DNA from: a virus
Lineage: Duplodnaviria > Caudoviricetes
Strand: one strand, 5' to 3'
Virus record (IMG/VR): IMGVR_UViG_3300028591_000150
Location: 1-64,000 of that record
DNA length: 64,000 bases
Shown here: piece by piece, positions 1 through 64,000 of the stretch
How the letters are laid out: every line of letters begins with the position of its first letter
How positions within the stretch are numbered: the first letter of the stretch is position 1
Position numbers and translations under genes: made by a program
The notes under the pieces: model-generated
The model's input: the letters and a program-made list of their open reading frames with translations, nothing else
What the model was told of the DNA's origin: nothing
Database searches by the model: none

Positions 1-273
1 GTCTTGCGTGTGAATGTGGGGCATCGGGTTTTTGTCTGAGGGACGTGTTGCCTAAAAATCAACAACTTACGTTTTTGCATCGGCTATGGTCTTTGGGCTA
101 TTTTGCCGAGTATGGTCGTAAAATGCCTATAATTATGTCTTTTTTACAGGGAGAGCCGTGCCGTTTGGCTTTCTAAAGATGATTATCACATTTATCATAT
201 TTGGTACTGCAGAAATGTTTTCTAGAAAATTGTTAATTTAATATGTTGTGTTATTAAATTAAAAAGTTTTTTA

Positions 274-281
274 TATCTTTG
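274..281 (+). promoter_or_regulatory. Bacteroidetes -7 promoter element (TATCTTTG)
   Basis: Matches TAnnTTTG, 22 nt before the ATG at 304. Confidence 0.6.
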
Positions 282-303
282 CAGAAGAAAATCATCGAAA
301 TTT

Positions 304-963
304 ATGGAAAAGAAGAAATTTTCTTGGGAAAAGGTTGCTGTTTGTTTGCTTGATGCGCTGATAACGATGACAGTTATAGGAGTGGTGTACTTGATGCTGA
401 CGAGTTGCTCTTCGCCAAAGGCTTTGGAGGAACGCCATCACTACAACAGCGAGTTTGACTCGATTGCTGTAAAATCCGTTGTGGACAAACGGCTGGACGA
501 GGTAAAAGAGCAGATGATTCGTGAGGTGACTAACAAGATATCAACTCAACAGACGGAGCAGAACAGCACCGAGCAGGAGCAGGAGCGCATTACAGAAACA
601 GTTACAACGTGGGTTGATTCGCTTGGCAGAGCTTTCCGCCAAGAGCAAAGGACTACCGAACGCGACATTTCACGACAACAGCAGCTGCGTGAAGAACGAA
701 TGCAGCAGGAATATGAGCAAAGGCTGATGACTGCTGTGGATAGTTTGAGTGCAGCCTGGAAGGAGCGATTTGACTCGGTATCGTTTCACAAGGAAGAGGC
801 TGACAGCAGTTTTGTATCTAAAACACCGACTGCAGACGACAATCGGCCTTGGTGGAAACAAGTTTTGGACGCAGCAAAATGGATGTTTGTCGGAGCAATA
901 GTTTTCGCAGTGATTTGGTTTACGAGAAAGCTATGGAGCCCTCTGTTGAAATTTTTCTCGTGA
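304..963 (+). CDS. Lipoprotein with C-terminal TM helix; candidate unimolecular spanin
   Basis: Hydrophobic N-terminus ending in lipobox LTSC, coiled-coil middle, C-terminal hydrophobic helix WMFVGAIVFAVIWF. Confidence 0.55.
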   Translation: MEKKKFSWEKVAVCLLDALITMTVIGVVYLMLTSCSSPKALEERHHYNSEFDSIAVKSVVDKRLDEVKEQMIREVTNKISTQQTEQNSTEQEQERITETVTTWVDSLGRAFRQEQRTTERDISRQQQLREERMQQEYEQRLMTAVDSLSAAWKERFDSVSFHKEEADSSFVSKTPTADDNRPWWKQVLDAAKWMFVGAIVFAVIWFTRKLWSPLLKFFS

Positions 964-1010
964 TAGAAGAAAGAATGGTGCGGTAAAAAATTGAATTATA
1001 TATAAAGGTC

Positions 1011-1763
1011 ATGGCGATAGTAAAATTCCATTATTACAAATTCAGCACTACAACCGAACTTGGTAAGGCTTTCAAAAAGTTGTGGAATAAGTGCAATAAA
1101 GCAGAGAAAGCGGCGGATAAGTTTGCGGCAAACGTTGGTGCCATAACGTACTACCCTACCGACTCTGCTTTTGCAGGAGGTGTGGCTTGTGTCGCTTTCA
1201 AGGACAATATATGCCCAAAGCCAAACCTATGGAAAAGCATAGGCAAGGATGCAGACGGGTTTGAACAATGGGTGCCGAATGTGAAGAAACGCATGTGCGA
1301 GCTGGCTCTGCCAAACGCAAACGTCAAACCAAGCGACGCGGCGAATCGTATATACAACAAGCAGCCAATAATGAAATCTTCTGGACAGATTGTGCTACCG
1401 TATGTGGAACTATACCGCGACGATATTCAGGTCAACAAGAAGCACCCCGAACGTAAGTTGCCATATTATGTAAGGGAGTCCATTCGCATAGAGAAGGCAA
1501 GGATGAAACTTCCAGAAGTAAGTGTCATTTCGATACTGACACTGCTTCAGGCAGACATTACGAACGGTAAGGATAACAATGGAAAACTGAACATAATAAA
1601 GCCGGTGACACCAACATTCTTCCAATATTCCAAGCAAATTTATGTAGGATGCGCCTATCCGTGCAAGGCCAATGGGCTAACGGAAATCAGCATGGGCGAC
1701 TATGTGGAAATGGAAAAGGAAGTCAGGGCTATGATGAGGGATTTGAAAAAAATGAAAAGTTGA
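1011..1763 (+). CDS. Hypothetical phage protein
   Basis: 250-aa ORF, AT-rich start, in operon. Confidence 0.75.
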   Translation: MAIVKFHYYKFSTTTELGKAFKKLWNKCNKAEKAADKFAANVGAITYYPTDSAFAGGVACVAFKDNICPKPNLWKSIGKDADGFEQWVPNVKKRMCELALPNANVKPSDAANRIYNKQPIMKSSGQIVLPYVELYRDDIQVNKKHPERKLPYYVRESIRIEKARMKLPEVSVISILTLLQADITNGKDNNGKLNIIKPVTPTFFQYSKQIYVGCAYPCKANGLTEISMGDYVEMEKEVRAMMRDLKKMKS

Positions 1764-1767
1764 GGAA

Positions 1768-2100
1768 ATGGAAATATTTGACCTTCACAAAACGCAGGAA
1801 ATGCAGAAGGACAAGATAGAGGTCCTTCATAAGCAGCAGCAAAAGCAGGAGTTCAAACTGATAGGTCGAGTCAGAAGAGTTCCAGGTCTCACCATGTACA
1901 GTTACAACTTGAAGATAGGAGAAATTAAGGTTGCGGAAATTGAGCAATGTAAAAGCATCGACTATACAACAAGAAAGCCTTTGACCAATGCAAAGATCTT
2001 GATAGAAAAAGATTGCATTTACCGCCAAGCCTTAAACATAAGAAACTTCGTTAAACGATTGGTCCGCGAAGGTGTGCCTGTCAAAGTAAATTCAAATTGA
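1768..2100 (+). CDS. Hypothetical phage protein
   Basis: 110-aa ORF starting 4 nt after the previous stop. Confidence 0.7.
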   Translation: MEIFDLHKTQEMQKDKIEVLHKQQQKQEFKLIGRVRRVPGLTMYSYNLKIGEIKVAEIEQCKSIDYTTRKPLTNAKILIEKDCIYRQALNIRNFVKRLVREGVPVKVNSN

Positions 2101-2129
2101 TTTCTCGATTTACAATTTGTCTAGAAGAT

Positions 2130-2936
2130 ATGGCTAACATATATTTAAAAGTACCGACTTATGTGGCACAATGGTACAGGGGACGGGTTGTACCTTCACC
2201 ACCGCTGACGGAGTTTCAACCTGTGGAGTTCTCACGATTTCAGGAAGAATATGCAATGATGGATTCGTGGTTGACGTTTGTCGCAGAACAGGATATGAAC
2301 CATACTGTTTGTTTCTCTGAGCGCATGTGGAAGAATATGCTTAATGGGAAGAAGCCGCAAGGTGGGAAGGTGATACTGAAGCGCGATCCTAAGACGTGGC
2401 TGACGACGGACGAGATAAACTTCCTGACCGGCACGAAGCGCAACAGGAAGTCCGACGGCTTCGACTACCTCTGCATCGCCGCCCCGAGGGTGATGGTCAT
2501 CGGCGGGTGCTACAAGCAGGTGACTGGTTCGTTCACACTGCTCTTTGAACAGGCCAACGCGATGACCCGACAACTCAGGCGGGAGTTCCTGCGCTTCTTC
2601 CTGCACTGGATATGCGAGGAGCTGTTTGTCTGCGACAAGCGGGGCATCCGTTTCGACTCTAAAATCGGTAGGGACGTGGTGATGTGCATTGAGCACTTCT
2701 TCTACCATTATAATATGTGTCTTGGTACGAATGCAACAGACCGTGATTCTATGCGAAGGATGGCAAAGAGATGGTTATGGGAGGCCAAGATGCTGCCAAG
2801 TGACATCACAGACGAAGAAGTATTGTTTTTCTACGAAAAGGAGGAACGACGTCGTGGGAAAAACATAGACGAGTTAATAGATGGCACGAGAAAAGTCAAT
2901 CGTATGAATTATAATAAATGTAAAAACGTTACTTAA
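2130..2936 (+). CDS. Hypothetical protein (possible late-transcription regulator, by position only)
   Basis: ATG start MANIYLKVP at 2130; lies upstream of the head module. Confidence 0.65.
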   Translation: MANIYLKVPTYVAQWYRGRVVPSPPLTEFQPVEFSRFQEEYAMMDSWLTFVAEQDMNHTVCFSERMWKNMLNGKKPQGGKVILKRDPKTWLTTDEINFLTGTKRNRKSDGFDYLCIAAPRVMVIGGCYKQVTGSFTLLFEQANAMTRQLRREFLRFFLHWICEELFVCDKRGIRFDSKIGRDVVMCIEHFFYHYNMCLGTNATDRDSMRRMAKRWLWEAKMLPSDITDEEVLFFYEKEERRRGKNIDELIDGTRKVNRMNYNKCKNVT

Positions 2937-3030
2937 CAAACCTTAAAAAACACAAGAAAAAGACTAATTTATTGTCCAAGTCTAAAAAAGATAGAAAATA
3001 ATCATAAACCAACCCCAAACCATTAGAAGT

Positions 3031-3555
3031 ATGACACAGAATGAAGAATGTTTGGAATTATTGATGCAGGACGTTGTTCGCATAGACATTATGCCATACA
3101 CTGCTCTGAAAGTGAATACTCCGTTCAACGTGCAAAACATCACAGAAACAGATGTGACGATGCTTGACGGTTCGGAGATAACCGACGCCTACCTACATCT
3201 CGACTCGCTTCTCAGCCTGAACCTTAGCGGTGATGACACGGCTGATGCAGAGATGAAGGAAAGTCTTCAGCACAAGGTTGTTGAGAAAAGGGATATATCG
3301 GGAATTGTCAGAACGCATACGTTACAAATTCCGATAGAAAGTGGATTTCAAGTTGTTAGAGCAAAACAGCCATATCTAAAATATACAGATTTCCATATTG
3401 TACTAACCACTTATGATGGCAAACGATACCTGGCATACGGACTGCCAAACACCAGTCAGTTCACTATCGAGGAACAGATGGGGCAGTCTTCACAGATGAG
3501 CATTAAGGTCACTTTAATGTCAATGAGCGGCTTCATCCGCATAAGCAATATCTGA
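3031..3555 (+). CDS. Hypothetical protein, possibly a minor structural protein
   Basis: 174-aa beta-rich ORF followed by a terminator. Confidence 0.65.
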   Translation: MTQNEECLELLMQDVVRIDIMPYTALKVNTPFNVQNITETDVTMLDGSEITDAYLHLDSLLSLNLSGDDTADAEMKESLQHKVVEKRDISGIVRTHTLQIPIESGFQVVRAKQPYLKYTDFHIVLTTYDGKRYLAYGLPNTSQFTIEEQMGQSSQMSIKVTLMSMSGFIRISNI

Positions 3556-3620
3556 ACTATGTATAATATAATATAATAATAATGTAAAAAAAAGGAAGTT
3601 GATATTCAGTCATGTTTTGC

Positions 3621-3655
3621 GGCAGGTGGTCCGAGAGGATAGCCTGCCTTTTTTT
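3621..3655 (+). terminator. Rho-independent terminator
   Basis: GGCAGG/CCTGCC stem followed by a T run. Confidence 0.75.
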
Positions 3656-3718
3656 GTTTGGTTTTAGAAAATCTTCAACGTCGGTTTTGCCCGTTTTTCT
3701 GGCGAAACCGCTGTTTTT

Positions 3719-3753
3719 TATCCACTTCATGCCCATTCATTTGTTGAATTTTG
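3719..3753 (+). promoter_or_regulatory. Degenerate late-type promoter of the head operon (TATCCA-N21-GAATTTTG)
   Basis: Same 21-nt spacing as the TGTCCG-N21-TAnnTTTG family; 2 mismatches in the upstream box, 1 in the -7 box. Confidence 0.5.
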
Positions 3754-3781
3754 CAAACAGAAATTTCAAACACAAATATTT

Positions 3782-5485
3782 ATGAATGGACTTTTTGAAA
3801 TACTCAGCAACAAGGAGTGGATGATTCAGCAGAAGTTTCTGCACAGCATCCTGCCTACGCTGCAGTACAACATCACCAATCACGCCACACTCGGCATCGA
3901 GCGCGAGAAGAAGTCGCCCATGGCCATCGGTCAGAAGGGACAGGACTTCATTCGCGAGTATCAGGTGACACAGGATGGTAAGACGCACGGTCGTTATGGC
4001 TGGCGCGGCGACAGCCTGTCAGAGTTGAATGAACCTTTCGTCAATGTCATGCCTGTTGACGGACCTATTACCCGCAATGGCGGCGCCTGCAGCTACGGGT
4101 CGATGGAAATCCGCGACTGGATGATGGAGGCTGCTAACAATCCCGCTTGTCAGGGTCACGTATTGAACATCAACACCCCTGGCGGCAGTGCTTGGGCCAA
4201 GAACGACTTCCAGCAGGGCATCGACTATGCCCACGCCCGTGGCCAGCGCGTCATCGCCTTCATCGACGGCCTTTGCGCTTCGGCAGGTATGTATCTCGCT
4301 GCGCTCTGCGACGAGGTGTATGTAATGAACCCGAAAGACAAGCTGGGCTGCGTCGGCGTGATGGCTGCATTCTGCACCATGAAGAGCGGAGATAAGTTTA
4401 TGTCGGGCGAGACTTACCGCGAATACTACGCCACCAAGAGCATCAACAAGAATAAGAATATGCGCGACATCGCCGAGAACGACGATGCTAAGCTGCTTAT
4501 CGAAGAGCTCGACAAGCTGGAGGCAGAGTTCCGTGCCGACATGAAGGCCGCTTTCCCCAATGCCAAGGACGAGCATCTGGACGGCAAGGTATTCGATGCC
4601 AAGGACGTGATGGGCATCCTGTGCGACGGTCAGATGATGCTCGGTCAGGTAATCAGCCGCGTGTTCAACCTCGCCAACGGCACAGAGCAGCCCATCGAGC
4701 GCACTGCAGGCCGCAAGATGGGCGAGATGCAGAAGCCGTCTGCAAAGAAGGAACCGATGCAGCAGGCTCTCGCTGCTGGCGAGAAGACCGCTGATGAAAT
4801 TGACAACATTTTGTCTAACAAAAATACTGTAAACATGAAAGAACAATTCCCCGCAGTGTTTGCACTTCTCGAAGTAGAGGAGATGCAGGTTTCGGAGGAG
4901 GGCACATTCTTCAACAAGGACCTGCTCGCCACTCTGAACGCAAACATCGAGGCGGCACAGAAGGAATCTGCTGATGCAAAGGCATTGGTGGAGAGCCTGA
5001 CCGCCGAGAAGAACGAGTTGACCGCTAAGGTCGAGGAACTGACAGCGCAAGCTGAGACTAAGGAGGCAGAGCACGCCAAGGCCATCGAAGACCTGAACGC
5101 CGCTCACGCTACCGCTATCGAAGAGAAGGACAATGCCATCGCTGCACTGGAGCAGGAGAAGGCTGACCTGCAAGGCGAGGTCAATGCAAAGGCTGAAAAC
5201 ATCGAGGCCATGCAGACTGAGATGAACGGCACAAAGGAAAGCCTCGCGCAAGCAGAGGGCATCATCGCCGAGCGCGACCAGCAGATTGCCGACCTGAACG
5301 CACAGGTTTCCGAGTTGCAGAACACCCCAGGCGAAGGCGCTCAGGCTGGTGCTGCTCCCGCAAACAACGGAACTGGTGCAGAGGCGGCAGGCGTTGCCAT
5401 CAGCACACAATACGTCATGGACCCCAGCAAGTCCTATGAAGAGAACATGAAGGCCAAGAAGGAGTGGGAAGAAGCTCACAAGTAA
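3782..5485 (+). CDS. S49-family prohead protease fused to a coiled-coil scaffold domain
   Basis: S49/ClpP-like motifs INTPGGS, CASAGMYLA, GCVGV; acidic coiled-coil C-terminal third; immediately before capsid. Confidence 0.88.
   Translation: MNGLFEILSNKEWMIQQKFLHSILPTLQYNITNHATLGIEREKKSPMAIGQKGQDFIREYQVTQDGKTHGRYGWRGDSLSELNEPFVNVMPVDGPITRNGGACSYGSMEIRDWMMEAANNPACQGHVLNINTPGGSAWAKNDFQQGIDYAHARGQRVIAFIDGLCASAGMYLAALCDEVYVMNPKDKLGCVGVMAAFCTMKSGDKFMSGETYREYYATKSINKNKNMRDIAENDDAKLLIEELDKLEAEFRADMKAAFPNAKDEHLDGKVFDAKDVMGILCDGQMMLGQVISRVFNLANGTEQPIERTAGRKMGEMQKPSAKKEPMQQALAAGEKTADEIDNILSNKNTVNMKEQFPAVFALLEVEEMQVSEEGTFFNKDLLATLNANIEAAQKESADAKALVESLTAEKNELTAKVEELTAQAETKEAEHAKAIEDLNAAHATAIEEKDNAIAALEQEKADLQGEVNAKAENIEAMQTEMNGTKESLAQAEGIIAERDQQIADLNAQVSELQNTPGEGAQAGAAPANNGTGAEAAGVAISTQYVMDPSKSYEENMKAKKEWEEAHK
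4835..5485 (+). CDS. Putative nested in-frame scaffolding protein (internal start MKEQF)
   Basis: In-frame ATG preceded by AT-rich AACAAAAATACTGTAAAC inside an otherwise GC-rich gene; same layout as lambda C/Nu3. Confidence 0.6.
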   Translation: MKEQFPAVFALLEVEEMQVSEEGTFFNKDLLATLNANIEAAQKESADAKALVESLTAEKNELTAKVEELTAQAETKEAEHAKAIEDLNAAHATAIEEKDNAIAALEQEKADLQGEVNAKAENIEAMQTEMNGTKESLAQAEGIIAERDQQIADLNAQVSELQNTPGEGAQAGAAPANNGTGAEAAGVAISTQYVMDPSKSYEENMKAKKEWEEAHK

Positions 5486-5552
5486 GCCTTCGACGAACAC
5501 GGAAAACCTTTTTAATTAACTCAATTTATTCACCATCAATTCATTAAAAACT

Positions 5553-6842
5553 ATGGCATTTATCGGAATTGACAATTTGACCCATGTGAAGGACCGTCTT
5601 CAAACTAACATAATCATGGGTCCTGCGTATTACAGCGCAGACGAGTTGAAGCGCATGGCCATCAAGGTCATCACTGGTGTGGAGTTCAAGGACACCGCTA
5701 CCATCTTCAACCGCAAGGGTGGCACCGCTCGCCGCAAGGTGGTAGGTCAGTCACAGAACTCTGCACTTGGTTATCTGACCGAGCGCGTACTCGAAGCCCA
5801 CATTGTGTGGGATCACTACACAGCCAACGAGGACGACTTCCAAGAAAAGCCCGTGATGATTACCATCAACGGTTCTGCTCAGGCTTCCTTCCCCAAGACA
5901 GAGGATTTCGTCAACCAGATTGGCATTGCGTTCAACGACAACGTATTCCCCTGCATCTGGCATGGCGACGAGAACAGCGCAAAGGCCGAAATGGCTCTGT
6001 TCAACGGTCTGCACGCCAACCTCGACAAGGACATCGCCAATGGCGAAGTTTCCGAGGCTGCAGGCAACCTGATTCCCTGCGCAGCTCTCGATTCTCCTGC
6101 ATCAGAGGGCGACAGCTCTGCATGGGAAGAGTTCGTGAAGTGGTACAACAAGTGGCATCCTGCATTGAAGCGCCGCGAAACTGTTGTCTATATGAGCACC
6201 GCTTATGGCAACTATCTCGCAGATGCTTACGAGCAGAAGCATCGTAGCCACCTTGCCGTGAACTTCATCCCCGACGCAAACGGCAACTTCAAGGTACGCG
6301 AGTACCCGAAGATTACGTTCTGCCCCAGCGACGACTTCGGCGAAGGCACACGTATGATTGCCACCATCCCTGGCAACATGGAGTTTGGTGTAAACAACGA
6401 GGGCGATCAGTCATTCGTTAGCATCATGCACGGCGACCCCACTCCTGGCGGCGACCACAAGACCATCACGTTCCAGATTCAGGGCGTGTTCGGCACCCGC
6501 ATCCTCCGCATCAATGCTGCCTGCTTCGTTACCAACGGCGGCACCATCGAGGACAAGTATTGGTCTGGCGACTACCAGAAGGACAGCTTCACCGTTGTTG
6601 CCAACAATGCAGAATACGGTGACGTAAGCGTTTCTCCCGCTCCAGTGAACGGCGAGTATGCTAAGGGTACGACCCTGACCATTACCGCTACTCCGAAGGC
6701 TGGCTACAAGTTCGTGAAGTGGGCAGGCGCAAGCAACGCTACCACCGCTACGGCTAACGTCGTAACGAAGGGTCAGCCTGAAAGCGCAGTCGCTATCTTC
6801 GAGGCCGACGGCGGTTCCAGTGACGCCGGTTCCAGTGACTAA
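5553..6842 (+). CDS. Major capsid protein with C-terminal Ig-like (InlB B-repeat/Flg_new-like) domain and GSSDAGSSD tail
   Basis: Position after protease/scaffold, 429 aa, strong codon bias, C-terminal pattern TLTITATPKAGYKFVKW, followed by a stem-loop. Confidence 0.82.
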   Translation: MAFIGIDNLTHVKDRLQTNIIMGPAYYSADELKRMAIKVITGVEFKDTATIFNRKGGTARRKVVGQSQNSALGYLTERVLEAHIVWDHYTANEDDFQEKPVMITINGSAQASFPKTEDFVNQIGIAFNDNVFPCIWHGDENSAKAEMALFNGLHANLDKDIANGEVSEAAGNLIPCAALDSPASEGDSSAWEEFVKWYNKWHPALKRRETVVYMSTAYGNYLADAYEQKHRSHLAVNFIPDANGNFKVREYPKITFCPSDDFGEGTRMIATIPGNMEFGVNNEGDQSFVSIMHGDPTPGGDHKTITFQIQGVFGTRILRINAACFVTNGGTIEDKYWSGDYQKDSFTVVANNAEYGDVSVSPAPVNGEYAKGTTLTITATPKAGYKFVKWAGASNATTATANVVTKGQPESAVAIFEADGGSSDAGSSD

Positions 6843-6852
6843 ACTCTAGCAA

Positions 6853-6906
6853 GGGGGTAAGGGCGGCAGTGCTATATCGCCCACTGTGCCTGCCCTCCCC
6901 TTTTTC
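6853..6906 (+). terminator. Terminator or stabilising hairpin after capsid gene
   Basis: Imperfect GC-rich stem GGGG..GGGCGGCAGTG/CACTG..GCCCTCCCC with T run. Confidence 0.6.
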
Positions 6907-6942
6907 TCCTGTCAACACAAAAACTAATTTAAAAAAAAGATT

Positions 6943-7500
6943 ATGCCACAAGAAAATTGCCCAACACTGATGCACTACAGCGCAGCTGAGGAGTGCATGG
7001 AGAACCTGGCTGGTCTCGGCGAAGTGGTCTATATCGGTCTTCGAGGTGACTTGAAAACTCCAATGGCCGCCACAGACAACCTCTATGCGACCCCTTCTTT
7101 TAAGGACACCAAAGGGTTGTACAAGTTCGACCTGAAAGAGGAAGCTCAAAAGATTGCAGGCGAAAGTCAAGGAAAGCGCAAGGGCTACAACATCACAGGT
7201 ACTATGGTATTTGACGGTGTTGATGCCAAAGTCTCAAAGATTCTTCGCGCCCTGAACAACCTTGACTGGTTTGCCATCTTCCCAGACCCAACCGGCGATG
7301 CCCAAATCATTTACGACCCCAACAAAAAGGTTCGCATTGACAGCGGCGGCGCCACCACTGACACGGGTGCAGCAGCAGCTGACGATCGTATTTCGACTGT
7401 GAATTTCATTCTCGGTCCAGTGAAATACCCCAACCTTTTTGTCAGTGCTCCAGCAGACGGATGGGATTCGCTGCTTGAAGGCGTTTCTTCATCCGACTAA
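6943..7500 (+). CDS. Probable major tail tube protein
   Basis: 185 aa, beta-rich, follows capsid, own terminator; ends in GVSSSD. Confidence 0.65.
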   Translation: MPQENCPTLMHYSAAEECMENLAGLGEVVYIGLRGDLKTPMAATDNLYATPSFKDTKGLYKFDLKEEAQKIAGESQGKRKGYNITGTMVFDGVDAKVSKILRALNNLDWFAIFPDPTGDAQIIYDPNKKVRIDSGGATTDTGAAAADDRISTVNFILGPVKYPNLFVSAPADGWDSLLEGVSSSD

Positions 7501-7522
7501 AAGTCCATCTCTGTTGAAAGTC

Positions 7523-7557
7523 ACGACCCTCGTTGATAGTATCATCGGGGGTCGTTT
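7523..7557 (+). terminator. Rho-independent terminator
   Basis: ACGACCCTCG/CGGGGGTCGT stem followed by TTT. Confidence 0.65.
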
Positions 7558-7559
7558 CG

Positions 7560-7593
7560 TGTCCGCATCAATGATGAGATTTCGGTAATTTTG
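7560..7593 (+). promoter_or_regulatory. Late-type promoter of the glycosyltransferase cluster (TGTCCG-N20-TAATTTTG)
   Basis: Motif shared with six other morphogenesis promoters. Confidence 0.7.
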
Positions 7594-7613
7594 AAACAAA
7601 AAACAGTCGAAGT

Positions 7614-8519
7614 ATGACAATAGACTATGTAGTACCGATGGTTTTCCCACAAGATTTAATGTGGCGTCACGACTATTTGTCGGCGAATGGAATGTGGTGT
7701 GACGATAAAAGCACGCTCACCAACCAGCGCTACCGGACATGGGGGACAGAAGAGATACTTATACGTCTGATAAGGAAGAATTTGCCTTGGATTAGACGAA
7801 TACATATCCTTTTGGCGAGGCCGACACAGGTGCAGGATTGGATGAAGCCACTCCTTTCTGATGGCAAGCATCCTGATGTGAGAGTTGTATTTCATAAGTC
7901 CTTTATGCCTAAAGAGAAGTTGCCGACGTTTAACAGTCGCGCAATCGAGATGTATTTGCACCGCATTCCTGACCTTGCTCCGATGTTTCTTTATGGAAAC
8001 GATGACATGTTTCCACTAAGCCCAATGCCAGTGGATGATTTCTTCCGCAACGGTCTTCCCTGTTTGCATTTGAAGACGAAAGATTTCCCCTCACAACCAG
8101 GACAATATCACAAAGCTTGCCTCGGAGGTTTAAATTTCGTCGCGAGAAACTTCGGGAAGCACTATTGCACCACATGGCTTCACACAGGGCATAGCATTGC
8201 GCCGATGCTCCGTGCAACGATAGAAATGTTCTGGCAAAGATGGCCTGAAGATATGGAACGTAGTGTGACGACCTTCCGTCAGTCTTGGAATTTTAACCAG
8301 TATATCTACCTGTGGTGGCAATATCTATCAGGGCAGTACATAGATCATCACCCCGAGCGTGACTACGTGGCTACTAACCGACATTCTCCAGACGAGATTC
8401 GCAAGGCAATCGCAACAACAAATGGCATCCTCTGCATCAATGACCACGACGGTGCAGACGATTTGGAGCCATACGCACGAGTAGCAAGAGAAGGGCTGCG
8501 GTTTTGTCTCTCTAAATAA
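7614..8519 (+). CDS. Stealth-family hexose-1-phosphate transferase
   Basis: CR1-like IDYVVPMV; CR2 motifs NLPWIRRIH, PTFNSRAIE, FLYGNDDMF; CR4-like CIND. Confidence 0.88.
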   Translation: MTIDYVVPMVFPQDLMWRHDYLSANGMWCDDKSTLTNQRYRTWGTEEILIRLIRKNLPWIRRIHILLARPTQVQDWMKPLLSDGKHPDVRVVFHKSFMPKEKLPTFNSRAIEMYLHRIPDLAPMFLYGNDDMFPLSPMPVDDFFRNGLPCLHLKTKDFPSQPGQYHKACLGGLNFVARNFGKHYCTTWLHTGHSIAPMLRATIEMFWQRWPEDMERSVTTFRQSWNFNQYIYLWWQYLSGQYIDHHPERDYVATNRHSPDEIRKAIATTNGILCINDHDGADDLEPYARVAREGLRFCLSK

Positions 8520-8528
8520 GAAATCAAC

Positions 8529-9239
8529 ATGACACATATTACAGTCCTTACCGTCCACTTCAATACCCCTCGCATGATGGAGGCGTGCATCCGCTCTTTG
8601 GCCAAGCAAACGCCAGGCTGTCGTGTAGTTGTGATAGACAATAGCGACAAACAGCCTTTCAATGCTAAAAGATGTAAGGGCGTAGTCGCAAAAATTGAAG
8701 TGATAGACAATACCCGTGGTCAGCTCATCAACTTCGACCAGTGGCTACAACAATTCCCAGACCGAAAGCCAGCCAGCAGCAACTACGGCTCGCCAAAGCA
8801 TTGCAAGACCATCGACCTTTGTTTCGACATGCTGCCCGACGGCTTTATACTCATGGACTCCGACGTCCTCTTCAAGCGCGACATCACCCCGCTATGGGAC
8901 GAGACAAAGGCGTGGGTGGGCGAGCCGTTCCTCGACACGCCGAAGGGTGTTCACGTCATGCGCCTGCTGCCTTTCTTGTGCTACGTCAATGTGCCGATAT
9001 GCCGCGAGCACGGCATCCGCTATTTCAATGCCGAGTGGATGTGGCACCTCACGGCGCTCAGCCCGCAGAAATGGCACGACACAGGCGCATGGTTCTACAA
9101 GGACTGCATGGCCAAGCAGATGCCATACACAGCTGTCAAGACCGCCGACTACATAGAACATTATTTTCACGGCAGTCACGCCAACCTGAACGGCGGCATG
9201 TCGGAGTGGCTGCGCAAGTATAGACATCTTTGGATATGA
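8529..9239 (+). CDS. GT2-like (GT-A fold) glycosyltransferase
   Basis: VLTVHFNT...VVVIDNS N-terminus; DxD motif MDSDV. Confidence 0.8.
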   Translation: MTHITVLTVHFNTPRMMEACIRSLAKQTPGCRVVVIDNSDKQPFNAKRCKGVVAKIEVIDNTRGQLINFDQWLQQFPDRKPASSNYGSPKHCKTIDLCFDMLPDGFILMDSDVLFKRDITPLWDETKAWVGEPFLDTPKGVHVMRLLPFLCYVNVPICREHGIRYFNAEWMWHLTALSPQKWHDTGAWFYKDCMAKQMPYTAVKTADYIEHYFHGSHANLNGGMSEWLRKYRHLWI

Positions 9240-9991
9240 AAGTAGAAGTTTTCACCCTTTGTTGGAATGAGATTGACGTGCTGCCGTGGGTCGTTGACTA
9301 CTGGCAGAAGTATGCAACCCACGTGACGGTGTTCGACAACGGCTCGACCGACGGCAGCACGTGGTATCTTAGCAAGTTCGACTGGATAACGGTCAAGGAG
9401 TTTCTTACCGAGGGCATGAACGATGCTGTGCAGGCCGACATCAAGAACAAGTGCTGGAAAGGCTCTGATGCCGACTTCGTGGTGGTGTGCGACATGGACG
9501 AGATGCTCCTTGCGCCCGACATTCTGAAATCGCTGGAGAACATGAAGGCCAGCGGAGCCACCATCTGCAAGCCTGTGTGGTACGAGCTACAGGCTGAGGA
9601 GCGACCGAAATACGAAACTGGAAAGATGCTCCACGAGACGTCGCCGATGGCACGCCCGTTCCAGGACTTCTCGAAAGCCATCATCTTCGACCCCAAGGCC
9701 ATCACTAATATCGGCTACTCCGTCGGTGCCCATAAGTGCGACCCGCAAGGCAACGTGAAGTGGTACGAGGGGCAGGATATCTATGCCCTGCACATCAACC
9801 ACAACCTTTCCTTTGACTACAAGATTCAGCGTTACCGCTCGATGAACGCCAACCTCAGTCAGAAGAACAAGAACCAGCGATGGGGCATACACTACGGCTT
9901 CGACGAAGGGCTGCTGCGCCGAGCATGGGAAGAGGATGCCAAAAAACTTGTGGACTTCTGCCAGATAATGAAAGGATGCGGCAATGGGTAG
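9230..9991 (+). CDS. GT2-like glycosyltransferase
   Basis: FDNGSTDGS; DFVVVCDMDE DxD motif; overlaps upstream stop. Confidence 0.85.
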   Translation: MDMKVEVFTLCWNEIDVLPWVVDYWQKYATHVTVFDNGSTDGSTWYLSKFDWITVKEFLTEGMNDAVQADIKNKCWKGSDADFVVVCDMDEMLLAPDILKSLENMKASGATICKPVWYELQAEERPKYETGKMLHETSPMARPFQDFSKAIIFDPKAITNIGYSVGAHKCDPQGNVKWYEGQDIYALHINHNLSFDYKIQRYRSMNANLSQKNKNQRWGIHYGFDEGLLRRAWEEDAKKLVDFCQIMKGCGNG

Positions 9992-10775
9992 AGTGGCGGC
10001 AATGGCCCTGTGTCGGCTGGGCAATCAGATGTTCATAGCGGCGGCAGCACGTACCTTCGCCAGTCGCACAGGACGTGAGTTCTACGGCTTGGTATATACC
10101 GATGTAGCGAGCGACTTCCCCCGTGAGCAGCAGGAGCGCATCATGCGGAACATCCGCTACATGCGCCCCGAAGAGGTGCGCGGGTATTACCACGTGCCGC
10201 ACGGCAAATATCTCTGCAACGGCTTCCCTGAGACCGACGCCGCCGACGTGCTGTTGGCCGACTTCTTCCAGGATGCCACCTGCATTGACCGCGACATTGC
10301 CTACGACCTCTTTGCACCATACGACAGCATCCTCACGGAGATTCGCAGTCTCTATGGCGATGTAAGCGACCGCGTGTGCATCAACGTGCGGCGCGGCGAC
10401 TACCTCTTGCGCGGCAACCCCGAACTGGGATTCCGCACGCTGTCGCAGGAAGACATCTGCGCCATCCTCGACGAGCACTTCCCGCACGACAAGGTGCTGT
10501 TTGTCTCTGATGATATAGAATGGTGTAAGGCGCATTTCACCGGTCCGCGCTTCGCCTTTGCCGACAAGCCCTGCCAGTACAAACCTGAGATGGACCTCTA
10601 CCTGCAGACCCAATGTAAGGCCAACGTCATCAGCAACTCCACCTTCTCGTGGTGGGGTGCCTACCTGAATGCCCGTTCCGAAAAGGTGGTCTGCCCCTGG
10701 CCGTGGTTCAACGGTGACAAAATCAGCCCAATGACCAACATCCTCCCGCCGTCATGGATAAAATGGAAAAAATAA
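9984..10775 (+). CDS. GT11 alpha-1,2-fucosyltransferase
   Basis: RLGNQMF, NVRRGDY, FVSDD and ISNSTFSWWGAYL motifs. Confidence 0.9.
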   Translation: MGRVAAMALCRLGNQMFIAAAARTFASRTGREFYGLVYTDVASDFPREQQERIMRNIRYMRPEEVRGYYHVPHGKYLCNGFPETDAADVLLADFFQDATCIDRDIAYDLFAPYDSILTEIRSLYGDVSDRVCINVRRGDYLLRGNPELGFRTLSQEDICAILDEHFPHDKVLFVSDDIEWCKAHFTGPRFAFADKPCQYKPEMDLYLQTQCKANVISNSTFSWWGAYLNARSEKVVCPWPWFNGDKISPMTNILPPSWIKWKK

Positions 10776-11476
10776 CCGTCTGCATCGTCAACTACAACAC
10801 GCCCGAGCTGACTGCCGCAGCCGTCCGCTCGCTGTGGAAGCATCACCCAAACTGTCGCATTGTCGTCTTCGATAATAGCGACAGACTTCCTTCCGGTGGG
10901 CTTAATAGGTTTAATAGGCAGATTGAAATTGTTGACAACACCAAAGGGCAAATTATTGACTTCGATAGTTACCTTCAGCAGTTTCCTAATAAAGAGACAG
11001 GTTCTGTCAACAAGAGCAACTATGGTTCCACCAAACACGCACTAAGCGTGCAGTGGATGATAGACAATACTGATGAGCCGTTTGTTCTGATGGACAGTGA
11101 TGTGCTCGTTTTTCAGTCAATCAACTGCTTTTGCAATCCTCGTTACGCATTCGTTGCGCATATCGGATGTAATACATATAGACGGTTTGGTCTTGAAATC
11201 TACCGCGCAGAGCCATTGCTTTGCTATATCAATGCCCCAATGCTCCGTAAGTACGGCATCCGCTACTTCAATCCCGATTATATGTGGGCGCTCAGTAATG
11301 TCAGTCCAAACAATAGATACGACACTGGCGCATGGCTCCTGAAGGACGTGCAGGAACATAATTTGCCATATCTCGACGTAGATACCAGTCATTATATCCT
11401 GCACTTTGGTCATGGTTCATGGAAGGAGAAGGACTATCGCCAATGGCTTGAATGGTATCGTGATTTATGGCAATAA
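10754..11476 (+). CDS. GT2-like glycosyltransferase, paralog of 8529..9239
   Basis: IVNYNT...VFDNS, MDSDV; shares NYGS, GIRYFN and DTGAW with 8529..9239. Confidence 0.8.
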   Translation: MDKMEKITVCIVNYNTPELTAAAVRSLWKHHPNCRIVVFDNSDRLPSGGLNRFNRQIEIVDNTKGQIIDFDSYLQQFPNKETGSVNKSNYGSTKHALSVQWMIDNTDEPFVLMDSDVLVFQSINCFCNPRYAFVAHIGCNTYRRFGLEIYRAEPLLCYINAPMLRKYGIRYFNPDYMWALSNVSPNNRYDTGAWLLKDVQEHNLPYLDVDTSHYILHFGHGSWKEKDYRQWLEWYRDLWQ

Positions 11477-11477
11477 G

Positions 11478-11512
11478 TGTCCGTTGTATTATTTTTCGAT
11501 GCGCTATCTTTG
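11478..11512 (+). promoter_or_regulatory. Late-type promoter (TGTCCG-N21-TATCTTTG)
   Basis: Exact motif and spacing. Confidence 0.75.
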
Positions 11513-11543
11513 TTGCAGACAAAACCAAACATAAAATAAGACA

Positions 11544-12215
11544 ATGTATATCGAACCCTGTTGTGCCGAAAGACAACTCGGCCATCTTTTTAGAGAAGAG
11601 CGTGGTCATGTCATAGCATTTCAGACGAGCGGCGATGTGACTTTTGAACATTGGATGAAAGCCGTTATGCTCATGTCTGGCGACCGCCCGAGAACACTCG
11701 CCCTTGCCGTACCTATCTTAACAGGCGCAATGATGCGACCACTGGCAAGGTATATGCGATTGGAGTGGATAGCAAAGTTAAGGCTAATGACCACCGACCC
11801 GATAGCGTATAATGTCATTTCGGATTTTGCAGGCATGGTCGGATGTGATGTCAATGTACTATTGGAGCGCATTGAACTTGCCTCAGACTCCAGCATTCCA
11901 GACGGGATGATAGCTTTCAGCGGACCCGATGGCACGGTGGCCATTCAGGGTCGGATCTATGATGAAGTAACGCCAGGGCTGTCTCTCTATGCCGGTGTGT
12001 TTGGCAGAACCGACAGCTCAGGTGTCCGTACTATAATGGATGCCTGGAACGCCAATTTCAAGGCACGGCGGTATGAAGTAGCATTACTTTCGCAACAAAC
12101 AGAACAGCCAAAGAAGAAAAAGACAACCCGTAAAAAGAACAAGAACAATGAAACTAAACCTATGGAAACGATGGCAGGAACATCGCAAAAAAAAGAAACA
12201 AGAGAAGCAAAATAG
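11544..12215 (+). CDS. Hypothetical protein with basic C-terminal tail
   Basis: 223-aa ORF downstream of late-type promoter. Confidence 0.75.
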   Translation: MYIEPCCAERQLGHLFREERGHVIAFQTSGDVTFEHWMKAVMLMSGDRPRTLALAVPILTGAMMRPLARYMRLEWIAKLRLMTTDPIAYNVISDFAGMVGCDVNVLLERIELASDSSIPDGMIAFSGPDGTVAIQGRIYDEVTPGLSLYAGVFGRTDSSGVRTIMDAWNANFKARRYEVALLSQQTEQPKKKKTTRKKNKNNETKPMETMAGTSQKKETREAK

Positions 12216-12702
12216 AAGTTTGATGCGGACTTGGATCTGGTTGGAAAAGATTTTCGAGAGCGGAATGCTATCGTTCGACCATAAATCCCACAGACTCTTC
12301 ATCTCCCAACCAGTTGCAGTGCTTCTGATGGCAAATGGTGCAGATGGCTGGACTAAAAGCATTCATGCCATCTATCAATACACCTACTTTCGTCTGTTGC
12401 AGCAGGCATGGGAGGACTTCATGCAAAAAGAAGAACTTGCTGCAGTTCGTAATGCCATGAGCAGTCCAGCAGGTGACAAGATAACTAGGGATGACATCGA
12501 GCGCATCAAGCGTTCACGCCGTTCTGAAATTGCCGTCGGTGACATGGAGCCTCCAAAGATTGAGCCATTTGAATTTTTCATTTTGCCTGACAGTACGGAG
12601 GCAAAAGTGGAACCTTTAGGCATCGGATATTACGACCCTAACAAAAGAGAGATGGAAGTGGCCACCTGGGAAGACGTGAAAAGTCTTATTAAAACGCAAT
12701 AA
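12148..12702 (+). CDS. Hypothetical protein
   Basis: 184-aa ORF overlapping the previous gene end. Confidence 0.7.
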   Translation: MKLNLWKRWQEHRKKKKQEKQNRSLMRTWIWLEKIFESGMLSFDHKSHRLFISQPVAVLLMANGADGWTKSIHAIYQYTYFRLLQQAWEDFMQKEELAAVRNAMSSPAGDKITRDDIERIKRSRRSEIAVGDMEPPKIEPFEFFILPDSTEAKVEPLGIGYYDPNKREMEVATWEDVKSLIKTQ

Positions 12703-12759
12703 AGTTATGGGCACGATATGTCTTGATAGCGGATGAAAAGACACAATGAGACCTGCGAG

Positions 12760-12895
12760 AAAAAAATAGTGGGTCTCGGCTCCTTCATACTCTCTACTTT
12801 ATTACTACGGCACATCTGCACCTCACCGAGACCCACAAATGGGACTTCTTGTGTGTGCAGATGTGCTATTTTTTAATTGTGTAATAAAGTAGAGA
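12760..12895 (-). ncRNA. Candidate structured small RNA with pseudoknot
   Basis: Three perfect pairings (15, 12, 11 bp), -7 box TATATTTG at 12899-12906 on minus, terminal U run. Confidence 0.6.
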
Positions 12896-13006
12896 TTGCA
12901 AATATACTAATAAGTGTGTGAACAACAAAAAGAAAAATCAATTTTCTTTCCTTTTCCGAACAAAATTATATTTCACGACAGCATAATTAGTTTAAGTTTT
13001 AATATT

Positions 13007-13243
13007 ATGAGTATGAAACGAGCAGATTTAATTCTATTTAATGAGGAAATGATGAGGAAACTGCGAAAAGCAGGTGTACGCCCTGATGATTATAAGTACG
13101 CAGACCTATATCGCGAATATCAGAGGCTCGTCCTTACAGATAGTAGCCGCAAAGCCATTATCCTTTCATTGGCGCAAAGGTATGGTTATACTGACAGGCA
13201 GGTGTATAATATCATCAAACACATGGAAAAGAATGTCGATTAG
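13007..13243 (+). CDS. Small HTH DNA-binding protein (Mor C-terminal-like)
   Basis: LAQRYGYTDRQVYNIIK helix-turn-helix pattern. Confidence 0.7.
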   Translation: MSMKRADLILFNEEMMRKLRKAGVRPDDYKYADLYREYQRLVLTDSSRKAIILSLAQRYGYTDRQVYNIIKHMEKNVD

Positions 13244-13280
13244 GAAAAATAGCGGAGGTGCTGTCTCAGCTGCTCCGCTA
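13244..13280. terminator. Hairpin between convergent genes
   Basis: TAGCGGAG/CTCCGCTA stem with A run on the left. Confidence 0.65.
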
Positions 13281-13318
13281 CCAAACAATCTTATTAACCA
13301 TATAAACATCTTTATGTT

Positions 13319-13582
13319 TCAACTTCCTTTTTCGATAGGATTACCGTTCTTGTCATAGTTCTGCGTGAACTTGGCGACAAAAGCCATTCCTGCAGGTATG
13401 CCGAGCAGGTATGGATATATGTCATTCCACCATTCGTGTGTTGTGCCACCGCCAGCTGTGATAGCTGTATTCACCGCAAGTGCAGTGCCGCTGATCAATG
13501 CGCATACCCAGCAAATACGCGAGAAGAATTTCGGCATGGCGTTTCGCCATCTGGAGTGCAGTGTATTGATAAACTTCTTCAT
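13319..13582 (-). CDS. Putative holin (two TM helices)
   Basis: 87 aa, two hydrophobic segments, charged termini. Confidence 0.6.
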   Translation of the reverse strand: MKKFINTLHSRWRNAMPKFFSRICWVCALISGTALAVNTAITAGGGTTHEWWNDIYPYLLGIPAGMAFVAKFTQNYDKNGNPIEKGS

Positions 13583-13583
13583 G

Positions 13584-13919
13584 TTATTTCGAACGATTAA
13601 CGCTGTCTGTAATAGCGAGAAGGTTGTTCAGGTTCTTGACATCCGATGCCAGCGAACCGATGCTGGCACCCATCTGTCCCATTTGTTTGACAAGATCGAC
13701 CTTCATGTCGTTTAGCGTGTCAAAAATTTCATCCTGCTTCTTTGAATGAGCATCAAGGCGTTTAGTCATGTTGTCTATGATTTTTTGTTGGTTCTCGACG
13801 GTTTTATGCAGGACGGCGACATCAACGATGAGTTTTCTGATGTACCCTGCATACAGTCCTATTGCCGTGATAAATGCCCCTAAAATGGACTGCCAGATGT
13901 CTGTTACTATTGTTTCCAT
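13584..13919 (-). CDS. Membrane protein with TM plus coiled coil (holin/antiholin-like)
   Basis: N-terminal TM then heptad repeats; start METIV at 13919. Confidence 0.55.
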   Translation of the reverse strand: METIVTDIWQSILGAFITAIGLYAGYIRKLIVDVAVLHKTVENQQKIIDNMTKRLDAHSKKQDEIFDTLNDMKVDLVKQMGQMGASIGSLASDVKNLNNLLAITDSVNRSK

Positions 13920-13944
13920 TTTTTTATTTTTATTTTTCTTGATA

Positions 13945-13979
13945 CAAAGGTACAACCGAAATGAATTGGAACACGGACA
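13945..13979 (-). promoter_or_regulatory. Late-type promoter of holin genes (TGTCCG-N21-TACCTTTG)
   Basis: Exact motif and spacing on minus strand. Confidence 0.75.
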
Positions 13980-13981
13980 AT

Positions 13982-14015
13982 AAAAAGCGGGCAGCCTGCA
14001 TAGCGCTGACTGCCC
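13982..14015 (-). terminator. Terminator of the Cys-rich operon
   Basis: GGGCAG/CTGCCC stem with T run on minus strand. Confidence 0.6.
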
Positions 14016-14044
14016 AAACCATTCACGGCGATATGAACGGCAGA

Positions 14045-14317
14045 TTATTTTCTCGCGAACAACTTGCTTATAAGCCAGAAGACCGATGTGGTGAAGACAT
14101 TGGCTGCGACATCACTTCCGAAAGCCTTGTACCATTGGTCTCGGTCAGCGTGCTCAACGAGATGCTTCAGGTCACGCTGATTCTGCTGTATCGCCTGCAA
14201 GATTTTATCGTTGTTCGTGTTATTTGCCGATATCATGACAAAGAGCCGCTTTTCCTCGTCACTCATCTTGTTGTAGATGCGTTCGAGAAGCATTCTGCGA
14301 GCGATGGCACGGTTCAT
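14045..14317 (-). CDS. Hypothetical protein with C-terminal hydrophobic helix (operon gene I)
   Basis: 90 aa, last gene before terminator. Confidence 0.7.
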   Translation of the reverse strand: MNRAIARRMLLERIYNKMSDEEKRLFVMISANNTNNDKILQAIQQNQRDLKHLVEHADRDQWYKAFGSDVAANVFTTSVFWLISKLFARK

Positions 14318-14356
14318 TTTTGCTGGGTTGGTACATCAAAATCGCAAGACAAACTT

Positions 14357-14863
14357 CTAAAGCCCGAAATAAGAGCGGATATCGTACACGCCATCCTTAT
14401 CCTTCAGTACGTCAAGTGCCATGGCATGAATACCGGGAACGATTTGATCTGCCTGTATCTCGTTAAGTGGTTTCTTTAGAATTTTATCGGCGATTGTCTG
14501 GGCATGGTCAGTGTACTGCTTGTTCATTTCTGCCCATAGTGCGCACCGGTTGTAGAAAGGTGCTTCGTCTGTAGGAATACCCATGCTCTGCATTGCATTG
14601 TTCCACACCTCTCGTGTCCAAGGTGCCTTTGGTTGCATCTTGGCAACGATAGCTTCTGCTTCTTTGGGCGTGAGGTACTGCTGCCAGCGGATAGATTCGA
14701 GCTTTTGGATCATCTCCTCTGCTTCTGCCGGCATCTTCTGGAGCATAGCGTCCATCATTTCGGTCATTACGTGTCCGAAAGCCTTCATGTTTTTCGGATC
14801 ACGGCTCTGAACCATGTAGTCGTAGAGCATGTCGTACTGCTCTTTCAGTTCTTGTGGGGTCAT
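14357..14863 (-). CDS. Hypothetical helical, Met-rich protein (operon gene H; DUF7841-like from memory)
   Basis: 168-aa ORF ending LKDKDGVYDIRSYF. Confidence 0.75.
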   Translation of the reverse strand: MTPQELKEQYDMLYDYMVQSRDPKNMKAFGHVMTEMMDAMLQKMPAEAEEMIQKLESIRWQQYLTPKEAEAIVAKMQPKAPWTREVWNNAMQSMGIPTDEAPFYNRCALWAEMNKQYTDHAQTIADKILKKPLNEIQADQIVPGIHAMALDVLKDKDGVYDIRSYFGL

Positions 14864-14972
14864 AATCTTATTTTCCTTTAAAGTGAAACATTAAGCCGAT
14901 TTCGACATCCTTATTTGCATAATACAAGAGGAAATAAGCAGTAATCGGCGATTTATACTTCTTGTTTTCCGC

Positions 14973-15143
14973 TCAGCATCCTGGGCAACGAGCCGTAGGG
15001 ATTCTGGGTGTGTATTGAACAGGTACACGGCGGACGGCTGGCGCCTTGCGCCTGGCCACAGAGACAGACATTGCCGGTTTTTCATTCGTTTTCGGTTCTG
15101 TCTTTGCCGCAGTCTTCTTTGCCGATGTTTTCGATGATGCCAT
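14973..15143 (-). CDS. Small basic protein ending in CPGC (operon gene G)
   Basis: AT-rich start, 56 aa, overlaps end of upstream gene. Confidence 0.5.
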   Translation of the reverse strand: MASSKTSAKKTAAKTEPKTNEKPAMSVSVARRKAPAVRRVPVQYTPRIPTARCPGC

Positions 15144-15438
15144 ATATTTTATTATATAAAGTGTCGATTGCATACATAGTTAGTTCAAGCCAGATGGCGG
15201 TGTAGGAGCAAAGGAGGGATATTGCAAGCAAGCCCGGCAGTGCAGCGGCAATGGCCATTGGAGAATAGAACGGCAGAGTGGCTATCCCGTATGCCATTAC
15301 ACTCCAACATGTCAGACATCGCGGACAGTTTATGATTGGTAAAGGGTGCCTTATAATGCGCTCGATAGTACCTATCAATCCGAGATGATTGACCGCCGTG
15401 CAGACGAAGACGATTGCTGCGATATCCCTCCAGTCCAT
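15082..15438 (-). CDS. Membrane protein with CxxCxxCW motif (DUF1360-like; operon gene F)
   Basis: CPRCLTCW followed by TM helices. Confidence 0.7.
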   Translation of the reverse strand: MDWRDIAAIVFVCTAVNHLGLIGTIERIIRHPLPIINCPRCLTCWSVMAYGIATLPFYSPMAIAAALPGLLAISLLCSYTAIWLELTMYAIDTLYNKIYGIIENIGKEDCGKDRTENE

Positions 15439-15441
15439 AGT

Positions 15442-15897
15442 TTATGCACCTGTTGCGACTGTGAAGGCAAACTCCACGTTTGCGACATTGGTGGACGGAC
15501 AGCCGCATGATACTCCAACGGGCGTTGCACTCACGCCAATAGCTGTTACAACGGGCACATCTGCTGATGGGCATGGGACACACTTTGTCACAATGACCTT
15601 CTCTGTCTGCAGACAGTTGTTGGGACAGCCATTTCCGCAGCGGTACACCTGCTGATAGGTGAGGTCACAGATGCAGCGGATGTCGCAGCAATACTGGTCT
15701 CCAACTGGTCTTGGTACACCAAGCACCTGAATGTCGAAGTTACTTGCCATGGGGAATCCGTCGGCAGTTACACACATCTGACGATTGCCGCAAGTGTAGT
15801 GCGTGCAGTCCATCAGATAACTGGTAGATGCGGGGGTTCCACCGGGGTACGGAGTCAGACTGTTGTAGTAAGTCTTTCCATTCTGATTACAATTCAT
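15442..15897 (-). CDS. Cys-rich beta protein (operon gene E)
   Basis: 15 Cys in 151 aa. Confidence 0.75.
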   Translation of the reverse strand: MNCNQNGKTYYNSLTPYPGGTPASTSYLMDCTHYTCGNRQMCVTADGFPMASNFDIQVLGVPRPVGDQYCCDIRCICDLTYQQVYRCGNGCPNNCLQTEKVIVTKCVPCPSADVPVVTAIGVSATPVGVSCGCPSTNVANVEFAFTVATGA

Positions 15898-15969
15898 AGT
15901 TTTATGTATTTATGGGTTTATTTATACGAGGACCTATTCTCTGCACCGTCCTCCTCCTGTGCGTTTGGG

Positions 15970-16272
15970 TTATTTTGTAATCTTTTCCGCATTGGGTTTT
16001 TCAGCGAACTCCTTTGGGAACAACTCAGACTCGACATTTGGCGCAAAGACTGTGGCTTCGCTGTTCTGAATAGCCTCTATCTTTTCAGCCATCTCCTGAA
16101 CAGTGCCTTGCATAGCGGCCATGTCCTCCTGCATCTTGCTTAGCACTTCCATCATTTTGTCGAGCACCTTCATATTTGAGTAAGCATGTTGCGAAGCGCA
16201 GTATGCACGCTGTGCCGGTGCGCAGTTCAGACAGTTGCCTGAGCATTGAAATTTCTGATTATTGTCTGCCAT
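15970..16272 (-). CDS. CxxxCxxC-x7-C plus coiled-coil protein (operon gene D)
   Basis: Start MADNNQKFQCSGNCLNC at 16272. Confidence 0.7.
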   Translation of the reverse strand: MADNNQKFQCSGNCLNCAPAQRAYCASQHAYSNMKVLDKMMEVLSKMQEDMAAMQGTVQEMAEKIEAIQNSEATVFAPNVESELFPKEFAEKPNAEKITK

Positions 16273-16277
16273 AGGTT

Positions 16278-16481
16278 TTATTGTTTGAAGTGATTGATGA
16301 TTTTCGATTTCACAAAGGCATTCTCGTCCCAATGCGATATGCCGTCGGCTATTTTACTTCCGGTGACGGGTATTCCGAGTGCGCCCATATCGTTGACAAA
16401 CTGGCCGAGAGCGTGTTGGGCGTGTTGTGCCTCCTGCTCGTCTTCAGCATAGATTTTGATTGTGATAGGATATACATTCAT
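16278..16481 (-). CDS. Hypothetical protein (operon gene C)
   Basis: 67 aa, tight spacing. Confidence 0.7.
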   Translation of the reverse strand: MNVYPITIKIYAEDEQEAQHAQHALGQFVNDMGALGIPVTGSKIADGISHWDENAFVKSKIINHFKQ

Positions 16482-16492
16482 AATGCCGTGAA

Positions 16493-16849
16493 TTAGTTAA
16501 TAGGTGGGAGCGGGCTATCGACGGGTGGTGTGTCTGGAACCGCTCCGCGCTTCTTGATGATGCCCTGGATAAAGTCGTAGGCCTGTGCCAATGTACCTTG
16601 GTTCTCTTTAAGCCAACCCATGATGCCGTTGACGGTTTGGGCTGTGTTCTGCTGCCATGTCAGTGGTACAGGATCATAGTCTGGCAAGTCGGGCATGTCG
16701 CCTGCAAAGAAGTCATAGAGTTCCTTCGCTTCTTTCAAGTCACCTTTTGCACAAAAGAGACATTGCAGTTTCAGACTGCTCTTACTCGTTGCTCTTATAC
16801 CTTGCTGTACCATCTGCATACGTCGTTTCTTTTTTCCATAACCAAACAT
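16493..16849 (-). CDS. Hypothetical protein (operon gene B)
   Basis: 118 aa, Pro-rich C-terminus. Confidence 0.7.
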   Translation of the reverse strand: MFGYGKKKRRMQMVQQGIRATSKSSLKLQCLFCAKGDLKEAKELYDFFAGDMPDLPDYDPVPLTWQQNTAQTVNGIMGWLKENQGTLAQAYDFIQGIIKKRGAVPDTPPVDSPLPPIN

Positions 16850-16874
16850 ATTGCCGTGAATTAGAGTTTAGGGA

Positions 16875-16915
16875 TGAAGGGCAGCGTTCTTGAAATAGAA
16901 AGTCGCCGCCCTTCA
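16875..16915 (-). terminator. Intra-operon stem-loop after gene A
   Basis: TGAAGGGCAGCG/CGCCGCCCTTCA stem, no U run. Confidence 0.55.
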
Positions 16916-16922
16916 AGGCCAT

Positions 16923-17477
16923 TTAGCCGTTGCAACCGCAGCCAGGGCAAGGACAGGGCTGTGGAGCCGAGTAGATGCTCACTGGAGTGGGGTTCAGGCT
17001 AGCGCGACCCGTCACGAAATCCTCGTAGGTTTTCGTCATCACGCTGTTCACAGCGCTCAATTCTGCTGCTTGCTGCGCAGTGAGAGTGCCTTGCTGACTG
17101 CCGCTTACGGTGTCAGTGATGGTCTGCGTGATAGTCTGGTCGCCGTTGATACGTTCTGCACGCTCTGCAGCAAACAGACTGGTCAACTGGTCGAGCTGGC
17201 GTTGGGTAGCGCCGTTCTGCAGTGCGGCAATCTCCTTAGCGGCAATAGCCACCTCCTTTGCCTGGTTAGCCTTGGCGTTGCCGTACATAGGACCGAAGAT
17301 CCATGCACCAACACCGATGGCAGTGCCGACGGTGCCGAGAACAAGTCCAGCCACACCGATGCCGCTTGTGTGGTGGCGGTTCTGCATGTAGCCCACCTTC
17401 ACCTGCTCGTAAGGTGACATGCTGCCTTCGCCTCCCATAGACTTCAAGGCCATCAAGTCTTGCATTTCAAGTGCCAT
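16923..17477 (-). CDS. Gly-rich hydrophobic segment, coiled coil and C-terminal CPCPGCGC protein (operon gene A)
   Basis: GIGVAGLVLGTVGTAIGVGAWIFG; start MALEMQD at 17477. Confidence 0.8.
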   Translation of the reverse strand: MALEMQDLMALKSMGGEGSMSPYEQVKVGYMQNRHHTSGIGVAGLVLGTVGTAIGVGAWIFGPMYGNAKANQAKEVAIAAKEIAALQNGATQRQLDQLTSLFAAERAERINGDQTITQTITDTVSGSQQGTLTAQQAAELSAVNSVMTKTYEDFVTGRASLNPTPVSIYSAPQPCPCPGCGCNG

Positions 17478-17550
17478 AGTTTTGAAGTTTTTTGATGTGA
17501 ATAAATTTGGTTTTGTTGGTCGAGCCGCAAGAATTGACGGCTTCCACAAG

Positions 17551-17585
17551 CAAAATTACCCCAAACATTGCACAAAAAACAAGAT
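17551..17585 (-). promoter_or_regulatory. Host-type promoter of the Cys-rich operon (TTG-N21-TAATTTTG)
   Basis: -7 box TAATTTTG with TTG rather than TGTCCG at the upstream position. Confidence 0.55.
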
Positions 17586-17719
17586 ACTGCCAGATACTAC
17601 ATGAAGTCCGCTTTTCAACCCGACAAAACACATTTCAATCCTTTTTATTACAATGAATTATAGTCAAAAGAAATTCAATGAAATGTGCAAATAGATGTCT
17701 TTTATTGCTATATAAACAC

Positions 17720-17760
17720 AAAAAATAGCGGCTTCCATTTCAATTTTTGAAAGCCGCTAT
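17720..17760 (-). terminator. Terminator after tape measure gene
   Basis: ATAGCGGCTT/AAGCCGCTAT stem with T run on minus. Confidence 0.75.
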
Positions 17761-17783
17761 GAGTTAAAATTTCTTTAAAACGG

Positions 17784-20700
17784 TTATCCGCCGTAGCGAG
17801 ACATGAACTTCATGCCAGATTTGACCTCTTCTATGAGACCGCCCGTGCCATATTTTTTAATGTGTGCAGGTATTCCGTTCTGCTGAAGTTTCGTGACGGT
17901 CTGTGTGAAAACGCTGATGGCTGATGTAAGAGCACGTGCATCCTCACTGCTCAGGCCTAAGTTAGAGCCGTCAGGCATAGTGGCTGCAACCTGCTCTACG
18001 TTTCCGCTATCAAATGGACTATAGCCCTTTCCGCCATACTTTTCGTAGTTTGCAAGATATTTGATAAGTTCAGGTTCATTCATCATAATGGCCTGTGTTG
18101 TCTTTCGACCTACCACTATTTCAGGTCCGTTTTCAGCTACAAGTGCAGGTTGTCCTTGCACAGTGGTGGCAATGGGATGCGTTACGAGTCCGTCCTTGGG
18201 TTGTGCCTCCTCAGTAGCGGTATATACTTTACCGTCCTGGCCGATGAAGCGCTTTACGTTACCCTCGTCATAGGTAAGCATCCCAGATGCAAGTTTAACC
18301 TTCGGTGTGTTAGTGGCCTTTGACGATTCCGTACCTGCAGTGCTTTTTGCACTACTGAGCAATCCCATTAGCAATGCTGTGATTACGCCGATAAGAGGAA
18401 TACCCCACCAACCAAGTGTTCCAATAATCTTAGACGCTCCCTCGCTGATGCCGAACATGGTCATAATCGTCGCCTTACCACCTTCCTGCGTCACCTCGGC
18501 TGCATCCTGTGCGGATTTTACGCCAAGGGCAGTTGCGCCGATTCCTGTTTGGGCAGAAATCCGACCCATTTCTCCTGATATTTGGATATTGGTCATCTCG
18601 ACCTGATGCTTCATTTCTTCCATCTCCATCTGCTTGTAGAAAAGATTCTGTTGGAGTTTCTTCATCAGGTTCTCGCTGGCCATCTTCAACGTCAGCTTGG
18701 CGTACTCGATGCCCATATTCTTCGCCATCTGCCCGAATGTGAGCTTCCCTTCCCTGCTGATACCCTGCCACATCTCGCCAAGCATTGTTCCGACTTCCTC
18801 TCCCCATTCATTGAGCGGTTCGCTCAGGGTCTGTATTTTTTCCATGCGCTCTGCGACTTCTGCGCTCACTTTCTCGGCCAATGCAGCGGCCTCTTTCAGC
18901 ATCTCGTTCTGCTTCTCCATTATGAGTTCCTCGCTGGCATTACGTGCCTGCAAGTCTTCCAATTCGCGAGCTCGCCACTCCATTCGGTTTTTGATTCTGG
19001 CAATTTCAGGGTCATCGGCTATTTCATCTATAAAGCCATACGTCTGTCCAAACGTTTCGCCCTGTCCGCTGATTTTACGCAGACTGTCTTGCGTCTCGAA
19101 GGCTGTGTTATCTTGTTTCTCCTGGGCCTCCCACCCCATCGCCTGCCATCGTTCGCCGAACTCGCGCTTCTCCTGCTCATAGTTGCGTTTCAGAGCTGCG
19201 TAGTAGTCCGAGTCCATATCAATCATCGTCTTGTAGAATGCCTGCATCTGCTCCTTATACTGCTCTGGCTTCTCCATCCACTCATCCAGTCTTGGGAACA
19301 TGGAAGCAAATGACTCGCGGATTTTGTTGCCATCTGCATCAACTGTGTTCATCAGGGCATCAATCATGTTACGGAGTTCCAGTACATCGTCTTCATCTAC
19401 GCCATAGAACTTCTTTGTGTCCATCTTCACTACCTTGCTGGCAAGAGCCTGCACGTCCTTCGTATTGGCTACTATCTCGGTACCGTCTGCCAACTGTTTA
19501 ACCACCTTGTCGTAGCCGTCCGTAATGAGTCCCAACTTCACAAGTTTGTCACCGAACGTGCGCTGTGCCTGCTCCACATACTCATACTGCATCAGTATCT
19601 TGTCAACCTCCTGTTGAATGGCAGCCTGACGTCGTTGGATGTTCAGTTCATTCTGGGCAGCGTTCTTTCGGACATCGTTCAACCAGGCATTGCTGTCAAG
19701 TCCGAAGACTGAATCCGAGCCGTCATACTTGCGCAGTACGGCTCCCTTCTTTGCGGGGTCTGCCTGTTGTATGCGACCAATAGCGGCACGACTGACTGCA
19801 TCGTCACGCTTTACGAGGTCCTGCTCGAGTTTTTTGCGTTCGTTCTCAAACTCATTCGGATCTCCGGCAATAGCGCGACGTGCTTCGAGAAGCATCTTGT
19901 CCTTGCGGTCCTGAATGTGCTTAACCAGCATTTCAAAATCACTACCCTTCAACTGTCCGTTTGCGGCCAGTTCGTTGGCAGCAGCCTCCTGTAAGCGGTA
20001 AAACTCCTCAATGGAACCGATGATCGCTTTGGTGGACTTTTCTGCCTCCTTCTTTTCTTCAACCATCCACTCTGGGGCTTTGGCCTTATTATCAGTCTTG
20101 TTGGTGTCAGAAACATTGCCACCGCCTCCACCTCCGTCATCGCTCTCAGGTTCTGGTTTTATGCTGAGACTATCAATCCTATCCTTCAGCTTGTCCATAT
20201 CCTTATCAATATCGGAAATGGTTTTATCAATGTTTGTGATAGAACGCTCTGTACCCTCATACTCGTCAATAATACCCGGCTTCATAGCGGCAGCTCCGCG
20301 TTGCGCTATACCCGCCTCTTGGAATCCACCAGCACTTCTTGTCGCCTCGCTGACAAAATCTTTCTGCTCCTGATATGCCTTTTTGTTCTTCTCATATTTG
20401 TCTTTATTTTCTTTTTTCCATTGTTCCTTTTCCTCCTTTTCGTCCTCCAAAGCCATACGCTTATTCTCCAACTCGGTAATCTTGTTGGCATAAGCACGTG
20501 CACGGGCTGATTTGATTATTTCGTCGGTCAAGTCTCTGTAAGCATTGGCGGCAAGATTGGCAATGGTTTTCTCATTGGCCAACTTCTCGTAATATTCCTT
20601 ATATCTTGCATCGCCAACCATGTCGCGCAAGGCCTTTTTACGTTCTTCGATACTCTTTGTCTGATCTTGTGTGGCATCGTAAAGTTTCTTCAACTCTACA

Positions 20701-22550
20701 CGCTGGCGGATGCTTTCCTCCTTTGCCTCCTTTTCTGCCTCTTCCAATATGTCAAGACTGTTGGCGGCGTCTTTTGATGCTTTTGCCATGTCACAGATAT
20801 ATGATACAGCAAAAGCAATGGCAGTTGCACCAAGTACCCACACATTAGATTTCATGAAAGCTGAGAGTCGAGCCATACCGGTACTTGCGGTTGTGATTGC
20901 AGCATTCAGTGCTGTGAACTCAACCCATAGTTTCCTGATAGCCTGTGCAGCGCCATAGAACATGAATGCTCTTATGAGTGTGGGCAGTAATTTCATCAAA
21001 ATGCCGATGACCGAAGCGATAGAATAAAGCGAATTTTTGACGCTTGTCATCCATGTATCACTCTCGGTCAATTCCTTTGACAAATCATACCACTCTTCTG
21101 CCAATTTCTTGACCGTATCAACGCCTTCAGGATTGACGAATGCTTTCTCCCAGATATTGTTAGCCCTTTCGAGAACAGCGGCAGCGCTGGCATTTTGCAA
21201 TTCATATTCGTTGATGACAGCCGTGCCTTCAATGAAAGCATCGGTAGATGTCTTCAAGTGTGTGCGAAGCATATCCACGTTATTGGCCATAGCGGTCATT
21301 ACCGTTGTCATACGGGCGCCCTCAGAACCAAGTAACTTGAATATTTCCGGATATTTGTTCAAGTTGCCCAAACCCTGCATCTTGTCAAAGACCATTACCA
21401 TAGCCTGCATAGCCTGATTTTGGTCGTACATGGAACGGATGGTGCCCTGATCAATATTGAGGAACTTTTCTATCGCATCCGCGTTCTTATATATAGCAGG
21501 GAACATCTTTGCAAATGCCGTAGAAGCCTTTTCTGCTTCCAAGCCACTTGACTCTGTAGCAGAAGCGAGGCCTAACAACTCGTCAGTTGTCACATTAGCG
21601 GACTTTGCAACAGGCATAAGACGTTTCGCGAAGTCAACAATACCAGTACCTGTAGAAACGCTGGATGTATAAAGTTGGAAGATGGCGCTGGCTGTCTTCT
21701 GCATAGCCTCTTCTACGCCATACTTGCGTATTAGGTCCATATTCTCCGTCAACTTTGCCATTGCGGGAAGTGCCTCTTCGCCCATTTCTTCGCCAAGTGC
21801 CATCTGGACTTGCTCTGCAGCCTTCACAAACCCAGTCAGGCCCTCCACACCATAGTTGCCGATACCAAGTTTACCGCCTTGGTACGCCAAATCCATCAGT
21901 GTGTTGACAGTGTTGCGGGTATCTATCTTAGTCAGATTCTGATATAACTGATTGACGTCTTCAACGGCTAATCCGCTCACCTTACGCACGTTCATAATGG
22001 CATCGGAAAGCTCGTAGTTCTTCCTAACCATCTCCGTCATCTTATTCCTGACGAAGTTGAAAGCGGCAAACACGCCCATGTAAGCGGTGATATTACGAAC
22101 GGCAGTTTGCCATACGGTATTATGCGTAGCCCCGAACTTGTTTGTTTCGCCGGTAAGCCTTGCCATTTGGTTTTGGATTTTTCTCAAATCATCAACCAGC
22201 TGCTTGCGCTTGGGGTCACGCTCTGACATATTGTTGAGTGCCGCCTTACCCTCCTGAAGGGCTTTCTTCAAGTCCTTCAGTTTGGCACCTGCAAGGTCTT
22301 TCATCACTTCGCCAAGCTTCTTCTGTTCGTCGCGGTTCTTCTGAATGTTGGTGCGCATAGCGTCCATCGCCCTTTCCAAGTCTTTCAGACGCTTTTTCTC
22401 ATCGTTTTCTGCATAGCCGCGCTGCTTGATAACGTTCAGCAGATTCTCCTCTTCTCTTGCAAGAGCGGCCATACCACGTTCTAAGCCCTCAATGACAGCC
22501 TTGACGTTTGTGGCGTTACAAGTGATGATGACTTCTTTCTTCTTAGCCAT
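17784..22550 (-). CDS. Tail tape measure protein
   Basis: 1588 aa, helical, TP901-type region (VRKVSGL...LAYQGGKLG), hydrophobic segments, C-terminal LVAENGPEIV. Confidence 0.9.
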   Translation of the reverse strand: MAKKKEVIITCNATNVKAVIEGLERGMAALAREEENLLNVIKQRGYAENDEKKRLKDLERAMDAMRTNIQKNRDEQKKLGEVMKDLAGAKLKDLKKALQEGKAALNNMSERDPKRKQLVDDLRKIQNQMARLTGETNKFGATHNTVWQTAVRNITAYMGVFAAFNFVRNKMTEMVRKNYELSDAIMNVRKVSGLAVEDVNQLYQNLTKIDTRNTVNTLMDLAYQGGKLGIGNYGVEGLTGFVKAAEQVQMALGEEMGEEALPAMAKLTENMDLIRKYGVEEAMQKTASAIFQLYTSSVSTGTGIVDFAKRLMPVAKSANVTTDELLGLASATESSGLEAEKASTAFAKMFPAIYKNADAIEKFLNIDQGTIRSMYDQNQAMQAMVMVFDKMQGLGNLNKYPEIFKLLGSEGARMTTVMTAMANNVDMLRTHLKTSTDAFIEGTAVINEYELQNASAAAVLERANNIWEKAFVNPEGVDTVKKLAEEWYDLSKELTESDTWMTSVKNSLYSIASVIGILMKLLPTLIRAFMFYGAAQAIRKLWVEFTALNAAITTASTGMARLSAFMKSNVWVLGATAIAFAVSYICDMAKASKDAANSLDILEEAEKEAKEESIRQRVELKKLYDATQDQTKSIEERKKALRDMVGDARYKEYYEKLANEKTIANLAANAYRDLTDEIIKSARARAYANKITELENKRMALEDEKEEKEQWKKENKDKYEKNKKAYQEQKDFVSEATRSAGGFQEAGIAQRGAAAMKPGIIDEYEGTERSITNIDKTISDIDKDMDKLKDRIDSLSIKPEPESDDGGGGGGNVSDTNKTDNKAKAPEWMVEEKKEAEKSTKAIIGSIEEFYRLQEAAANELAANGQLKGSDFEMLVKHIQDRKDKMLLEARRAIAGDPNEFENERKKLEQDLVKRDDAVSRAAIGRIQQADPAKKGAVLRKYDGSDSVFGLDSNAWLNDVRKNAAQNELNIQRRQAAIQQEVDKILMQYEYVEQAQRTFGDKLVKLGLITDGYDKVVKQLADGTEIVANTKDVQALASKVVKMDTKKFYGVDEDDVLELRNMIDALMNTVDADGNKIRESFASMFPRLDEWMEKPEQYKEQMQAFYKTMIDMDSDYYAALKRNYEQEKREFGERWQAMGWEAQEKQDNTAFETQDSLRKISGQGETFGQTYGFIDEIADDPEIARIKNRMEWRARELEDLQARNASEELIMEKQNEMLKEAAALAEKVSAEVAERMEKIQTLSEPLNEWGEEVGTMLGEMWQGISREGKLTFGQMAKNMGIEYAKLTLKMASENLMKKLQQNLFYKQMEMEEMKHQVEMTNIQISGEMGRISAQTGIGATALGVKSAQDAAEVTQEGGKATIMTMFGISEGASKIIGTLGWWGIPLIGVITALLMGLLSSAKSTAGTESSKATNTPKVKLASGMLTYDEGNVKRFIGQDGKVYTATEEAQPKDGLVTHPIATTVQGQPALVAENGPEIVVGRKTTQAIMMNEPELIKYLANYEKYGGKGYSPFDSGNVEQVAATMPDGSNLGLSSEDARALTSAISVFTQTVTKLQQNGIPAHIKKYGTGGLIEEVKSGMKFMSRYGG

Positions 22551-22590
22551 AGCTTATATCTTATTGAAAATTGAGAATTGAAATTGAAAA

Positions 22591-23124
22591 TTAGCCCACA
22601 TAGAGCGTAAGATCTTGGAAGGTGTCAAGCATCCTAAACTCGTACTTCTTGCCATAGAAGTCGCTGACGTAATCCTCCAATCTGGTAAGCAGATGGTTCA
22701 ACTCAGGCTGTATTACAGGACGGTGTGTTTGACCACCAGAAGGTTTCCACTGTGTGTAGCGGTTACGATAGCGCACCTTTCGGCTACGCTCAACGTCTTC
22801 TGCCTTTGCCCAAGTACCCACGCCGATGTCCACATACTGCATATAGTCATTGTAGCGGAAGGCCATCGTCACTATACCCGTCTGCTCATCTGCTTCGATG
22901 ACCTCTCCATCGAATGACTTTGCGCCCTCACCGGTCGATACCCATCCTCCAAGCGTCTTTCGTCGCTCGTTACGCACTCTGTAGCCAGGATATACCTCGT
23001 AAGGCCAGACACGCTGCGTCATCATGTTGATTTGCAGCCGCTGCAGCGTCTGTTGCTTGAACAATTCGGCGATGTATTGCATCGCAAACAGTTCCCTACC
23101 CTCTTGTGCTACGATTGTTGCCAT
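22591..23124 (-). CDS. Putative neck/tail-completion protein
   Basis: 177 aa, in portal-to-tape-measure operon. Confidence 0.5.
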   Translation of the reverse strand: MATIVAQEGRELFAMQYIAELFKQQTLQRLQINMMTQRVWPYEVYPGYRVRNERRKTLGGWVSTGEGAKSFDGEVIEADEQTGIVTMAFRYNDYMQYVDIGVGTWAKAEDVERSRKVRYRNRYTQWKPSGGQTHRPVIQPELNHLLTRLEDYVSDFYGKKYEFRMLDTFQDLTLYVG

Positions 23125-23136
23125 GTCATAATGCCG

Positions 23137-23733
23137 TTAAATGTATCTCTCTTGGTTGATGCACAACAATCTTGGGGCATTCTGTTCGATGATTAGGCTG
23201 CAAACTTGCCAGCCTGATATTTTAGCAGGTATTGTTCCCCAGTTTGATTTTTCAAGTTGGAGACCGCGCAATCCTTCACGGTACTGAGCATCAGATGCAG
23301 TCTGTTGGATGAACTGTTGAACCTCGACCGGAAGGGCACTGGTTTGTTCCGCCTGGAGCGACTTGCCGCCAACGATACCCTTCATTGCCCAGAGCACGGC
23401 GAGCAAGTCCTGCACCATTTCGTCGGTCAGGAAGCGGGCTTCGGTTGCAGCGTCCTCGTCCGTGACGTCTGTCTTATCCTGCGCGTTCTGCTGCTTGCTC
23501 AGGAAGTAAATCACATGGCGGTAGTTGATAGCCTTCGGGTTCTGTTGTGCAAGTTCGGCGTCGATATGTGTGGCGTATGCCAAAGCAACGCCGTCCATCA
23601 TGTTGTAGTTGCGGATGAAGTAACTTTGCGCATCAATCATCGAGATGCGGAAGAATTTCTTCGATTCAACACTGTGCGACAGGGGTTTGTAAAGTTCTGC
23701 CCAGCGTTCGAGGATGTTATCTAGTCTAAACAT
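23137..23733 (-). CDS. Putative tail terminator/neck protein
   Basis: Start MFRLDN at 23733; synteny. Confidence 0.45.
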   Translation of the reverse strand: MFRLDNILERWAELYKPLSHSVESKKFFRISMIDAQSYFIRNYNMMDGVALAYATHIDAELAQQNPKAINYRHVIYFLSKQQNAQDKTDVTDEDAATEARFLTDEMVQDLLAVLWAMKGIVGGKSLQAEQTSALPVEVQQFIQQTASDAQYREGLRGLQLEKSNWGTIPAKISGWQVCSLIIEQNAPRLLCINQERYI

Positions 23734-23747
23734 ATCGCGAGTTGTTT

Positions 23748-24248
23748 TTAGGAAAGTAAAGCTGCAACAAGTGATGTATAACAAATGCACTCTGACAAGA
23801 ACACACCCTTGCCTTTAAGGGACTTGCCAAGCCATCCTTCTGGCTGAACACGAGTGCTGCCAATAAGAAACAACCATAGCATCCAAACGGCAAGCCACTG
23901 AGCGTTTAAAGCAAGTACGCAAACCTGCGATAGGATGCCAGCGGAGATTCCGAAGATATTGTGCAACTTGCGCATGTCCTGTTGTACGAGCGGTGTGACA
24001 GCAGTTCCAAAGAGACAGACGACAGTAAGGAATGCTATGAAGGACAGACTGTCTGGCATTGATTCCAACATCGGCGGAAGAAGTAGCCCTCCGATTGTGA
24101 AGAGCCATGCACCCCATAGCCACTGACCTGCATTAGGCAGTAGATATACCATTGCGGAAACCGAATCGGGCATCTGCCGTTTACTCCAGATGACTGCGCC
24201 AACATAGAGCACAGCAAAAACAGAAGATATAATAATAAGGAATGTCAT
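23748..24248 (-). CDS. Multi-pass membrane protein
   Basis: About five hydrophobic helices; start MTFLIIISS at 24248. Confidence 0.7.
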   Translation of the reverse strand: MTFLIIISSVFAVLYVGAVIWSKRQMPDSVSAMVYLLPNAGQWLWGAWLFTIGGLLLPPMLESMPDSLSFIAFLTVVCLFGTAVTPLVQQDMRKLHNIFGISAGILSQVCVLALNAQWLAVWMLWLFLIGSTRVQPEGWLGKSLKGKGVFLSECICYTSLVAALLS

Positions 24249-24267
24249 AATGTTCAAGTGTTGTGTG

Positions 24268-25410
24268 TTACAGCAGCGGCATTGTGACATGCAGAGCCAT
24301 GTCGGAATTATTGAAATCAGAGGGGGAACATTGACCATTGACCATTGACGACTGACCATTGGTGTCAGGCTCAGGTTGTGGTTTGATGTAAAGCGGACTG
24401 TTGTGGTATGCTTCTGCATTATCGCCTAGGGCTGTAATAATACTGTCCTGGTGCTGTCGGCAATAGTCGCAGAACGAACCGAGGAGGCGCACACCTTCGT
24501 CGTGGGCGTCTATCTTGCGCTGCTTATCCACATTGATGACGGATGTGCGACTTTCAAGCAGTGTGGCCATAATCTTGCGGAGTTTGTGCAGGATTCGACG
24601 CATCATCGGGTCTATGTTGGCATCGTCAGCCAGCGACTTCGGACTTGAAGCGTAGGCAGCGGTGGCATCGCGCTTGGTTCCTCCTGATATCTGCATACCG
24701 ACAATGGCCTCTGTGAAGTCCTCCCCGATAGCCGGCGCTATCTGTTCCTCCTGAATGAAGTGGAGGTCTGGCAGCATCTGTATGAACTTCTCGCGGCTGT
24801 CATAGATATTCAGATACTCCTGCAGCACCACGGAGCTTGGAATCAGTAACTGTGCGCAGAGATAGAAATATCGGCTGCTGCGCCAGAAATTGACAATCTC
24901 GTAGAGGTCGTAATCGTTGTTCTTTTTCGACTTTTCATGTGGAACAGGTTCCACATCCTCTGCATCCGGACAGATGGACGTCCATTGTTCGAGTGTATAG
25001 AGCAGGCGGTTCAGTGAGCTGTGCGCTTCTTTGATATAAGAGAGTTTTGCTCTGGCGATGGCATCGCTATCTGCAGGTTTGTAGTCTTCGGCAAGGCTCA
25101 TGTTTATGCCCGCATTGTTCATGGATATCGACTGCTGATCTATCGAACGACTCATTGCATCGAAGGCCACACAGCGCTGTGCCATGAGTAAAAGTCTGTT
25201 GTAGTAGCCCAAATCATTGCCGTAAGACTTAACGTATGACTCTTTTTGTTCTTCGTACCACTGGCAGAGTTTTTCATACAGTGGCTGACCAAGCGGGTTC
25301 AAGAGAAACTCATGCTCTGAGTTCTCAATAAAGCCACTAAATGCCTCGATATGGTCGATAGCATGTGTGGGGAAATAGAGCCGAAGCTCTTGGATGGTGG
25401 TGATAAGCAT
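24268..25410 (-). CDS. Putative head-tail adaptor (DUF6712-like)
   Basis: MLITTIQELR N-terminus, directly after portal. Confidence 0.6.
   Translation of the reverse strand: MLITTIQELRLYFPTHAIDHIEAFSGFIENSEHEFLLNPLGQPLYEKLCQWYEEQKESYVKSYGNDLGYYNRLLLMAQRCVAFDAMSRSIDQQSISMNNAGINMSLAEDYKPADSDAIARAKLSYIKEAHSSLNRLLYTLEQWTSICPDAEDVEPVPHEKSKKNNDYDLYEIVNFWRSSRYFYLCAQLLIPSSVVLQEYLNIYDSREKFIQMLPDLHFIQEEQIAPAIGEDFTEAIVGMQISGGTKRDATAAYASSPKSLADDANIDPMMRRILHKLRKIMATLLESRTSVINVDKQRKIDAHDEGVRLLGSFCDYCRQHQDSIITALGDNAEAYHNSPLYIKPQPEPDTNGQSSMVNGQCSPSDFNNSDMALHVTMPLL
24329..24361. repeat. Heptamer tandem repeat (CATTGAC)n inside CDS
   Basis: cattgac cattgac cattgac gactgac cattg. Confidence 0.8.
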
Positions 25411-25449
25411 AGCTGTTATTCCGTTATTTCGTTATTACGATGAGTCAGC

Positions 25450-27282
25450 TTAGTTATTTTCGGCCTCGGTCAGGCCTGTCTTGCTGTTGTCGAGGGTAGT
25501 GAGCACTTCCTTCTTGATCTGCCATGTCAGGTGAGTGTCCCATTTATTGCGCGTATTGACAACATTGAGGCTATTCATCACAAGCGACTGCATGGTGCTC
25601 ATGTTGATTTGCTTCAAGAGGTAGCGTTCGCGCAGGTCGGTACCGCCGCTTCGTGTGGTGGTGCCTGGCGTGTTGCCAATGAGTTGGCTATCGACGCCCC
25701 ATGCAAAAAGGATGATGCTGGAGATTTCAGCCAGTTCCTCCTTGTTGGCCTCTGCCTGCGACTTGTTATTCTCCTCCACCTCGACGATTTCCCATGACTT
25801 GTACACCTTTCCGTCGGCATCCTTGAAGGTATAGGCTAGCAGCGGTTCGCCCATATTGTCGCGGTTCTTCAAGAACTGGTTGATGGAGGAAATGACCTCA
25901 TTGAAGAGTTTCTTCTTGTCCTCGTCGGTTGTGCAGGCCCGCTGATGGTAGAGGCGCTGCATGTACTCGTCGTTCAGGTACAGAATCCTGCCTATCACAT
26001 TGGCGTTGTCGCGGCGCTTCTTGCGGTCGGCAATGAGTAGCGACGCATAGGTATAGACATCTCCGCTGAACACCGAGTACCAGGCAGGAACTGGATAATA
26101 AGGATGGCCGTACTCGTTGTAGATGACGGGCATCACTACATGAGTAGGTCTGGCGTCCTTTGTTGCATTAGTGGCTCGGGCGTTTCGAGCAAGTCGCTCC
26201 ATGTCGGCTGCTGGTGATTGATAACTAAGCGCGGGAAGCGCATCGACCTTGAAATCACTATCCTTCGTGATGACGGTCTGTTCAGGCGATGAAAGCCAGC
26301 GGTTGCTGATGAATACATGTTCTATGCGGTTTTGTTGGTTAAGTTGTTCCAGTCGCATTGTCTTGGCGTTGCGCCATTTCAGTCCTACAATCTTTGGCGA
26401 CCATTGCGAGTCAGGCACAGGAATCTTGACTGAATTGCCCTGCGCGTTGGTTGAATCCACTTGGTAGGTCTGCTGCAACTCGAACTCTGGGAAGCAGATG
26501 TTGTACTGCAGCATATCCGAGTAGAGATGCTGGAAGGTCTGCAACAGATTGTTTTTTTCCAGGAAGGCCTTTACCTCGGCGTTGGTCCGCTCCCATGCGG
26601 CGAGTTCCTCTTGAAGTTTTTGTATTTGTTCGCGAATGTCCTCGGCAAGGGAGTTATCACCACCTGCGGAACCAGTGATAGCACTGACACCAGCCTCCAG
26701 ACCGCTGCCTTCGCCTGCTGGAGGTGTGGTGGCATTGAGGCCGCTCAGTTCCCGCTTCAGGTCTCTGATCCAACCTTTGATCAGGACACCGGCATCCTCA
26801 TAGGGAACGGCTTTATGGGTGATATTCCCGCCAACGTACTGCGAATAGGAGTACATAGGACGGGGACCCATGCCGCAGCACATGTCGATATTGAACTTCA
26901 GGGCGGCTGCCGTATAAGGCAGCAGGGAACAGAAGAAGCTGACAACGTTGGGCGTCTTGTTGCCTGCGCCCCATGACATCATATTGCCCTCGTAGCCATT
27001 CTGCGCCTTGATGGGAATAGCTCCGCCGCTCGACATGGGCAGTATCGGAAGTCTGACTTTTCCTTTTTCACCTGCGTTCTGTTCACATGCCAGTGAAGCG
27101 CTGATATAATCACCGTAGTCTGCACTGATCTCGCCGCCATTTCCGCCGCTTAGTCTGACAGGAATTTCAATAAAGCCTGCATTACGAAGTCGCTGCGCCT
27201 CCTTCTCGAACTCCCGACGGCTATGAACCGTCGTTACTGGACTGCCAAGCGCTGTCGCGTTTGTTTTCTTTTTGTTTGCCAT
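25450..27282 (-). CDS. Portal protein
   Basis: About 610 aa; WGAGNKTPN, YYPVPAW and LIGNTPG...SGGTDLRE motifs typical of Bacteroidetes phage portals; first gene of neck/tail operon. Confidence 0.8.
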   Translation of the reverse strand: MANKKKTNATALGSPVTTVHSRREFEKEAQRLRNAGFIEIPVRLSGGNGGEISADYGDYISASLACEQNAGEKGKVRLPILPMSSGGAIPIKAQNGYEGNMMSWGAGNKTPNVVSFFCSLLPYTAAALKFNIDMCCGMGPRPMYSYSQYVGGNITHKAVPYEDAGVLIKGWIRDLKRELSGLNATTPPAGEGSGLEAGVSAITGSAGGDNSLAEDIREQIQKLQEELAAWERTNAEVKAFLEKNNLLQTFQHLYSDMLQYNICFPEFELQQTYQVDSTNAQGNSVKIPVPDSQWSPKIVGLKWRNAKTMRLEQLNQQNRIEHVFISNRWLSSPEQTVITKDSDFKVDALPALSYQSPAADMERLARNARATNATKDARPTHVVMPVIYNEYGHPYYPVPAWYSVFSGDVYTYASLLIADRKKRRDNANVIGRILYLNDEYMQRLYHQRACTTDEDKKKLFNEVISSINQFLKNRDNMGEPLLAYTFKDADGKVYKSWEIVEVEENNKSQAEANKEELAEISSIILFAWGVDSQLIGNTPGTTTRSGGTDLRERYLLKQINMSTMQSLVMNSLNVVNTRNKWDTHLTWQIKKEVLTTLDNSKTGLTEAENN

Positions 27283-27310
27283 ATCAACGTATGTTAATGT
27301 TTTTATAGCA

Positions 27311-27345
27311 CAAAGGTAGCGCACATCTTTTTATATATACGGACA
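27311..27345 (-). promoter_or_regulatory. Late-type promoter of portal operon (TGTCCG-N21-TACCTTTG)
   Basis: Exact motif and spacing. Confidence 0.75.
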
Positions 27346-27384
27346 TAAGGTGCAGACGGACAGAGGTGAATCAGGCATGTTTTA

Positions 27385-27419
27385 TGTCCGTATGCTTTTG
27401 CTTCAATGCGCTAACTTTG
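27385..27419 (+). promoter_or_regulatory. Late-type promoter of packaging operon (TGTCCG-N21-TAACTTTG)
   Basis: Exact motif and spacing; divergent from 27311..27345. Confidence 0.75.
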
Positions 27420-27446
27420 TCGCAGAAACCAATAATATTTTACACT

Positions 27447-28946
27447 ATGGCACAGAAATTTTATCAGGACATGACCGCCGAGGAACAGACACGGTGGGTG
27501 AAGGAATTTGCAACTATCGTCGAAGAACATGGCGAGCAGATTACGCAGTTCGGTAAAGGGAAAGAGCAGATGACCGCAGAGGACCTTCCTTGGGTGAAAG
27601 GTCTTTTCGATATACTTTGCGCATTCCCGTTTGCACAGGACTTTTGCGAGAAGGCAATGCGATACGGCGACTTTTCGTCACGTGTAAGCCGTCTGTCAAT
27701 ATATGTGGATAAGGTAAAGGACACGCTTGCTGACGGACTGGTGATGACAGATACAAGCGGCAGGGCTGTGGCTTTTGTATCGCCATCTTCGCCATTACGA
27801 CGCCGTGGAAGACCAACCAAGGAAGAAGTCGCTGCAAGATTGCGCGGCGAAACATTGGTTCTGCCAGACAACTCGCCTGAGAACGAAAAGCGTCGCCGTA
27901 TCGCGAAGCTGCTCGGACTGGAAGTGGTGATAAATGGTGAAGCACCCCGCGAGAAGAATAATGCGGAATTGAAAGCAGAACGTGAAGAAAAACGCCGCAA
28001 GGAAGAAGCAATGAATCCGTCGCTTTTTACCGATGAAAAGCATGATAACGAAGTCATTAAGGAATCCCAGGATAAAGAAGCTCCCGCATTACAACAGTCG
28101 CCAACGATGTCAATGGGCGACATCTATCAGGACCGCATCGAGAATGACCGTATGCACCTGAGCGATATCGCATGGTTGTGCTCGAAAGAGTTGCAGAATA
28201 GAATCGCATTGGTGCGTAATCAGCGTACAGCATTCGGTGATGCAGCACAAACGGCCAAGGTGCTTGCAGAACGTGGAGGAGCCCAGGAAGAGATTGCGGC
28301 CTACGCCAAGCAAGCCGAAGAAGCACGCGAAGCTTACGAGAGCACCTACAAGGCAGTAGATAACGAACTGGCAGTCCTGCACAAACGGCTCATGATTGAT
28401 ATCCCATACACAGGTAAATTCAAGAACAAATTCAAAGGTGTAGATGTTGAAAAGGTTTTGCACATCACACGTCCTTACTATGAAAAAATCCGTAAGGAAG
28501 ACCCGACAATCGACGAGCGAATTAAAACGCTCATCGAGCAGGACAGTCCTGAATATGCCGCAAAAATGAAGGCCGACGAAGAAAAGAAGCAGGAAGTTAC
28601 CGAACTGCTCCGCTATCTGAAACGTAAGGACAAGCCAAACGTGAAGCAACGCATTGAAACAATGGAAAAGCGCTATGCCAGATTGGTTGAACTTCTTGGA
28701 GAAGAAGCAAAGGTGTATCGCCCCATTGTTGATGCCGCCATTCAGGACTACGATAAGAACTACAAGAAACTCGACGTAGAACCAACAGATACGGCTAACA
28801 AGAAACTTGAAAAGGTTGCCGCAACAGGCAATGCCGCTGCTATGGAAAAGAAACCGGCAAAGCAAGAAAACAAGAAAGCAACAAATCAAGTAAGCAAGAA
28901 ACCTGCGAAGCAACAAATCCAAAAGACAAGAAAGGAGAATAAATAA
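27447..28946 (+). CDS. Helical coiled-coil protein with AT-hook-like RRRGRP
   Basis: Start MAQKFY at 27447; Lys-rich tail. Confidence 0.75.
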   Translation: MAQKFYQDMTAEEQTRWVKEFATIVEEHGEQITQFGKGKEQMTAEDLPWVKGLFDILCAFPFAQDFCEKAMRYGDFSSRVSRLSIYVDKVKDTLADGLVMTDTSGRAVAFVSPSSPLRRRGRPTKEEVAARLRGETLVLPDNSPENEKRRRIAKLLGLEVVINGEAPREKNNAELKAEREEKRRKEEAMNPSLFTDEKHDNEVIKESQDKEAPALQQSPTMSMGDIYQDRIENDRMHLSDIAWLCSKELQNRIALVRNQRTAFGDAAQTAKVLAERGGAQEEIAAYAKQAEEAREAYESTYKAVDNELAVLHKRLMIDIPYTGKFKNKFKGVDVEKVLHITRPYYEKIRKEDPTIDERIKTLIEQDSPEYAAKMKADEEKKQEVTELLRYLKRKDKPNVKQRIETMEKRYARLVELLGEEAKVYRPIVDAAIQDYDKNYKKLDVEPTDTANKKLEKVAATGNAAAMEKKPAKQENKKATNQVSKKPAKQQIQKTRKENK

Positions 28947-29737
28947 TGAGCCAACCGTCGGATAGGTACATCCAAAAAGTCGTTGACTGGACATACGGAA
29001 GGATTAACCTTGCGCGAATAAACATGTCATTGCCAGGCCAGTTCAGGGCTCGGCTTGCCTTGGAGTGCTATATGCTGTGGCAGCAGAACAAGACGAGCAA
29101 CGTGCGGCGCATGGTGAAGAGCATAGCGGCACGCGACTATCAGACGCTGATGGCCAATGCCGAACTCGGCAACGAGGAAGCACAGGCGATGGTGGCCGCT
29201 CTAGGCATACGGCGGGACGATAATGGCGTGGTCAATTTCAGGAAGGAAACGGAAATCGCTAACGACATCTATGTCGTCAACCAGCTTGTAGGCCGTCTGG
29301 CTGTATCGAAAAACAACATCCAGCGGGCGATGTACGAGGACAACATCGAGTGGCTGATTCAGTTCGGCAGAAAAACGGGCAATGTGACTGCGATGCGAGA
29401 GGCGCAGCGAAACTTGGAGAAGATAAACAACGACTTCAAGGACGAAACAAATCCCGCAGACGTTTTGAAGCCAGGCGCAGAGCGCAACATCGTTGGCGAC
29501 ATCAGTATCATCAAGAGCAACCGCAAGAACTACACAGAAGAAGAGATGAAAGACTTCGCCAAGAAAGTCGGCGCCAAGCTGGAGGATGTGCAGGAGTTCA
29601 TCGAAGGAGAAGACGGTGTGTTCGTGGCTGCAGATTCTGATGAAGAAGAGGAAGTCCCCGCCGCCGTGCCTGTCGCATCTCCGGCTGGTCCCACTCCCAC
29701 CGACGAGCCAGATACTTACGACCCATTTAATGTATGA
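28946..29737 (+). CDS. Putative terminase small subunit
   Basis: Helical 263-aa protein with acidic tail, upstream of TerL in the same unit. Confidence 0.45.
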   Translation: MSQPSDRYIQKVVDWTYGRINLARINMSLPGQFRARLALECYMLWQQNKTSNVRRMVKSIAARDYQTLMANAELGNEEAQAMVAALGIRRDDNGVVNFRKETEIANDIYVVNQLVGRLAVSKNNIQRAMYEDNIEWLIQFGRKTGNVTAMREAQRNLEKINNDFKDETNPADVLKPGAERNIVGDISIIKSNRKNYTEEEMKDFAKKVGAKLEDVQEFIEGEDGVFVAADSDEEEEVPAAVPVASPAGPTPTDEPDTYDPFNV

Positions 29738-29882
29738 ACAGATGTATATAGTAAAGAAGAAAGACCCTTGGGGAAACTTTGTGGATATGTTTCACGCCCA
29801 CCACGGCTATATAGCTTTCAACTTCTACAAGTTATTAGAAAAACGCGAAGGGAAAAACAATGTAATAATCGTTCAAAAATGA
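29730..29882 (+). CDS. Small hypothetical protein
   Basis: 50-aa ORF overlapping previous stop. Confidence 0.35.
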   Translation: MYEQMYIVKKKDPWGNFVDMFHAHHGYIAFNFYKLLEKREGKNNVIIVQK

Positions 29883-29927
29883 AACATGCAAATACCCTGT
29901 TGCAGCAGACAGTTGGATGATTTTAAC

Positions 29928-29952
29928 CACGAATTACACGAATTACACGAAT
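29928..29952 (+). repeat. 9-bp tandem repeat (CACGAATTA)x~3
   Basis: Directly abuts the MTase start codon. Confidence 0.8.
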
Positions 29953-30607
29953 GGCAAAGGATTGGAAAGGAAACGGCAATAGCATCTATAAGACGCTGGG
30001 CGCATCGAACCATACGAACGAAGAGCGAGAGGTGGATGATTTCTACGCTACTTCGCCAAAAGCCATTGATATTCTTGTTGGCTATCCGCACATTTCTTTG
30101 CCAAAGTACATCTGGGAACCTTCGTGCGGCAGCGGTTGCCTGTCGAAAAGACTGGAGCAGAAAGGTCATGTCGTGACATCTACTGACCTTATTGACCGTG
30201 GCTACGGACAGGGGGGGGTAAACTTCTTCGAGCAGTCAAAAATGCCAGACGGCTGTACTGCTATCGTAACAAATCCACCTTACAAATACGCTACAGAATA
30301 CGTTCTGCACGCTCTCAGGCTGCTGTCAGAAGGCGGTATTCTATGCCTATTCCTGAAAACGACATTCGCAGAGGGAAAGGAACGCTACTACAAAATCTTC
30401 GGTCCTCAACGGCCACAGTTCGTTCTTCAATGCTCAGAGCGCATACTATGTGCCAAGAATGCCGATTTCGACTACATGCAAGCTCATGGCGGCTCAGCGG
30501 TAAGCTATGCCTGGTGGATATGGCGCAAGGGCTACAAGGGTGCCACAACACTCGACTGGATTAACCACTCGAATACAGAATATGTGGAACAGTTGTTGCT
30601 CTTCTGA
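29951..30607 (+). CDS. DNA adenine methyltransferase
   Basis: DDFYATS, motif I WEPSCGSG, motif IV TNPPY; G8 tract at 30211-30218 in frame. Confidence 0.85.
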   Translation: MAKDWKGNGNSIYKTLGASNHTNEEREVDDFYATSPKAIDILVGYPHISLPKYIWEPSCGSGCLSKRLEQKGHVVTSTDLIDRGYGQGGVNFFEQSKMPDGCTAIVTNPPYKYATEYVLHALRLLSEGGILCLFLKTTFAEGKERYYKIFGPQRPQFVLQCSERILCAKNADFDYMQAHGGSAVSYAWWIWRKGYKGATTLDWINHSNTEYVEQLLLF

Positions 30608-30648
30608 TTTTCGCTTCAATTTAAAACTACAAAATAAAAATAAGCTTT

Positions 30649-30912
30649 ATGACACCACAACAACGCAAAGCCATCGAGATACTGAATGGCATTAGAAACA
30701 ATTTAGGCGAGAATTATGAACCTGTAATCAACGAAGACGATTATTTCTTTCTGCTGTCGTTCATCATTGACAAGCCGCAGGAGATAAGTGTACCGACACC
30801 GTATTATCCAGTTATTCAGCCGTGGCAACCACCAACGATTCAGCCATACTATTATCAGCGATGGGAAGTTACTTGTAAAATTGATGACAATTTTCAAAAA
30901 TCTGAAGTGTAA
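30649..30912 (+). CDS. Hypothetical protein
   Basis: 87 aa, Pro/Tyr-rich C-terminus. Confidence 0.6.
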   Translation: MTPQQRKAIEILNGIRNNLGENYEPVINEDDYFFLLSFIIDKPQEISVPTPYYPVIQPWQPPTIQPYYYQRWEVTCKIDDNFQKSEV

Positions 30913-31090
30913 ACTCGGCTTTCACGAGCCTATACGATATCATCAGACGTTCAAGCTCAAATGCCGCACCACGAACAAAGGACGCAGCAAAAAGCGATGG
31001 ATGACTTTGGCAAGAGAAATCGTCAATATAACTTACTGCGGAAGATGCGGGAAGACACTTGAAACGAAACGACGCTGGCGGTGGAGATAA
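30884..31090 (+). CDS. Small Zn-ribbon-like protein
   Basis: CKLGFH...CGRCG; start MTIFK at 30884. Confidence 0.5.
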   Translation: MTIFKNLKCKLGFHEPIRYHQTFKLKCRTTNKGRSKKRWMTLAREIVNITYCGRCGKTLETKRRWRWR

Positions 31091-31115
31091 TTGTTTTATA
31101 GATTATTATAATAAT

Positions 31116-31457
31116 ATGGCAAAGCGAAAGAAAAAACGTTACTGGGACGATTGGGACGACGAACCCAACGTGGATGGCGGACTTCCTGAGCCGGATGTGG
31201 AAAATATTAGCCTGCGCGACTTTATTGTTCCACAAAAAGTCTCGGCCTTTGTACACGAATATGAACATTGCAACGAGGGCGATCCTGGCTATGAACAGTT
31301 CGATGACGGACGCCTGCGAGAGGTGTTCAAGGCTTATGTGTGTGCTCTTGGCGACCCGCTAAAGTTATATCTCGATGACCTCATGATGGCAGGCTTCATA
31401 ATGAACATCAGTATGGCGACAGGAGAACCGTGTATCTTCGCAAGACGAAAAAATTGA
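31116..31457 (+). CDS. Hypothetical protein
   Basis: Start MAKRKK after AT-rich leader; precedes TerL. Confidence 0.65.
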   Translation: MAKRKKKRYWDDWDDEPNVDGGLPEPDVENISLRDFIVPQKVSAFVHEYEHCNEGDPGYEQFDDGRLREVFKAYVCALGDPLKLYLDDLMMAGFIMNISMATGEPCIFARRKN

Positions 31458-31469
31458 ACATTTAACAAT

Positions 31470-33470
31470 ATGGCAGACAGCGTAGATATCTACATGAACC
31501 GACCGCAAAGGATGAACCACATCATCAAGGCGCACGATGTCAGAGGTGTAGCCTCTCGTCGTGTCGGTAAGACGGAAAGCATTGGAGATCGCGTGTTTCA
31601 GGTCGCTAAAAGTATGCCGCAAGGCTTGGGAGCATGGGGAGGCATCAGCAGAGCACAGTTGTACTGCAAACTGATTCCTGGCGCTTTGAGTGCAATGAGC
31701 CGTTTCTACGGTCTGACAGAGGGTACGCACTATGGCGCAGGCAAACCGCCGTCGTGGGTACCGAAACCTATTGCAAACATGCGCAACTACTCCGACTCCA
31801 TTTGGTTTGCTAATGGGTTTATATGGCAAATGATCAGCATGGCGCAGGTGGCCAGCGCCAACTCCTACACTTTCAACCACGGTCTCTTCGACGAGTGTCG
31901 TTTCGCCAAGAAACAGAAAATATACGAGGAACTGATGCCAGCAATCAGCGGACAGACACATCCGTTCGGCGACAAGGCATTCAGCCGTGAGAACCCCTTC
32001 TACTGCGGCACCTACTTTGTAAGCGATGCTGCACTGACGTTGAAGCAGTCGTGGCTGGAGCAGGAAGAGGACAAGTTGGAGGAACATCCGCAGATTGGTC
32101 CGTTCACGGATATGACATATAGACAGATACAGGACGAATTGGAGGAGTTCGCAAAAAAAGTCATTAAGTACAACGACCTTATCTACTATGCGAAGAAGGA
32201 AGGCAGGAGAATTATAGAGGTAACGCCTGAGAAGAAGCGCTCGATTAAGGCGCTCTACGATGCGATTGAAAAGCGCGAAGGCGGTTTCAAGATTATCCCC
32301 AAACATCAACACGCCGACTCGAAGGGTACATTGCAGATGCTTGTATCATATAAGTTGGTGACAGAGGAAGATGCCGAACTGCTCTATTCCCACTCATACC
32401 TTATCACCAAGGATGACCAGTTTGAGATGATGAAGCTGAACATCCCGAACAACACCTACCTGAAACGCATTCAGCAGTTGCGTTCATGGGCATTCTACTG
32501 TTGGAGGGCATCGACGCTTGACAATGCCGATGTCGTAGGCTTCGAGTACATCGCACAGATGAAGCGTGACCTGTCACCTGGTTTGTTCTCCGTGTCTATC
32601 CTTAATGAGAAGAAAACCAAGGCCAACGAAGGTTTCTATACCAACCTCGACATAGAAAACGTACATGGCTACATTCCCGATGACGCGCCCTGCATAGACA
32701 AGAGCATACATATTGCCAGCAGCGAGTATGTGAAAAGCGGCATGAAGTACAAAGAAGACTACGAAACCTACGACTTCACAAGGCTCGGGAAGGTGGACGA
32801 TTGCACTCAGGATGGCGACGTGATAGATGCGCTGCCGCTGCACATTGCCTTTGACTACAATGCCAATATCACGACCGTAGTGACAGGTCAGGTGCAGCGG
32901 CGCGACGGTGTGGAATGTCTGTGTGTGCTTGGCTCCATGTACGCCCTCTATGAGCGTAAGATACACGCACTCGTAGAGGACTGGAACCGCTATTATGCGC
33001 CGCACAGGGGCAAAAACCGCACCGTATATTATTACTACGACTCAACGGCCAAGTTCCGTGGCTATGCCATCGAGAAGAGCGATGACTTCAAGGACACAAT
33101 CATCAAGGACCTGCGTCGCTACGGTTGGGATGTCGTTGGTATAGACATGGGAACGCCTATGCTGCATCACGACAAATGGCGAATCATCAACGAAGCACTC
33201 GGCGGCTTCTCATCTCCTGCTATCCGCATCAACCAGGTGAACAACGAGGAACTCATCATCGCCATGCAGATGACTGAAATTCGCGAGCGCTACAACGGTA
33301 CACAGAAGACCATCAGCAAGGACAAATCCGGCGAGAAACGGGCTGACACAGAAGATGGCGTGCCACTTCAGAACCGCACTGACATCACAGATGCTTTTGA
33401 CTCGCTTTTCATCGGTGTGAAGATGTTCAGGTTCAGGACAAGTCTGCTGATGATGCCTAACGGGAAGTGA
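31470..33470 (+). CDS. terL: Terminase large subunit
   Basis: Walker A RRVGKT, Walker B FDEC, nuclease IAFDYN and DITDAFD. Confidence 0.9.
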   Translation: MADSVDIYMNRPQRMNHIIKAHDVRGVASRRVGKTESIGDRVFQVAKSMPQGLGAWGGISRAQLYCKLIPGALSAMSRFYGLTEGTHYGAGKPPSWVPKPIANMRNYSDSIWFANGFIWQMISMAQVASANSYTFNHGLFDECRFAKKQKIYEELMPAISGQTHPFGDKAFSRENPFYCGTYFVSDAALTLKQSWLEQEEDKLEEHPQIGPFTDMTYRQIQDELEEFAKKVIKYNDLIYYAKKEGRRIIEVTPEKKRSIKALYDAIEKREGGFKIIPKHQHADSKGTLQMLVSYKLVTEEDAELLYSHSYLITKDDQFEMMKLNIPNNTYLKRIQQLRSWAFYCWRASTLDNADVVGFEYIAQMKRDLSPGLFSVSILNEKKTKANEGFYTNLDIENVHGYIPDDAPCIDKSIHIASSEYVKSGMKYKEDYETYDFTRLGKVDDCTQDGDVIDALPLHIAFDYNANITTVVTGQVQRRDGVECLCVLGSMYALYERKIHALVEDWNRYYAPHRGKNRTVYYYYDSTAKFRGYAIEKSDDFKDTIIKDLRRYGWDVVGIDMGTPMLHHDKWRIINEALGGFSSPAIRINQVNNEELIIAMQMTEIRERYNGTQKTISKDKSGEKRADTEDGVPLQNRTDITDAFDSLFIGVKMFRFRTSLLMMPNGK

Positions 33471-33479
33471 TTGGTTCCT

Positions 33480-33986
33480 CTACGTATTCGGCAACTCGTA
33501 CTTGCTCCAGTCGATGTTGTCCTTCTGCTGCCATCCTTCGCCAAGGCATTGCTGGATGAAGGCGACGGCAGAGAGGTAGAAGCCAGTCAGCTCTTCTGTC
33601 GTGGTGAACTCGTGGTACACGGGCTGTCCGTCCGCGTCCTCCCCGAGCTTGAACGTCACGGGAAGGCTCAGGCCGTTTGTCATAAGCGCCACGCGCTGCG
33701 CCTCCGAGAAGTTGCGCTGGTTCTCGGAGGACAGCCACACGTTGATGCCGTTCCACACGAAGCCCGACAGAATGCGCTCGTCTGTCTTGGCGTTGATGTA
33801 GTCCAGGACAGCCTTCTTTATCTCTGAGAAGTCAAGATTTGGTTCATGATGGTTCAATACCACTTCGTCGCATTCCCATCCGTTTTCCGTTTCTTCAATG
33901 TCGAATCGCAAGGCGGTTGTGACTAAGCCAACCGAAATGACCTCTTCTATAATAGGAGGCTTTTCTGTATAAATCACTCTTTCCAT
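33480..33986 (-). CDS. DUF4376-like tail-fibre-associated protein
   Basis: ILSGFVWNG..VWLSSENQRNF; follows tail fibre gene. Confidence 0.7.
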   Translation of the reverse strand: MERVIYTEKPPIIEEVISVGLVTTALRFDIEETENGWECDEVVLNHHEPNLDFSEIKKAVLDYINAKTDERILSGFVWNGINVWLSSENQRNFSEAQRVALMTNGLSLPVTFKLGEDADGQPVYHEFTTTEELTGFYLSAVAFIQQCLGEGWQQKDNIDWSKYELPNT

Positions 33987-34019
33987 TTGAATAACCAGTT
34001 GGGGGTTTAAAATTGTACT

Positions 34020-37000
34020 TTACGGAACGAATCTGAATGTTGTAAAAGGCCGCACTATGTAATTGTAATTCTTTACTGTGCCGTTTACTAAGGCATTTCC
34101 AAAATTCACGTAGCACCCATAAGTGCTATGAAACTCTGTAGAACACCAATATACAGAATTGGCACTGACGGCACTTAACCAATGATGTCCGCTTGAAACA
34201 TAAGGATAAACTACATCACGACCACGCGCAATAGCGTTTGCGAACAATGGCAGTTGCGCTTCCAATTCTATATTCTCATTGGCATAGTTCTCCGATACTG
34301 CACCATAATTCGTGTTATATCCGCTTTTGCTGTTACCAAAAAAGTTGTACACTCTTGCCATTATTCCGGTTGAAGGAAGCATCCAATTTCCGCGTTTATA
34401 GTTTTCGTGCAATTTGCTTTCGTCAATCATGGCGCCATCAATGTCGGCAGGACACCATACATTGCATCTTCTTGCGGCCATGAACATAAACAGTCTGTAC
34501 CTGGCAGGTCTGGTGGCATTATATGGAGGTTCGCTTGCCTTCTGTACAACAAGGTCTGCAATTCCGCGAAGTCCTTGTGTGGTAAGAGGTATGCCTTCGC
34601 TGTCACAGCCGCCGCTCAAACGTATGTCATTATAGTCCTCTTGTGAAATTCCAAGATATTGGAATATGGCTTTCAACATGGCGTTGGCGTATGATATGAG
34701 CACCGCATTTTCTTCCTTCATGTCGAAATTATTGATCTCGGCGTTTGCCGAAGCTGCATAGCCGTCTGCCCCGTTCACATCCTGCATGGCATAGCCGCTT
34801 CCTGCCGCAGACACAGCAGCGGCATCCTTTCTGATAACAATGTACCCCCCCCAATTTCTTAGTGGTGTATCAAATATCTCTGTCTTGAAGTTGTTGCTTA
34901 TAGCATACGCAACATCACTTGGTTTGGTCCATGACTGAAGTGCCTGGCGAATCGCTTCAAGAAGGCTGTCGTTGTAAGCTCCGTTTGTTTTTGCGCTGGA
35001 AAATCCTCCAGTTTGAGCACTGTCTGCAAATAATCCCCAAGTATCTTCGTAGCCAGTAGCTACAAGACTTGTCGGGAACGTGGTGTCGGCAGAAGAGATA
35101 ATGTCCAAATCATATACAGTGCTCCCATCAACTTCCACTGCAGTCTTGCGGATTACCAATCCTGCAAGCTTCTTAGAAACGTCATTCTGATTGTCAAATT
35201 CTCCGTCAGTCCACGCAAAGTCGCCTACTTCAGGGATGCGCCTCCATAAGCCAACCTTACTAACTACACTTACAGTGCTGTTATCAAGATTTGTTATAGT
35301 CACCCTGACATTTATCGACGGCCTGGATCCACTTGGGATAACACTGAGTATCGAAATCACAGGGCTGTACATGTTGGTGAACTCTGCATACGAAGATGTG
35401 GTAGCCACCCATTCGCCGTCCTGGAGTTCCACCAGTTCCCATTTTACATTCGGCACCACTTTGCCACTGGCATCCGTCGTCACTCCGACATCGTTCCCGT
35501 TTCCACTCACGGAAACAGAAAGGCCATTGTAGTTCATGTTTTCATCAAGGTCGTAAGTCGGGCTGCTCGGATTGGTGTTGATGTACTTCTTACCCTCGAT
35601 ATTGACGCTTCCGCTATCAATGTTATAGGTTCTGAAACTGATATACAAACCGTTTTGCTCGGAACGTATATCGCCGAAATGGTCAATGAGGCGTTTTACA
35701 TCCTCAAACGTGATGACATTCGCTATGCCGCTGTCAACGTAAATATCCGGAACAACACTCACTTCTCCCGTGTGGTCGTGCCCAACCAATTCGCATACGG
35801 CATTGTCTGCCAAATCCAAAAGCCAGCGTATCGCACTTGCCTGCACGGGATTTGAAGCGGGCCACTTGATATGGGCAAGACGCAGCAGACTGAGTTGCGC
35901 ACCGGCCTCCCTTGTGCTTAACACGATATTCTCCATGACACTTCCGCCGACCAGAGGGCTTCCCGTAATGACAAGCTGCGTCAATGCCGCATATCCCTGC
36001 ATGGTGAGCGACGACAAATTGGCCTGCGCAGTCAATGACAATGCAGTGAGCGAAGCAGGCAGTTTCAAGGTCTGCAGAGTGGAAGTCTCGGGCACCCTTA
36101 CCTGCGATATGCCCGTGTCACGGAGGTCAATGCTCTCGCACACGGTCAAGGCAGAAAGGTTGAGTGTACCGGTTCCGATGACAGCACCCTTTACGTTGAA
36201 CTCCTTCAGACGGGTTGCCGTGCCGATGATGATGTTGTTCACTCGGAAAGCAGGAAGTTGCTGGTCTGTATAGAACAGCGTAGGCTCGCAGACGAACTTC
36301 GTCAGCCTGCGTCCGTTGAGTGTGAAGTTCGCCTGTCCGTTGTTGGCCACCATGTCGCCGACATTGCCGATTTCCCGATAATAGTTTAAGCCAAGAATCG
36401 TACAGCCTTGGTCACTCGTCTCTCCGACAGATATATCAAGAGGGAAATATCCATTCGGCATGTTAGTGGCGCCTGGGGCGACACGCACATGGGGGTCTTC
36501 GAGGTTGTTCGTCTGTCTGCTACCAGTCGGATAAATCCACTGGTGCGGCACAAGGTGGAACACGTAGGTCGAAGGCGACGAGCTGCCTGGCAGGGGATAT
36601 GGTGTCATGCCGAATCCTTCCGATGCGCCTTCAAGACCAGTCAGGCTGCCGCCTCTCAATCCGACTGCAGTGAACTCTCCGAATGCGGCATACGAAGCCA
36701 TATAGACAAGTCTGCGCTTCATGAACTGCATTTCCGATTGGAGTTGGTCGCCAAGGCTCTGCTTGATTGGGCGGACTCGTCTTACGTCCGACAAGAAGCC
36801 GATAAGCTCTGGAAGCTCATAACGTATTCTCGCGGCTTCGTTGTAAACCGTCTCTGGGAAGTACCTCTGAATGTCGAAGAGGTATCTGTTGAGCGAACGC
36901 CAGACACCATTCAAGGCATTCGACTCTTCCGAACCGACACCGCCCGTGAGCGAAGCCATCGTTGAGAGTATAGTTCTCATCATGGACTGCAATTCTCCGG

Positions 37001-40000
37001 TCGGCTCATACATCAGCTCGATAAGGTCGAACAGCACATTGTAATAGCCTTCATACAGAATCCTCTCGTTGTCTATGTCGCCAGTCATGGCCACATCCGC
37101 AGCCTTGTCTCCGGCATACGGGTGCATTCTGTCGATGTAGTAAGGCTTCGACTGCAAGCCGCTGTTGTCGGTAGCAAGTGTCGTGTCAACGTCGTCCTGG
37201 TGCAGCTCAAACAAATGTGTCGCTGGGTCGAGGACGTAATACGTGTTCTTCGAGCAGTTGTCCGTTCCTGCTATGAAATGGTTCTGGAAACAGTAGTGGA
37301 ATTTCAGTGAGTTCACTTTGAAATAGCTGCCGATGTTCGCACGGGCGTCTGCGACAACCGCATCGACGAAAACGCTGTTCACCAGTTCGGACTGGTTCTT
37401 CTCCGATGCCGTCAGCGCATTCCATGCAGATGCCGTCATTGCGTCTGTGCGCATGTCAATCTGCGCATACTGGGTGCCGTTCCAGAGACCTGCGTCCACC
37501 CACTCTCCGTCCGTGTAGTCGTAGCGCTTCAGAATGTAGTCTCCAGTTGACGTCACGCCCTCCTTGCGGCACCAATACTTGTTTGCCGTGTTCACTCTTG
37601 AACGTGCAAGCTCGATGCGCTCACGTTCTTCTTGCGTAGTGTCTGCCGTGATTTCAAGTTTGGCGTAGTCGGCATCGACCATGAACTCTGCCAGACTTCC
37701 GTTGTAGTGGCGTATTCTCGGTGCGTGCAGATAAAGGAAATTCCATGCAGCCTTGATATACCCTACGATGGCTGAAGACGGATAGCCTGCATCGTCCGTC
37801 TTGCCTCCGTCGAAGTCAAGACACTTCTCGGTACTGCCTCCTGCAATGCGATAATAGAACGCCTCTTCTTCGGGGTCGTAGAACACCTTTGCAGGGCTGT
37901 TTCCGTGCGCTTCATCATCCCAAGGCACACGCATGTCAGTCAGCTGCTTGTCGTTGTCCGCTCCCTCTATCATGCAGAAATCGGGGTGCGCTGACTTCAC
38001 ATAGCCCCAAGAGGGCTTGTCCATCTTGCCTGCGCCGAAAGCGCAAGGGCCACGGAACACCGCTCTGTTGGAGCCTTCCGCCTGCGTGAAGAAGAGGAAC
38101 GGCTCGGTATGCTTTGCAACGACTGCTCCAGGAACGTCCAGCTGCATCTTGTTCTTGCCGACAATGGCCGTATGCAGTTCGTTGTACAGCCAGTTGATGC
38201 CGATAAGGTGCGACTGCATGGAGCTTGCATAGTTGATTTTATTGACAAGCTTCTGTGCCATAGGAATACCCTCTGCCACTTGGTAGCCTTGACCACGATA
38301 CTTGCCATTGCCGTCTATCCAACCATCGGGAACCACGATTGAAGACTCCGTGCCGTGATAGGGCTGTGCAGACTCCGTAGAGAGAGGGAAGTTCTTGCCG
38401 AGGAAACCGCCTTTCAGCATCCATGCGCCCGTCTCTCCGGTCGGGTTGTCGTCGCCATCCTTCCAGACATAAGCCGCATTCCATGTCGCAGTAATGGAGC
38501 TGTGCAGGTCAGACGGGGCAATCGTGATTGTGGCCGTCACATCTTTGATACTGACTTGGATATTATGGTAATAGTACGTCTTTGCCGTTGTACCCTGCGC
38601 TTTTTGAGGAACACTCTTTGTCTGTTCGCATATCTTGCCAGACAACTCTGGAAGATAGTTGCCCTCGCTGTCATAGCGACGCATTTCGAGCCATCCTGTC
38701 TCGCCCTTGTAGGCATTCTCGTGATACGGCTCGTTGCCGTGCCAGATAAGGACGTTCTTCTTGATGCCCGTCACGGAACCTTCGCCAGTTATGTAGTCCA
38801 AGCCAATCAGACCAGTGTTCGGGTCTATGATGCTGTTCACGGCCTTCAAGCGACGTTTCTTGTCGCTGTTGGGGATAGTGGAGATGTAGTCCTGCAGCAC
38901 CTGCTCTGGCGTGAGCGCAGTGCCCTCCCATATCCTTATGCCGTATATGTCGATGTCTGCACCGTCCTGCCCGAACACCATTCCACCGTTGCTCATAGCA
39001 CCCGTGCAGAACTCGGAGGAATTGGGCGAATAGACGAACTCCCTGTTGATGATGCCGTTGATGAACACCCTCACAAGGGAGAATGAGCCTTGCGACTGAG
39101 ACACCTTGTCTGCCGTCACCAGCGCATCACCATGCGCATTCGGATAGACGGCATTCACGATGTTGATTGCAATGTGCGTCCTGACATCCTCCTGCCAACG
39201 GAAATCACTTTCCTCTATTGAGTTCCAGCTCTCCGTTGTCATGTAGCCGACCATCGGCAGAAGGCGCAATCCTTGCCAGACACCGCCGACCTGCTCTGCA
39301 AGCTTCAATATCGGGTCGTCCTCGTTCGTCACATTCCTGATGCAGACGTCAAACTCCATGTTCAAGGACGAGTTGGGCGACCGGTACAGCAGCGCCAACG
39401 GATTGTACTGAATATTCAACAGCCTGCCTGCTGGCACACGGAGGCACGACTCGCCGTTGTCGTCTTTGACATAGCCGTCCTCGAGGCCGAGACGGAAGTT
39501 CTGCCATGTGCTTTGCACAACCGCATTGTTGTTCTTGGCGTTCAAGATAGTCTTCGGGTTCGCCTCGTCATTGTTCCTCTGCTTCGGGTTAAGTAAGAAT
39601 GTGGAGCCTGCAGTCGGCTGGAAGCCTCCCGTATTGTCAACACTGACGAAGATATTGCCGCTTCCTGTACTTTCCTCCAAGAAATCCTTTGTCACGCCAT
39701 TGTCGTCGCGAGTGGCGTGCAGGAAAGCAGAAAGCGTGTCGCCCTCCTGCTCAATCTCGACAGTCATGTCCAGATAATACTTAGTGCCTGGAACTGGATT
39801 GACAAACAAACTCGAATAGATAGTCTGCTGAGAGGACAAGATGTTGTTCGCAGAGTTGGTCAGCAGGAACGTCATAGGAACGGACGGGCCAGAGTTTACA
39901 ATATCTCCGTCATTATTCACAACGGGCGAATAAACGGCATACGCAAGAAGCCTTGTCTGAACAAAGTTCTCCACTACCTCCTTCATTTCCGAAATGAGAA

Positions 40001-41075
40001 GCATCGGTTGCATGACATTCTCGGCCGAGGACTTGACGACCATGATGTTCACGACAAGATGCTCGCTTTCCAGCTCGCCGGTCGTCGAATTGCCTGCCGT
40101 AAGCCACGCCTCCAGCTTCTTGATGCCGTGCGTGAGGAATCCGTATGCAGACTGCTCCAACAGATTGAACGCGACAGATGTCTGCGCAGCCGTAATCGGT
40201 TGTGTCGTTTCGTACGTACCTGCGCTGCCAGTGACCTCCAAGTGAAATTCCCTTGCCACCATGCCACGTACCGTATATGTGAACGCCAGCGAAGACGGAT
40301 CGACCTGCGTCTCCTGCCATGCAGTAGCCATCTCGAGTGTCAGCGTCACGCTATTGATACTGAGAATGAGCGGCGTTGTGCCGAGTGTCTTGTGCTCGCC
40401 TTCGTTATTCGTGTAATCGAATGTGGCACGAAGCCTTATGTAATTCATGCTGCCTTCAAGCAGAAGACCTTTGAGGTCAAGAGTGACCGGATAGCCCGTT
40501 GTCTCGCTGCTTGCGGGAATGGTCATTGTGCGTATCTGCGCCCAACCGGAAGTTCCGTTCGGACTGCGCTCAACTATGAGAGTGCCGTTGCCAGACATCG
40601 GCTCTTGGGTGGATGTCGCAGCAATGATATGCGTGGCATTGAATCGAAGAGGTATCTCGAACGAATCCCCGTCATTGACAAGGTATTGGATTGCCGTCGA
40701 GCGACTGGTTGACAACGTGCCGATGAAGCTGTCAACTGATGCTGTGGAAATGGGGATTGTGAGGTCTTTAATTACAAGTTCCAATCCTGCTATCGGGTCT
40801 TCGTCATAGACGGCTGCATCGCTTGCACTCGCGAAGCAGAGGATGTGGACAAAGTTGTTCTCGTCCGGCTCCGTTGTACGGAAATCACCGAACTTGCCTC
40901 TAAACTGGGATTTAATGAAGCGCTCTACCTCACCCCTATTCATACCCCACTCCGATCCAGCAGGAACAGATGTACCATACACATTAACGGCACCACCAGT
41001 CTCGTTCTTTCCTCCCCAATCATCAGAAAGGCTGTTGAGTTTGTTGCTACCTTCGATAGTTACTTTCTTTGCCAT
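34020..41075 (-). CDS. Large tail fibre/receptor-binding protein with LamG-like, CotH-kinase-like, LRR and C-terminal C-type-lectin-like regions
   Basis: DIDIYGIRIW (LamG-like); DNCSKN...DDVDT (CotH-like); LxxLxLP repeats; YWCSTE...YIVRPF terminus. Confidence 0.75.
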   Translation of the reverse strand: MAKKVTIEGSNKLNSLSDDWGGKNETGGAVNVYGTSVPAGSEWGMNRGEVERFIKSQFRGKFGDFRTTEPDENNFVHILCFASASDAAVYDEDPIAGLELVIKDLTIPISTASVDSFIGTLSTSRSTAIQYLVNDGDSFEIPLRFNATHIIAATSTQEPMSGNGTLIVERSPNGTSGWAQIRTMTIPASSETTGYPVTLDLKGLLLEGSMNYIRLRATFDYTNNEGEHKTLGTTPLILSINSVTLTLEMATAWQETQVDPSSLAFTYTVRGMVAREFHLEVTGSAGTYETTQPITAAQTSVAFNLLEQSAYGFLTHGIKKLEAWLTAGNSTTGELESEHLVVNIMVVKSSAENVMQPMLLISEMKEVVENFVQTRLLAYAVYSPVVNNDGDIVNSGPSVPMTFLLTNSANNILSSQQTIYSSLFVNPVPGTKYYLDMTVEIEQEGDTLSAFLHATRDDNGVTKDFLEESTGSGNIFVSVDNTGGFQPTAGSTFLLNPKQRNNDEANPKTILNAKNNNAVVQSTWQNFRLGLEDGYVKDDNGESCLRVPAGRLLNIQYNPLALLYRSPNSSLNMEFDVCIRNVTNEDDPILKLAEQVGGVWQGLRLLPMVGYMTTESWNSIEESDFRWQEDVRTHIAINIVNAVYPNAHGDALVTADKVSQSQGSFSLVRVFINGIINREFVYSPNSSEFCTGAMSNGGMVFGQDGADIDIYGIRIWEGTALTPEQVLQDYISTIPNSDKKRRLKAVNSIIDPNTGLIGLDYITGEGSVTGIKKNVLIWHGNEPYHENAYKGETGWLEMRRYDSEGNYLPELSGKICEQTKSVPQKAQGTTAKTYYYHNIQVSIKDVTATITIAPSDLHSSITATWNAAYVWKDGDDNPTGETGAWMLKGGFLGKNFPLSTESAQPYHGTESSIVVPDGWIDGNGKYRGQGYQVAEGIPMAQKLVNKINYASSMQSHLIGINWLYNELHTAIVGKNKMQLDVPGAVVAKHTEPFLFFTQAEGSNRAVFRGPCAFGAGKMDKPSWGYVKSAHPDFCMIEGADNDKQLTDMRVPWDDEAHGNSPAKVFYDPEEEAFYYRIAGGSTEKCLDFDGGKTDDAGYPSSAIVGYIKAAWNFLYLHAPRIRHYNGSLAEFMVDADYAKLEITADTTQEERERIELARSRVNTANKYWCRKEGVTSTGDYILKRYDYTDGEWVDAGLWNGTQYAQIDMRTDAMTASAWNALTASEKNQSELVNSVFVDAVVADARANIGSYFKVNSLKFHYCFQNHFIAGTDNCSKNTYYVLDPATHLFELHQDDVDTTLATDNSGLQSKPYYIDRMHPYAGDKAADVAMTGDIDNERILYEGYYNVLFDLIELMYEPTGELQSMMRTILSTMASLTGGVGSEESNALNGVWRSLNRYLFDIQRYFPETVYNEAARIRYELPELIGFLSDVRRVRPIKQSLGDQLQSEMQFMKRRLVYMASYAAFGEFTAVGLRGGSLTGLEGASEGFGMTPYPLPGSSSPSTYVFHLVPHQWIYPTGSRQTNNLEDPHVRVAPGATNMPNGYFPLDISVGETSDQGCTILGLNYYREIGNVGDMVANNGQANFTLNGRRLTKFVCEPTLFYTDQQLPAFRVNNIIIGTATRLKEFNVKGAVIGTGTLNLSALTVCESIDLRDTGISQVRVPETSTLQTLKLPASLTALSLTAQANLSSLTMQGYAALTQLVITGSPLVGGSVMENIVLSTREAGAQLSLLRLAHIKWPASNPVQASAIRWLLDLADNAVCELVGHDHTGEVSVVPDIYVDSGIANVITFEDVKRLIDHFGDIRSEQNGLYISFRTYNIDSGSVNIEGKKYINTNPSSPTYDLDENMNYNGLSVSVSGNGNDVGVTTDASGKVVPNVKWELVELQDGEWVATTSSYAEFTNMYSPVISILSVIPSGSRPSINVRVTITNLDNSTVSVVSKVGLWRRIPEVGDFAWTDGEFDNQNDVSKKLAGLVIRKTAVEVDGSTVYDLDIISSADTTFPTSLVATGYEDTWGLFADSAQTGGFSSAKTNGAYNDSLLEAIRQALQSWTKPSDVAYAISNNFKTEIFDTPLRNWGGYIVIRKDAAAVSAAGSGYAMQDVNGADGYAASANAEINNFDMKEENAVLISYANAMLKAIFQYLGISQEDYNDIRLSGGCDSEGIPLTTQGLRGIADLVVQKASEPPYNATRPARYRLFMFMAARRCNVWCPADIDGAMIDESKLHENYKRGNWMLPSTGIMARVYNFFGNSKSGYNTNYGAVSENYANENIELEAQLPLFANAIARGRDVVYPYVSSGHHWLSAVSANSVYWCSTEFHSTYGCYVNFGNALVNGTVKNYNYIVRPFTTFRFVP

Positions 41076-41095
41076 ATTATCTTGTCTTTAATTTT

Positions 41096-41200
41096 TTACC
41101 ACGATTCACTTCTAAACCAACCCTCACTACGGAACCAAGCAGACACATATTCTGCAACGGCTGCGGCCATCATCATCAGCCTTCTTCTGAATGTACTCAT
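41096..41200 (-). CDS. 34-aa peptide MSTFRRRLMM...WFRSEGWFRSESW
   Basis: ATGA overlap with upstream stop; fills the gap before the tail fibre gene. Confidence 0.6.
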   Translation of the reverse strand: MSTFRRRLMMMAAAVAEYVSAWFRSEGWFRSESW

Positions 41201-42174
41201 AACGTCCTTTCTGCCTTGCGTGCGGCTGCATAAAGAGTTTTGCTGATATTTGCGAGCTTTGCCTTTATCTTCTGGCGGCTTATGTCGCTCCACTTGTTAG
41301 GCCCTTGTAGATGCTGATAGCCTATCTTATCGGCAACGACATTGGGATTGTGCATAGGAACGAGTGTCACTGCATTGTAGCCTCTGCTCATGTAGGAAAG
41401 ATTCACCTGCTCCAAGATGAAGTCAAACAGAAGGCATGCGCCTTTGTCTTTCTTTCTGTACTCTTCGAAACATTGTTTCGTGTAGATATTCAGAGCAGCA
41501 AAATAGTTGTCGAAATACTCACACGCAAGCGACGGGTTATTGAAACCTATCGTTCCAGTATTGATACTACCCCTCCATTCGGGATATGTTGAAGCTGGAT
41601 AGCCGATTGCACGCATTGCTTGTATCTTATCTTTATGATTGCAAAGATGCCCATAGTCTTCTTCCTGCTGACATAACACATCTATACTCTTGTCTTCATA
41701 GAACTTATCAATGACACCAGGCTTCTTCAAGAACACGTCTATGTCAATGTGAACCTTACCGACTCTGCCTTCTTCTCGCATGGCAAAGAACTTGCCTGCT
41801 GCAAATAAATCAGACGGAACGCTGTCTGGTATCATATCCAAAGTGGTCAAAAGCTTGTCATATCCGTAATTCTTCAACAACTTCGCTCCGTACGAGTCTG
41901 TGTGCATGTGTACCTTATAGCCACTTCTGTGGGCATAAGCAAGGCTGAGGGCTGCGAGATATAGTGTATCACGCATCCTATGTTTCTTTTCAAGTGAAGC
42001 TGTATTGCCATAACCTACGGAACAATCGACCTGCTCCATTATAGGCTTCGTCCAAAGGCTTTGAATGACCACATACTTCTTCGCTTCTGCAGGAGTAGAA
42101 TCACCTGCTCCAAAATTGCCGATAGTTCCATAATAATACGGACTGGCTGCATACTCATTCTTGTGTTCTGACAT
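41197..42174 (-). CDS. GT-A-like glycosyltransferase (DUF6734-like)
   Basis: HTDSYG, FAAGK, VHIDIDVFL DxD motif, EQ...YQHL. Confidence 0.65.
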   Translation of the reverse strand: MSEHKNEYAASPYYYGTIGNFGAGDSTPAEAKKYVVIQSLWTKPIMEQVDCSVGYGNTASLEKKHRMRDTLYLAALSLAYAHRSGYKVHMHTDSYGAKLLKNYGYDKLLTTLDMIPDSVPSDLFAAGKFFAMREEGRVGKVHIDIDVFLKKPGVIDKFYEDKSIDVLCQQEEDYGHLCNHKDKIQAMRAIGYPASTYPEWRGSINTGTIGFNNPSLACEYFDNYFAALNIYTKQCFEEYRKKDKGACLLFDFILEQVNLSYMSRGYNAVTLVPMHNPNVVADKIGYQHLQGPNKWSDISRQKIKAKLANISKTLYAAARKAERTL

Positions 42175-42186
42175 ATCTTTTCAATT

Positions 42187-42885
42187 TTAATCGTCCCAAT
42201 TTCCAATTTCGTTATAGTAGTTTACCTCATCATCGTCAATATCTGGTTCTGTCGGAGTTTCAATAATCTCCGCTTCGCCCTCCCACCTTGCTGCAATAGC
42301 AAGATTGTTCACGATGCTCACTTGGTAAGTATATCCTTCCTCCCACTCCAATTCTTCTACCCAAATGACACCATTCGGAAGTGTAATGGAGAAGCCACTA
42401 TCGGCCACCATAAACTGTAGCAGGAACTCGTTTACCTTGCCACTCGCTGCACCCGTAAACGATGTGATTTCAAGCGAGTCAATACCCTCCCACACATGAA
42501 GTACGTTCGGGTTTATGGAAAGCTCTGTGTCTGACGAAGCGTGTAGAACTATCGGCATCGCAATATCAGCACCAGTAATATGACGTGCAGCTGCAATCGC
42601 CAACGCCCTCACTCTTGCTTGGAAGAAGGAAGTAGGAACACCATTCGACAGACGGGCCATAGGAATAGAGGCATTATCAGCATCAAGTGCGCTGTCTTCA
42701 ATCAATGGAACATCGCCATCGGGACCATTGTCTTCAATAGCCGCACCATAGTTTTGCATATAGCTCATTACAGCTTGCGATATCGCCTCCGCGGTTATAT
42801 TCCCCAAACGCTCTGCGATGTGCGCATCCATGTAGTCGCTGATATACTCGTCCAGTTCTTCTGTTGTCGTTGGAAAATCTGCCAT
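42187..42885 (-). CDS. Tail-fibre-associated structural protein
   Basis: C-terminal beta domain ITLPNGVIW...GYTYQVSIVNN. Confidence 0.6.
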   Translation of the reverse strand: MADFPTTTEELDEYISDYMDAHIAERLGNITAEAISQAVMSYMQNYGAAIEDNGPDGDVPLIEDSALDADNASIPMARLSNGVPTSFFQARVRALAIAAARHITGADIAMPIVLHASSDTELSINPNVLHVWEGIDSLEITSFTGAASGKVNEFLLQFMVADSGFSITLPNGVIWVEELEWEEGYTYQVSIVNNLAIAARWEGEAEIIETPTEPDIDDDEVNYYNEIGNWDD

Positions 42886-42899
42886 AGTAATACTTGTTT

Positions 42900-43193
42900 T
42901 TAAGAAATGCCGTTATCATTGCCAGCGAGTAATGCGTTCAAGTGACGCTTTACAGCTGCGATATAGTTGCACTCGTTGATAACCCTCAACATAGGCTGAA
43001 CATACTGGTCTGGAACCTCAACTATGCCATCAGAGAAATAGATTTTACGCGCCAATTCCTCAAACCCTATATCCATAATCACAGATCCGTTATACATCAT
43101 GTCATTGCCGAGTACCTTTGCGATATTCAGCACTCTCTTCGTACCATCAAAACTGACCTGTACTTCCATTTTCGTAAAGTCTATTTTCTTCAT
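42900..43193 (-). CDS. Hypothetical protein (possible fibre chaperone)
   Basis: 97 aa, follows tail gene. Confidence 0.65.
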   Translation of the reverse strand: MKKIDFTKMEVQVSFDGTKRVLNIAKVLGNDMMYNGSVIMDIGFEELARKIYFSDGIVEVPDQYVQPMLRVINECNYIAAVKRHLNALLAGNDNGIS

Positions 43194-43213
43194 TGCTATC
43201 TGTTTTATTGTTT

Positions 43214-46200
43214 CTATTCTAAAGTATCTATCTCTTGAATATAGTAGTTAGTGCCGTCATAGCATAGGCAAACTATGGCCACATCACCTTGGTTCATACT
43301 CCAATCATTGCTTCCCCATTGGCTAATGTCATGGTCGTATATTGGCGACGAAGCTGTTATATAAAATTTTGCAGTACCTTTACATGCAATTATTGTTAGT
43401 CGAACGCAAAAATGTTCTTCACTTCCCAAACCTAATTGCTGCTGAACATCTGACAACTCGGGCATGTAGAAAGTACCACTTGCAGTACATTTTACTAAAA
43501 AGGTTGTTCCAAGAGTTAAATTAAAAGTGTTGACATTATATGGTTCGACTCCAGTATAATACAAATATCTCCCTTTTTCTATCACTCCACCATGCGCTTG
43601 CAACGCTCCGTCTAATCGCAAAGCGACATTAGCAAAGCCGACGTTATCGGAATGTATTCTTACGGCAGGTTTATACATGTCATGGTCTTTGCTTGATGCC
43701 ATTCTACGATATATGTACATTGCGCTGTCACATAAATAATCACTTCTGTTTTCGTATGGGTCTGAATCTTTTCCAATAAATACTTTCAGACTTGCAATTT
43801 CATTGCCAGAATAGCTAATTCTCTGTCCAAGACGGAAAGACGATTCATGAAGGTAAGCAAAGTTGTTACTTGAAGTTTTCCAGTTGTCTATAATGCCACA
43901 ATACAAGCCATCATCACCGATATGGAACGGCCCAATTATCCCTTGATTGGCTGTAATCTTTCCTTCTATGTCAACATTCTGTGCCCTTAGACCATTTATA
44001 TAAGCATTCTGCGCTGTCAAACCATTTATGGTCGCATTTGTTATGACGGCATCATCTGCGTGAAGCGCTCCAGAAGTTGATTCAATCCAAATCTTTGGGC
44101 TCTGCAATGTACCAGCAGAATTTTGGAACGTTACTTTATCTCCACGTAGTTCTATGCTACGATTGTCACCGCTTATGTTTATACCAGTCTCTCCAAGCTT
44201 GTTTATGATAGCCAAGGATATGTCGTCTGCAGTCTGCAAGATAAGACTCAACGACTGATCAAGGATAGGAGCATCAAACTCTGTGACAGACGTACCTTTC
44301 TCCAACTGAGGGAAACGTATCTTTGGAGCTATCACATACAACGTGTAGTTTCCACTTAAAGCTTCGGTTATCTGAATAACCGCAGCACATTCCCTACGTT
44401 CCGCTCCGCTGTTTGTGGTTATGGGTATCGAGTTTGAAGAATTTTTCAAATAGCATGTAATCGAGGGATAGTCAACAGCAGGCGTTCCAGTCTCTGATAC
44501 TGCAATAGAATGCAAAGACAGCATATACGATTCAGCTGCAAGAGAAATACCTTCTAAAGCAAAGCAATTATCATCTGGCGAGTTTTTGATAAACCAACTA
44601 TCTTCGTCAACTGATATATCGCCAGACGGAGTAAAAGTGCCATTATCCCAAACACCACTCTTCCAACCATTACCAGTCAACACACCATTGAGTATGTTTC
44701 TCGCCAAGGTGTTTTGGGAAACCATAGACATCAATCCTGCAGCAGTCTGTATCAGTTGTGATATGTTACCCTCTGCATCACTGACACGGGTTTCAATGCC
44801 GTTTATATCAACCTTCAAAGTTGACTTCGACTCATCATTCAAGCCTCTGTCTTCCCATCCTGTCTGTGTAGCGACGAACCGATGCCCATTCGACTGATTG
44901 ATATAGTAATCGCCTGGATCCGCCTTATACGAAGTCCATGTGATGCCACCTCCGGAAGGAATGCCTGTAATTGGATTTATGACAGCAGGCTCCACGTGAC
45001 ATATTTTGAGTGCATTGTCAGTTGCGATATTGTTATACACAAGTAGCACAATAGCGCCATCCGTAGCCATCCCGGTTGACTGGCCTGGAATGTTGTCATA
45101 CCTATAGGCCAATCCTTTGTATCTCTCGTTATAAAGTTCTTCTCCAGTCATTCCGTTGTCAGTTGTAACAACAAAAGACGGGGCAACAAACTTGTTACCT
45201 GCGACTGGACTGATTCTTGTGCGCTCCTTGCCGTTTAGACTCCAATCAATAGATGTGCCATCCGTATAGCCGACACCGAGCATTTCTCTGATGCAAGGTG
45301 CGTCACTACCAACAGTCTCTATCGTAATGAGGTTAGACAAACTTCTGTCTAACCAGTCTCCATAGCATACGATATTGTCAAGTGCCTCTGGTCTGTCGCT
45401 ACCCGTGAGATAAAGCTGAACATCGTTTTCGTCTGTGTAGTTCGCAAGGTCGATGTAGTTATGCGTCAGTCCGTCTTCGAGGATATGGTTCGGCTTGGTA
45501 TAGTCTTGTTTTGTCACAGCCGTTTCGGTTGCAGTCACAGCCCTCCAATACAATTTGTTCGTGACGTTCATTCCGTACCATGTGCCAGACTGGGTGCCGC
45601 TACCTTGTGACTGATCGAATGTCTGACATCTTGCCAACATGCCGACTCTCCATGTGTTGATTGTCCTTGTAGTGCCATCATCGGCCTTTATCCAGCATCG
45701 GAATATATCTACCTTATCCCAATCTTCTGCGCTCATTGTGGAGCGAACCATTTTTTTTCTGCTGAGTATCTTGCCTACTAACGACAATGGAACAAGTCGA
45801 AGAACCCAAGGCACTTTGATATACTCATACCCGAGCACCTCCTCTCCGACAATCTCATCTCCATCTTTTATGAGGTGTATATAGTCCACTTCCTCGATGA
45901 TGCTTGCAGCAGGCGAGAACACATAGTTTCCTGCCATTGCAACGAACTTGCGGACTTCAAGTTCATTGAAAACGGCCTTCATTCTGACAAACAGATTATC
46001 GACAACCAACCTTGAATTGCCGTTGCCATCATCATCAGTAAGCTGCCAGCCAGTACCGAACATTGAATCTCCACCGCTAAAGTTAAGACTCTGCAATGTC
46101 TTTGTAAGAATGTTCTTTGCCACACGGAGAATGCCGCCTATGACACCACTTTCTGACACCTCCAATCCAAGATTCTTGCGTGTCGCATTGTCAATATCCG

Positions 46201-47047
46201 TTGTCGTGGCACCGCTAGTTCCCAGAGCCTTCAATGAACGTGCAACAATGTCACCATCCTCAGAAAAACCGAACAGTCCTGATGCCTTAACCCACAGGCC
46301 TTTCACAAAACCTATCAGCCCCGTTGCTTGGTCGTCAGCATCCTTGCGAAGATAGTGTTGTGTGACGAAATTAGGAGTGGCGACCAATGTGTCGCTGTCA
46401 ACATTATCAGTAGAGGCTGTTGCGACGCCTTTAAGTTCGTGGTCGCCAAGGAAAAGATTCTCGAAGAATGAGCCTGCATTCATCACAATCTTTTTCAGGA
46501 ACGTCACAGTGTTACTCACCTTCGAGTATGAGTACCAGTCGGTTTCGGACATATTCATTATGTCCTCGTATGTACCAAGAGAACCCCATGTGATTTCCTG
46601 CGTCCATTCGCGCTTCAAAACCCCGCTATTGATGACTGGCGCACTGATGATGCCCTGCAGCCATATATAAAAATAATCACTGGAGCCTATCTGCTCGTCA
46701 TTGGCGTTCACACCATAGATGTCTATCTTTTCACTTGGAAAGACAATAACGGCTTGTGTGCTGAAACTAGACCTGCGAGGGATAGCTGCATAGACATACT
46801 TTTGGGTATCGCTATTGAAATACGTCGGGGATATGACAAGCGGCCATCGTTTCGGATTTCTCCCATTGTCAAGTCCAAGCCCATCGCCATTTGCACCACC
46901 CGGTGTAACCGACTCTATATAGCAGGATATGACAGCTCCGCTTGCTACGCTTCCCTGTATGCGATTTTCGTTGCCAAGCGCATTCAAAGTTATGTTGACA
47001 GCGTTTGGCGCTATCCAGTAATTATTTATTTTGGCTTCAATTCCCAT
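43214..47047 (-). CDS. Tail tip/central fibre protein
   Basis: 1277 aa; LVVDNLFVRMKAVFNELEV motif, coiled coil and beta-helix-like repeats. Confidence 0.75.
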   Translation of the reverse strand: MGIEAKINNYWIAPNAVNITLNALGNENRIQGSVASGAVISCYIESVTPGGANGDGLGLDNGRNPKRWPLVISPTYFNSDTQKYVYAAIPRRSSFSTQAVIVFPSEKIDIYGVNANDEQIGSSDYFYIWLQGIISAPVINSGVLKREWTQEITWGSLGTYEDIMNMSETDWYSYSKVSNTVTFLKKIVMNAGSFFENLFLGDHELKGVATASTDNVDSDTLVATPNFVTQHYLRKDADDQATGLIGFVKGLWVKASGLFGFSEDGDIVARSLKALGTSGATTTDIDNATRKNLGLEVSESGVIGGILRVAKNILTKTLQSLNFSGGDSMFGTGWQLTDDDGNGNSRLVVDNLFVRMKAVFNELEVRKFVAMAGNYVFSPAASIIEEVDYIHLIKDGDEIVGEEVLGYEYIKVPWVLRLVPLSLVGKILSRKKMVRSTMSAEDWDKVDIFRCWIKADDGTTRTINTWRVGMLARCQTFDQSQGSGTQSGTWYGMNVTNKLYWRAVTATETAVTKQDYTKPNHILEDGLTHNYIDLANYTDENDVQLYLTGSDRPEALDNIVCYGDWLDRSLSNLITIETVGSDAPCIREMLGVGYTDGTSIDWSLNGKERTRISPVAGNKFVAPSFVVTTDNGMTGEELYNERYKGLAYRYDNIPGQSTGMATDGAIVLLVYNNIATDNALKICHVEPAVINPITGIPSGGGITWTSYKADPGDYYINQSNGHRFVATQTGWEDRGLNDESKSTLKVDINGIETRVSDAEGNISQLIQTAAGLMSMVSQNTLARNILNGVLTGNGWKSGVWDNGTFTPSGDISVDEDSWFIKNSPDDNCFALEGISLAAESYMLSLHSIAVSETGTPAVDYPSITCYLKNSSNSIPITTNSGAERRECAAVIQITEALSGNYTLYVIAPKIRFPQLEKGTSVTEFDAPILDQSLSLILQTADDISLAIINKLGETGINISGDNRSIELRGDKVTFQNSAGTLQSPKIWIESTSGALHADDAVITNATINGLTAQNAYINGLRAQNVDIEGKITANQGIIGPFHIGDDGLYCGIIDNWKTSSNNFAYLHESSFRLGQRISYSGNEIASLKVFIGKDSDPYENRSDYLCDSAMYIYRRMASSKDHDMYKPAVRIHSDNVGFANVALRLDGALQAHGGVIEKGRYLYYTGVEPYNVNTFNLTLGTTFLVKCTASGTFYMPELSDVQQQLGLGSEEHFCVRLTIIACKGTAKFYITASSPIYDHDISQWGSNDWSMNQGDVAIVCLCYDGTNYYIQEIDTLE
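44922..45109. repeat. 188-bp direct repeat, copy 1 (partner 47678..47865)
   Basis: About 14 mismatches by hand alignment; same 63-aa module in both genes. Confidence 0.9.
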
Positions 47048-47097
47048 TAGATTTCTCCGTTATTATCGTTTGCCCGATTTCATTATTACGTTTGCCG

Positions 47098-48528
47098 TTA
47101 TAATGACGGTCCATATATATCGAGTTGGACTTTGAACTCTATTGACATCATTGACGCTTTTACTTTGTCAATCAACATGGTTGTTTCTTCTGGAAGGACA
47201 TGGCAAGGAACCCATATCGTTTGGGAGTTTTTGATTATTCCAATCCACATCAACTTAGCCATTAGGAACTCATGGATATACCATGACGCCCACGCTTCAT
47301 CGAGCGGTCCGCTGGCGAGCGACCACGTTTCGTGATTTTCCGATTTTACAGCCAAAACACGACTGAACTTTTTCAGCGTTTCCTGACGGGCAATGGTGTA
47401 TGACTCTGTATTGATGTCCACTTCTTTCTTGACAAGCGAAGTTACGCATACACTTTCCAGACATCCCATGCTGTTGACGAAGCGCAGATCGTAGCCGTTT
47501 GTTGGACGCTCCACAACATATATTTCATGACCACCCACTGTCATCGCACCTTCTTCGGAAAGTGTCTGACTAACAGATTTCGGTCCGTCACTTGCGGCTA
47601 GTCCCTCTTCCCAACCAGTCAAAGTGGCGATATAGACTTTCCCGTCATACTGGCTAAGATAAGCATCATCGAGATTAGCCTTATACGAAGTCCAAGTGAT
47701 GCCACCTCCGGAAGGAATGCCTGTAATTGGATTTATGATAGTCGGCTCAACATGGCATATTTTGAGCGCATTGTCTGTCTCGATATTGTTATACACAAGT
47801 AGCACAATAGCGCCATCCGTAGCCATCCCGGTTGACTGGCCAGGAATGTTGTCGTACCTGTAGGCTGTGTTTACTTCCGTATCATAAGTGGGTTCGGCGC
47901 TAACAAAAACGGGATTAGCATCATCCGACATGTGATCAACTTCCATTCCGCGATTGATTGCCGAAGGATAGACAAATTCGATGTCTTTAAAAACAATCTC
48001 TGGAGAAGTGTTCGGCTTTCGCGACAGATATGTAACGTCAAGATACTCCATTCCGCTTTGGTCAACAGGCGCAGTCATTCTTTCTATGTCATTGAATGCG
48101 CCCTGAAAGGCATAGCAGTAGAAATGGTCGTCACCTACCGGTAATGATGGCCATGCCACCACGCCTTGATTGGACGACACATTCCCGTCCACCATCCACT
48201 CATCCCATGCTTCTATGCGGAACTTGATATATGGATAATGCTCTGGCGGTTCTGGGGTGTACTCATACTTTTCTGCAATCGCCTGCAATGCAGAACTGAT
48301 ATCAAACAGAGATGGCTGGGTGACATACGACTGTCCGTTCTGCTTTACTTCTGCAGGATGCGAGAAATCAAACGTCGTAAAGTCTTCATCGGTTTCAAGA
48401 CCTGCATAGACACGTACAATAATGCGATGGAATGTGCGGTTAGCACTATACGCCGCAGGCGACACCCTGAAAACGATGGGATTGCCTATGAGTGGTGAAC
48501 CGCTGATTAGTGATATTCCTTGTGCCAT
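47098..48528 (-). CDS. Tail structural protein (distal-tail-like)
   Basis: First gene of tail operon; FVNSMGCLES motif. Confidence 0.65.
   Translation of the reverse strand: MAQGISLISGSPLIGNPIVFRVSPAAYSANRTFHRIIVRVYAGLETDEDFTTFDFSHPAEVKQNGQSYVTQPSLFDISSALQAIAEKYEYTPEPPEHYPYIKFRIEAWDEWMVDGNVSSNQGVVAWPSLPVGDDHFYCYAFQGAFNDIERMTAPVDQSGMEYLDVTYLSRKPNTSPEIVFKDIEFVYPSAINRGMEVDHMSDDANPVFVSAEPTYDTEVNTAYRYDNIPGQSTGMATDGAIVLLVYNNIETDNALKICHVEPTIINPITGIPSGGGITWTSYKANLDDAYLSQYDGKVYIATLTGWEEGLAASDGPKSVSQTLSEEGAMTVGGHEIYVVERPTNGYDLRFVNSMGCLESVCVTSLVKKEVDINTESYTIARQETLKKFSRVLAVKSENHETWSLASGPLDEAWASWYIHEFLMAKLMWIGIIKNSQTIWVPCHVLPEETTMLIDKVKASMMSIEFKVQLDIYGPSL
47678..47865. repeat. 188-bp direct repeat, copy 2
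   Basis: See copy 1. Confidence 0.9.
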
Positions 48529-48548
48529 AACTTGATTTGTTTCTGCAA

Positions 48549-48583
48549 CAAAGGTACGGCAAAGTGAAAATAACAGACGGACA
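48549..48583 (-). promoter_or_regulatory. Late-type promoter of tail-tip operon (TGTCCG-N21-TACCTTTG)
   Basis: Exact motif and spacing. Confidence 0.75.
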
Positions 48584-48615
48584 TTGTGTTTTATGAAAAC
48601 TTATTCGTACCTTTG
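48584..48615 (+). promoter_or_regulatory. Host-type promoter of lipoprotein gene (TTG-N21-TACCTTTG)
   Basis: -7 box at 48608-48615 with TTG upstream. Confidence 0.6.
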
Positions 48616-48648
48616 CAGCAGAAAGTCAAACTTAAAACAAATGGTGAT

Positions 48649-49068
48649 ATGAAAACTACTAAGATTTTATTTGTAATGCTGCTAATGCTCGTAATGACAG
48701 GCTGCAGCAAGGATGACGACCAACAGAATCCGCCAAAGATTGACAATCCTGCACTGCTTGGCGTATGGACTAACGGGGATATCAAGACCACGAAAAATCT
48801 ATCAGAGGCCGCTTACTTTGAGCAGAACAGTGTGCTTTTTCTCTACGAAGGAGCTTGGTATCATGGTAATTACTCTATTCTGGATGCCAATCACTTCACG
48901 GCCAAAGTCTGCAAGGTGACAAGAATGGATTTTACGTGGTTCGACAATTACAAAGCATTCTCCACAGACCCTTATTACTACGATTGGGTATTCATCTACA
49001 AAATCACTGGCGACAATCTCTACTTAGAACGAGGCGGCAGGAGTATGAATCTTGTAAAATACCAGTAA
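48649..49068 (+). CDS. Lipoprotein (moron-like)
   Basis: Signal peptide with MTGC lipobox then SKDDD; opposite strand to neighbours; own promoter and terminator. Confidence 0.8.
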   Translation: MKTTKILFVMLLMLVMTGCSKDDDQQNPPKIDNPALLGVWTNGDIKTTKNLSEAAYFEQNSVLFLYEGAWYHGNYSILDANHFTAKVCKVTRMDFTWFDNYKAFSTDPYYYDWVFIYKITGDNLYLERGGRSMNLVKYQ

Positions 49069-49081
49069 GTCATACAAATTG

Positions 49082-49120
49082 ATGATGCGCACCAAACAAG
49101 TCGTTTGTGCGCATCATTTC
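49082..49120. terminator. Bidirectional terminator
   Basis: ATGATGCGCAC/GTGCGCATCAT stem between convergent genes. Confidence 0.75.
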
Positions 49121-49132
49121 GTTTATTCCTCA

Positions 49133-51856
49133 TTAAATGATATAGAAGTCTATCGTTACTTCGCCCAAATTCTTGTCAACGGCAAGTTGGTACTGCACTT
49201 TGTCAATAAAGCCTGTCATGTCACCAATCCGCCATAACTGCCTCCAGTGATTCGGAATATCCGCCAGCTGCGCAACTGTTGTGGATGCCTTGATGCGCAC
49301 TTTCTTGCGATGAAGCAGGAAGAAGCATAGCGCGGCCATAAAAGTGTCATACAGTCCGCGAGTACGAATTTTCGTTTCCACCTTGCCTGTAACCTGATTA
49401 ACGACATCCGGGTCACATGGCACAAGCCATGATGAATCGTCAACCCATTCTTTCGGTTCGGTCGATATCTTCAACTGGCCGTTAACGTACTTATAACGGA
49501 AGGGCTTGTAGGCGGCAATCTTCAATGAAAAACGCTCGCCTTCTCCGATGCCTGATGCCGTACCGTTATAATCGAACTCGTTGCCTATCTGGTCCATAGT
49601 GTCGCTCGTCAGAGCATATTCGCCACTGACAGTCCGCCACTTGTCATTGTTGAAGCCGTCGTAATCGTGGCTGTAATTCTGCACAGTCATATTTGTTCCA
49701 CCACCGCGCATCATGGCGACAGACAGTCCCCAGTCAATCTCCTGCAATGGTGAGTTGCCGTCATCCGTATCGCAAGGGTCATAGCTTTCAACCAGATTCA
49801 GAAACTCCGTAAGATATAAATCCACCAAGTCGTTAGACAGCACGTTGTTTATCCTGTAATCCACAAACTCGTGCTTGAAATCCTCGTCAACGTATGCAAC
49901 GAGCATCGGCTGGCCACCGGATTGTATATCTTTAAAGATATACGTGTTCCCCTGCGTGTCCGTAGCTGTACGCTCTTTGTTCAATCCCAGCACAGAAATG
50001 GTGTTTACATCGTTGAAAGCCATCGGCTGAAAGTCGCTGATGTACTCGCGGATGGTGCCGCGCTTATCGGCTACTGCAGAGCAGTCGCCAAGTTCTACTC
50101 CGTGAAACTGCCCAACCTCGAAAAGCCGTGCGTCGGCCATTGTCTCACCATTTACCTTGTATCTGTAGGCATCGCCTGTGGTCAGGTCAACGTAAACCTT
50201 GGCGTTTGTGGCGCTTGCTTGCTTGGCAATGTCAATAAAAGTCTCGTCAATTAAGACGCGCCCTTCAGGATATTCTTTGTAGTCGAAATCGGTATCGTAA
50301 TCGCTCTTCTTCCTACGGATATACTGTTCTTGCTCCTTTGGGGTGTTCTCAGCAGAATACTTCATGCGGAAGCCCGTAATCTTTTCAGTGAGTTTATACA
50401 CGCGATGCACTTTGCCGTTGAAATTGACGGTCTGCAGTCGTGTGCCGTCCGGCATGACCTGTCGGAACACATCGCGAAGCAGATATGCAGTTACCTTATT
50501 CTTTTCGTAGTCATAGTGGAAGCGGATGCCAAACGATGCTTCAAGCGAGTCGAGTATGCTCTTTACGCTCGAGTCTGGAAAGTTATCGCTGTTGGCCCAC
50601 ATCTTGCAGACGTTACAGGAGAAAATGACTTTTCCAAGAGTCGCTGTGACAGTGATGGTCTGCACATCGTTCTTTCCTACTTCAACGTGTTCCCAGTTAC
50701 CGCTATTCTTCTTGTAGTTGAACTCCTGTATCTGCTTCGGCTCAGGGTCTTCAACGCCAAGTTTACCTCCGCAACCACGAGAGTTGAGCCATTTATTCGC
50801 ATCTTCAATGCTATAAAAAGAATGTTCCTCGTCGGTCATTGGTTCAACGTCATACTTACAGTGAGTGGTGAAGAAACACAAATGTTTGAAATCTTCCACT
50901 GCAAGTAGCGCACTCTTGTCGAAATCCACGCCAAGGTGAGCAAACAGGCAGTCCAGGAAATAAAGCACATAGAAGCAGATGCCAGACTGCGGTCTGTCTG
51001 CATCCAGAACCCAATAAGGATATTTGCCTTCATACACATCTTCCGTGTCCTTCCGCTTGATAACGTCATCGCTGCTGGTTCCGTCATCTTTGAGCCCCTT
51101 GTGCAGATAGCATACACGTGCATTGCAATACTTGGCGCCTCCTGCACCCCAGTGTTCGCTATTCTCACCGTATGCGTCCGTCACATTGATAAAGGTGGAG
51201 TTGGCATAATCATCCACCTCCCGAGGTATATTCACCGTCTGACCTTCAGGATAGGTCTTTATCGTTTTAAGAACCGCCTGTTGTTTGTCTCCGGTGACAG
51301 CACAAATGCCAGGATATGAGAATCCGAGTGCCTGCGGCTCGAAATCTCCTTCAACAGTATCGTTGTCATAAGTATAGTTGCTCCACTCGTCCTTCTTTCC
51401 TGACTGGAAATGGATATCCACCTTATAACTGTACGATACCTGTACGTGGATGTTGCCAATCTTCTCGCCAATCTGAATGCGGTCTTTCATCGGTACATCC
51501 TGACACTGCAAATCGCCTATCAAATCATCAAACGACTGTTTAGATGCGTCAATGTTCAGGCTCATGCTTCCTGCAAGTTCTTCTTCCTCCTGCACAACTG
51601 TAATGCCTGAATGCAATGGCAACCCTTCGCCATATACAACAGCAGGAAGACCGTCCATAGTCATAGGACTGACATCGCTCTGTACGTTGTCAATATTCTT
51701 CATCAAGTGCCTGTTCTGCTCAAATGGTGGATTGAACGGCAGGGAAAACATCTCTGTATCGTTAAAAAGGGGGTTGGCCAGTTCGAAGTCAATGGTCTGA
51801 TCGGGACGTAAGGTCATCTCCTTTCCCGTTACTTTTATGGCGAGGTGGCTTTTCAT
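49133..51856 (-). CDS. Tail hub/baseplate-like structural protein
   Basis: 907 aa, beta-rich; NPLFN...FSLPF N-terminus; in late-type unit. Confidence 0.6.
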   Translation of the reverse strand: MKSHLAIKVTGKEMTLRPDQTIDFELANPLFNDTEMFSLPFNPPFEQNRHLMKNIDNVQSDVSPMTMDGLPAVVYGEGLPLHSGITVVQEEEELAGSMSLNIDASKQSFDDLIGDLQCQDVPMKDRIQIGEKIGNIHVQVSYSYKVDIHFQSGKKDEWSNYTYDNDTVEGDFEPQALGFSYPGICAVTGDKQQAVLKTIKTYPEGQTVNIPREVDDYANSTFINVTDAYGENSEHWGAGGAKYCNARVCYLHKGLKDDGTSSDDVIKRKDTEDVYEGKYPYWVLDADRPQSGICFYVLYFLDCLFAHLGVDFDKSALLAVEDFKHLCFFTTHCKYDVEPMTDEEHSFYSIEDANKWLNSRGCGGKLGVEDPEPKQIQEFNYKKNSGNWEHVEVGKNDVQTITVTATLGKVIFSCNVCKMWANSDNFPDSSVKSILDSLEASFGIRFHYDYEKNKVTAYLLRDVFRQVMPDGTRLQTVNFNGKVHRVYKLTEKITGFRMKYSAENTPKEQEQYIRRKKSDYDTDFDYKEYPEGRVLIDETFIDIAKQASATNAKVYVDLTTGDAYRYKVNGETMADARLFEVGQFHGVELGDCSAVADKRGTIREYISDFQPMAFNDVNTISVLGLNKERTATDTQGNTYIFKDIQSGGQPMLVAYVDEDFKHEFVDYRINNVLSNDLVDLYLTEFLNLVESYDPCDTDDGNSPLQEIDWGLSVAMMRGGGTNMTVQNYSHDYDGFNNDKWRTVSGEYALTSDTMDQIGNEFDYNGTASGIGEGERFSLKIAAYKPFRYKYVNGQLKISTEPKEWVDDSSWLVPCDPDVVNQVTGKVETKIRTRGLYDTFMAALCFFLLHRKKVRIKASTTVAQLADIPNHWRQLWRIGDMTGFIDKVQYQLAVDKNLGEVTIDFYII

Positions 51857-51885
51857 AGGACTACTGATTATGTGTTAGTATCATT

Positions 51886-52545
51886 TTATGCCTTATCGAA
51901 TTGAGAGCCTGAAAGTGGATATAGTCTGCTCTGTCCACCCAATTCGATGCCTTTTGTAACATCACTGTAAACCTTCGTACCACCGTATGCTGCTATCCGA
52001 CGATGGCCATGGTCGTACAGGGTACCGTTCGCTATCACCACCTCGGCTGCATTATAAGTATGACACTGCATGTCACCATCTGCGTGAGCAAAGTTATGTA
52101 CAGACACAATCGTATCACGACTTTCACAATGACAATAAGCGTGTCCTCGCAAGGTTATTTTCGAGCCAGGCGCACGACAATAAACCTGAGCATTGTCGGT
52201 GGCAGATACCTCGGCACTTGTAAAGATATAAGCCTTAGCAGTTCCAGAAACATTGACTAACTTGTCCGGATTGCTTATAATGACATATCCTTCATCTCGG
52301 TTCTCGTTGACATAGACGCCGCCATTGCGGAACTCTTCAATCATCGGTTGGCCAACAACAGACAACTGCTTGACCATAATGTCGGCATACCGCGAACGGT
52401 ACACATCGTCCCAGTTTTCTTTCCACACCTGCATAATCTGCACGATGTTTTCCGTCTTCATCAGTGCTTCAAAACCATGCCTACAGGCATTTCGCTCGTG
52501 ACAAGCCACGCGGCATATCTCTTTGAGTTGTTCGAAGTTGTTCAT
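51886..52545 (-). CDS. Hypothetical protein with short beta repeats
   Basis: VSATDNAQV / VHNFAHA-type repeats. Confidence 0.7.
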   Translation of the reverse strand: MNNFEQLKEICRVACHERNACRHGFEALMKTENIVQIMQVWKENWDDVYRSRYADIMVKQLSVVGQPMIEEFRNGGVYVNENRDEGYVIISNPDKLVNVSGTAKAYIFTSAEVSATDNAQVYCRAPGSKITLRGHAYCHCESRDTIVSVHNFAHADGDMQCHTYNAAEVVIANGTLYDHGHRRIAAYGGTKVYSDVTKGIELGGQSRLYPLSGSQFDKA

Positions 52546-52555
52546 ACTATTATCA

Positions 52556-53401
52556 TTATTTCTTTTTGCTGATGCGTTCCATCTCTGCTGCTTTATCGGC
52601 CATGTTCTGCAGTTTCTGTAAAGTTACACTGTAAGTCTCGTCGCGCTGGTCTTTCTCGCTGGTCTTGTATTCGTCAGCAAGTGTTGCGGTTACATGGTTG
52701 TAGAAGTCCCAAGGGGATTCCTGACGCTGACCACGCTTCACGGGTCGTGCTTTGAAAACTTTTGGGAACTTTTGCGCAAGCTGCTGCATCAAAGCACTCC
52801 ACCAGAAGAGAATGACCTGCCACTTGACAGGCGAAAAGTTCTCGAATGTATTTGGGTTTACGGGTGATCCGTCTGACGAGCGAAACAGGACAGCAAGGAA
52901 CTGGCGTTGTGCTTCGCCTGCATCAAGTCTTGCATTGTTGTTACGAACGTATATCTGCATCCAGTCACTGAGCAGGCGGTAATCGTTCCATGAATAGCCG
53001 TCAAGCAATGGCGATGCGCCTTGCAAAGTGACGTTGCCGATAATCAGCTTCGGATAAGGAAAGTTGAACAGTGGGCGGGCTTTTTCGTCAGTAAGCCATG
53101 AAAGTTGTTTGCACAGAGAGACAAGTTGCCCCACGTTAATAGGCCAAGCCTCTTCGTCCTGCGTGCGTTTTACTAGCCACTCTTGTCCGTCTCTCACTTC
53201 TTCATTTTGAGATGGCACTATGGAGATGCCATTAACGGCAAGGACGATTTTCAACTTTACCTTGTCCCAATCAAACTGGTGATAACGTCCAACAAGCAGT
53301 TGCTCGCTGATGATTTCTGCAGCAATGTACTCCAGTTCATCAGTTGTGCAGCGGTTCCAGGCATTTGGAAGGTGCAGATGTATATGTCGTTGTTCGTTCA
53401 T
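52556..53401 (-). CDS. Putative tail assembly chaperone
   Basis: LPNAWN N-terminus, FPKVF motif; first gene after late-type promoter. Confidence 0.45.
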   Translation of the reverse strand: MNEQRHIHLHLPNAWNRCTTDELEYIAAEIISEQLLVGRYHQFDWDKVKLKIVLAVNGISIVPSQNEEVRDGQEWLVKRTQDEEAWPINVGQLVSLCKQLSWLTDEKARPLFNFPYPKLIIGNVTLQGASPLLDGYSWNDYRLLSDWMQIYVRNNNARLDAGEAQRQFLAVLFRSSDGSPVNPNTFENFSPVKWQVILFWWSALMQQLAQKFPKVFKARPVKRGQRQESPWDFYNHVTATLADEYKTSEKDQRDETYSVTLQKLQNMADKAAEMERISKKK

Positions 53402-53441
53402 CGTTTCTTTATTCCGTCAACTCTCACTTGTTTTACAGACG

Positions 53442-53476
53442 CAAAGTTAAAAAAAGCCCGCCCAAGTGGACGGACA
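53442..53476 (-). promoter_or_regulatory. Late-type promoter (TGTCCG-N21-TAACTTTG), overlapping a likely terminator of the replication operon
   Basis: Exact motif and spacing; GTCCGTCC/GGGCGGGC hairpin plus T run overlaps it. Confidence 0.7.
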
Positions 53477-53547
53477 TTGCCTTCTTCACACACATTCTTG
53501 ATATGTAAAGACGGCTTTTTCATTTTTGTGCTTAATGCAGTCTTCTT

Positions 53548-54786
53548 TTAGTTTACTTGCATTGGCATTTGAAGTATCAGGCGACTGCTGTGAGCATCAT
53601 CAGGGCGATATAGCACGGGGCGTCTTGGCTCACTGAGGAACAACACCACGCTCTCAGTCTGTATGCGGTCCAGTATGCCGACTGCTGTGCTAATTTTCAA
53701 GCCGATTGCGAAGCCTTCTGGCAGGAAAGCATCTTGGTCTGTTATCGCTACGCGCTCCTGACCGCTGCGACCATTATCCATATTTGCTGCACATACAATG
53801 AAGGCATCACCATCGCGCCGCAATTCTACCATATTTGTCTGCTCGTTAGCTGACAGCTGAACGCGGCGCAATGCCATCCGAAATGATTCGCGGTCTGCTG
53901 ACACACGGTACTGGCTGTCATTCGGAATGACACTATCGTAGTTTGGATAGTTGCCCTCGATGAGTCTTGCAACAATGCGAGCGCCCTTTGTGCAGAACTC
54001 ACATCGCTGTCTGTCTGCAGTAACTGTAATCTGTCCGTCGCTTACGACTGATGACAACGCTTTACGAGCCTTCTTTGTGATTAGCAGTTTCGCAGAACCT
54101 GGCTGTTGTGTTTTGGGATCGAAAGCAGGAAACGTCGCATAATCAAGCCATCCGCTGCCGACGCCAGTCTCTATGACATCCTTGAACAACTCGCGGCCGT
54201 TTGTTCCAACAACAATCAACTTGTCATTATACACATCCAGACAAACACCGTTCAATACCATCCTGAGTTCATCATCTGCACTACTTTCTATGGCTGCGGC
54301 CATAAGTGGCAGTAGTTTGGAGGCATCGAGTGTGAATCGGCATAATGCACCTTCCTTGTCTTTTTCAGCGACAGGCAAAGGCAAAGGGAATGTATCACAG
54401 TCTTCCCAACCCATCTCGAACTCACCGATTCCATAGTTTACCTTCATCAAGTGGTCCGTGGTGAACCATACCTGCAACAGCTGTGCGCTTGGCAGTAGGC
54501 TTACAGCCTCTTTTAGCGCAGAAAAAGAAATGGCCACCTCTTTGAACTTGTCCTTCTGGTCGTCTTCAATCATGCGCATCCATTGCTGTCCGTCACTGTC
54601 CACGCAGTCGAGTGTAATCCATGTCTCGCTGTCCGATGCGGTCATAGTAAACACATCTCGACCTTCGTCATACTTCAACACTACACTTCCCAAAATAGGC
54701 AGAGCATTCTTGGCGTTAATAACAGGAGCAATTTGTGCGAGCGCTTTTCTCCAATAGTTCACGTCAACCGTTAATTTTGTCTTCAT
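53548..54786 (-). CDS. dnaN: DNA polymerase III beta sliding clamp
   Basis: KNALPIL, DDELRMVLNGV, GTNGREL, RLIEGNYPNYDSVIP, LQMPM. Confidence 0.92.
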   Translation of the reverse strand: MKTKLTVDVNYWRKALAQIAPVINAKNALPILGSVVLKYDEGRDVFTMTASDSETWITLDCVDSDGQQWMRMIEDDQKDKFKEVAISFSALKEAVSLLPSAQLLQVWFTTDHLMKVNYGIGEFEMGWEDCDTFPLPLPVAEKDKEGALCRFTLDASKLLPLMAAAIESSADDELRMVLNGVCLDVYNDKLIVVGTNGRELFKDVIETGVGSGWLDYATFPAFDPKTQQPGSAKLLITKKARKALSSVVSDGQITVTADRQRCEFCTKGARIVARLIEGNYPNYDSVIPNDSQYRVSADRESFRMALRRVQLSANEQTNMVELRRDGDAFIVCAANMDNGRSGQERVAITDQDAFLPEGFAIGLKISTAVGILDRIQTESVVLFLSEPRRPVLYRPDDAHSSRLILQMPMQVN

Positions 54787-54802
54787 TTTTTAAACTTGAT
54801 AT

Positions 54803-55045
54803 TTATGAAATTTTCTTTTCTATAATCTCGTAAATGTCACCTACTGTTTTAATAGCAACGGTTTCCTCGTCGGTGATTTTGATTTGAAACTCGCTTTCGC
54901 ACTGCATCAGTATCTCCATACAGTCAAGCGAATCTGCACCGATATCTCCATCCAATGCTGCATTTTCCTTTAGCATTTTGACATCAACGCCGAGGATGTT
55001 TACAATAATCTCGTTTACTTTCTCAATAATTTCTTGTCTGTTCAT
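54803..55045 (-). CDS. acpP: Acyl carrier protein
   Basis: 80 aa, acidic, DIGADSLD phosphopantetheine site, IKTVGD. Confidence 0.92.
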   Translation of the reverse strand: MNRQEIIEKVNEIIVNILGVDVKMLKENAALDGDIGADSLDCMEILMQCESEFQIKITDEETVAIKTVGDIYEIIEKKIS

Positions 55046-55102
55046 AATTGTGATGATTTAATTGTGAAACAATGTTTATTAAATGTAATTTGATGATGAT
55101 TT

Positions 55103-55294
55103 TTACCACCTACGTGGACCGAAGTAGCAGTGACGGCAACGATTGCAATTCCTCTTCTCTGACTTGATACTACATTCGTAGCCGTAGGCACAATCTGATC
55201 CGAATCCTTTGCGGTCGGTCTTACGACAATACTTACAATCCTTGATGATGTCGCTCTTGTCTCTTTGGATGTAGATTCCGAGATGGTGGTCCAT
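55103..55294 (-). CDS. Small Cys-rich protein
   Basis: CxxC...CxxCxxC. Confidence 0.5.
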   Translation of the reverse strand: MDHHLGIYIQRDKSDIIKDCKYCRKTDRKGFGSDCAYGYECSIKSEKRNCNRCRHCYFGPRRW

Positions 55295-55337
55295 ATATCA
55301 ACTTGTCCTCCTTTATTTGTTAGATGTCACTGAATCT

Positions 55338-56000
55338 TCAATTATTATTCTGACTCGTCGATGGCTGGCTTGTTCCTCTCATATCTTTTCCTTTGAACTC
55401 CACGATCTTGACGATTGAGCGGAGGCGGCTGAGCACTAAGTCGCCGTAGCGGTCCTCGATGCTAGGGATGATGTTACCCTGCTTGTCAACCCCATGAGTG
55501 GTTCGCAGGTTGGCGGTCATCATCAGCAGTATGCCTCGCTTCTCCGCTGCATCGCACAGTTTCAGAAAAGGGGTCGAGCGTTCGCCGAAGTCGAACTTCA
55601 CAGCAGGCTCAGTCCCAATGTCATCCACAACTACAAGATTGCGCTTCACAATATCTTGTATGCGGTCGTTCATCTCTTGTGCAGAGTAACTGCTGACAAT
55701 ACGCTGATACTTCATGTGAATAAGGACTGGTAGAATGTTCTGTACTATAAGTGTTTTACCCAATCCGCACGGACCGAGACAAAGCAAACCTCGACCACGG
55801 TTGTCTGAGAGCCACGCCGCCACCTGGTCGTAACACGGCAACCACTTCGCGTCATCACCAAGGTAGTAGCGCAGCCCAGAAGACAACAATTCACGAGCCT
55901 GCGGAATCTGCATATGTAGGCACTTCGGATATGGATTAAAGCCAGAGTCTCGCATCAACTCCACACTTTTACTAAATATGTCTATTTGCTTCTGTTCCAT
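55338..56000 (-). CDS. DnaC/IstB-like ATPase (helicase loader)
   Basis: Walker A GPCGLGKT, Walker B VVDDIGTE, RYGD..SRL. Confidence 0.85.
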   Translation of the reverse strand: MEQKQIDIFSKSVELMRDSGFNPYPKCLHMQIPQARELLSSGLRYYLGDDAKWLPCYDQVAAWLSDNRGRGLLCLGPCGLGKTLIVQNILPVLIHMKYQRIVSSYSAQEMNDRIQDIVKRNLVVVDDIGTEPAVKFDFGERSTPFLKLCDAAEKRGILLMMTANLRTTHGVDKQGNIIPSIEDRYGDLVLSRLRSIVKIVEFKGKDMRGTSQPSTSQNNN

Positions 56001-56011
56001 GACTTACGGTT

Positions 56012-56786
56012 TTAAAATAGAGTTAATTGTTGTTGTTCTAATTTAATTCTCTTGCAGGCTTTGTCGAAGTATTCCTTGTTCAGCTCGAAGCCTATGAAGT
56101 GGCGATGCTCCCTGATACAGGCGATTGCGGTTGTGCCAGAGCCTATTGTAGCGTCCAAAATTACCCCCCATGTTGCTGTATGTAAGAACCAGGTAGCGGA
56201 GCAAATCGACTGGCTTCTCTGTCGGATGGTACGATTTTCCGTTTATGTGCTCCTTGGCGAAGTTAATAATGCTTGACGGATATTTCTCGTCGCTGATAAT
56301 TGTCGGTGTCTCAACAAACTTTCCATAGCAACGGTTCTGTGTTGGCTTTGCCATATTGCCTTTTGAATGGTTGCGCTTATGTGGCGGTACTTTAACCATC
56401 TGCGGATTGTACGTTGGCAATTCCTTGTAGAACACAGCAATGTCCTCATGCTGACGGAGTGGCATACGATTAGCATTAAGAAATCCGCTTTTGAGCGACT
56501 TGTCCCATATCAGATTGTACCTCCACATCTTCGGCTGCGACATCATCAGCTTTGCCGTAAACATACCCTGGCAGAACAGAACGATAGCCGAATTTGGTTT
56601 GGTCACTCGCTTAAACTGCTCCCACATTGGCTCAAGTGGTATTATACTATCCCAAGAACCGCCTTCGCTCTCTGCATTTAGCACTCCATAAGGAAGATCT
56701 GTAATGATGCAGTCTATGCTGTTGTTATCAATACGCTTCATGCCTTCAAGACAATCCTCATTATATATTCTGTCTATTTCAATCAT
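56012..56786 (-). pseudogene. N4/N6 DNA methyltransferase frameshifted at a G6 tract (possible phase-OFF state)
   Basis: TDLPYG and HPTEKP in frame 1; motif I ILDATIGSGTT...GFELNKEYF continues in another frame after G6 at 56164-56169, stop at 56012. Confidence 0.85.
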
Positions 56787-56798
56787 AGTGAAATAATA

Positions 56799-57998
56799 TT
56801 ACCATGTTTCCTGGCCGGCAAAGTTATCTTCATCAACATGCTTTGGAATCTCTTCTGAACGTCGTGGTTGAGACCGATGTACTTTCGGCTGAGATACGGC
56901 AATTTCGTTCTCGCTGATAATCTCATCCTCCCATGAGCGGTGACGCAGGAATGTAGTCGGGTCCTTACGGAAACGTTTTGTGGGCTGGGCTCTCTTATAT
57001 AATGGAATATAGGCCATAATAGCTTCCCTGTCTGACTGTTTCAACGCATTCCACAACTTTTCGCTTGCCACACGGTCGCGTTTCTTGTCGTAAGCATCCC
57101 AGAACTCGTCAAACGTAAGTGAAGTTTCTGTGGGGCTTTTTGGGGGCATTGCGGGGCTGTCATCGCGTTTTTCCCCCTCTGGTGGTATAGATGTACCCTC
57201 GCGGGATTTTTTTTGCTCTAAACCGCCTTTCTCGACCTTGACAGATTTTTTCGGGTTATTGTTTTGCGTTTTTGAATCGTCGGCCTCGTTTTTCCCCATA
57301 CCCCTTTTCCTTATACTTTCATTATTTGTTTTATTTATATTATTATCTCTAACTCCAACTCTCTTTGATTGGGCGTGCGCGTCACCTGCGCCTGCGCGAG
57401 GATTTTTTATATCTTTTTTGCCATCTTTTTCTGCACTAAAATCATCACTTTTTTGCATTCTTACGCGCTCTGCATCTTGGTCGCTTGTGGCATCGTCCGG
57501 TGAACCTACTACGGTCACACCATCGTCTGTCAAAAGGCGCGGATTGCCCTCTTCGTCGGTCAACTCAAAGCCGTTGTCCAGATACATTCGAGGCTGTATC
57601 ATCGTGTCTCCCTCAATGATAATCATACCTCTTAAATATAGTTCCTGCAGACCATGTATTAAACCAGGTCTAGGACCACTTGCGCCACTCACTGCTATGG
57701 CTTCTGCAAAATACACAATAGACTGATATTCACCCACTTTTGCTTTCTTCTGACATTGGAGGCAGCGGAATGTAAGCGAGCGTTCGTTCTTTGGTCGAAG
57801 ATCGAAATCCCGCAGACATATTGACCCTGGATTGGGCTGCAATGCCAGCACGTTCAACAAGTCACAGTACACGCCCTTGGCATTCCAAGAGCAACGTCTG
57901 TAGCGTTGCGACGAGAGCAAGTCTCGCGAGAACATATAGAAGCCTTTTCTCGTCGAGTTCTTGGTAGAGACTCTGCCGTTTTTCTTATTTGTTTTCAT
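56799..57998 (-). CDS. Replication initiator protein
   Basis: N-terminal AKGVYCDLL, low-complexity linker, C-terminal FDEFWDAY...DPTTFL..SWEDE; upstream of DnaC-like gene. Confidence 0.75.
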   Translation of the reverse strand: MKTNKKNGRVSTKNSTRKGFYMFSRDLLSSQRYRRCSWNAKGVYCDLLNVLALQPNPGSICLRDFDLRPKNERSLTFRCLQCQKKAKVGEYQSIVYFAEAIAVSGASGPRPGLIHGLQELYLRGMIIIEGDTMIQPRMYLDNGFELTDEEGNPRLLTDDGVTVVGSPDDATSDQDAERVRMQKSDDFSAEKDGKKDIKNPRAGAGDAHAQSKRVGVRDNNINKTNNESIRKRGMGKNEADDSKTQNNNPKKSVKVEKGGLEQKKSREGTSIPPEGEKRDDSPAMPPKSPTETSLTFDEFWDAYDKKRDRVASEKLWNALKQSDREAIMAYIPLYKRAQPTKRFRKDPTTFLRHRSWEDEIISENEIAVSQPKVHRSQPRRSEEIPKHVDEDNFAGQETW

Positions 57999-58060
57999 AC
58001 ACAAAACCCTATTAAAATACCCCGTCATTTTGCTCGCAATTTGCAAAGCATTTTGCAACA

Positions 58061-58113
58061 CAAATTGCTAACAAATTGCACGGCAAATTGTACGGCATTT
58101 GTTGTACAAATTG
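58061..58113. repeat. CAAATTG repeats at 11-12 bp spacing (iteron-like)
   Basis: Copies at 58061, 58072, 58084, 58107 and a variant at 58096. Confidence 0.6.
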
Positions 58114-58228
58114 TGAAGCAAAACAGCGCACGTTCTGCACAAAACAAGCACGATTTTGCATTGTATTTTGTATAACGAGGGATAAAAGGATGTTTTTTAT
58201 TATCATATCGCCATCATTTGTTATATGC

Positions 58229-58447
58229 TCAACGTTCTGCTGACATTTCTCCATTATTGTATGCCCAGCGTTTTGCCTTCGGCCACATGTGAGGCTCGTG
58301 AATTAAGGCATACGTTTCCTTGGTGAGCATAACGGACCATATCATCTTGTCGTCGGTTAGAAACACATCCACACGCCGTTTTCCACTCCTACCAAAATTA
58401 GGAGATTCCGTGATGGGATGCCATTCAAGTTCTTTCCAGTTAATCAT
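58229..58447 (-). CDS. Hypothetical protein
   Basis: 72 aa, WHPITESP...WAY. Confidence 0.6.
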   Translation of the reverse strand: MINWKELEWHPITESPNFGRSGKRRVDVFLTDDKMIWSVMLTKETYALIHEPHMWPKAKRWAYNNGEMSAER

Positions 58448-58528
58448 GTTATATCGCCTAATAAAAAGTTATTCGCCATTTGTATCTGTCGCAAATGTAT
58501 GAATTTTGTATTTTATCGAGTGGACAAA

Positions 58529-58876
58529 CTAAGCGTTAAGGAACTTCTCGAAATTGTCGAAATATGTCACTGTATAGTGTGTTTCCTTCTGTAACATGTG
58601 TATTATCATATTCGCCAATTCTTTCTCGGATAGAATGTCAGTATCAGCTTTCGTTCTGACAAAAACGCTTCTCTGGCATTTCCCATTTGTGATGTTGTGT
58701 AGTAATGAGTCCGTCGTTATTTGACAGTCCCCACAGAATTGCGTTAATCTGTCGAACAAATTACCTATGACTTGTTTTGTTGCTCCATGAAAGGCGAAAC
58801 ACAGTTGTCCGTCGCGCCATTCCTTTGCAAAAGAAATAGTCTGGTGTATTGACAGAAGTTTTCTATTATTTTGCAT
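58529..58876 (-). CDS. Hypothetical protein
   Basis: Start MQNNRK at 58876. Confidence 0.6.
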   Translation of the reverse strand: MQNNRKLLSIHQTISFAKEWRDGQLCFAFHGATKQVIGNLFDRLTQFCGDCQITTDSLLHNITNGKCQRSVFVRTKADTDILSEKELANMIIHMLQKETHYTVTYFDNFEKFLNA

Positions 58877-58911
58877 ATCTATCTGTTTAATCGAAGTCGG
58901 ATTCTTCGGTG

Positions 58912-59616
58912 TCAATGAACATCTTTTTGAAAATGTGAAAGAGAACATCCAATTCGTTGATGGTGCTCTTCCTCGTCCAAAACTGTCATGACAGCAACCG
59001 TAATGCCGTCGCAGGCGCTGAAGGTGTTGGCAAAGCCCTGCTTGGACTTCCACGTCATGCTGTCATACCCCATCAGCCTCAATCCTTCGACGACCCGCAT
59101 CATTAAACGGGCGTCAAAGATCTGGTCTTCCAGCCCGAACGTGGAGTGCTCAGGCAATAACATGCGGCCTGTCTCCACAAGCTCAAAGTCGTCACGCATA
59201 CCAGTTCCGAGACAGATAGGACATTCACCGTAAATGTAGTGTTCGTTCATGTCGCTGTCCTCATACATATATTCAACCTCTCCTGACCCGTCGCACTCCG
59301 GGCATTCGCATGGTTTGCCGTCCTTGCTCACCTTTTCGGGTATAAGGGGGAAGAGGTTGAAAGCTGCTTCGATGTCCGCGAAGCGGATTGTCTTGTCGAT
59401 GTCACACCGCTCGTAGTCTAAATTCGGAAGACGCTGCTCGAAATGCGGGTACTTGCAGCGGATGAGCTTGGGGTCAACGAGAACCATGACCTGACCGTCT
59501 GTCGCCATCAGTCGGCCATTGTCCATGTCATTGATAAATGGATTGCTGTGACGCTTTATGAAACTGCTTTCGTTGCAGAACATCCGCAACGCTTTTTTCT
59601 CATTCTTGATTTTCAT
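58912..59616 (-). CDS. Protein with DnaJ-type CxxCxGxG zinc finger
   Basis: CPECDGSG and CPICLGTG; ATDG motif; start MKIKNE at 59616. Confidence 0.7.
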   Translation of the reverse strand: MKIKNEKKALRMFCNESSFIKRHSNPFINDMDNGRLMATDGQVMVLVDPKLIRCKYPHFEQRLPNLDYERCDIDKTIRFADIEAAFNLFPLIPEKVSKDGKPCECPECDGSGEVEYMYEDSDMNEHYIYGECPICLGTGMRDDFELVETGRMLLPEHSTFGLEDQIFDARLMMRVVEGLRLMGYDSMTWKSKQGFANTFSACDGITVAVMTVLDEEEHHQRIGCSLSHFQKDVH

Positions 59617-59617
59617 G

Positions 59618-59806
59618 CTACTTGCCCTCCTTCTTTTCCAATATCTTTTTCGCAATATCTTGCATCTCCCTCTGCGTAACCTCAAAAATGACCCTGATGC
59701 CCTTCGGATTCTTCTTCACCTTGCACTCTACCGTAAACGGGTGTGTGCGCAACAAGTCTGCAATACCTTGTATTATTTTGCGCTCTCTTATTACTTCGTC
59801 ATTCAT
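59618..59806 (-). CDS. Hypothetical protein
   Basis: Start MNDEVI at 59806. Confidence 0.55.
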   Translation of the reverse strand: MNDEVIRERKIIQGIADLLRTHPFTVECKVKKNPKGIRVIFEVTQREMQDIAKKILEKKEGK

Positions 59807-59943
59807 AGTTTGTTCTCCTTCCCTTTTCCTAAATAAATTGCTCGATTTAACCACGCAATAAATACGCATCTATACTCGATATCCATTCCTATTGTTGGAA
59901 TGAACAAAAACATTTTGTTTAATTTGTGAATTTCAATTCTCAT
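59803..59943 (-). CDS. Small hypothetical protein (46 aa, MRIEIHK...)
   Basis: Below ORF-track cutoff; ATGA overlap with next gene. Confidence 0.4.
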   Translation of the reverse strand: MRIEIHKLNKMFLFIPTIGMDIEYRCVFIAWLNRAIYLGKGKENKL

Positions 59944-59946
59944 AGT

Positions 59947-60225
59947 TTATTCTCCTTTCATGTATTTTATAAAGTCCTTAATCATACCCTTTCTAAGAAC
60001 AATTTGTCCATCTACAATCGAAATGTAGCCATTACCCTTGTCTTTCAAAAACTCACAAGCCTTGTCAATAAAGGCATCAGTACGGGTGTATTCAATATCA
60101 TTTTTAAAGATTTTATCCTTCCACCAAGTAACAGTGTCTTCCAAATCCTCAAACTTACAGTTCTCGCAGTCATTGCCGTTACAATCGCCACATATCTGCA
60201 AATAAATCTTATCTGGTGCTTTCAT
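59947..60225 (-). CDS. Hypothetical protein
   Basis: 92 aa, tight operon spacing. Confidence 0.65.
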   Translation of the reverse strand: MKAPDKIYLQICGDCNGNDCENCKFEDLEDTVTWWKDKIFKNDIEYTRTDAFIDKACEFLKDKGNGYISIVDGQIVLRKGMIKDFIKYMKGE

Positions 60226-60228
60226 AAC

Positions 60229-60726
60229 TTATTTTCCTTTCAGTCTTTCTTTTAATGATTTGAGCCAATCAATACACTTTCCAACTTTGCCATAATCCTT
60301 ACCATACAAATCTTTAAGTTCCGTAAGATTACTAAGTGTATCATACATCAAATCTCTATCCTCTTCACTCCAAGCAGGTGTCTTCTCACCTTGCTTTTCA
60401 AGCCAAGCAATAGCACGCTGTTTGTCTTTTGTGCCACCAACAACCATATCACCTTTTACGGCTTCAATTAGTTTCTTTCTTATCCTCTCATCCTCTGACT
60501 CTGACTCTTTGAGTTCAGGGGAAGTTGAATCCATAGTTGCCGAGTGAACTCGGTCGGCATCTTCAACATTGTAGCCTTTGAATATAAGGTCTATTCCCCA
60601 CCATAGCCAGCCGATAAACAGCTTACGGCCCTCATAGTCGTACCAAAAATTTATGTTCGGTATTGACATGAAGCACTTGTAATCGTTGTTAATCTTGATT
60701 TTCATAATTTTCATAATTCGTGTCAA
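60229..60726 (-). CDS. Hypothetical protein
   Basis: SEDERIRK / WSEED / WLKSLK modules common in Bacteroidales phage early genes. Confidence 0.65.
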   Translation of the reverse strand: MTRIMKIMKIKINNDYKCFMSIPNINFWYDYEGRKLFIGWLWWGIDLIFKGYNVEDADRVHSATMDSTSPELKESESEDERIRKKLIEAVKGDMVVGGTKDKQRAIAWLEKQGEKTPAWSEEDRDLMYDTLSNLTELKDLYGKDYGKVGKCIDWLKSLKERLKGK

Positions 60727-61160
60727 TTCGTTAAATACTCTTTAATCTTGTTGATGTATTCGGGGAAGTCTGGGATGGGATATTCGTCACGTTCCAGTTG
60801 TGCAATCTGCTGCTGCACTTCGCCGATACGCTTTGCGTGGTCTGCCTGTGCAAAGCCGAACAGGTCGCCGTCGGGGGTGGTGCGTTGCAACTGATTCAAT
60901 TTGATATTGCGCGATTTCAGCATAGCCTGCCGTCTGTGCTCGTGCCACTCTTGCCCCAGCATAATGTCGGCTGGGCCGTGATATATCTCTACACGTCGGC
61001 GCGGATTGGCCACTTTTACTCTTGCGCCCAAATATTCAAAGAACCACATCCATCGCGCCACGAAGTCGGGCGACATACCGCTGCGATAATATACCACATC
61101 GTCAATATGGGTGTAGTTCTCGGCTGTGCTGACTGCTATCTTTACAACACACTGCTTCAT
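60723..61160 (-). CDS. Hypothetical protein
   Basis: 145 aa. Confidence 0.7.
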   Translation of the reverse strand: MKQCVVKIAVSTAENYTHIDDVVYYRSGMSPDFVARWMWFFEYLGARVKVANPRRRVEIYHGPADIMLGQEWHEHRRQAMLKSRNIKLNQLQRTTPDGDLFGFAQADHAKRIGEVQQQIAQLERDEYPIPDFPEYINKIKEYLTN

Positions 61161-61161
61161 A

Positions 61162-61209
61162 AATTCGTTTTATTCGTTTAATTCGTGGAAATTAGTGAAA
61201 TTAGTGGTT
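61162..61209 (-). repeat. Degenerate 9-bp tandem repeat (ACGAATT family)
   Basis: Five imperfect units directly before ATG at 61160. Confidence 0.65.
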
Positions 61210-61212
61210 CGC

Positions 61213-61659
61213 TTATTCCTTTACTATCTTGCCATAGTGCTCCAACATGCGGTGGTCGCCATTGCCCATGCCCCACCAGCGGCCCTCGGTGTCCTGCAGC
61301 AGCCAGCCGCCGGTCTCGACTGTCGTGTGTCGGTCGTTGAGCCAAATGCTGATGGTCGGGTCGTGGCTTACGTCATACGACATCTCCAAAACGACTCCTT
61401 CTTTCAACAATTTGTGTATCTTGTCGAAGTTTCGCACCATGACCTGAAACTCCTGTTTGATGTGCATCATAGGGTGCTGCTTGTACCGTTCCAGCTGCTT
61501 CTCGCGCCGCCAGTGCTCCTCGATGGTGCGGAAGGCATCGAGTGCATACGCCTGGCTCTTGGTGTCGGCCCCGTTGAACGGCACCATCCTGCCCGGCTCG
61601 TCCATCGGCTCGATGCTGCACACGGCAAACGCCCCGTTGTATTCGATTTCGATTTTCAT
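61213..61659 (-). CDS. Hypothetical protein
   Basis: Start MKIEIE at 61659. Confidence 0.65.
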   Translation of the reverse strand: MKIEIEYNGAFAVCSIEPMDEPGRMVPFNGADTKSQAYALDAFRTIEEHWRREKQLERYKQHPMMHIKQEFQVMVRNFDKIHKLLKEGVVLEMSYDVSHDPTISIWLNDRHTTVETGGWLLQDTEGRWWGMGNGDHRMLEHYGKIVKE

Positions 61660-61690
61660 TGTCTCAGTTCTCTTTTGTTCAGAATAATAA

Positions 61691-61873
61691 CTATACTGGT
61701 ACTGCATTGTCCAATTCCTCAGAACGATCAATCTCGTAATGAAGACAAAACCTTCCGTCGGAGTACCGTGCGCAAAAGCCACCGTAGCGAATCTCCAGTT
61801 CTTCCCTCTTGCTTTTGACGAAGTTCTCAACGGCTTCGTCCTTCTTTGCTGAAGAAATAAACATGTTGTTCAT
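61691..61873 (-). CDS. Hypothetical protein
   Basis: Start MNNMF, ATGA overlap with upstream gene. Confidence 0.5.
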   Translation of the reverse strand: MNNMFISSAKKDEAVENFVKSKREELEIRYGGFCARYSDGRFCLHYEIDRSEELDNAVPV

Positions 61874-62253
61874 ACGCAGTCCTCTCCGTGTCGTTTGATA
61901 TAGTTCTCGCGTCGGCGGTTCCACTCCTTGTCGAAGCCCTTCACGAACTGGTCCACCGTCTTCTTGAAGTCGGACAAAAGCTCGTTGTTCTTGTTCGCAG
62001 GGTAGAACTGATGCAAGTTCCAACTCTTCTGATAGTCCTCCTGCCCGAACACATCCATCACCGTAATGCTGATACTGATTTGGGGTTCTCGCACCACGCC
62101 ACCGAATATCGCGCCGTGGTCGTTCAGTAGATCCAAAGCTACCGTTATCTTTCCTGCGGCCTTCCTCTGAAATTCATGCACCTTCGTCAGATAGTCCAGC
62201 ATTTGCTCGCGAGTACAATCGCCGTACTCATTCTCGATGTCTTTCCTTGTCAT
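61870..62253 (-). CDS. Hypothetical protein
   Basis: 127 aa. Confidence 0.7.
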   Translation of the reverse strand: MTRKDIENEYGDCTREQMLDYLTKVHEFQRKAAGKITVALDLLNDHGAIFGGVVREPQISISITVMDVFGQEDYQKSWNLHQFYPANKNNELLSDFKKTVDQFVKGFDKEWNRRRENYIKRHGEDCV

Positions 62254-62415
62254 ATCGCCTAAATTTTAATTAAAACTTCCGTTTTGATTTTGCTCCCGCT
62301 CGGCTGTCATCAAGCCAGTTTGTGACCGCTCTCACTTAATCGCAAAATTCGTTTAATTCATTTTATCAGTGTTCATAAAAATCAGTTCGCTTCGTCGCAG
62401 TCTTCGTGGTGGTGG

Positions 62416-62925
62416 TTAATACGTCAGATGCTCTTCGGGATAACTCGTCGTCTTCGGACCGATGGGATTGTGCGCACGGCTCATTTCCATCAGTTCGTTG
62501 AACATCGTCTCTGCCTGCCCGATAAGCCTGTCCCACTCTTTCGGATAAGTCCACGGCTCGCCCAGACGCTGACCTTCGTAGCGGTGATAGAACATCATCC
62601 CCTGTAGGGTGCCGACTAAATAGCTGGCCTTTTTCATAAACTCGTCCTTTTCTTTCTTGACAGGCTCGTCGCAAGGTTCGACACATTCGGGCAGTTCCTT
62701 TCTATCCTCAAAAGCCTCGTAAGCCTGATAGAGCTTACCGATGGCCGAGAACAGCCCGAAGTCGTCACGGCTCTCGCCAACGATGCCGTCGCCGTATTCG
62801 TCAAAGACACACACTATGTCAGCCGTGGTTTGAATAGTCATATACAGCTCGCGGTCAGTAGTCCTGTAGCCGCCGAAGATTTCGTCAGTGTCCTCGCACT
62901 TGACCTTGAAATTGATTGCGCTCAT
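62416..62925 (-). CDS. Hypothetical protein
   Basis: 169 aa. Confidence 0.7.
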   Translation of the reverse strand: MSAINFKVKCEDTDEIFGGYRTTDRELYMTIQTTADIVCVFDEYGDGIVGESRDDFGLFSAIGKLYQAYEAFEDRKELPECVEPCDEPVKKEKDEFMKKASYLVGTLQGMMFYHRYEGQRLGEPWTYPKEWDRLIGQAETMFNELMEMSRAHNPIGPKTTSYPEEHLTY

Positions 62926-62997
62926 AAAAAATCCCTATAATTACGTTGTTCATTCACATAAATTGCTAATACTATGCCTTGCGGCGGTTGTTATTAC

Positions 62998-63366
62998 TTA
63001 GTCAATAAATCCTTTTCGCTTTGGCTTCACGTAGAGATTCCACACGCCCACTTTCTCTTCAGCATTGGCACCGTAGATGCGCCGTGTCACCTCGTAGTGA
63101 TGGTGTTCTCCTTTATCCCAGAGTATTATCTGTTCGCCGATGTCAGGCACGCTTGTCGTCCACAGGTCGCAGATGATGTCACCCGCTTCCTCGTCTTTGA
63201 AGATATAGACGTGCTGGTTCTCGTTCTGACGCAGAGCAAACATTGCCATCCGCAGTGCGTCGGTCAGTTCGTTTGCGCCGTACTCGAATAGTTCCTCGGA
63301 GCGGATATGCCCGTCGGCGTTCAGAAACGCAAACTCGATGATTTGTGATGCTTGTTGCTTATCCAT
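62998..63366 (-). CDS. Hypothetical protein
   Basis: 122 aa. Confidence 0.7.
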   Translation of the reverse strand: MDKQQASQIIEFAFLNADGHIRSEELFEYGANELTDALRMAMFALRQNENQHVYIFKDEEAGDIICDLWTTSVPDIGEQIILWDKGEHHHYEVTRRIYGANAEEKVGVWNLYVKPKRKGFID

Positions 63367-63379
63367 AGGTCAGTCCTCC

Positions 63380-63994
63380 TTATCTGATTGTATCAAACAC
63401 TTCGCCTGCGATGTACTCCACCCTGCTGCCGGGCTTCACCTCGGGAAACAGCAGCGGGTTCAGTTCCACTTGGTTCGGGCTGCGGAAGTTGTTGATGTCG
63501 CCCCAATGCGGATAGGCAAAGTGCAGGAGCAGTTTGCCGTCAACGTCGCGGCTGACGTACAGCTTCGTCTTGTGGTCGGGGTCGTAACGGAACTCGTTGC
63601 AGGCATCGGCCAGCTCGTTGCCGTCGGGACAGAAGCGGCGCAGCATCGCCATCGTCAGCCCCGCCGACATGCCGCTGTGACCTGCATCGTTGAAAATCTT
63701 GTAAGCCTTGCGCAGTCGCCCTATGCGGCTTAGCGTCTCGTCGCGCATCACCCTGGCGCAGTCGAGCACCTGGTCAAGCTCCATGCCACGGTAGAGGTCG
63801 CCGAGACGGATGGGCACTATCTCGTCCCAATACTCCAGTTCGCCCTCAATGATTACGCCGCGAGCCGCCTTGCGGTAGTGTTCCGTCAGCTCGGGGATGC
63901 GTGCCTCGTGTTCCTCGCGCTGGCGCTTCAGCTCATCGAGCCTCTTCTGCACAAGTGCATCATGCTCCGCTTTCGTCTTGCCCGTCACCTTCAT
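63380..63994 (-). CDS. Hypothetical protein (start may lie beyond window)
   Basis: 204 aa, GHSGMSA motif. Confidence 0.7.
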   Translation of the reverse strand: MKVTGKTKAEHDALVQKRLDELKRQREEHEARIPELTEHYRKAARGVIIEGELEYWDEIVPIRLGDLYRGMELDQVLDCARVMRDETLSRIGRLRKAYKIFNDAGHSGMSAGLTMAMLRRFCPDGNELADACNEFRYDPDHKTKLYVSRDVDGKLLLHFAYPHWGDINNFRSPNQVELNPLLFPEVKPGSRVEYIAGEVFDTIR

Positions 63995-64000
63995 ATAGGC

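Follow-up and report, generated by a model that had tools for sequence, protein, structure and literature searches.

A probable family-specific promoter class in temperate phages of rumen Prevotella-type hosts, with a TGTCCG box at the position of the host -33 element

A 92-kb temperate phage of a rumen Prevotella-type host, encoding an integrase and a Cro/CI-type helix-turn-helix (HTH) gene, carries a set of sites in which the box TGTCCG lies 20 or 21 nt upstream of the Bacteroidota -7 element TAnnTTTG. These probably form a promoter class private to the phage's family, which consists of temperate phages of roughly 90-130 kb infecting rumen Prevotella-type hosts; the host -7 element would be read together with a box recognised by a dedicated trans-acting factor. 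Host primary-sigma RNA polymerase would still recognise the -7 box, with a 7-bp asymmetric box at about -39 to -33 replacing the host -33 TTTG. The factor reading this box, most likely phage-encoded, may be a class-II-type activator or a stand-in for sigma region 4, and would switch on together non-early operons scattered over both strands. Such a private box, phased with the -7 element, would offer a sequence-only marker of lytic operons and newly acquired cargo across a large uncultured phage family, and a concrete way into the mechanism by which the unusual sigma-ABfr polymerase is redirected by these phages. To our knowledge, phages of Prevotella and other Bacteroidales have hardly been studied for their gene regulation; full-text literature searches found no published phage-specific promoter class for these phages, and no close relative was found among GenBank phages.

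The window, the 64-kb stretch of DNA that was analysed, contains six exact matches to TGTCCG-N21-TAnnTTTG, against a mean of 0.00 in 100 dinucleotide-preserving shuffles. These are the six TGTCCG-N21 entries of Table 1, each exactly where the original prediction had placed it, and the N20 site and the degenerate TATCCA-N21 site that it listed are likewise present. Neither component is enriched in the window by itself (35 TGTCCG against 28 expected, and 41 TAnnTTTG against 37), so the signal consists of their combination at a fixed spacing. The full record of 92,307 bp holds nine exact sites with N20 or N21 spacing, including 82098(-) and 82168(+, N20) beyond the window, as well as one TGTCCA variant at 58526(-) and one degenerate head-gene site. 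Genome-wide, TGTCC is found at N20 or N21 in 10 of the 77 TAnnTTTG boxes, where 0.14 would be expected (binomial P ~5e-16), and TGTCC at -27 ranks first in an unbiased position-specific table of 5-mers upstream of all -7 boxes. Every site lies between genes and is oriented with the gene, with an ATG 43-79 nt downstream. Terminator-like hairpins are found directly upstream of several boxes, among them the 3719(+) site, where the hairpin has a T run, and the 13979(-) site; each operon therefore appears to need its own start. We infer that the sites are transcription starts needing a factor.

Table 1. Sites of the putative promoter class, promoters lacking the box, and candidate regulator genes
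Position	Strand	Feature	Context
3719..3753	+	TATCCA-N21-GAATTTTG, degenerate member	Precedes head-maturation-protease-like gene 3782-5485 (phrog_53 match)
7560..7593	+	TGTCCG-N20-TAATTTTG	Precedes Stealth/glycosyltransferase cargo operon 7614-11476 (Stealth_CR2 match)
11478..11512	+	TGTCCG-N21-TATCTTTG	Precedes 11544-12215 (223 aa, no assigned function)
13945..13979	-	TGTCCG-N21-TACCTTTG	Precedes holin-like gene 13919-13584 (phrog_1296 holin match)
27311..27345	-	TGTCCG-N21-TACCTTTG	Precedes operon 27282-17784, 610-aa portal candidate to tape measure protein
27357..27362	-	Extra tandem TGTCCG box	Same orientation, upstream of 27345(-) promoter
27385..27419	+	TGTCCG-N21-TAACTTTG, divergent partner of 27345(-)	Precedes 27447-33470, 499-aa conserved protein to 666-aa terminase-like protein
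48549..48583	-	TGTCCG-N21-TACCTTTG	Precedes operon 48528-33480 (476, 1277 and 2351 aa; probable tail or fibre proteins)
53442..53476	-	TGTCCG-N21-TAACTTTG	Precedes 53401-49133: 281-aa tail-assembly-chaperone-like, then 219 and 907 aa
58492..58526	-	TGTCCA-N21-TACATTTG, weak member	Heads replication operon (initiator-like, DnaC-like, clamp)
17551..17558	-	-7 box of promoter without TGTCCG, contrast	Precedes conserved small-protein operon 17477-14891
79693, 79858, 87140	-, +, -	Canonical TTTG-N20-TAnnTTTG promoters	Outside window (genome positions)
13007..13243	+	Best candidate reader, 78 aa	Putative C-terminal Mor/C-like HTH (phrog_17790), from profile matches
2130..2936	+	Earlier candidate regulator, 268 aa	Left weak after testing

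These promoters had been described as heading late morphogenesis units. Morphogenesis operons are indeed among those they precede, but the class is wider: the box also heads lysis genes, a DNA methylase, the glycosyltransferase cargo operon, whose genes have no orthologue in G002, G003 or G004, and, weakly, the replication operon. The labels given to individual units fared unevenly in profile searches against Pfam, PHROGs and PDB sequences, which support the phrog_53 head gene, the tape measure (matched within operon 27282-17784), the holin and Stealth, but not the portal and packaging assignments. The portal and terminase candidates had no match in profile searches against PDB sequences, and the 666-aa terminase-like protein has a Walker-A-like motif only. 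The 281-aa protein (52556-53401) splits by box type and was considered as a regulator, but is read as structural: a BFVD search with its model picks out uncharacterised phage proteins (best E 1.4e-18), with weak similarity to tail assembly chaperones as well, and in G002 it is located in the tail module.

The canonical Bacteroidota primary-sigma promoter combines a -33 TTTG with a -7 TAnnTTTG (PMC6847099). The phage sites share its -7 box and the spacing to the upstream element, but have TGTCCG(T) for the -33 TTTG, a combination of word and geometry unused by host genomes. Counted from the TA of the -7 box, TGTCCGT extends from -27 to -21, or -39 to -33 in the T-12/A-11 numbering (PMC6847099), such that CCGT sits at the host TTTG position; no -33 TTTG is present 19-21 nt ahead of the -7 box. 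By comparison, the phage's own canonical promoters, which include a divergent TTTG-N20 pair at the Cro/CI-type HTH gene of the immunity region, have TTTG at -24 to -21 from the same reference. The -7 element is TAnnTTTG at the nine exact sites and GAATTTTG at the head-gene site, and the sequence just downstream of it looks alike in the two classes.

This similarity of the -7 and downstream regions, together with a regulator assignment that is still at candidate level, could be accommodated if no extra factor were involved and the box were a cis variant tolerated or preferred by the host primary sigma and inherited within the phage family. Such an explanation is improbable, as the variant is unused in host genomes, the immunity-region promoters of the same phage use TTTG, and each of the three lineage-specific versions described below is maintained across the whole genome.

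A different reading starts from the general weak conservation of the -33 element among Bacteroidota promoters, many of which can dispense with it (PMC6847099); a -7 box may consequently be enough for unaided firing, which could leave the TGTCCG box as an operator at which a phage repressor covering the -33 position silences all lytic operons in the lysogen. The phage is temperate, and the class covers nearly all lytic functions, including replication. Some promoters also have extra tandem boxes, which recur at the region corresponding to 27357-27362 in G002, G006c and G001. A precedent exists in phage P1, where scattered C1 operators keep lytic operons off in the lysogen. Against this, the logos depict an asymmetric 7-bp word lacking any dyad or second half-site, which is strictly oriented, phased at N20/21 and placed exactly where sigma region 4 would bind. 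Repressor occlusion needs no such rigid geometry, and we regard the operator as a poor prospect relative to a box read by a dedicated activating factor.

The proposal that the motif be sought in related genomes was borne out for the layout, which is conserved, with the word itself varying by lineage between TGTCCG, TGTCCCA and ATGTCnG. There are 11 exact sites in G002. At the same offset, TGTCCCA or ATGTCnG is found in other relatives, with individual P values from 1e-10 to 1e-23, giving three lineage-specific versions of the box, each kept genome-wide. Comparison of the regions upstream of orthologous genes shows unrelated spacers between a conserved box and a conserved -7 element, the box being that of the genome's type. 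Orthologues of the genes in the 27345(-) operon carry their lineage's own box in six relatives, and the G006c orthologue of operon 48528-33480 has the same box as the phage. The atypical sites also have counterparts: ATATCCG-N21-GAAnTTTG is kept before the head-gene orthologue in G002 and L012, type-2 relatives have a full box before the orthologue of the head-maturation-protease-like gene, and G002 carries a full TGTCCG promoter at 48559(+), ~300 nt ahead of the initiator-like orthologue and separated from it by a short ORF. The lineage-specific forms of the box represent natural specificity swaps for testing.

In line with the favoured reading, similarity in several core proteins, namely the head protease, the portal candidate and the 499-aa protein, is higher across box types than inside a type; tail-fibre-like proteins and others linked to the host do divide according to box type. 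The latter pattern would fit equally well a box determined by the host, in which case a primary-sigma paralogue or a host activator would read it and the variant would mirror the host species. Prevotella genomes encode two or three sigma-70 proteins with region 3, each of ~290-360 aa, and any phage-encoded reader is at candidate stage. However, a host regulon should be visible if a sigma paralogue were the reader, and 60 other Prevotella genomes contain 48 matches to the composite motif versus 80 for a reversed control, which represents no enrichment. In a 2.4-Mb Prevotella MAG all four matches are on the contig of a related phage. A host factor is accordingly considered unlikely, although less so than the two explanations above.

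A recognisable phage sigma factor was rejected, as a six-frame search of the 92-kb record gave no match to sigma-70 region 2 (Sigma70_r2) at E<=1, and the lone Sigma70_r4_2 match is the Cro/CI-type HTH_3 protein of the immunity region. Many of the phage's proteins have no detectable family in Pfam and PHROG searches, and a highly divergent sigma reading both elements might be among them; set against these search results, and against a -7 box identical to that of the host, for which host region 2 would have to be copied, this is very improbable indeed.

The original prediction of a factor replacing -33 recognition thus fits the exact placement of the box, its conservation, its variation between lineages and its lack of enrichment in host genomes; the regulators proposed for the role fit less well. 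The gene at 27447-28946 is itself behind one of these promoters and has no regulator signature. The similarity of the 2130-2936 product splits perfectly by box type, but it has no recognisable fold: there is no Pfam or PHROG match and none in the ESM Atlas, and its model (pLDDT 82) gives nothing at E<=0.001 with Foldseek against the PDB and VIA-align scores at noise level (Z<=5). A homologue is also absent from G003 (95% complete) and from G005, the syntenic place included (tblastn).

The remaining candidate, encoded at 13007-13243, is the best current lead, but is held to be the box reader with low probability. Its full length matches the phrog_17790 profile (E 2.2e-15), which is also matched by its homologues in G002, G004 and L094. 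The match to Pfam Mor (PF08765; E 0.003) scores 18 bits, under the cut-off of 24.9, there are weak matches to 'late transcriptional activator' PHROGs (E 4e-4), and hhalign against Mu Mor and C gives a probability of 79% and E of 1.7e-5 over the last 24 residues only. Across the candidate's family, 21 of 60 members weakly match Mor (best E 9e-5, all below the gathering score). Homologues are present in all four near-complete relatives, and none was found in G001, a genome 76% complete. The Mor/C-like HTH is accordingly a putative assignment. Its co-variation with the box is not clean: among G003, G004 and G005, all of which have TGTCCCA, identity of the HTH proteins is no more than 17-19% and the recognition helices differ. 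Those of G002 and G000, which share TGTCCG, are 36% identical, and the family as a whole diverges far more than the box. A subfamily containing ...SERKV... (at least 480 loci, in phages of ~30-60 kb) lacks a TGTCC box and so probably has other targets. Rfam has no family for a structured region beside the 13007-13243 gene. If the reader were found, it could provide orthogonal, switchable promoters for Bacteroidales engineering.

Two well-characterised systems offer comparisons. T4 middle promoters join a MotA box to a sigma-70 -10 element, and are used through the MotA activator and AsiA in a process termed 'sigma appropriation'. The arrangement here is similar in retaining a host -10-type element, in having a short asymmetric phage-specific box at a fixed distance in place of the -35-type element, and in that many scattered promoters would be switched on together; it differs in the box, the host phylum and the sigma type (sigma-ABfr, -33/-7), in the phage being temperate, and in covering late and lysis genes too. 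Homologues of MotA and AsiA were absent from the matches listed in Pfam scans of ~100 phage ORFs, which divergent analogues would escape. In phage Mu, Mor and C dimerise through a domain at the N terminus and bind to dyad sites. The middle and late promoters of Mu (AF083977) resemble those described here in having a usable downstream element but no functional upstream one. The Mu promoters are bound over the -35 region by a small phage HTH activator, whose C-terminal HTH type the candidate may share. In contrast to the 129-140 aa of Mor and C, the candidate has 78 aa and no match to the dimerisation domain; the Mor/C site is dyad-symmetric and the box a 7-bp asymmetric word, both overlapping the -33 position (the -35 region in Mu), and Mu has 1 + 4 such promoters against about 11 in this phage.

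A more ambitious suggestion, which we hold to be decidedly unlikely, is that the ~77-aa stand-alone HTH family (phrog_17790, with at least 752 sequence clusters) takes the place of sigma region 4 as a monomer docked on the 7-bp box exactly at -33, reprogramming the Bacteroidota primary-sigma holoenzyme. It may do so with adjacent, nearly invariant small proteins as an RNA-polymerase-binding partner. If true, this would constitute a two-part sigma-appropriation system with a fold unrelated to MotA/AsiA, and a source of orthogonal promoter-activator pairs for Bacteroidales. Identity across the family reaches 92% for a 118-aa protein encoded beside the HTH gene in relatives.

The window comprises the first 64 kb of a 92,307 bp IMG/VR virus record, the completeness of which is estimated at 94%. 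Within it, all six coordinates at which TGTCCG-N21-TAnnTTTG had originally been predicted, consisting of a box upstream of a Bacteroidota -7 box, proved to be exact matches, while none is found in any of 100 dinucleotide-preserving shuffles. Neither half is enriched in the window by itself (35 instances of TGTCCG vs 28 expected, and 41 of TAnnTTTG vs 37 expected). Across the whole genome, TGTCC lies at N20 or N21 from 10 of the 77 TAnnTTTG boxes, compared with an expectation of 0.14 (P ~5e-16), and TGTCC at -27 comes first in an unbiased tally of the 5-mers at set distances from every -7 box. The predicted N20 site at 7560(+) is present, as is the degenerate TATCCA-N21-GAATTTTG at 3719(+), which is supported by the recurrence of the same weakened head-gene promoter, ATATCCG-N21-GAAnTTTG, in three phages of the TGTCCG type. 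A one-mismatch search added TGTCCA-N21-TACATTTG at 58526(-), and the remainder of the record beyond the window a divergent pair at 82098(-) and 82168(+). All sites are intergenic and oriented with the next gene, the ATG of which is 43-79 nt away. A second box, at 27357-27362(-), precedes the main box in tandem and in the same orientation, by ~10-30 nt, among the promoters of a gene for a 499 aa protein or its divergent neighbour, and likewise in the corresponding intergenic region of three related phages (G001, G002 and G006c); such arrangements may reflect binding by more than one protomer.

Predicted box promoters and the genes behind them (coordinates are those of the whole record)
Position	Strand	Genes downstream	Remarks
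3719	+	head-maturation-protease-like gene	phrog_53
7560	+	Stealth/glycosyltransferase operon	perfect family box
13979	-	holin-like gene	
27345	-	operon from 610 aa protein through tape measure protein	
27385	+	499 aa conserved protein through 666 aa protein with Walker-A-like motif	
48583	-	operon of 476, 1277 and 2351 aa proteins	unnamed PHROGs
53476	-	281 aa protein, then 907 aa protein	281 aa protein with tail-assembly-chaperone-like fold hints
58526	-	replication operon (initiator-like, DnaC-like, clamp)	weak TGTCCA site
82098	-	lysis cassette including M15 peptidase	
82168	+	DNA methylase	

The original prediction placed these promoters at the head of morphogenesis units, which describes the head- and tail-type operons but is too narrow, as lysis, methylase, glycosyltransferase cargo and, behind a weak box, replication genes are also included; the genes concerned indicate that little apart from the immunity and early region falls outside the class. 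In the related complete phage G002, the orthologous initiator-like gene is preceded at a distance of ~300 nt by a full TGTCCG promoter, and a short ORF lies in the interval. No orthologue of the Stealth/glycosyltransferase operon, 7614-11476(+), exists in G002, G003 or G004. The phage seems to have placed this cargo under its own class of promoters. The boxes at 3719, 7560, 13979 and 82098 come immediately after terminator-like hairpins that have T runs, implying that the operons are insulated from one another and that each requires its own start.

Canonical promoters of the form TTTG-N20-TAnnTTTG are also found in the phage, at genome positions 79693(-), 79858(+) and 87140(-). In these, TTTG occupies -24 to -21 relative to the TA of the -7 box, and TGTCCGT occupies -27 to -21 in the box promoters; the stretch directly following the -7 box is similar in the two classes. 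In the published numbering (T-12, A-11 and G-5; PMC6847099) the box spans approximately -39 to -33, and therefore takes the place of the -33 element.

Relatives were retrieved with an alignment of homologues of the 499 aa protein (A1), which yielded 11 loci in IMG/VR and a single contig from a Prevotella metagenome-assembled genome (MAG) of sheep-rumen origin. The 111,678 bp genome of G002 carries 11 exact TGTCCG-N20/21 sites; (T)TGTCCCA or AGTCCCA is found at the same offset in G003, G004, G005, L013 and L018, and ATGTC(A/T/C)G in G001 and L016, while TGTCCG or TGTCCC reappears in more distant loci retrieved through a 268 aa family. Each box type is highly significant within its own genome (P 1e-10 to 1e-23). 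Ahead of orthologous genes, the box and -7 box are retained between unrelated spacers, the box being the one typical of that genome. As several core proteins are closer between box types than within them (the head protease, for instance, is up to 78% identical between types, vs a minimum of 46% within), box type is a property of the genome rather than simply being inherited with each downstream gene.

In the 2.4 Mb Prevotella MAG, all four matches to TGTCCS-N20/21-TAnnTTTG fall on the phage contig, and 60 other Prevotella genomes contain 48 matches vs 80 for a reversed-pattern control, hence there is no enrichment in the hosts; the density of matches is ~100 per Mb in the phage vs ~0.3 per Mb in hosts. 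These figures bear on whether the box might be read by a paralogue of the host primary sigma factor. Such proteins are available, with 2-3 sigma-70 proteins bearing region 3 (~290-360 aa) per Prevotella genome (G008, G019, G023 and G060) that are paralogues of the primary sigma, and so the idea retains some plausibility, but a reader of this kind would be expected to have a visible host regulon. Judged from these sequence comparisons, the box and -7 box constitute a real, conserved and phage-private class of predicted promoters in which the host -33 element is replaced; the mechanism by which the box acts is one that we infer. A full-text literature search found no account of a class of this kind in phages of Bacteroidota, and in a 2026 preprint on prophages of Bacteroidales an activator of middle-late genes is no more than a hypothesis.

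In layout, with a box in place of the -33 element, the class corresponds to T4 middle promoters, in which the MotA box replaces the -35, and to the middle and late promoters of Mu, where Mor and C bind over a missing -35. Despite this functional likeness, the phage does not match either system in full: Pfam scans of ~100 of its ORFs gave no MotA or AsiA homologue, the box site is not a dyad, and the 78 aa Mor-like candidate, encoded at 13007-13243, is without the Mor dimerisation domain. This protein belongs to phrog_17790, matches the Mor family weakly and has secondary matches to 'late transcriptional activator' PHROGs, a family resemblance that makes it a plausible late-type activator. Homologues were found by tblastn and a custom HMM in G002, G003, G004, G005, G006c, L070/71, L078 and L085, and, among 1.84 billion representatives, a profile search retrieved at least 752 clusters of this type, usually of 75-85 aa. 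Mor was matched by 21 of the members of a 60-member alignment, every one under the gathering score; hhalign against Mu Mor and C gave 79% probability (E 1.7e-5) over a 24-residue HTH, and the best PDB profile match, the sigma-32 region 4.2 HTH, was not significant (E 0.12). In G002, G003 and G004 the HTH gene lies directly upstream of the phage family's most conserved genes, the orthologues of 16923-16278. The HTH proteins of G000, the phage studied here, and G002 are 36% identical, and both genomes use TGTCCG; those of G003, G004 and G005 are only 17-19% identical and differ in their recognition helices, though all three share TGTCCCA. One subfamily (SERKV), of at least 480 loci, is found in phages of ~30-60 kb without TGTCC boxes. 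The proposal that this gene encodes the regulator thus has a weak Mor-like HTH in its favour, but the family diverges far more than the box does, and the 78 aa protein, though the best of the candidates, is an uncertain one for the reader.

No Sigma70_r2 domain was found in the phage; its only sigma region 4-like match is a Cro/CI-type protein, and Pfam scans of ~100 ORFs gave no further transcription factor. A screen for protein families that split by box type was headed by the 281 aa and 268 aa families. The former was rejected as the reader since it looks structural, with BFVD matches to uncharacterised phage proteins, tail-chaperone-like fold hints and a location in the G002 tail module. 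The latter, put forward as a candidate regulator at 2130-2936, was discarded: its confident structure model has no significant fold match, and neither G003 nor G005 has a homologue, the syntenic position included. The 499 aa protein, 27447-28946(+), is without Pfam or PHROG matches and has >470 homologues; it is highly charged and helical, with an invariant, AT-hook-like RRRGRP..EE stretch, and may bind DNA as part of packaging or as a scaffold.

Directly adjoining the 78 aa HTH gene is a large hairpin-rich region, 12760-12906(-), with a minus-strand -7 box just ahead of the gene start (TTTG-N19-TATATTTG at 12899-12906). The HTH genes of L070, G006c, G002, L078, G003, G004, L085 and G005 are preceded by the same arrangement, which phages of the SERKV subfamily also show at this position. 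The region, for which Rfam has no family, has the look of a structured RNA, conserved and divergently oriented, through which the HTH gene may be controlled. In L094:8025-10240 and ~480 IMG/VR loci from these smaller phages, the phrog_17790 gene directly follows a reverse transcriptase (phrog_1423, E 5e-118) and precedes thymidylate synthase and methylase genes, with a promoter immediately after it. The most conserved genes of the phage family, 16278-17477(-), have a promoter without a box and encode three small proteins of 184, 118 and 67 aa without family matches, the first of which has a Gly-rich hydrophobic segment and a Cys-rich C-terminus; the 184 and 118 aa proteins are 70-94% identical across phages with structural proteins that are 45-65% identical. 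An 80 aa acyl-carrier-protein-like ORF (PP-binding, E 1e-10) lies within the replication operon at 54803-55045(-).

The phage is temperate, with an integrase and a Cro/CI-type HTH_3 protein situated between divergent canonical promoters. A tyrosine integrase and ParA (genome positions 73295-74488 and 76806-77984, beyond the window; L052), the latter with a small ribbon-helix-helix-like partner, are both encoded, such that integration and partition functions are combined.

Follow-up and report, generated by a model that had tools for sequence, protein, structure and literature searches.

The locus lies in a 64,000-nt stretch (the window) of the 92-kb genome of a rumen phage with Prevotella-type host bacteria. 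This phage has no annotated relative, since a search of a phage collection returned nothing at the nucleotide level and a single distant hit at the protein level. Unless stated otherwise, features are on the plus strand. The head module is marked by a gene for a head maturation protease/scaffold fusion (3782..5485), whose product matches phrog_53, a head maturation protease family (E 1.8e-27), and weakly the Pfam Peptidase_S49 family. Directly 3' of it lies the gene for the major capsid protein (5553..6842; 429 aa), which is predicted to combine an HK97 fold with a C-terminal Ig-like domain at residues 347-419 (Pfam Flg_new_2, E 2.4e-11). Its AlphaFold model (pLDDT 81) is recognized by Foldseek as similar to the capsids of T5/DT57C, GTA, HK97 and phi29 (E 1.6e-9 to 9e-8, probability 1.0); 319 matches were found at E <= 0.001, with phage capsids and encapsulins at the top among the matches listed, and both the fold and the gene position are those of a capsid protein. 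The adjacent gene (6943..7500) codes for a 185-aa protein with a tube (Hcp/gpV-like) fold, the predicted tail tube or major tail protein. By Foldseek alone its model (pLDDT 83) gives a weak match (E 4e-3). In VIA it aligns with the protein of phage 80alpha (Z 8.6, rmsd 3.5, 126 residues aligned), SPP1 gp17.1 (Z 8.6) and lambda gpV (Z 8.4), and all 12 of the 12 VIA rows at Z >= 8 are tube or Hcp proteins (124-130 residues aligned, Z 8.6 to 8.0). The structure comparisons support the identification of the two proteins as an HK97-fold capsid and a tail tube, and confirm the folds implied by the initial annotation, which had named a capsid and a putative tail tube. The tape measure gene is found further away on the minus strand (17784-22550). 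Each of the two genes is followed by a hairpin: a weak, terminator-like one with a U run 3' of the capsid gene (6851..6903; -25.4 kcal/mol, z only -1.5) and a stable one directly 3' of the tube gene (7523..7555; -21 kcal/mol, z -3.26, with 0 of 200 shuffles as good). Neither was picked up by a simple terminator scan, and by folding only the second is significant.

Both proteins end in a serine tag. In the capsid this is DGGSSDAGSSD (6807..6839), whose two SSD copies stem from the 15-bp tandem duplication that had been noticed earlier and that the sequence confirms (15-nt units at 6810-6824 and 6825-6839, identical at 14 of 15 positions). In the tube it is GVSSSD (7480..7497), written in mixed serine codons (TCT TCA TCC), the open reading frame ending as previously read in ...EGVSSSD. 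That both tags are short and disordered is well supported; capsid residues 421-429 have a pLDDT below 50 in the AlphaFold model. Among database relatives, the tag is an addition to an otherwise conserved C-terminus and follows a uniform grammar, namely two to six serines closed by E, D or N, in 58 of 58 tagged tubes and 39 of 39 tagged capsids; the tube relatives share a conserved ...WDSLL body at their end, which some of them extend with a serine tag and others do not. Some of the tube relatives have an Ig-like domain at the tag-bearing end, and the capsid tag likewise comes after its Ig-like domain, which faces outward. A comparison of the predicted folds gives good support to an orientation in which the tags would point outward from the particle.

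The capsid and tube genes are followed by five tightly coupled transferase genes, specifying one Stealth enzyme, two GT-A-like enzymes, one GT2_4 enzyme and one GT11 enzyme; that this operon is translationally coupled is well supported. Its first gene (7614..8519) is predicted to code for a compact Stealth-family hexose-1-phosphate transferase of 301 aa, an assignment already made in the initial annotation and borne out by a Stealth_CR2 match (PF11380, E 8.5e-26) of 90.7 bits against a Pfam cut-off of 39.4. Sequence matches link it to M. tuberculosis CpsY (8j2n, E 9.1e-16 over residues 47-271) and to the catalytic domain of human GNPTAB, the GlcNAc-1-phosphotransferase of animals (7s6n, E 8.2e-13). 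As in these two proteins and the meningococcal capsule polymerases, which belong to the same family, the CR2 region is conserved, and the NDD motif aligns as YGNDDMF with YSNDDMF of CpsY and YLNDDVM of GNPTAB. The alignment to CpsY also runs through the region of the His-x-x-Pro segment; CR1, CR3 and CR4 gave no Pfam match in this protein even at E up to 10. Unlike known Stealth enzymes, it is compact and phage-encoded, and it comes paired or, in other loci, fused with a virus-only GT-A-like enzyme. Stealth enzymes move a hexose-1-phosphate to a hydroxyl group to form a phosphodiester; their known acceptors are sugars, and they are best known from capsule synthesis (PMC7729866).

Three of the other four enzymes had been taken for GT2-like proteins. 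This holds for the product of 9230..9991, a GT2_4 glycosyltransferase that matches PF13704 above its Pfam cut-off (E 2.7e-10, 41 bits against 27.5) and phrog_13126 (E 3.5e-8). It does not hold for the remaining two, copy A (8529..9239) and copy B (10754..11476), which are paralogs of each other with 43% identity. Their matches to PF00535 (GT2) are sub-threshold (E 0.013 and 0.11; 15.9 and 12.8 bits against a cut-off of 23.3) and cover the N-terminal 38 residues only, and the profile of their family found no meaningful match among solved structures; because they fall below the cut-off and lack a structural match, we file them as a GT-A-like, virus-only family and not as GT2. The GT-A fold itself is suggested by the sub-threshold matches together with sequence motifs, the family having invariant DNSD and MDSD motifs. 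Members occur in 23 of the loci collected, often fused to Stealth, and the nearest Atlas clusters of copy B are 100% viral. The last enzyme (9984..10775) belongs by its Pfam score to the GT11 family, as proposed before (PF01531, Glyco_transf_11; E 2.6e-18, 66.7 bits against a cut-off of 23.9; also phrog_2644, E 1.3e-30), and is probably of the alpha-1,2-fucosyltransferase type. It shares the RRGDY and FSWW motifs with bacterial GT11 alpha-1,2-fucosyltransferases (reading VRRGDY and FSWWGAYL here); unlike them, it aligns to the Pfam model in the C-terminal half only (model positions 153-295 of 298). The family motif is HxRRxD, and here the first motif reads NVRRGDY, with Asn in place of the family His and Arg-Arg-Gly-Asp kept.

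A predicted phage-specific promoter, TGTCCG-N20-TAATTTTG (7560..7593), lies upstream of the Stealth gene and the transferase operon, and a second one of the same class (11478..11512) closes the cassette, upstream of the next unit. The composite TGTCCG-N20/21-TAnnTTTG occurs seven times in the window against 0.07 expected, and one copy precedes a holin-like gene on the minus strand (13584-13955, phrog_1296). The initial annotation had described TGTCCG as a box shared by the cassette and the morphogenesis operons; the composite stands in front of the Stealth gene and of the next unit. The bare hexamer is not enriched (35 found, 28 expected) and was rejected as a promoter box in favor of the composite with its -7 box, and the head operon has only a degenerate copy near 3719. 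Behind the second promoter, two overlapping open reading frames of 223 and 184 aa (11544..12702) mark the insertion site of the cassette, since they stand directly 3' of the tube gene in tag-less relatives: in L005, their homologs directly follow the tube gene with no transferases in between.

The distribution of tags and enzymes among related phages connects the two. Among 30 capsid relatives, most of them judged only within ~10 kb of the capsid gene, 11 have a serine tag, and the same 11, and only those, carry these transferases in the DNA seen. This was the outcome of a refuting test proposed in the initial annotation, namely whether relatives lacking the glycosyltransferases also lack the serine tails. 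The trait has changed at least eight times on the tree, and all seven independent pairs are concordant for tag and transferases (sign test p = 0.0156). Neither Stealth nor GT-A-like genes occur anywhere in the genomes of two tag-less phages, one 111.7 kb long and 100% complete, the other 93 kb long and 95% complete; in a tagged 104-kb phage, Stealth adjoins the tube gene and the GT-A-like gene lies 65 kb away. More generally, 27 loci from diverse phages carry transferases, and in 25 of them the structural proteins, those in capsid and tube positions, have the S(2-6)[E/D/N] ending. Such ends are found in 47 of the 564 open reading frames of these 27 loci and in none of the 371 in 19 transferase-free related loci; hence, the serine tags are not due to chance. 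Of the Stealth-bearing loci, L029 has serine-rich ends that miss the strict tag pattern, and L026 has a protein in the tube position without a tag. Three tagged contigs (P0210, P0196 and P0197) show no transferase within 6-10 kb downstream. They were considered as counter-examples and rejected, since on L063, a longer contig of the same clade, the stretch 4-6 kb upstream of the capsid gene holds both a GT-A-like gene and a GT11 fusion; we therefore treat the three as incompletely covered and not as exceptions. In this tagged clade, no Stealth gene is present in the 20 kb covered.

Because tag and enzymes appear and disappear together among relatives, the phage most likely sugar-coats its own particle, and we hold with fair confidence that a phage-encoded system builds this coat on the serine-tagged capsid and tube. 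The co-variation thus supports the earlier reading of the SSD tails and transferases as a virion-modification system. Late in infection, the five soluble enzymes would act in the cytoplasm on the serine tags, with the virus-only GT-A-like enzyme and the Stealth hexose-1-phosphate transferase forming the conserved core. One core enzyme might start an O-linked sugar on serine, to which Stealth would then add a sugar-1-phosphate via a phosphodiester bond; alternatively, Stealth might act directly on serine, which would be new since its known acceptors are sugars (PMC7729866). In either case the proposed acceptor (the protein tag, or the sugar first placed on it) differs from the polysaccharides and N-glycans of known Stealth enzymes. 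The second GT-A-like copy and the GT2_4 and fucosyltransferase-type GT11 enzymes could extend the glycan in this phage, and the virion would end up with an anionic glycan, possibly fucosylated, over its head and tail. The phosphodiester and the fucose in this scheme are suggested by enzyme family membership. The coat may shield or stabilize the particle, make it less sticky or take part in host recognition; mucus retention, a role put forward in the initial annotation, is a poor fit, given that ruminant gut samples and Prevotellaceae bins are the sources of the phage and its relatives.

A broader and more tentative idea, which we regard as possible though rather doubtful, is that S(2-6)[E/D/N]-COOH is a portable address on which the Stealth and GT-A-like pair builds a phosphodiester-linked glycan, whatever the carrier. 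The glycan could then take the form of a teichoic-acid-like poly(sugar-phosphate) chain or of a sugar-1-phosphate attached to serine itself. If so, a whole guild of rumen and gut phages would wear an anionic glycan coat, and the tag and two enzymes would amount to a minimal, transplantable system for cytoplasmic protein phosphoglycosylation in bacteria.

Compared with the coating of the virion, it is improbable that the cassette instead remodels a surface glycan of the host (capsule, LPS or exopolysaccharide) during infection or carriage, for superinfection block or receptor masking, with the serine tags being unrelated. Stealth is indeed best known from capsule synthesis and other sugar acceptors (PMC7729866), phage glycosyltransferases changing the serotype of the host are well known (PMC12619734), and one tagged relative is a provirus by its IMG/VR class. 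However, all five enzymes are soluble, with no 19-residue stretch reaching membrane-helix hydropathy (maximum 1.38), and the genome codes for neither an initiating lipid-carrier transferase (Bac_transf) nor a tyrosine integrase. The cassette is also embedded in the structural gene block and shares its promoter class with the holin-like gene, and a host-directed function would not account for tags on two or three different structural proteins co-varying perfectly with the cassette. An equally small probability is given to tags and enzymes both being adaptations to one shared host clade or niche, the tags not being substrates of the enzymes; they might then be phosphorylated, be modified by host enzymes or serve as flexible acidic spacers. 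Co-variation does not establish a mechanism, the seven independent pairs are a modest number, and the relatives all share one habitat and host family. Against this, tagged and untagged phages are interleaved at ~91% capsid identity in the same habitat—L004, whose capsid is ~91% identical to that of the window, has neither tag nor enzymes. Moreover, wherever Stealth is present, capsid and tube families that are not homologous show the same tag grammar, and the enzymes have been repeatedly inserted directly 3' of a tagged tube gene. Glycosylation of the phage DNA for restriction evasion, via hypermodified bases, is very improbable, as it leaves the serine tags unexplained, the genome contains no thymidylate-synthase or dNMP-hydroxymethylase family gene, and neither the Stealth nor the GT11 family is known to take part in DNA modification. 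What speaks for it is that phage glycosyltransferases often act on DNA (PMC12619734; bioRxiv 10.1101/2023.12.21.572611).

Returning to the sugar-coated virion, a literature search turned up no paper that links Stealth enzymes to the modification of phage virions, which is not proof that none exists. To our knowledge, self-glycosylation of phage particles has been shown so far only for a few mycobacteriophages, whose virion O-glycosylation is the closest known system. According to papers citing the original study, their glycans are located at the C-termini of the capsid and tail-tube subunits (Freeman et al. 2023, Cell Host Microbe 31:1216, via PMC12619734 and PMC12582341). As in the mycobacteriophage Che8, the window codes for soluble glycosyltransferases, and capsid and tube carry serine at their C-termini; the glycans are found on these C-termini in Che8, whereas here they are predicted from the genes. 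The Che8 tags are different (...KTGS in the capsid and ...SDGS in the tube), in contrast to the serine run closed by E, D or N found here. The Che8 enzymes, a GT2-methyltransferase fusion, a GT2-like protein and a GT25 enzyme with no Stealth among them, show no detectable similarity to those of the window (all E > 0.6 by BLASTP and profiles) and belong to other Pfam families. In Che8 they are encoded in the right arm, at a great distance from the structural genes and not directly 3' of the capsid and tube genes as here, and the hosts are Actinobacteria as opposed to rumen Prevotellaceae. The sugar coat proposed for the phage of the window is most likely of a chemistry not yet described for phages, and the evidence suggests that a much larger group of ruminant-gut Bacteroidota phages does something similar with non-homologous enzymes, including a sugar-phosphate transferase. 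If confirmed, it would change the picture of gut phage surfaces with respect to charge, stickiness, protease resistance and recognition by bacteria and animals, and the simple C-terminal tag would serve as a sequence rule by which modified virions could be predicted in metagenomes. It would also offer a compact enzyme and tag pair for attaching glycans to proteins inside bacteria, and make the acceptor range of Stealth enzymes directly testable.

Among contigs from RNA libraries with sequence identical to the window, one of 2140 nt (5147-7286) covers the protease, capsid and tube genes; of the Stealth gene and the first GT-A-like gene, small pieces are covered. Such libraries may contain DNA, and contigs give no ranking of genes, so these are no proof of transcription; this cover is not counted as expression, and the uncovered parts carry no meaning. 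At the capsid tag, exactly 15 nt are missing from an RNA-library contig of another study, indicating that the copy number of the tag is polymorphic.

We consider it probable that this phage modifies its own virion by means of a cassette of five transferases encoded directly behind the tail tube gene. The major capsid ORF (5553-6842, + strand; 429 aa) lies 3' of a protease/scaffold gene (phrog_53, E 1.8e-27) and its product ends in ...DGGSSDAGSSD, the final 30 nt of the ORF being a 15-nt unit and its repeat, which agree at 14 of 15 positions (6810-6839). The tail tube ORF (6943-7500, + strand; 185 aa) encodes a protein ending in ...EGVSSSD, with three different Ser codons in the serine run. The serine ends, the 15-bp duplication and the five transferase ORFs behind them are all present as the initial annotation described them. 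The number of SSD copies is polymorphic: exactly 15 nt at 6812 are missing from a metatranscriptome-library contig of another study, and a database relative of 424 aa, 100% identical where it aligns, ends in a single SSD.

With a structure model of the capsid protein, built with 54 relatives as input (pLDDT 81), Foldseek gives 319 matches at E <= 0.001, headed by HK97-fold capsids, namely those of T5/DT57C (1.6e-9), GTA, HK97 itself and phi29 gp8 (~440 columns). Residues 347-419 form an Ig-like Flg_new_2 domain by Pfam, and the final nine residues of the model are disordered. The tube model (pLDDT 83) gives weak matches in Foldseek alone; in structure comparison it matches siphophage tail tubes, and every one of the 12 rows with Z >= 8 is a tube protein, including those of 80alpha (Z 8.6, rmsd 3.5, 126 residues aligned), SPP1 (gp17.1, Z 8.6) and lambda (gpV, Z 8.4). 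In gpV the chain runs on from the position of the tag, as we term the short C-terminal serine run closed by E, D or N, into an external Ig-like domain. Two tube relatives of 268 aa (P0060 and P0062) carry an Ig-like Flg_new_2 domain at the C-terminus instead of the short tag, and these show the tube C-terminus to be a predicted outward-facing site for add-ons. Since gpV continues externally and the tube relatives carry Flg_new_2 at the same end, the capsid and tube tags should both lie on the exterior of the particle. Another kind of extension is seen in a capsid relative of 459 aa (P0152), which has tandem NAGGE repeats at its C-terminus and no serine tag.

The cassette is an operon of five ORFs on the + strand with junctions of +9, -10, -8 and -22 nt. 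Its first, third and fourth members encode a Stealth protein (7614-8519; Stealth_CR2, E 8.5e-26), a GT2_4 enzyme (9230-9991; Glyco_tranf_2_4, E 2.7e-10) and a GT11 enzyme (9984-10775; Glyco_transf_11, E 2.6e-18). The motifs RRGDY and FSWW are both present in the GT11 protein, which has an Asn where the family motif has a His. Three of the enzymes had been described as GT2-like; one of these passes Pfam as Glyco_tranf_2_4, while the other two (8529-9239 and 10754-11476) have only sub-threshold, N-terminal GT2 matches. The latter two are paralogs with 43% identity, their nearest Atlas clusters are 100% viral, and ten members of the family share invariant DNSD and MDSD motifs of a type typical of GT-A enzymes. 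As the family profile finds no match among solved structures, we designate them only as GT-A-like, and not as GT2 members. The Stealth protein aligns both to Mycobacterium tuberculosis CpsY (E 9e-16) and to the catalytic domain of human GlcNAc-1-phosphotransferase (E 8e-13), with the NDD motif included in each case. Enzymes of the Stealth family form a phosphodiester by moving hexose-1-phosphate onto a hydroxyl (PMC7729866). The enzymes are soluble, none of the five having a hydrophobic stretch of membrane-helix length, and neither a Bac_transf initiating transferase nor a thymidylate-synthase-family gene was found in the genome.

If the enzymes serve the tags, relatives without transferases should lack tags, a check already proposed in the initial annotation. 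We scored tags and transferases, using profiles made from the window's genes, in capsid relatives drawn from viral contigs, assemblies, genomes and metagenomes. Among the 30 with enough DNA, most of whose loci span only 10 kb on either side, 11 have a tagged capsid and tube, and transferases occur in exactly the same 11. The capsid tree, built after stripping the tags, requires at least eight trait changes, and independent pairs on well-supported branches are concordant in 7/7 cases (sign test p 0.0156). In one relative (L004) the capsid is ~91% identical to that of the window and both tag and enzymes are missing. Another (L005) has homologs of the two ORFs that follow the cassette (11544-12215 and 12148-12702) directly 3' of its tube gene, which marks the insertion site of the cassette. 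Given this short reach, whole records were also searched: neither the Stealth nor the GT-A-like family occurs in a tag-less phage of 111.7 kb (100% complete) or in another of 93 kb (95% complete), and a tagged 104-kb phage has Stealth adjoining its tube gene and, at a distance of 65 kb, a GT-A-like gene. The two enzymes thus go together even where their genes are not linked. In one tagged clade, that of locus L063, a GT-A-like gene and a GT11 fusion of 847 aa lie upstream of the head genes, and no Stealth was seen in the 20 kb covered.

Two of these loci encode a third tagged protein upstream of the protease gene, one of 183 aa with eight serines then D at its end (L063:6351-6902) and one of 200 aa ending in ...SSSSTSSD (L052:7384-7986); at the corresponding position the window has an untagged ORF (3031-3555). 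One tag-less relative encodes a DNA methylase split by an intein that carries a LAGLIDADG domain (L042:2165-4453; precomputed Pfam).

The association extends beyond this capsid family. With the Stealth protein as query we recovered 27 viral loci, in phages whose sizes range from 36 to 195 kb; most of these loci have Stealth and GT-A-like genes, often fused into one protein of 737-746 aa, between the tube-position gene and the genes in the tail-chaperone/tape-measure position. In these loci the tube-position protein of ~190 aa ends in sequences such as GSSSSE, the capsid-position protein of ~400 aa ends in repeats such as SSSSEASSSSE, and a third tagged family of ~176 aa ends in ...ITLSxSSSSS. 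At least one tagged ORF is present in 25/27 transferase-bearing loci (47/564 ORFs), as against 0/19 loci without transferases (0/371 ORFs). The tags follow a uniform grammar: in database relatives, 2-6 serines followed by E, D or N are found in 58/58 tagged tube and 39/39 tagged capsid proteins. One locus (L029) has serine-rich ends outside the strict tag pattern; another (L026) combines Stealth with an untagged tube-position protein and no GT-A-like gene. An unrelated 52-kb phage (L022:7782-10861) has the GT-A-like, GT2_4 and GT11 block at 61%, 63% and 79% identity, followed by Stealth, which precedes the block in the window, and its tube-position protein ends in ...DNDSSE. Because the same block recurs in this unrelated phage, it looks like a mobile glycan-extension module.

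The initial annotation had interpreted the cassette as a system for virion glycosylation of the SSD tails; the comparison of relatives supports virion modification, and the chemistry is proposed from the enzyme families. The cassette enzymes would act on the serine tags, with the GT-A-like enzyme and Stealth as the probable core, and the candidate product would hold a sugar-phosphate and possibly fucose. As known Stealth acceptors are sugars (PMC7729866), the economical order would be a first O-linked sugar on the serine and then sugar-1-phosphate added by Stealth, the alternative being a Stealth transfer directly to the serine.

Mycobacteriophages, in the account of Freeman et al. 2023 given in PMC12619734, carry glycans at the C-termini of capsid and tail tube. 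The Che8 capsid and tube end in ...KTGS and ...SDGS. Che8 encodes three transferases, namely a GT2-methyltransferase fusion, a GT2-like protein and a GT25, whereas the window has Stealth, GT2_4, GT11 and two GT-A-like enzymes. The Che8 transferase genes also lie far from the structural genes, unlike the cassette. As the Che8 enzymes differ, are encoded distantly and have no similarity that we could find to those of the window, the present system appears to work like the mycobacteriophage one and not to be a member of it by descent. In the literature that we searched, no paper connects Stealth enzymes with the modification of phage virions.

Downstream of the tube gene is a significant hairpin (z -3.3 by folding), directly followed by a promoter of the form TGTCCG-N20-TAATTTTG. 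The TGTCCG-N20/21-TAnnTTTG composite, whose second element is the Bacteroidota -7 box, occurs seven times in the window against 0.07 expected, on the + strand at 7560-7593, 11478-11512 and 27385-27419 and on the - strand at 13945-13979, 27311-27345, 48549-48583 and 53442-53476. Of these seven copies, that at 11478 precedes the post-cassette unit and another a holin-like gene. For the head operon we found just a degenerate copy, TATCCA-N21-GAATTTTG, which lies ahead of the protease gene near 3719. From the hairpin, the composite before the cassette and the copy before the holin-like gene, we predict that the cassette is its own transcription unit with a phage-specific promoter class, one that would also drive at least one late gene. 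Contigs from RNA libraries that are identical to the window span the capsid and tube genes plus short pieces of the cassette, but they are no proof of transcription. The two ORFs after the cassette (11544-12215 and 12148-12702, + strand) overlap by 68 nt in different frames, a layout like that of a tail-chaperone frameshift pair; the tape measure gene (17784-22550; 1588 aa) is far off on the - strand, and a search for a family match to the pair found none.

The full record is 92,307 bp (CheckV completeness 94%), with the window as its first 64 kb, and no tyrosine integrase was found in the phage genome. DNA nearly identical to the window comes from sheep and cattle gut metagenomes of more than 10 studies, and the habitat is the ruminant gut. 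Its description as a Bacteroidales phage is reasonable, because contigs with relatives of the capsid gene are binned as rumen Prevotella or Prevotellaceae; they also include one of 90 kb from the cultured Prevotella sp. MGM1. This contig (Contig204, 90,283 bp, from the assembly of a cultured isolate) holds a distant, tag-less relative of the window's head module, which makes it a possible way into the phage group for laboratory work.

Follow-up and report, generated by a model that had tools for sequence, protein, structure and literature searches.

Phage lysis genes, which are known from lambda (S/R/Rz/Rz1), T4 (t/rI/rIII), Mu (lys) and crAss001 (gp27-gp30), typically occur as non-homologous cassettes that replace one another at a single site, and an order of a Mor/C-like gene, small membrane proteins and head genes recalls phage Mu. 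Lambda RexA/RexB and P22 SieA are exclusion systems of one or two genes that are expressed from the prophage. Among virion components, many decoration proteins are beta-sandwiches, and a high Cys content together with a Gly/Tyr-rich composition is typical of cross-linked matrices. Class I fusion proteins have an exported ectodomain, a fusion peptide and a trimeric heptad-repeat hairpin. The SPOCS/DUF3794 proteins (CsxA, CsxC, CdeC) adopt a barrel of two three-stranded sheets in an intertwined trimer. Finally, Cys-rich SPOCS proteins have been described as self-assembling lattices (bioRxiv 10.64898/2026.09.03.749163).

The window analysed here, i.e. the whole stretch of 64,000 nt from a virus (IMGVR_UViG_3300028591_000150:1-64000), carries on its minus strand a cassette of nine co-oriented genes, A to I (14045-17477), bounded by two folded terminators. 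A first-pass annotation of the same DNA had described a nine-gene operon with its own promoter and terminator, and all items that it listed are present in the sequence. Upstream, the intrinsic terminator of the tape-measure operon (17719..17760, minus strand; 13-bp stem and U6, -20.2 kcal/mol, z -3.7) would insulate the cassette from that operon; the 1588-aa ORF upstream is the probable carrier of the window's one PhageMin_Tail match, which comes from a family tally without member names. The cassette ends in an intrinsic terminator (13982..14015, minus strand; -20.9 kcal/mol) in which the GC-rich stem GGGCAGUC...GGCUGCCC is followed by UUUUUAUU, a U-tract.

The -7 promoter box before A, TAATTTTG (17551..17558, minus strand), is of the host type (Bacteroidota TAnnTTTG); all 22 of 22 loci have a box of this type, 56-99 nt ahead of the start codon of A. 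The element TGTCCG is located 21-23 nt upstream of a TAnnTTTG box at seven further operon starts of the window, among them that of the next gene J; by contrast, and as the first-pass annotation had noted, it was not found upstream of the box before A. Judged by these motifs, the promoter of the cassette is of another class than those of the structural and late operons, and the earlier suggestion that the genes are made outside the late programme appears to hold, suggesting that the cassette is non-late. Directly behind the -7 box, there is an inverted repeat or 5' stem-loop (17513..17549, minus strand; z -2.7), and 17 of 22 loci have a hairpin with z < -1.5 in this place, the sequences of which differ. 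Between the stem-loop and the A start codon lies the A-rich leader ATTTATTCACATCAAAAAAC, a conserved motif that is also present ahead of the second cassette type described below.

In most relatives, the block includes a tenth gene, R, which encodes a 77-aa Mor-like, putative helix-turn-helix protein. Its usual place is directly upstream of A on the same strand: about 16 of 21 loci have an R homologue at -100 to -400 nt relative to A. In this phage, R is displaced and on the opposite strand (13010..13243, plus strand). Mor (PF08765) gave a sub-threshold match in 10 of 15 R homologues (best E 6.4e-4), and the match of R to the Mor structure 1rr7 was weak (E 0.54).

Three of the nine genes encode predicted membrane proteins. 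A (184 aa; 16923..17477; this and all following genes on the minus strand) has a conserved N-terminal tail (MALEM.DLM, PYEQ), a glycine-zipper transmembrane helix, a coiled-coil region and a C-terminal Cys motif. The Gly-rich segment (residues 38-62), the coiled coil and the CPCPGCGC end reported earlier were confirmed in the translation, which ends in CPCPGCGCNG. Across 21 loci, A is 48-88% identical and its C-terminus C-x-C-P-(0-2)-G-C-G-C is invariant. The topology of A is ambiguous under the positive-inside rule, and searches of Pfam, PHROG, NCBIfam and PADLOC gave no family match. F (118 aa; 15082..15438) has three hydrophobic helices, the motif NCPRCLTCW and an acidic C-terminal tail, in agreement with its earlier description as a membrane protein with CxxCxxCW; its C-P-x-C is invariant and lies at the start of helix 2. 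I (90 aa; 14045..14317) is basic, has FGSDVAAN as its conserved motif and carries a hydrophobic helix at its C-terminus, consistent with the helical character proposed for it.

Among the other products, B (118 aa; 16493..16849) is basic and soluble with conserved TSK and LPD.DP and a C-terminal LPPIN, and co-varies with A and I, while C (67 aa; 16278..16481), which is small and soluble, varies most independently of all members. D (100 aa; 15970..16272) has a conserved C-x3-C-x2-C-x7-C followed by a coiled coil, and gave nothing beyond coiled-coil noise against Pfam and PHROGs. H (168 aa; 14357..14863) is soluble and, in line with the earlier prediction, all-helical in its AlphaFold2 model (pLDDT 91), for which no significant structural neighbour was found in PDB or BFVD. 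H is a member of Pfam DUF7841 (28.2 bits at a cut-off of 25.2; E 2.4e-6), a family without described function of which a literature search found no mention. Its relatives form 1587 clusters at 90% identity, none of them named, and 304 representatives at 50% identity; every H relative listed has a precomputed PF25223 domain.

E (151 aa; 15442..15897) contains 15 Cys, 8-9 of which are conserved, in the pattern C-x3/4-C...C-x2-C. The AlphaFold2 model of E, which like that of H is confident, is an all-beta, eight-strand sandwich (pLDDT 85, pTM 0.80) without a Foldseek match at E<=0.001 in PDB or BFVD (best VIA Z 4.8), and residues 89-115 weakly resemble a zinc finger of the RanBP2 type with four Cys (that of Nup153, E 0.048). 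In BS162P1, a cultured Bacteroides phage that carries the cassette, E has far fewer Cys; since these are largely lost, the putative zinc sites of E are not universal. G (56 aa; 14973..15143) is very basic (pI 11.1), overlaps the 3' end of F, ends in CPGC and has the conserved core P-x-x-(P/R)-C-P-x-C. Every locus examined has an overlapping ORF with a C-P-x-C core in a frame other than that of F; where a G of the window's type is missing (14 loci), this frame is always the same.

Five genes have conserved Cys motifs, and those that had been listed for D, E and G were all recovered. Paired C-x2-C knuckles of the zinc-knuckle type are present: the C-P-x-C of F and G as well as four Cys each of A and D are invariant. 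No signal peptide or lipobox was found in any of the A-I translations, and the host cytoplasm and the rumen are reducing; therefore, zinc-type Cys4 sites are likelier than disulfides, and the Cys4 sites are probably zinc sites. Instead, the motifs could be redox-active or form disulfides after release. Of the multi-protein assembly suggested in the first-pass annotation, membrane-associated or cross-linked by disulfides or metal, we infer that the membrane-associated assembly with metal-type Cys stands; the disulfides are less likely.

The nine genes co-occur in other genomes, which was the point at which the earlier reading could have failed: the order A-I is kept in BS162P1 and in more than 20 phage contigs (Bacteroidota phages of rumen and gut; Prevotella, Bacteroidales), and in all non-redundant related loci examined the nine genes are syntenic (identity 30-91%) and the Cys motifs invariant or nearly so. 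In phages with capsid identities of just 25-27%, E is still 82-89% identical. Pairwise-identity vectors correlated within A-B-I (r 0.55-0.69) and for E-F (r 0.63) and hardly between blocks (r 0.11-0.27), and, as judged from these values, A/B/I and E/F(/G) behave as two separately evolving blocks. An integrase lies within 5 kb of the cassette in 5 of 11 records, and integrase-free genomes, including this one, also carry the cassette. Because its carriers include tape-measure phages as well as crAss-like genomes, the cassette is not bound to one tail type. We read it as a unit that is exchanged horizontally between phages.

The same slot can be filled by a second cassette type. The capsids of G007, which has the cassette described above (type 1), and G034 (100% complete) are 83% identical; nevertheless, A and H were not found in G034, which carries a different cassette of five to six genes; the R ahead of it is 76% identical, and box, hairpin and leader are the same. 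This type-2 cassette includes a Gly/Tyr-rich 104-aa protein and no F; its A2 and X recur in gut-phage loci in which a true H and an E-like protein are present as well. A2 was detected in 3 of 3 other type-1-negative relatives at >=80% completeness, and all reasonably complete relatives carry type 1 or type 2. Direct profile comparisons between the types were weak (E 0.04-0.2), and homology through intermediate forms is suggested by transitive links. As the same regulatory socket holds type 2 in closely related phages, the two cassettes are probably functional equivalents. What is new here is that R belongs with the cassette, that its blocks evolve separately, that a second type fills the same slot and that recognised endolysins rarely lie near; neither the exchangeability nor the second type nor the place of R in the block had been seen in the first-pass annotation.

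The A-I products have no explanatory match in Pfam (with the exception of DUF7841 on H), PHROG, NCBIfam, PADLOC or PDB. Together with the conserved order and the other cassette in the same slot, this absence of a known phage function argues that the genes probably encode an undescribed membrane-anchored protein complex. Tentatively, we propose a self-contained, exchanged unit that encodes a hetero-oligomeric complex in the host cytoplasmic membrane and is made outside the late programme. The cassette would be transcribed by host RNA polymerase, apart from the phage late programme, from a regulatory socket comprising the Mor-like R, the -7 box, the inverted repeat or hairpin where the transcript starts, and the A-rich leader. 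The membrane anchors would be A with its one glycine-zipper helix, which the first-pass annotation proposed as the main subunit, F with three helices and I with its C-terminal helix; B, C, D, E, G and H would be soluble partners and, because they lack an export signal, probably dock on the cytoplasmic face. The joints would be Cys4 sites, most likely with zinc: A, D and E, with at least four conserved Cys each, would have their own sites, whereas F and G, which have only one C-P-x-C knuckle each and are encoded by overlapping genes, could make one shared site. A-B-I and E-F-G would form sub-complexes. As to its role, our leading guess is envelope, exclusion or lysis-timing control. An action on the host envelope or infection state, for example the exclusion of superinfecting phages or a control of the infected or lysogenic cell at the membrane, is possible, a control of lysis timing unlikely, and the remainder falls to something else. 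Against the PADLOC-DB 2.0 profiles, the A-I products gave only noise on coiled-coil stretches (E 0.005-0.02), and in the absence of a model match an exclusion or defence role is without homology support.

Alternatively, the genes could form an unconventional lysis or envelope-disruption cassette, which we regard as unlikely. F would then be a class-I-like holin with three helices and a charged C-terminal tail, A a class-III-holin-like or i-spanin-like protein with its N-terminal tail, one helix, long coiled coil and C-terminal Cys, and the soluble proteins antiholins or timing regulators. Besides these fitting topologies of A and F, this reading is supported by an ESM Atlas predicted-structure search with A, in which 19% of the members of one neighbour cluster were Phage_lysis (Rz) proteins (TM 0.42-0.47; with a pTM of 0.26, the Atlas model of A is itself of low confidence), by the swapping of non-homologous cassettes at one site and by the Mu-like gene order. 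Moreover, both in this phage and in three relatives the cassette is followed by the holin-like genes J and K; up to ~2.6 kb from the cassette, the flanks of relatives have two ORFs with Phage_holin_4_1 and one ORF for each of the endolysin families; and the distance between H and an endolysin is 1.2 kb in G010 and 3.7 kb in G021. However, of 12 records only 2 have a recognised endolysin no more than 5 kb from H, and the recognised endolysin of this genome (Peptidase_M15_3, 81.1-81.6 kb) is ~67 kb away from the cassette (14-17.5 kb) and has its own small membrane protein and lipoprotein. The late TGTCCG element, which J has, is missing from the cassette promoter; no product has a lipobox and could serve as the o-spanin lipoprotein; and known lysis systems contain nothing equivalent to the six soluble, partly Cys-rich proteins. 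Finally, F is missing from type 2, A-I have no lysis family in PHROG, Pfam or NCBIfam and no similarity to crAss001 gp27-gp30, and the holin- and Rz-like PHROG matches fall on the neighbouring gene J only.

Still less probably, the products are virion-associated, either as head-proximal accessory or decoration proteins or as internal (ejection) proteins with helices that insert into the membrane at infection. Head genes are frequent neighbours of the cassette: in a crAss-like group, the portal gene is immediately preceded by H, and in several relatives capsid or portal-like genes adjoin the cassette. The presence of one or the other type in every reasonably complete relative as well as the beta-sandwich of E are also in line with this reading. 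The profile of A weakly matched 8vxq, an N4 gp52-like ejection protein, but not significantly (E 0.77), and the E and H models resemble no virion protein in PDB or BFVD. Moreover, the promoter class is unlike that of structural operons, F is a polytopic membrane protein, and the occurrence across tape-measure and crAss-like phages fits no single tail type. The coat-like stress layer, one of the possible roles named in the first-pass annotation besides metal or redox buffering and a membrane-inserting apparatus, would be a disulfide- or metal-cross-linked proteinaceous layer, for which the Cys-rich SPOCS/DUF3794 spore-envelope proteins offer an analogy. It agrees with the high Cys content and the Gly/Tyr-rich inserts in some A homologues (L020, L026) and the type-2 104-aa protein, but is very improbable given that DUF3794 matched 0 of 22 E homologues at E<=1, that E has no structural neighbour in the libraries searched (PDB and BFVD, which do not include SPOCS models), that no product has an export signal, that the surroundings are reducing and that most Cys of E are absent in BS162P1.

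The proposed membrane complex compares with the described systems as follows. Of the features of class I fusion proteins, with which the first-pass annotation loosely compared A, A shows only a Gly-rich hydrophobic segment followed by a coiled coil, and no signal peptide. As in SPOCS/DUF3794 proteins, for which self-assembly is proposed, products here are small, Cys-rich and beta-rich; by contrast, there is no profile match and no secretion or forespore-like compartment, and the genes form a putatively membrane-anchored operon in a phage of Gram-negative anaerobes. Unlike lysis cassettes, this one contains neither endolysin nor lipoprotein, the recognised endolysin usually being tens of kb off, and has no late promoter element, six soluble partners and no sequence or profile similarity; in common with them, it has small membrane proteins (one or three helices, charged tails) and a bitopic coiled-coil protein with a C-terminal Cys, is swapped cassette-wise and sometimes adjoins holin-like or endolysin genes. 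While it differs from lambda RexA/RexB and P22 SieA in having nine genes instead of one or two, no homology and also carriers without an integrase, it shares with them its own host-type promoter and terminator, a membrane protein with cytoplasmic partners, a frequent position beside the integrase and regulatory genes and alternative cassettes in one slot.

Nine ORFs (A-I) lie on the minus strand from position 17477 down to 14045 of a virus record of 92.3 kb with a CheckV completeness of 94%, the first 64 kb of which make up the window. They encode A (184 aa), with one hydrophobic helix and the C-terminal end CPCPGCGCNG; B (118 aa); C (67 aa); D (100 aa), with a C-x3-C-x2-C-x7-C motif; E (151 aa), with 15 Cys; F (118 aa), with three hydrophobic helices and the sequence NCPRCLTCW; G (56 aa; pI 11.1), which overlaps the 3' end of F in another frame and ends in CPGC; H (168 aa); and I (90 aa). 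The first-pass annotation had described positions 13982-17585 as a self-contained, Cys-rich operon with a host-type promoter and its own terminator, and its details on the end of A, the D and F motifs, the Cys count of E and the CPGC of G are all correct. Upstream, the cassette borders on a 1588-aa ORF; a strong terminator, with U6 after a stem of 13 bp (z -3.7), closes this ORF, and a second terminator folds 3' of gene I, in agreement with that description. The 1588-aa ORF is the likely bearer of the single PhageMin_Tail match in the window, a match that comes from a family tally naming no member ORF, and is taken as the tape-measure gene. Within the operon, the 12-mer TAATTCACGGCA followed by AT/TT stands immediately 5' of the ATG of both B and C (16484-16496 and 16852-16864, minus strand), forming a recurring translation-initiation context.

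Searches with E and A gave 22 IMG/VR loci, and a genome collection held three more carrier contigs, from Prevotella sp. tc2-28 (an entire 82-kb contig), a Prevotellaceae MAG and a Bacteroidales MAG; therefore, the hosts are Prevotella and other rumen and gut Bacteroidales. One carrier is cultured, i.e. Bacteroides phage BS162P1 (OP172706.1; host B. salyersiae BSC162), in which genes 00094-00101 are all annotated as hypothetical; it was the sole match in blastn and tblastn searches of deposited phages, and the literature searched held no mention of it. The reading of the nine genes as a unit was borne out by the neighbourhood search, since the order of all nine is retained across loci. Moreover, A, D, F and G show no variation in their Cys motifs, E keeps 8-9 Cys, and among carrier phages the cassette is better conserved than the capsid. 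BLAST detected the window-type G in only seven loci. Every locus has an out-of-frame ORF overlapping the end of F, always in one identical frame in the 14 loci without the window-type G, and this ORF has a P-x-x-(P/R)-C-P-x-C core and a Lys-rich tail; thus, G is real and universal. In total, we conclude that the operon is conserved and insulated, with membrane and Cys features.

At seven operon starts in the window, TGTCCG lies 21-23 nt 5' of a Bacteroidota-type -7 box (TAnnTTTG), i.e. at 7560, 11478 and 27385 on the plus strand and at 13979, 27345, 48583 and 53476 on the minus strand; one such site is just past the cassette terminator, 5' of the next gene, J. TGTCCG-N21-23-TAnnTTTG is a phage-specific promoter architecture in which TGTCCG replaces the usual TTTG at -33. 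With 35 copies in the whole window versus 28 expected, TGTCCG is not over-represented and is distinguished by its position relative to the -7 box, not by its abundance. As had been claimed, the box before A (TAATTTTG, 17551-17558) is not accompanied by TGTCCG. The promoter class of the cassette is distinct from that of the other operons and, as far as timing can be read from promoter motifs, the cassette products would be made outside the late programme. In all 22 loci, a TAnnTTTG-type box is found 56-99 nt 5' of the A start codon, and in 17 of them it is immediately followed, as determined by folding locus by locus, by a stable hairpin or inverted repeat, the sequence of which varies by phage and which may act as an mRNA 5' stem-loop or as a DNA operator. 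A conserved A-rich leader, ...TTATT(A/C)ACAACACAAAAAC..., follows the hairpin. In G007, a relative with a cassette of the window type, a perfect inverted repeat (TTGCGAT-ttt-ATCGCAA; L126 14440-14475, minus strand) at approximately -33 of the cassette promoter could be an operator; the window does not have this repeat at the corresponding place.

At about 16 of 21 loci, an ORF of 75-97 aa, R, is located 100-400 nt 5' of A on the same strand; in the window, R is on the opposite side of the cassette (13010-13243, plus strand). R has a C-terminal helix-turn-helix, and sub-threshold matches to the Mor activator family were obtained for 10 of 15 members. We treat R as a putative Mor-like DNA-binding protein, and it is a candidate activator of the TGTCCG-class promoters.

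Among relatives chosen by capsid alone, four have neither A nor H: G031 and G032 (80% complete each), and G033 and G034 (100% each). G034 shares 83% capsid identity with G007, and at the syntenic site it has an R that is 76% identical, followed by a different gene set, referred to here as type 2, the window type being type 1. This set encodes A2 (361 aa), in which a hydrophobic region rich in Gly occurs along with a Q/N-rich coil and a cluster of Cys (CQCCC); a probable beta protein of 114 aa; X (183 aa); a Gly/Tyr-rich protein of 104 aa; and a probable helical protein of 152 aa. A further ORF, the sixth, spans 278 aa with a high content of Pro, Ser, His and Arg and is possibly not a genuine gene. 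A2 is preceded by a -7 box, a hairpin and a leader of the same kind as A and is also present in G031, G032 and G033 (89-94% identity). When compared directly by hhalign, type-1 profiles and type-2 proteins gave only weak matches. A2 and X are homologous to proteins of human-gut phage loci (E 1e-9 to 1e-14), and these loci also hold a true H (HMM E 1e-18 to 1e-21); one of them, L052, also has an E-like protein, the end of which has the shared ...SNCYAINSSLTVT... motif. Thus, every capsid-related phage that is reasonably complete has one of the two forms. The regulatory socket, i.e. R, the -7 box, the hairpin and the leader, is conserved and the cargo changes. In a crAss-like group, a third arrangement is located directly 5' of the portal gene: first a helix-turn-helix gene, next an A-like protein with a CxC...CxC end, then two ORFs and finally H. 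Just 5' of R in G034, an ORF of 446 aa resembling reverse transcriptases (...INFADDFIAF...; L125 9158-10498, minus strand) is accompanied by small ORFs; this region is probably a diversity-generating retroelement.

Pairwise-identity vectors over 18 loci correlate among A, B and I (r 0.55-0.69) and between E and F (r 0.63), and correlations between these two blocks are low (r 0.11-0.27). Each block probably represents one sub-complex. The window-type G was seen solely alongside the window-type E. E of the window phage is 82-89% identical to that of L004 or L019, while the capsids are only ~25-27% identical; therefore, parts of the cassette have been exchanged between distant phages. Altogether, the cassette evolves in a modular manner and is replaced by an alternative cassette.

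The flanks of the cassette vary among relatives, and only the phage type of the window has the tape-measure gene as its neighbour on the upstream side. Two genes, J and K, lie 3' of the cassette in the window and in three relatives and are probably late lysis-related genes. J (13584-13919, minus strand; 111 aa) has a TGTCCG-class promoter, belongs to DUF7365, matches PHROG holins and Rz-like spanins, and has an N-terminal helix and a coiled coil; K (13319-13582, minus strand; 87 aa) has one or two hydrophobic helices. A Pfam tally of 52 window ORFs included PhageMin_Tail, Stealth_CR2, N6_N4_Mtase, PP-binding (acyl-carrier-like), DNA pol III beta clamp domains, DUF6712, DUF6734 and DUF4376, and no endolysin family. 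The endolysin gene of this genome, at 81.1-81.6 kb, is accompanied by genes for a membrane protein of 54 aa and a lipoprotein of 222 aa. The likely lysis cluster (L031; G000:C1:80399-81750, minus strand) is beyond the window and has, read downstream on that strand, the order 54-aa protein with a C-terminal hydrophobic helix, Peptidase_M15_3 endolysin (E 1.6e-18) and 222-aa lipoprotein with a lipobox (...IMATGC).

H belongs to Pfam DUF7841, a family of no known function, and this was the sole family match among A-I and R; otherwise, scans of the nine products and R against Pfam, PHROGs, NCBIfam and PADLOC gave only coiled-coil noise. Similarly, PDB profile searches with A, E, H and R gave no significant match. 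The model of E is a confident all-beta sandwich (pLDDT 85) and that of H is all-helical (pLDDT 91). Neither had a significant neighbour by Foldseek (PDB and BFVD for E; PDB for H) or in wide VIA-align searches, and the best Z-scores, 4.8 for E (HSP20/CS-like) and 5.5 for H (a single helix pair), are under the level reached by unrelated models. The single hint for E is that the profile of residues 89-115 weakly matches a zinc finger of Nup153 of the Cys4 RanBP2 type (E 0.048). In the ESM Atlas, E had no match and A matched unnamed viral clusters only. The H family comprises ~1,587 clusters at 90% identity from rumen and gut metagenomes, all unnamed, and 304 representatives at 50% identity. No longer or fused forms of H and E were found in a search for them, and two single-protein scans for distant H relatives (P0263, P0253) gave nothing. 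Three metagenomic proteins (P0139, P0229, P0192) join cassette parts in a single frame, the joined forms being A (its first 135 aa) fused to a C-terminal portion of H, the N terminus of D fused to H, and an R-like helix-turn-helix of the BS162P1 type fused to H; they may be deletion derivatives or assembly artefacts. Three candidate identities were rejected: A with a double-glycine bacteriocin leader, as the GG is not conserved; D as a radical-SAM enzyme, as it has just 100 aa and is mostly coiled coil; and H as a small terminase, as there is no structural match.

With hydrophobic anchors in three products and the other six soluble and without an export signal, we suggest that the cassette products form a complex at the cytoplasmic face of the inner membrane. 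Cys4 sites, probably binding zinc, would hold this complex together, and the half-sites of F and G would make up one shared Cys4 site. It is possible, although we hold this with low confidence, that types 1 and 2 represent a single, hitherto unrecognised phage machine in two versions; it would be anchored in the inner membrane, use intermolecular zinc knuckles, be required by a large clade of Bacteroidota phages of 50-145 kb and have a dedicated socket of R, promoter, 5' hairpin and leader. Such a machine might offer a new route to disrupting the envelope, control exclusion or the entry of DNA, or act as a platform in the membrane for phage development.

A function at the level of the envelope or of the infection state, e.g. 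exclusion, fits the non-late promoter class, the exchange of whole cassettes and the location of the cassette near R and often near an integrase. In 5 of 11 records, a tyrosine integrase is no more than 5 kb from H; in 14 of 26 whole records, that of the window included, none was found. A role in the timing of lysis is possible, in that the topologies of A and F are holin-like and lysis genes are occasionally neighbours; of 12 records, two have a recognised endolysin (Peptidase_M15_3 or Amidase_2) at a distance of up to 5 kb from H and ten have it 24-92 kb away, and the cassette is thus beside lysis-type genes sometimes, not as a rule. A role of the products in the virion is also possible, as the cassette adjoins head and portal genes and types 1 and 2 are present either/or. 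The least supported reading is a coat-like cross-linked layer. At the level of sequence profiles, the idea of a SPOCS fold was not supported: a Pfam tally at E≤1 of 82 homologues of B, C, E and F gave no recurrent family and no DUF3794 match, including among the homologues of E.

Related phages have this cassette or its alternative under one shared regulator and promoter, which suggests that current models of Bacteroidota phages lack a needed function. None of the ten genes (A-I and R) has a known function or fold or, DUF7841 aside, a known family, despite the ~1,600 clusters of the H family. Solving their role would give an annotation to thousands of genes that are unnamed in the viromes of gut and rumen, and a membrane complex of a new kind, joined by common cysteine-metal sites, could come to light. 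BS162P1 on B. salyersiae makes the question directly testable.

In crAss001, gp16, gp17, gp21 and gp27-gp31 had no similarity to the cassette HMMs or to the variant-cassette proteins; for J, 3' of the cassette, the layout of crAss001 gp28 is similar as judged by eye.
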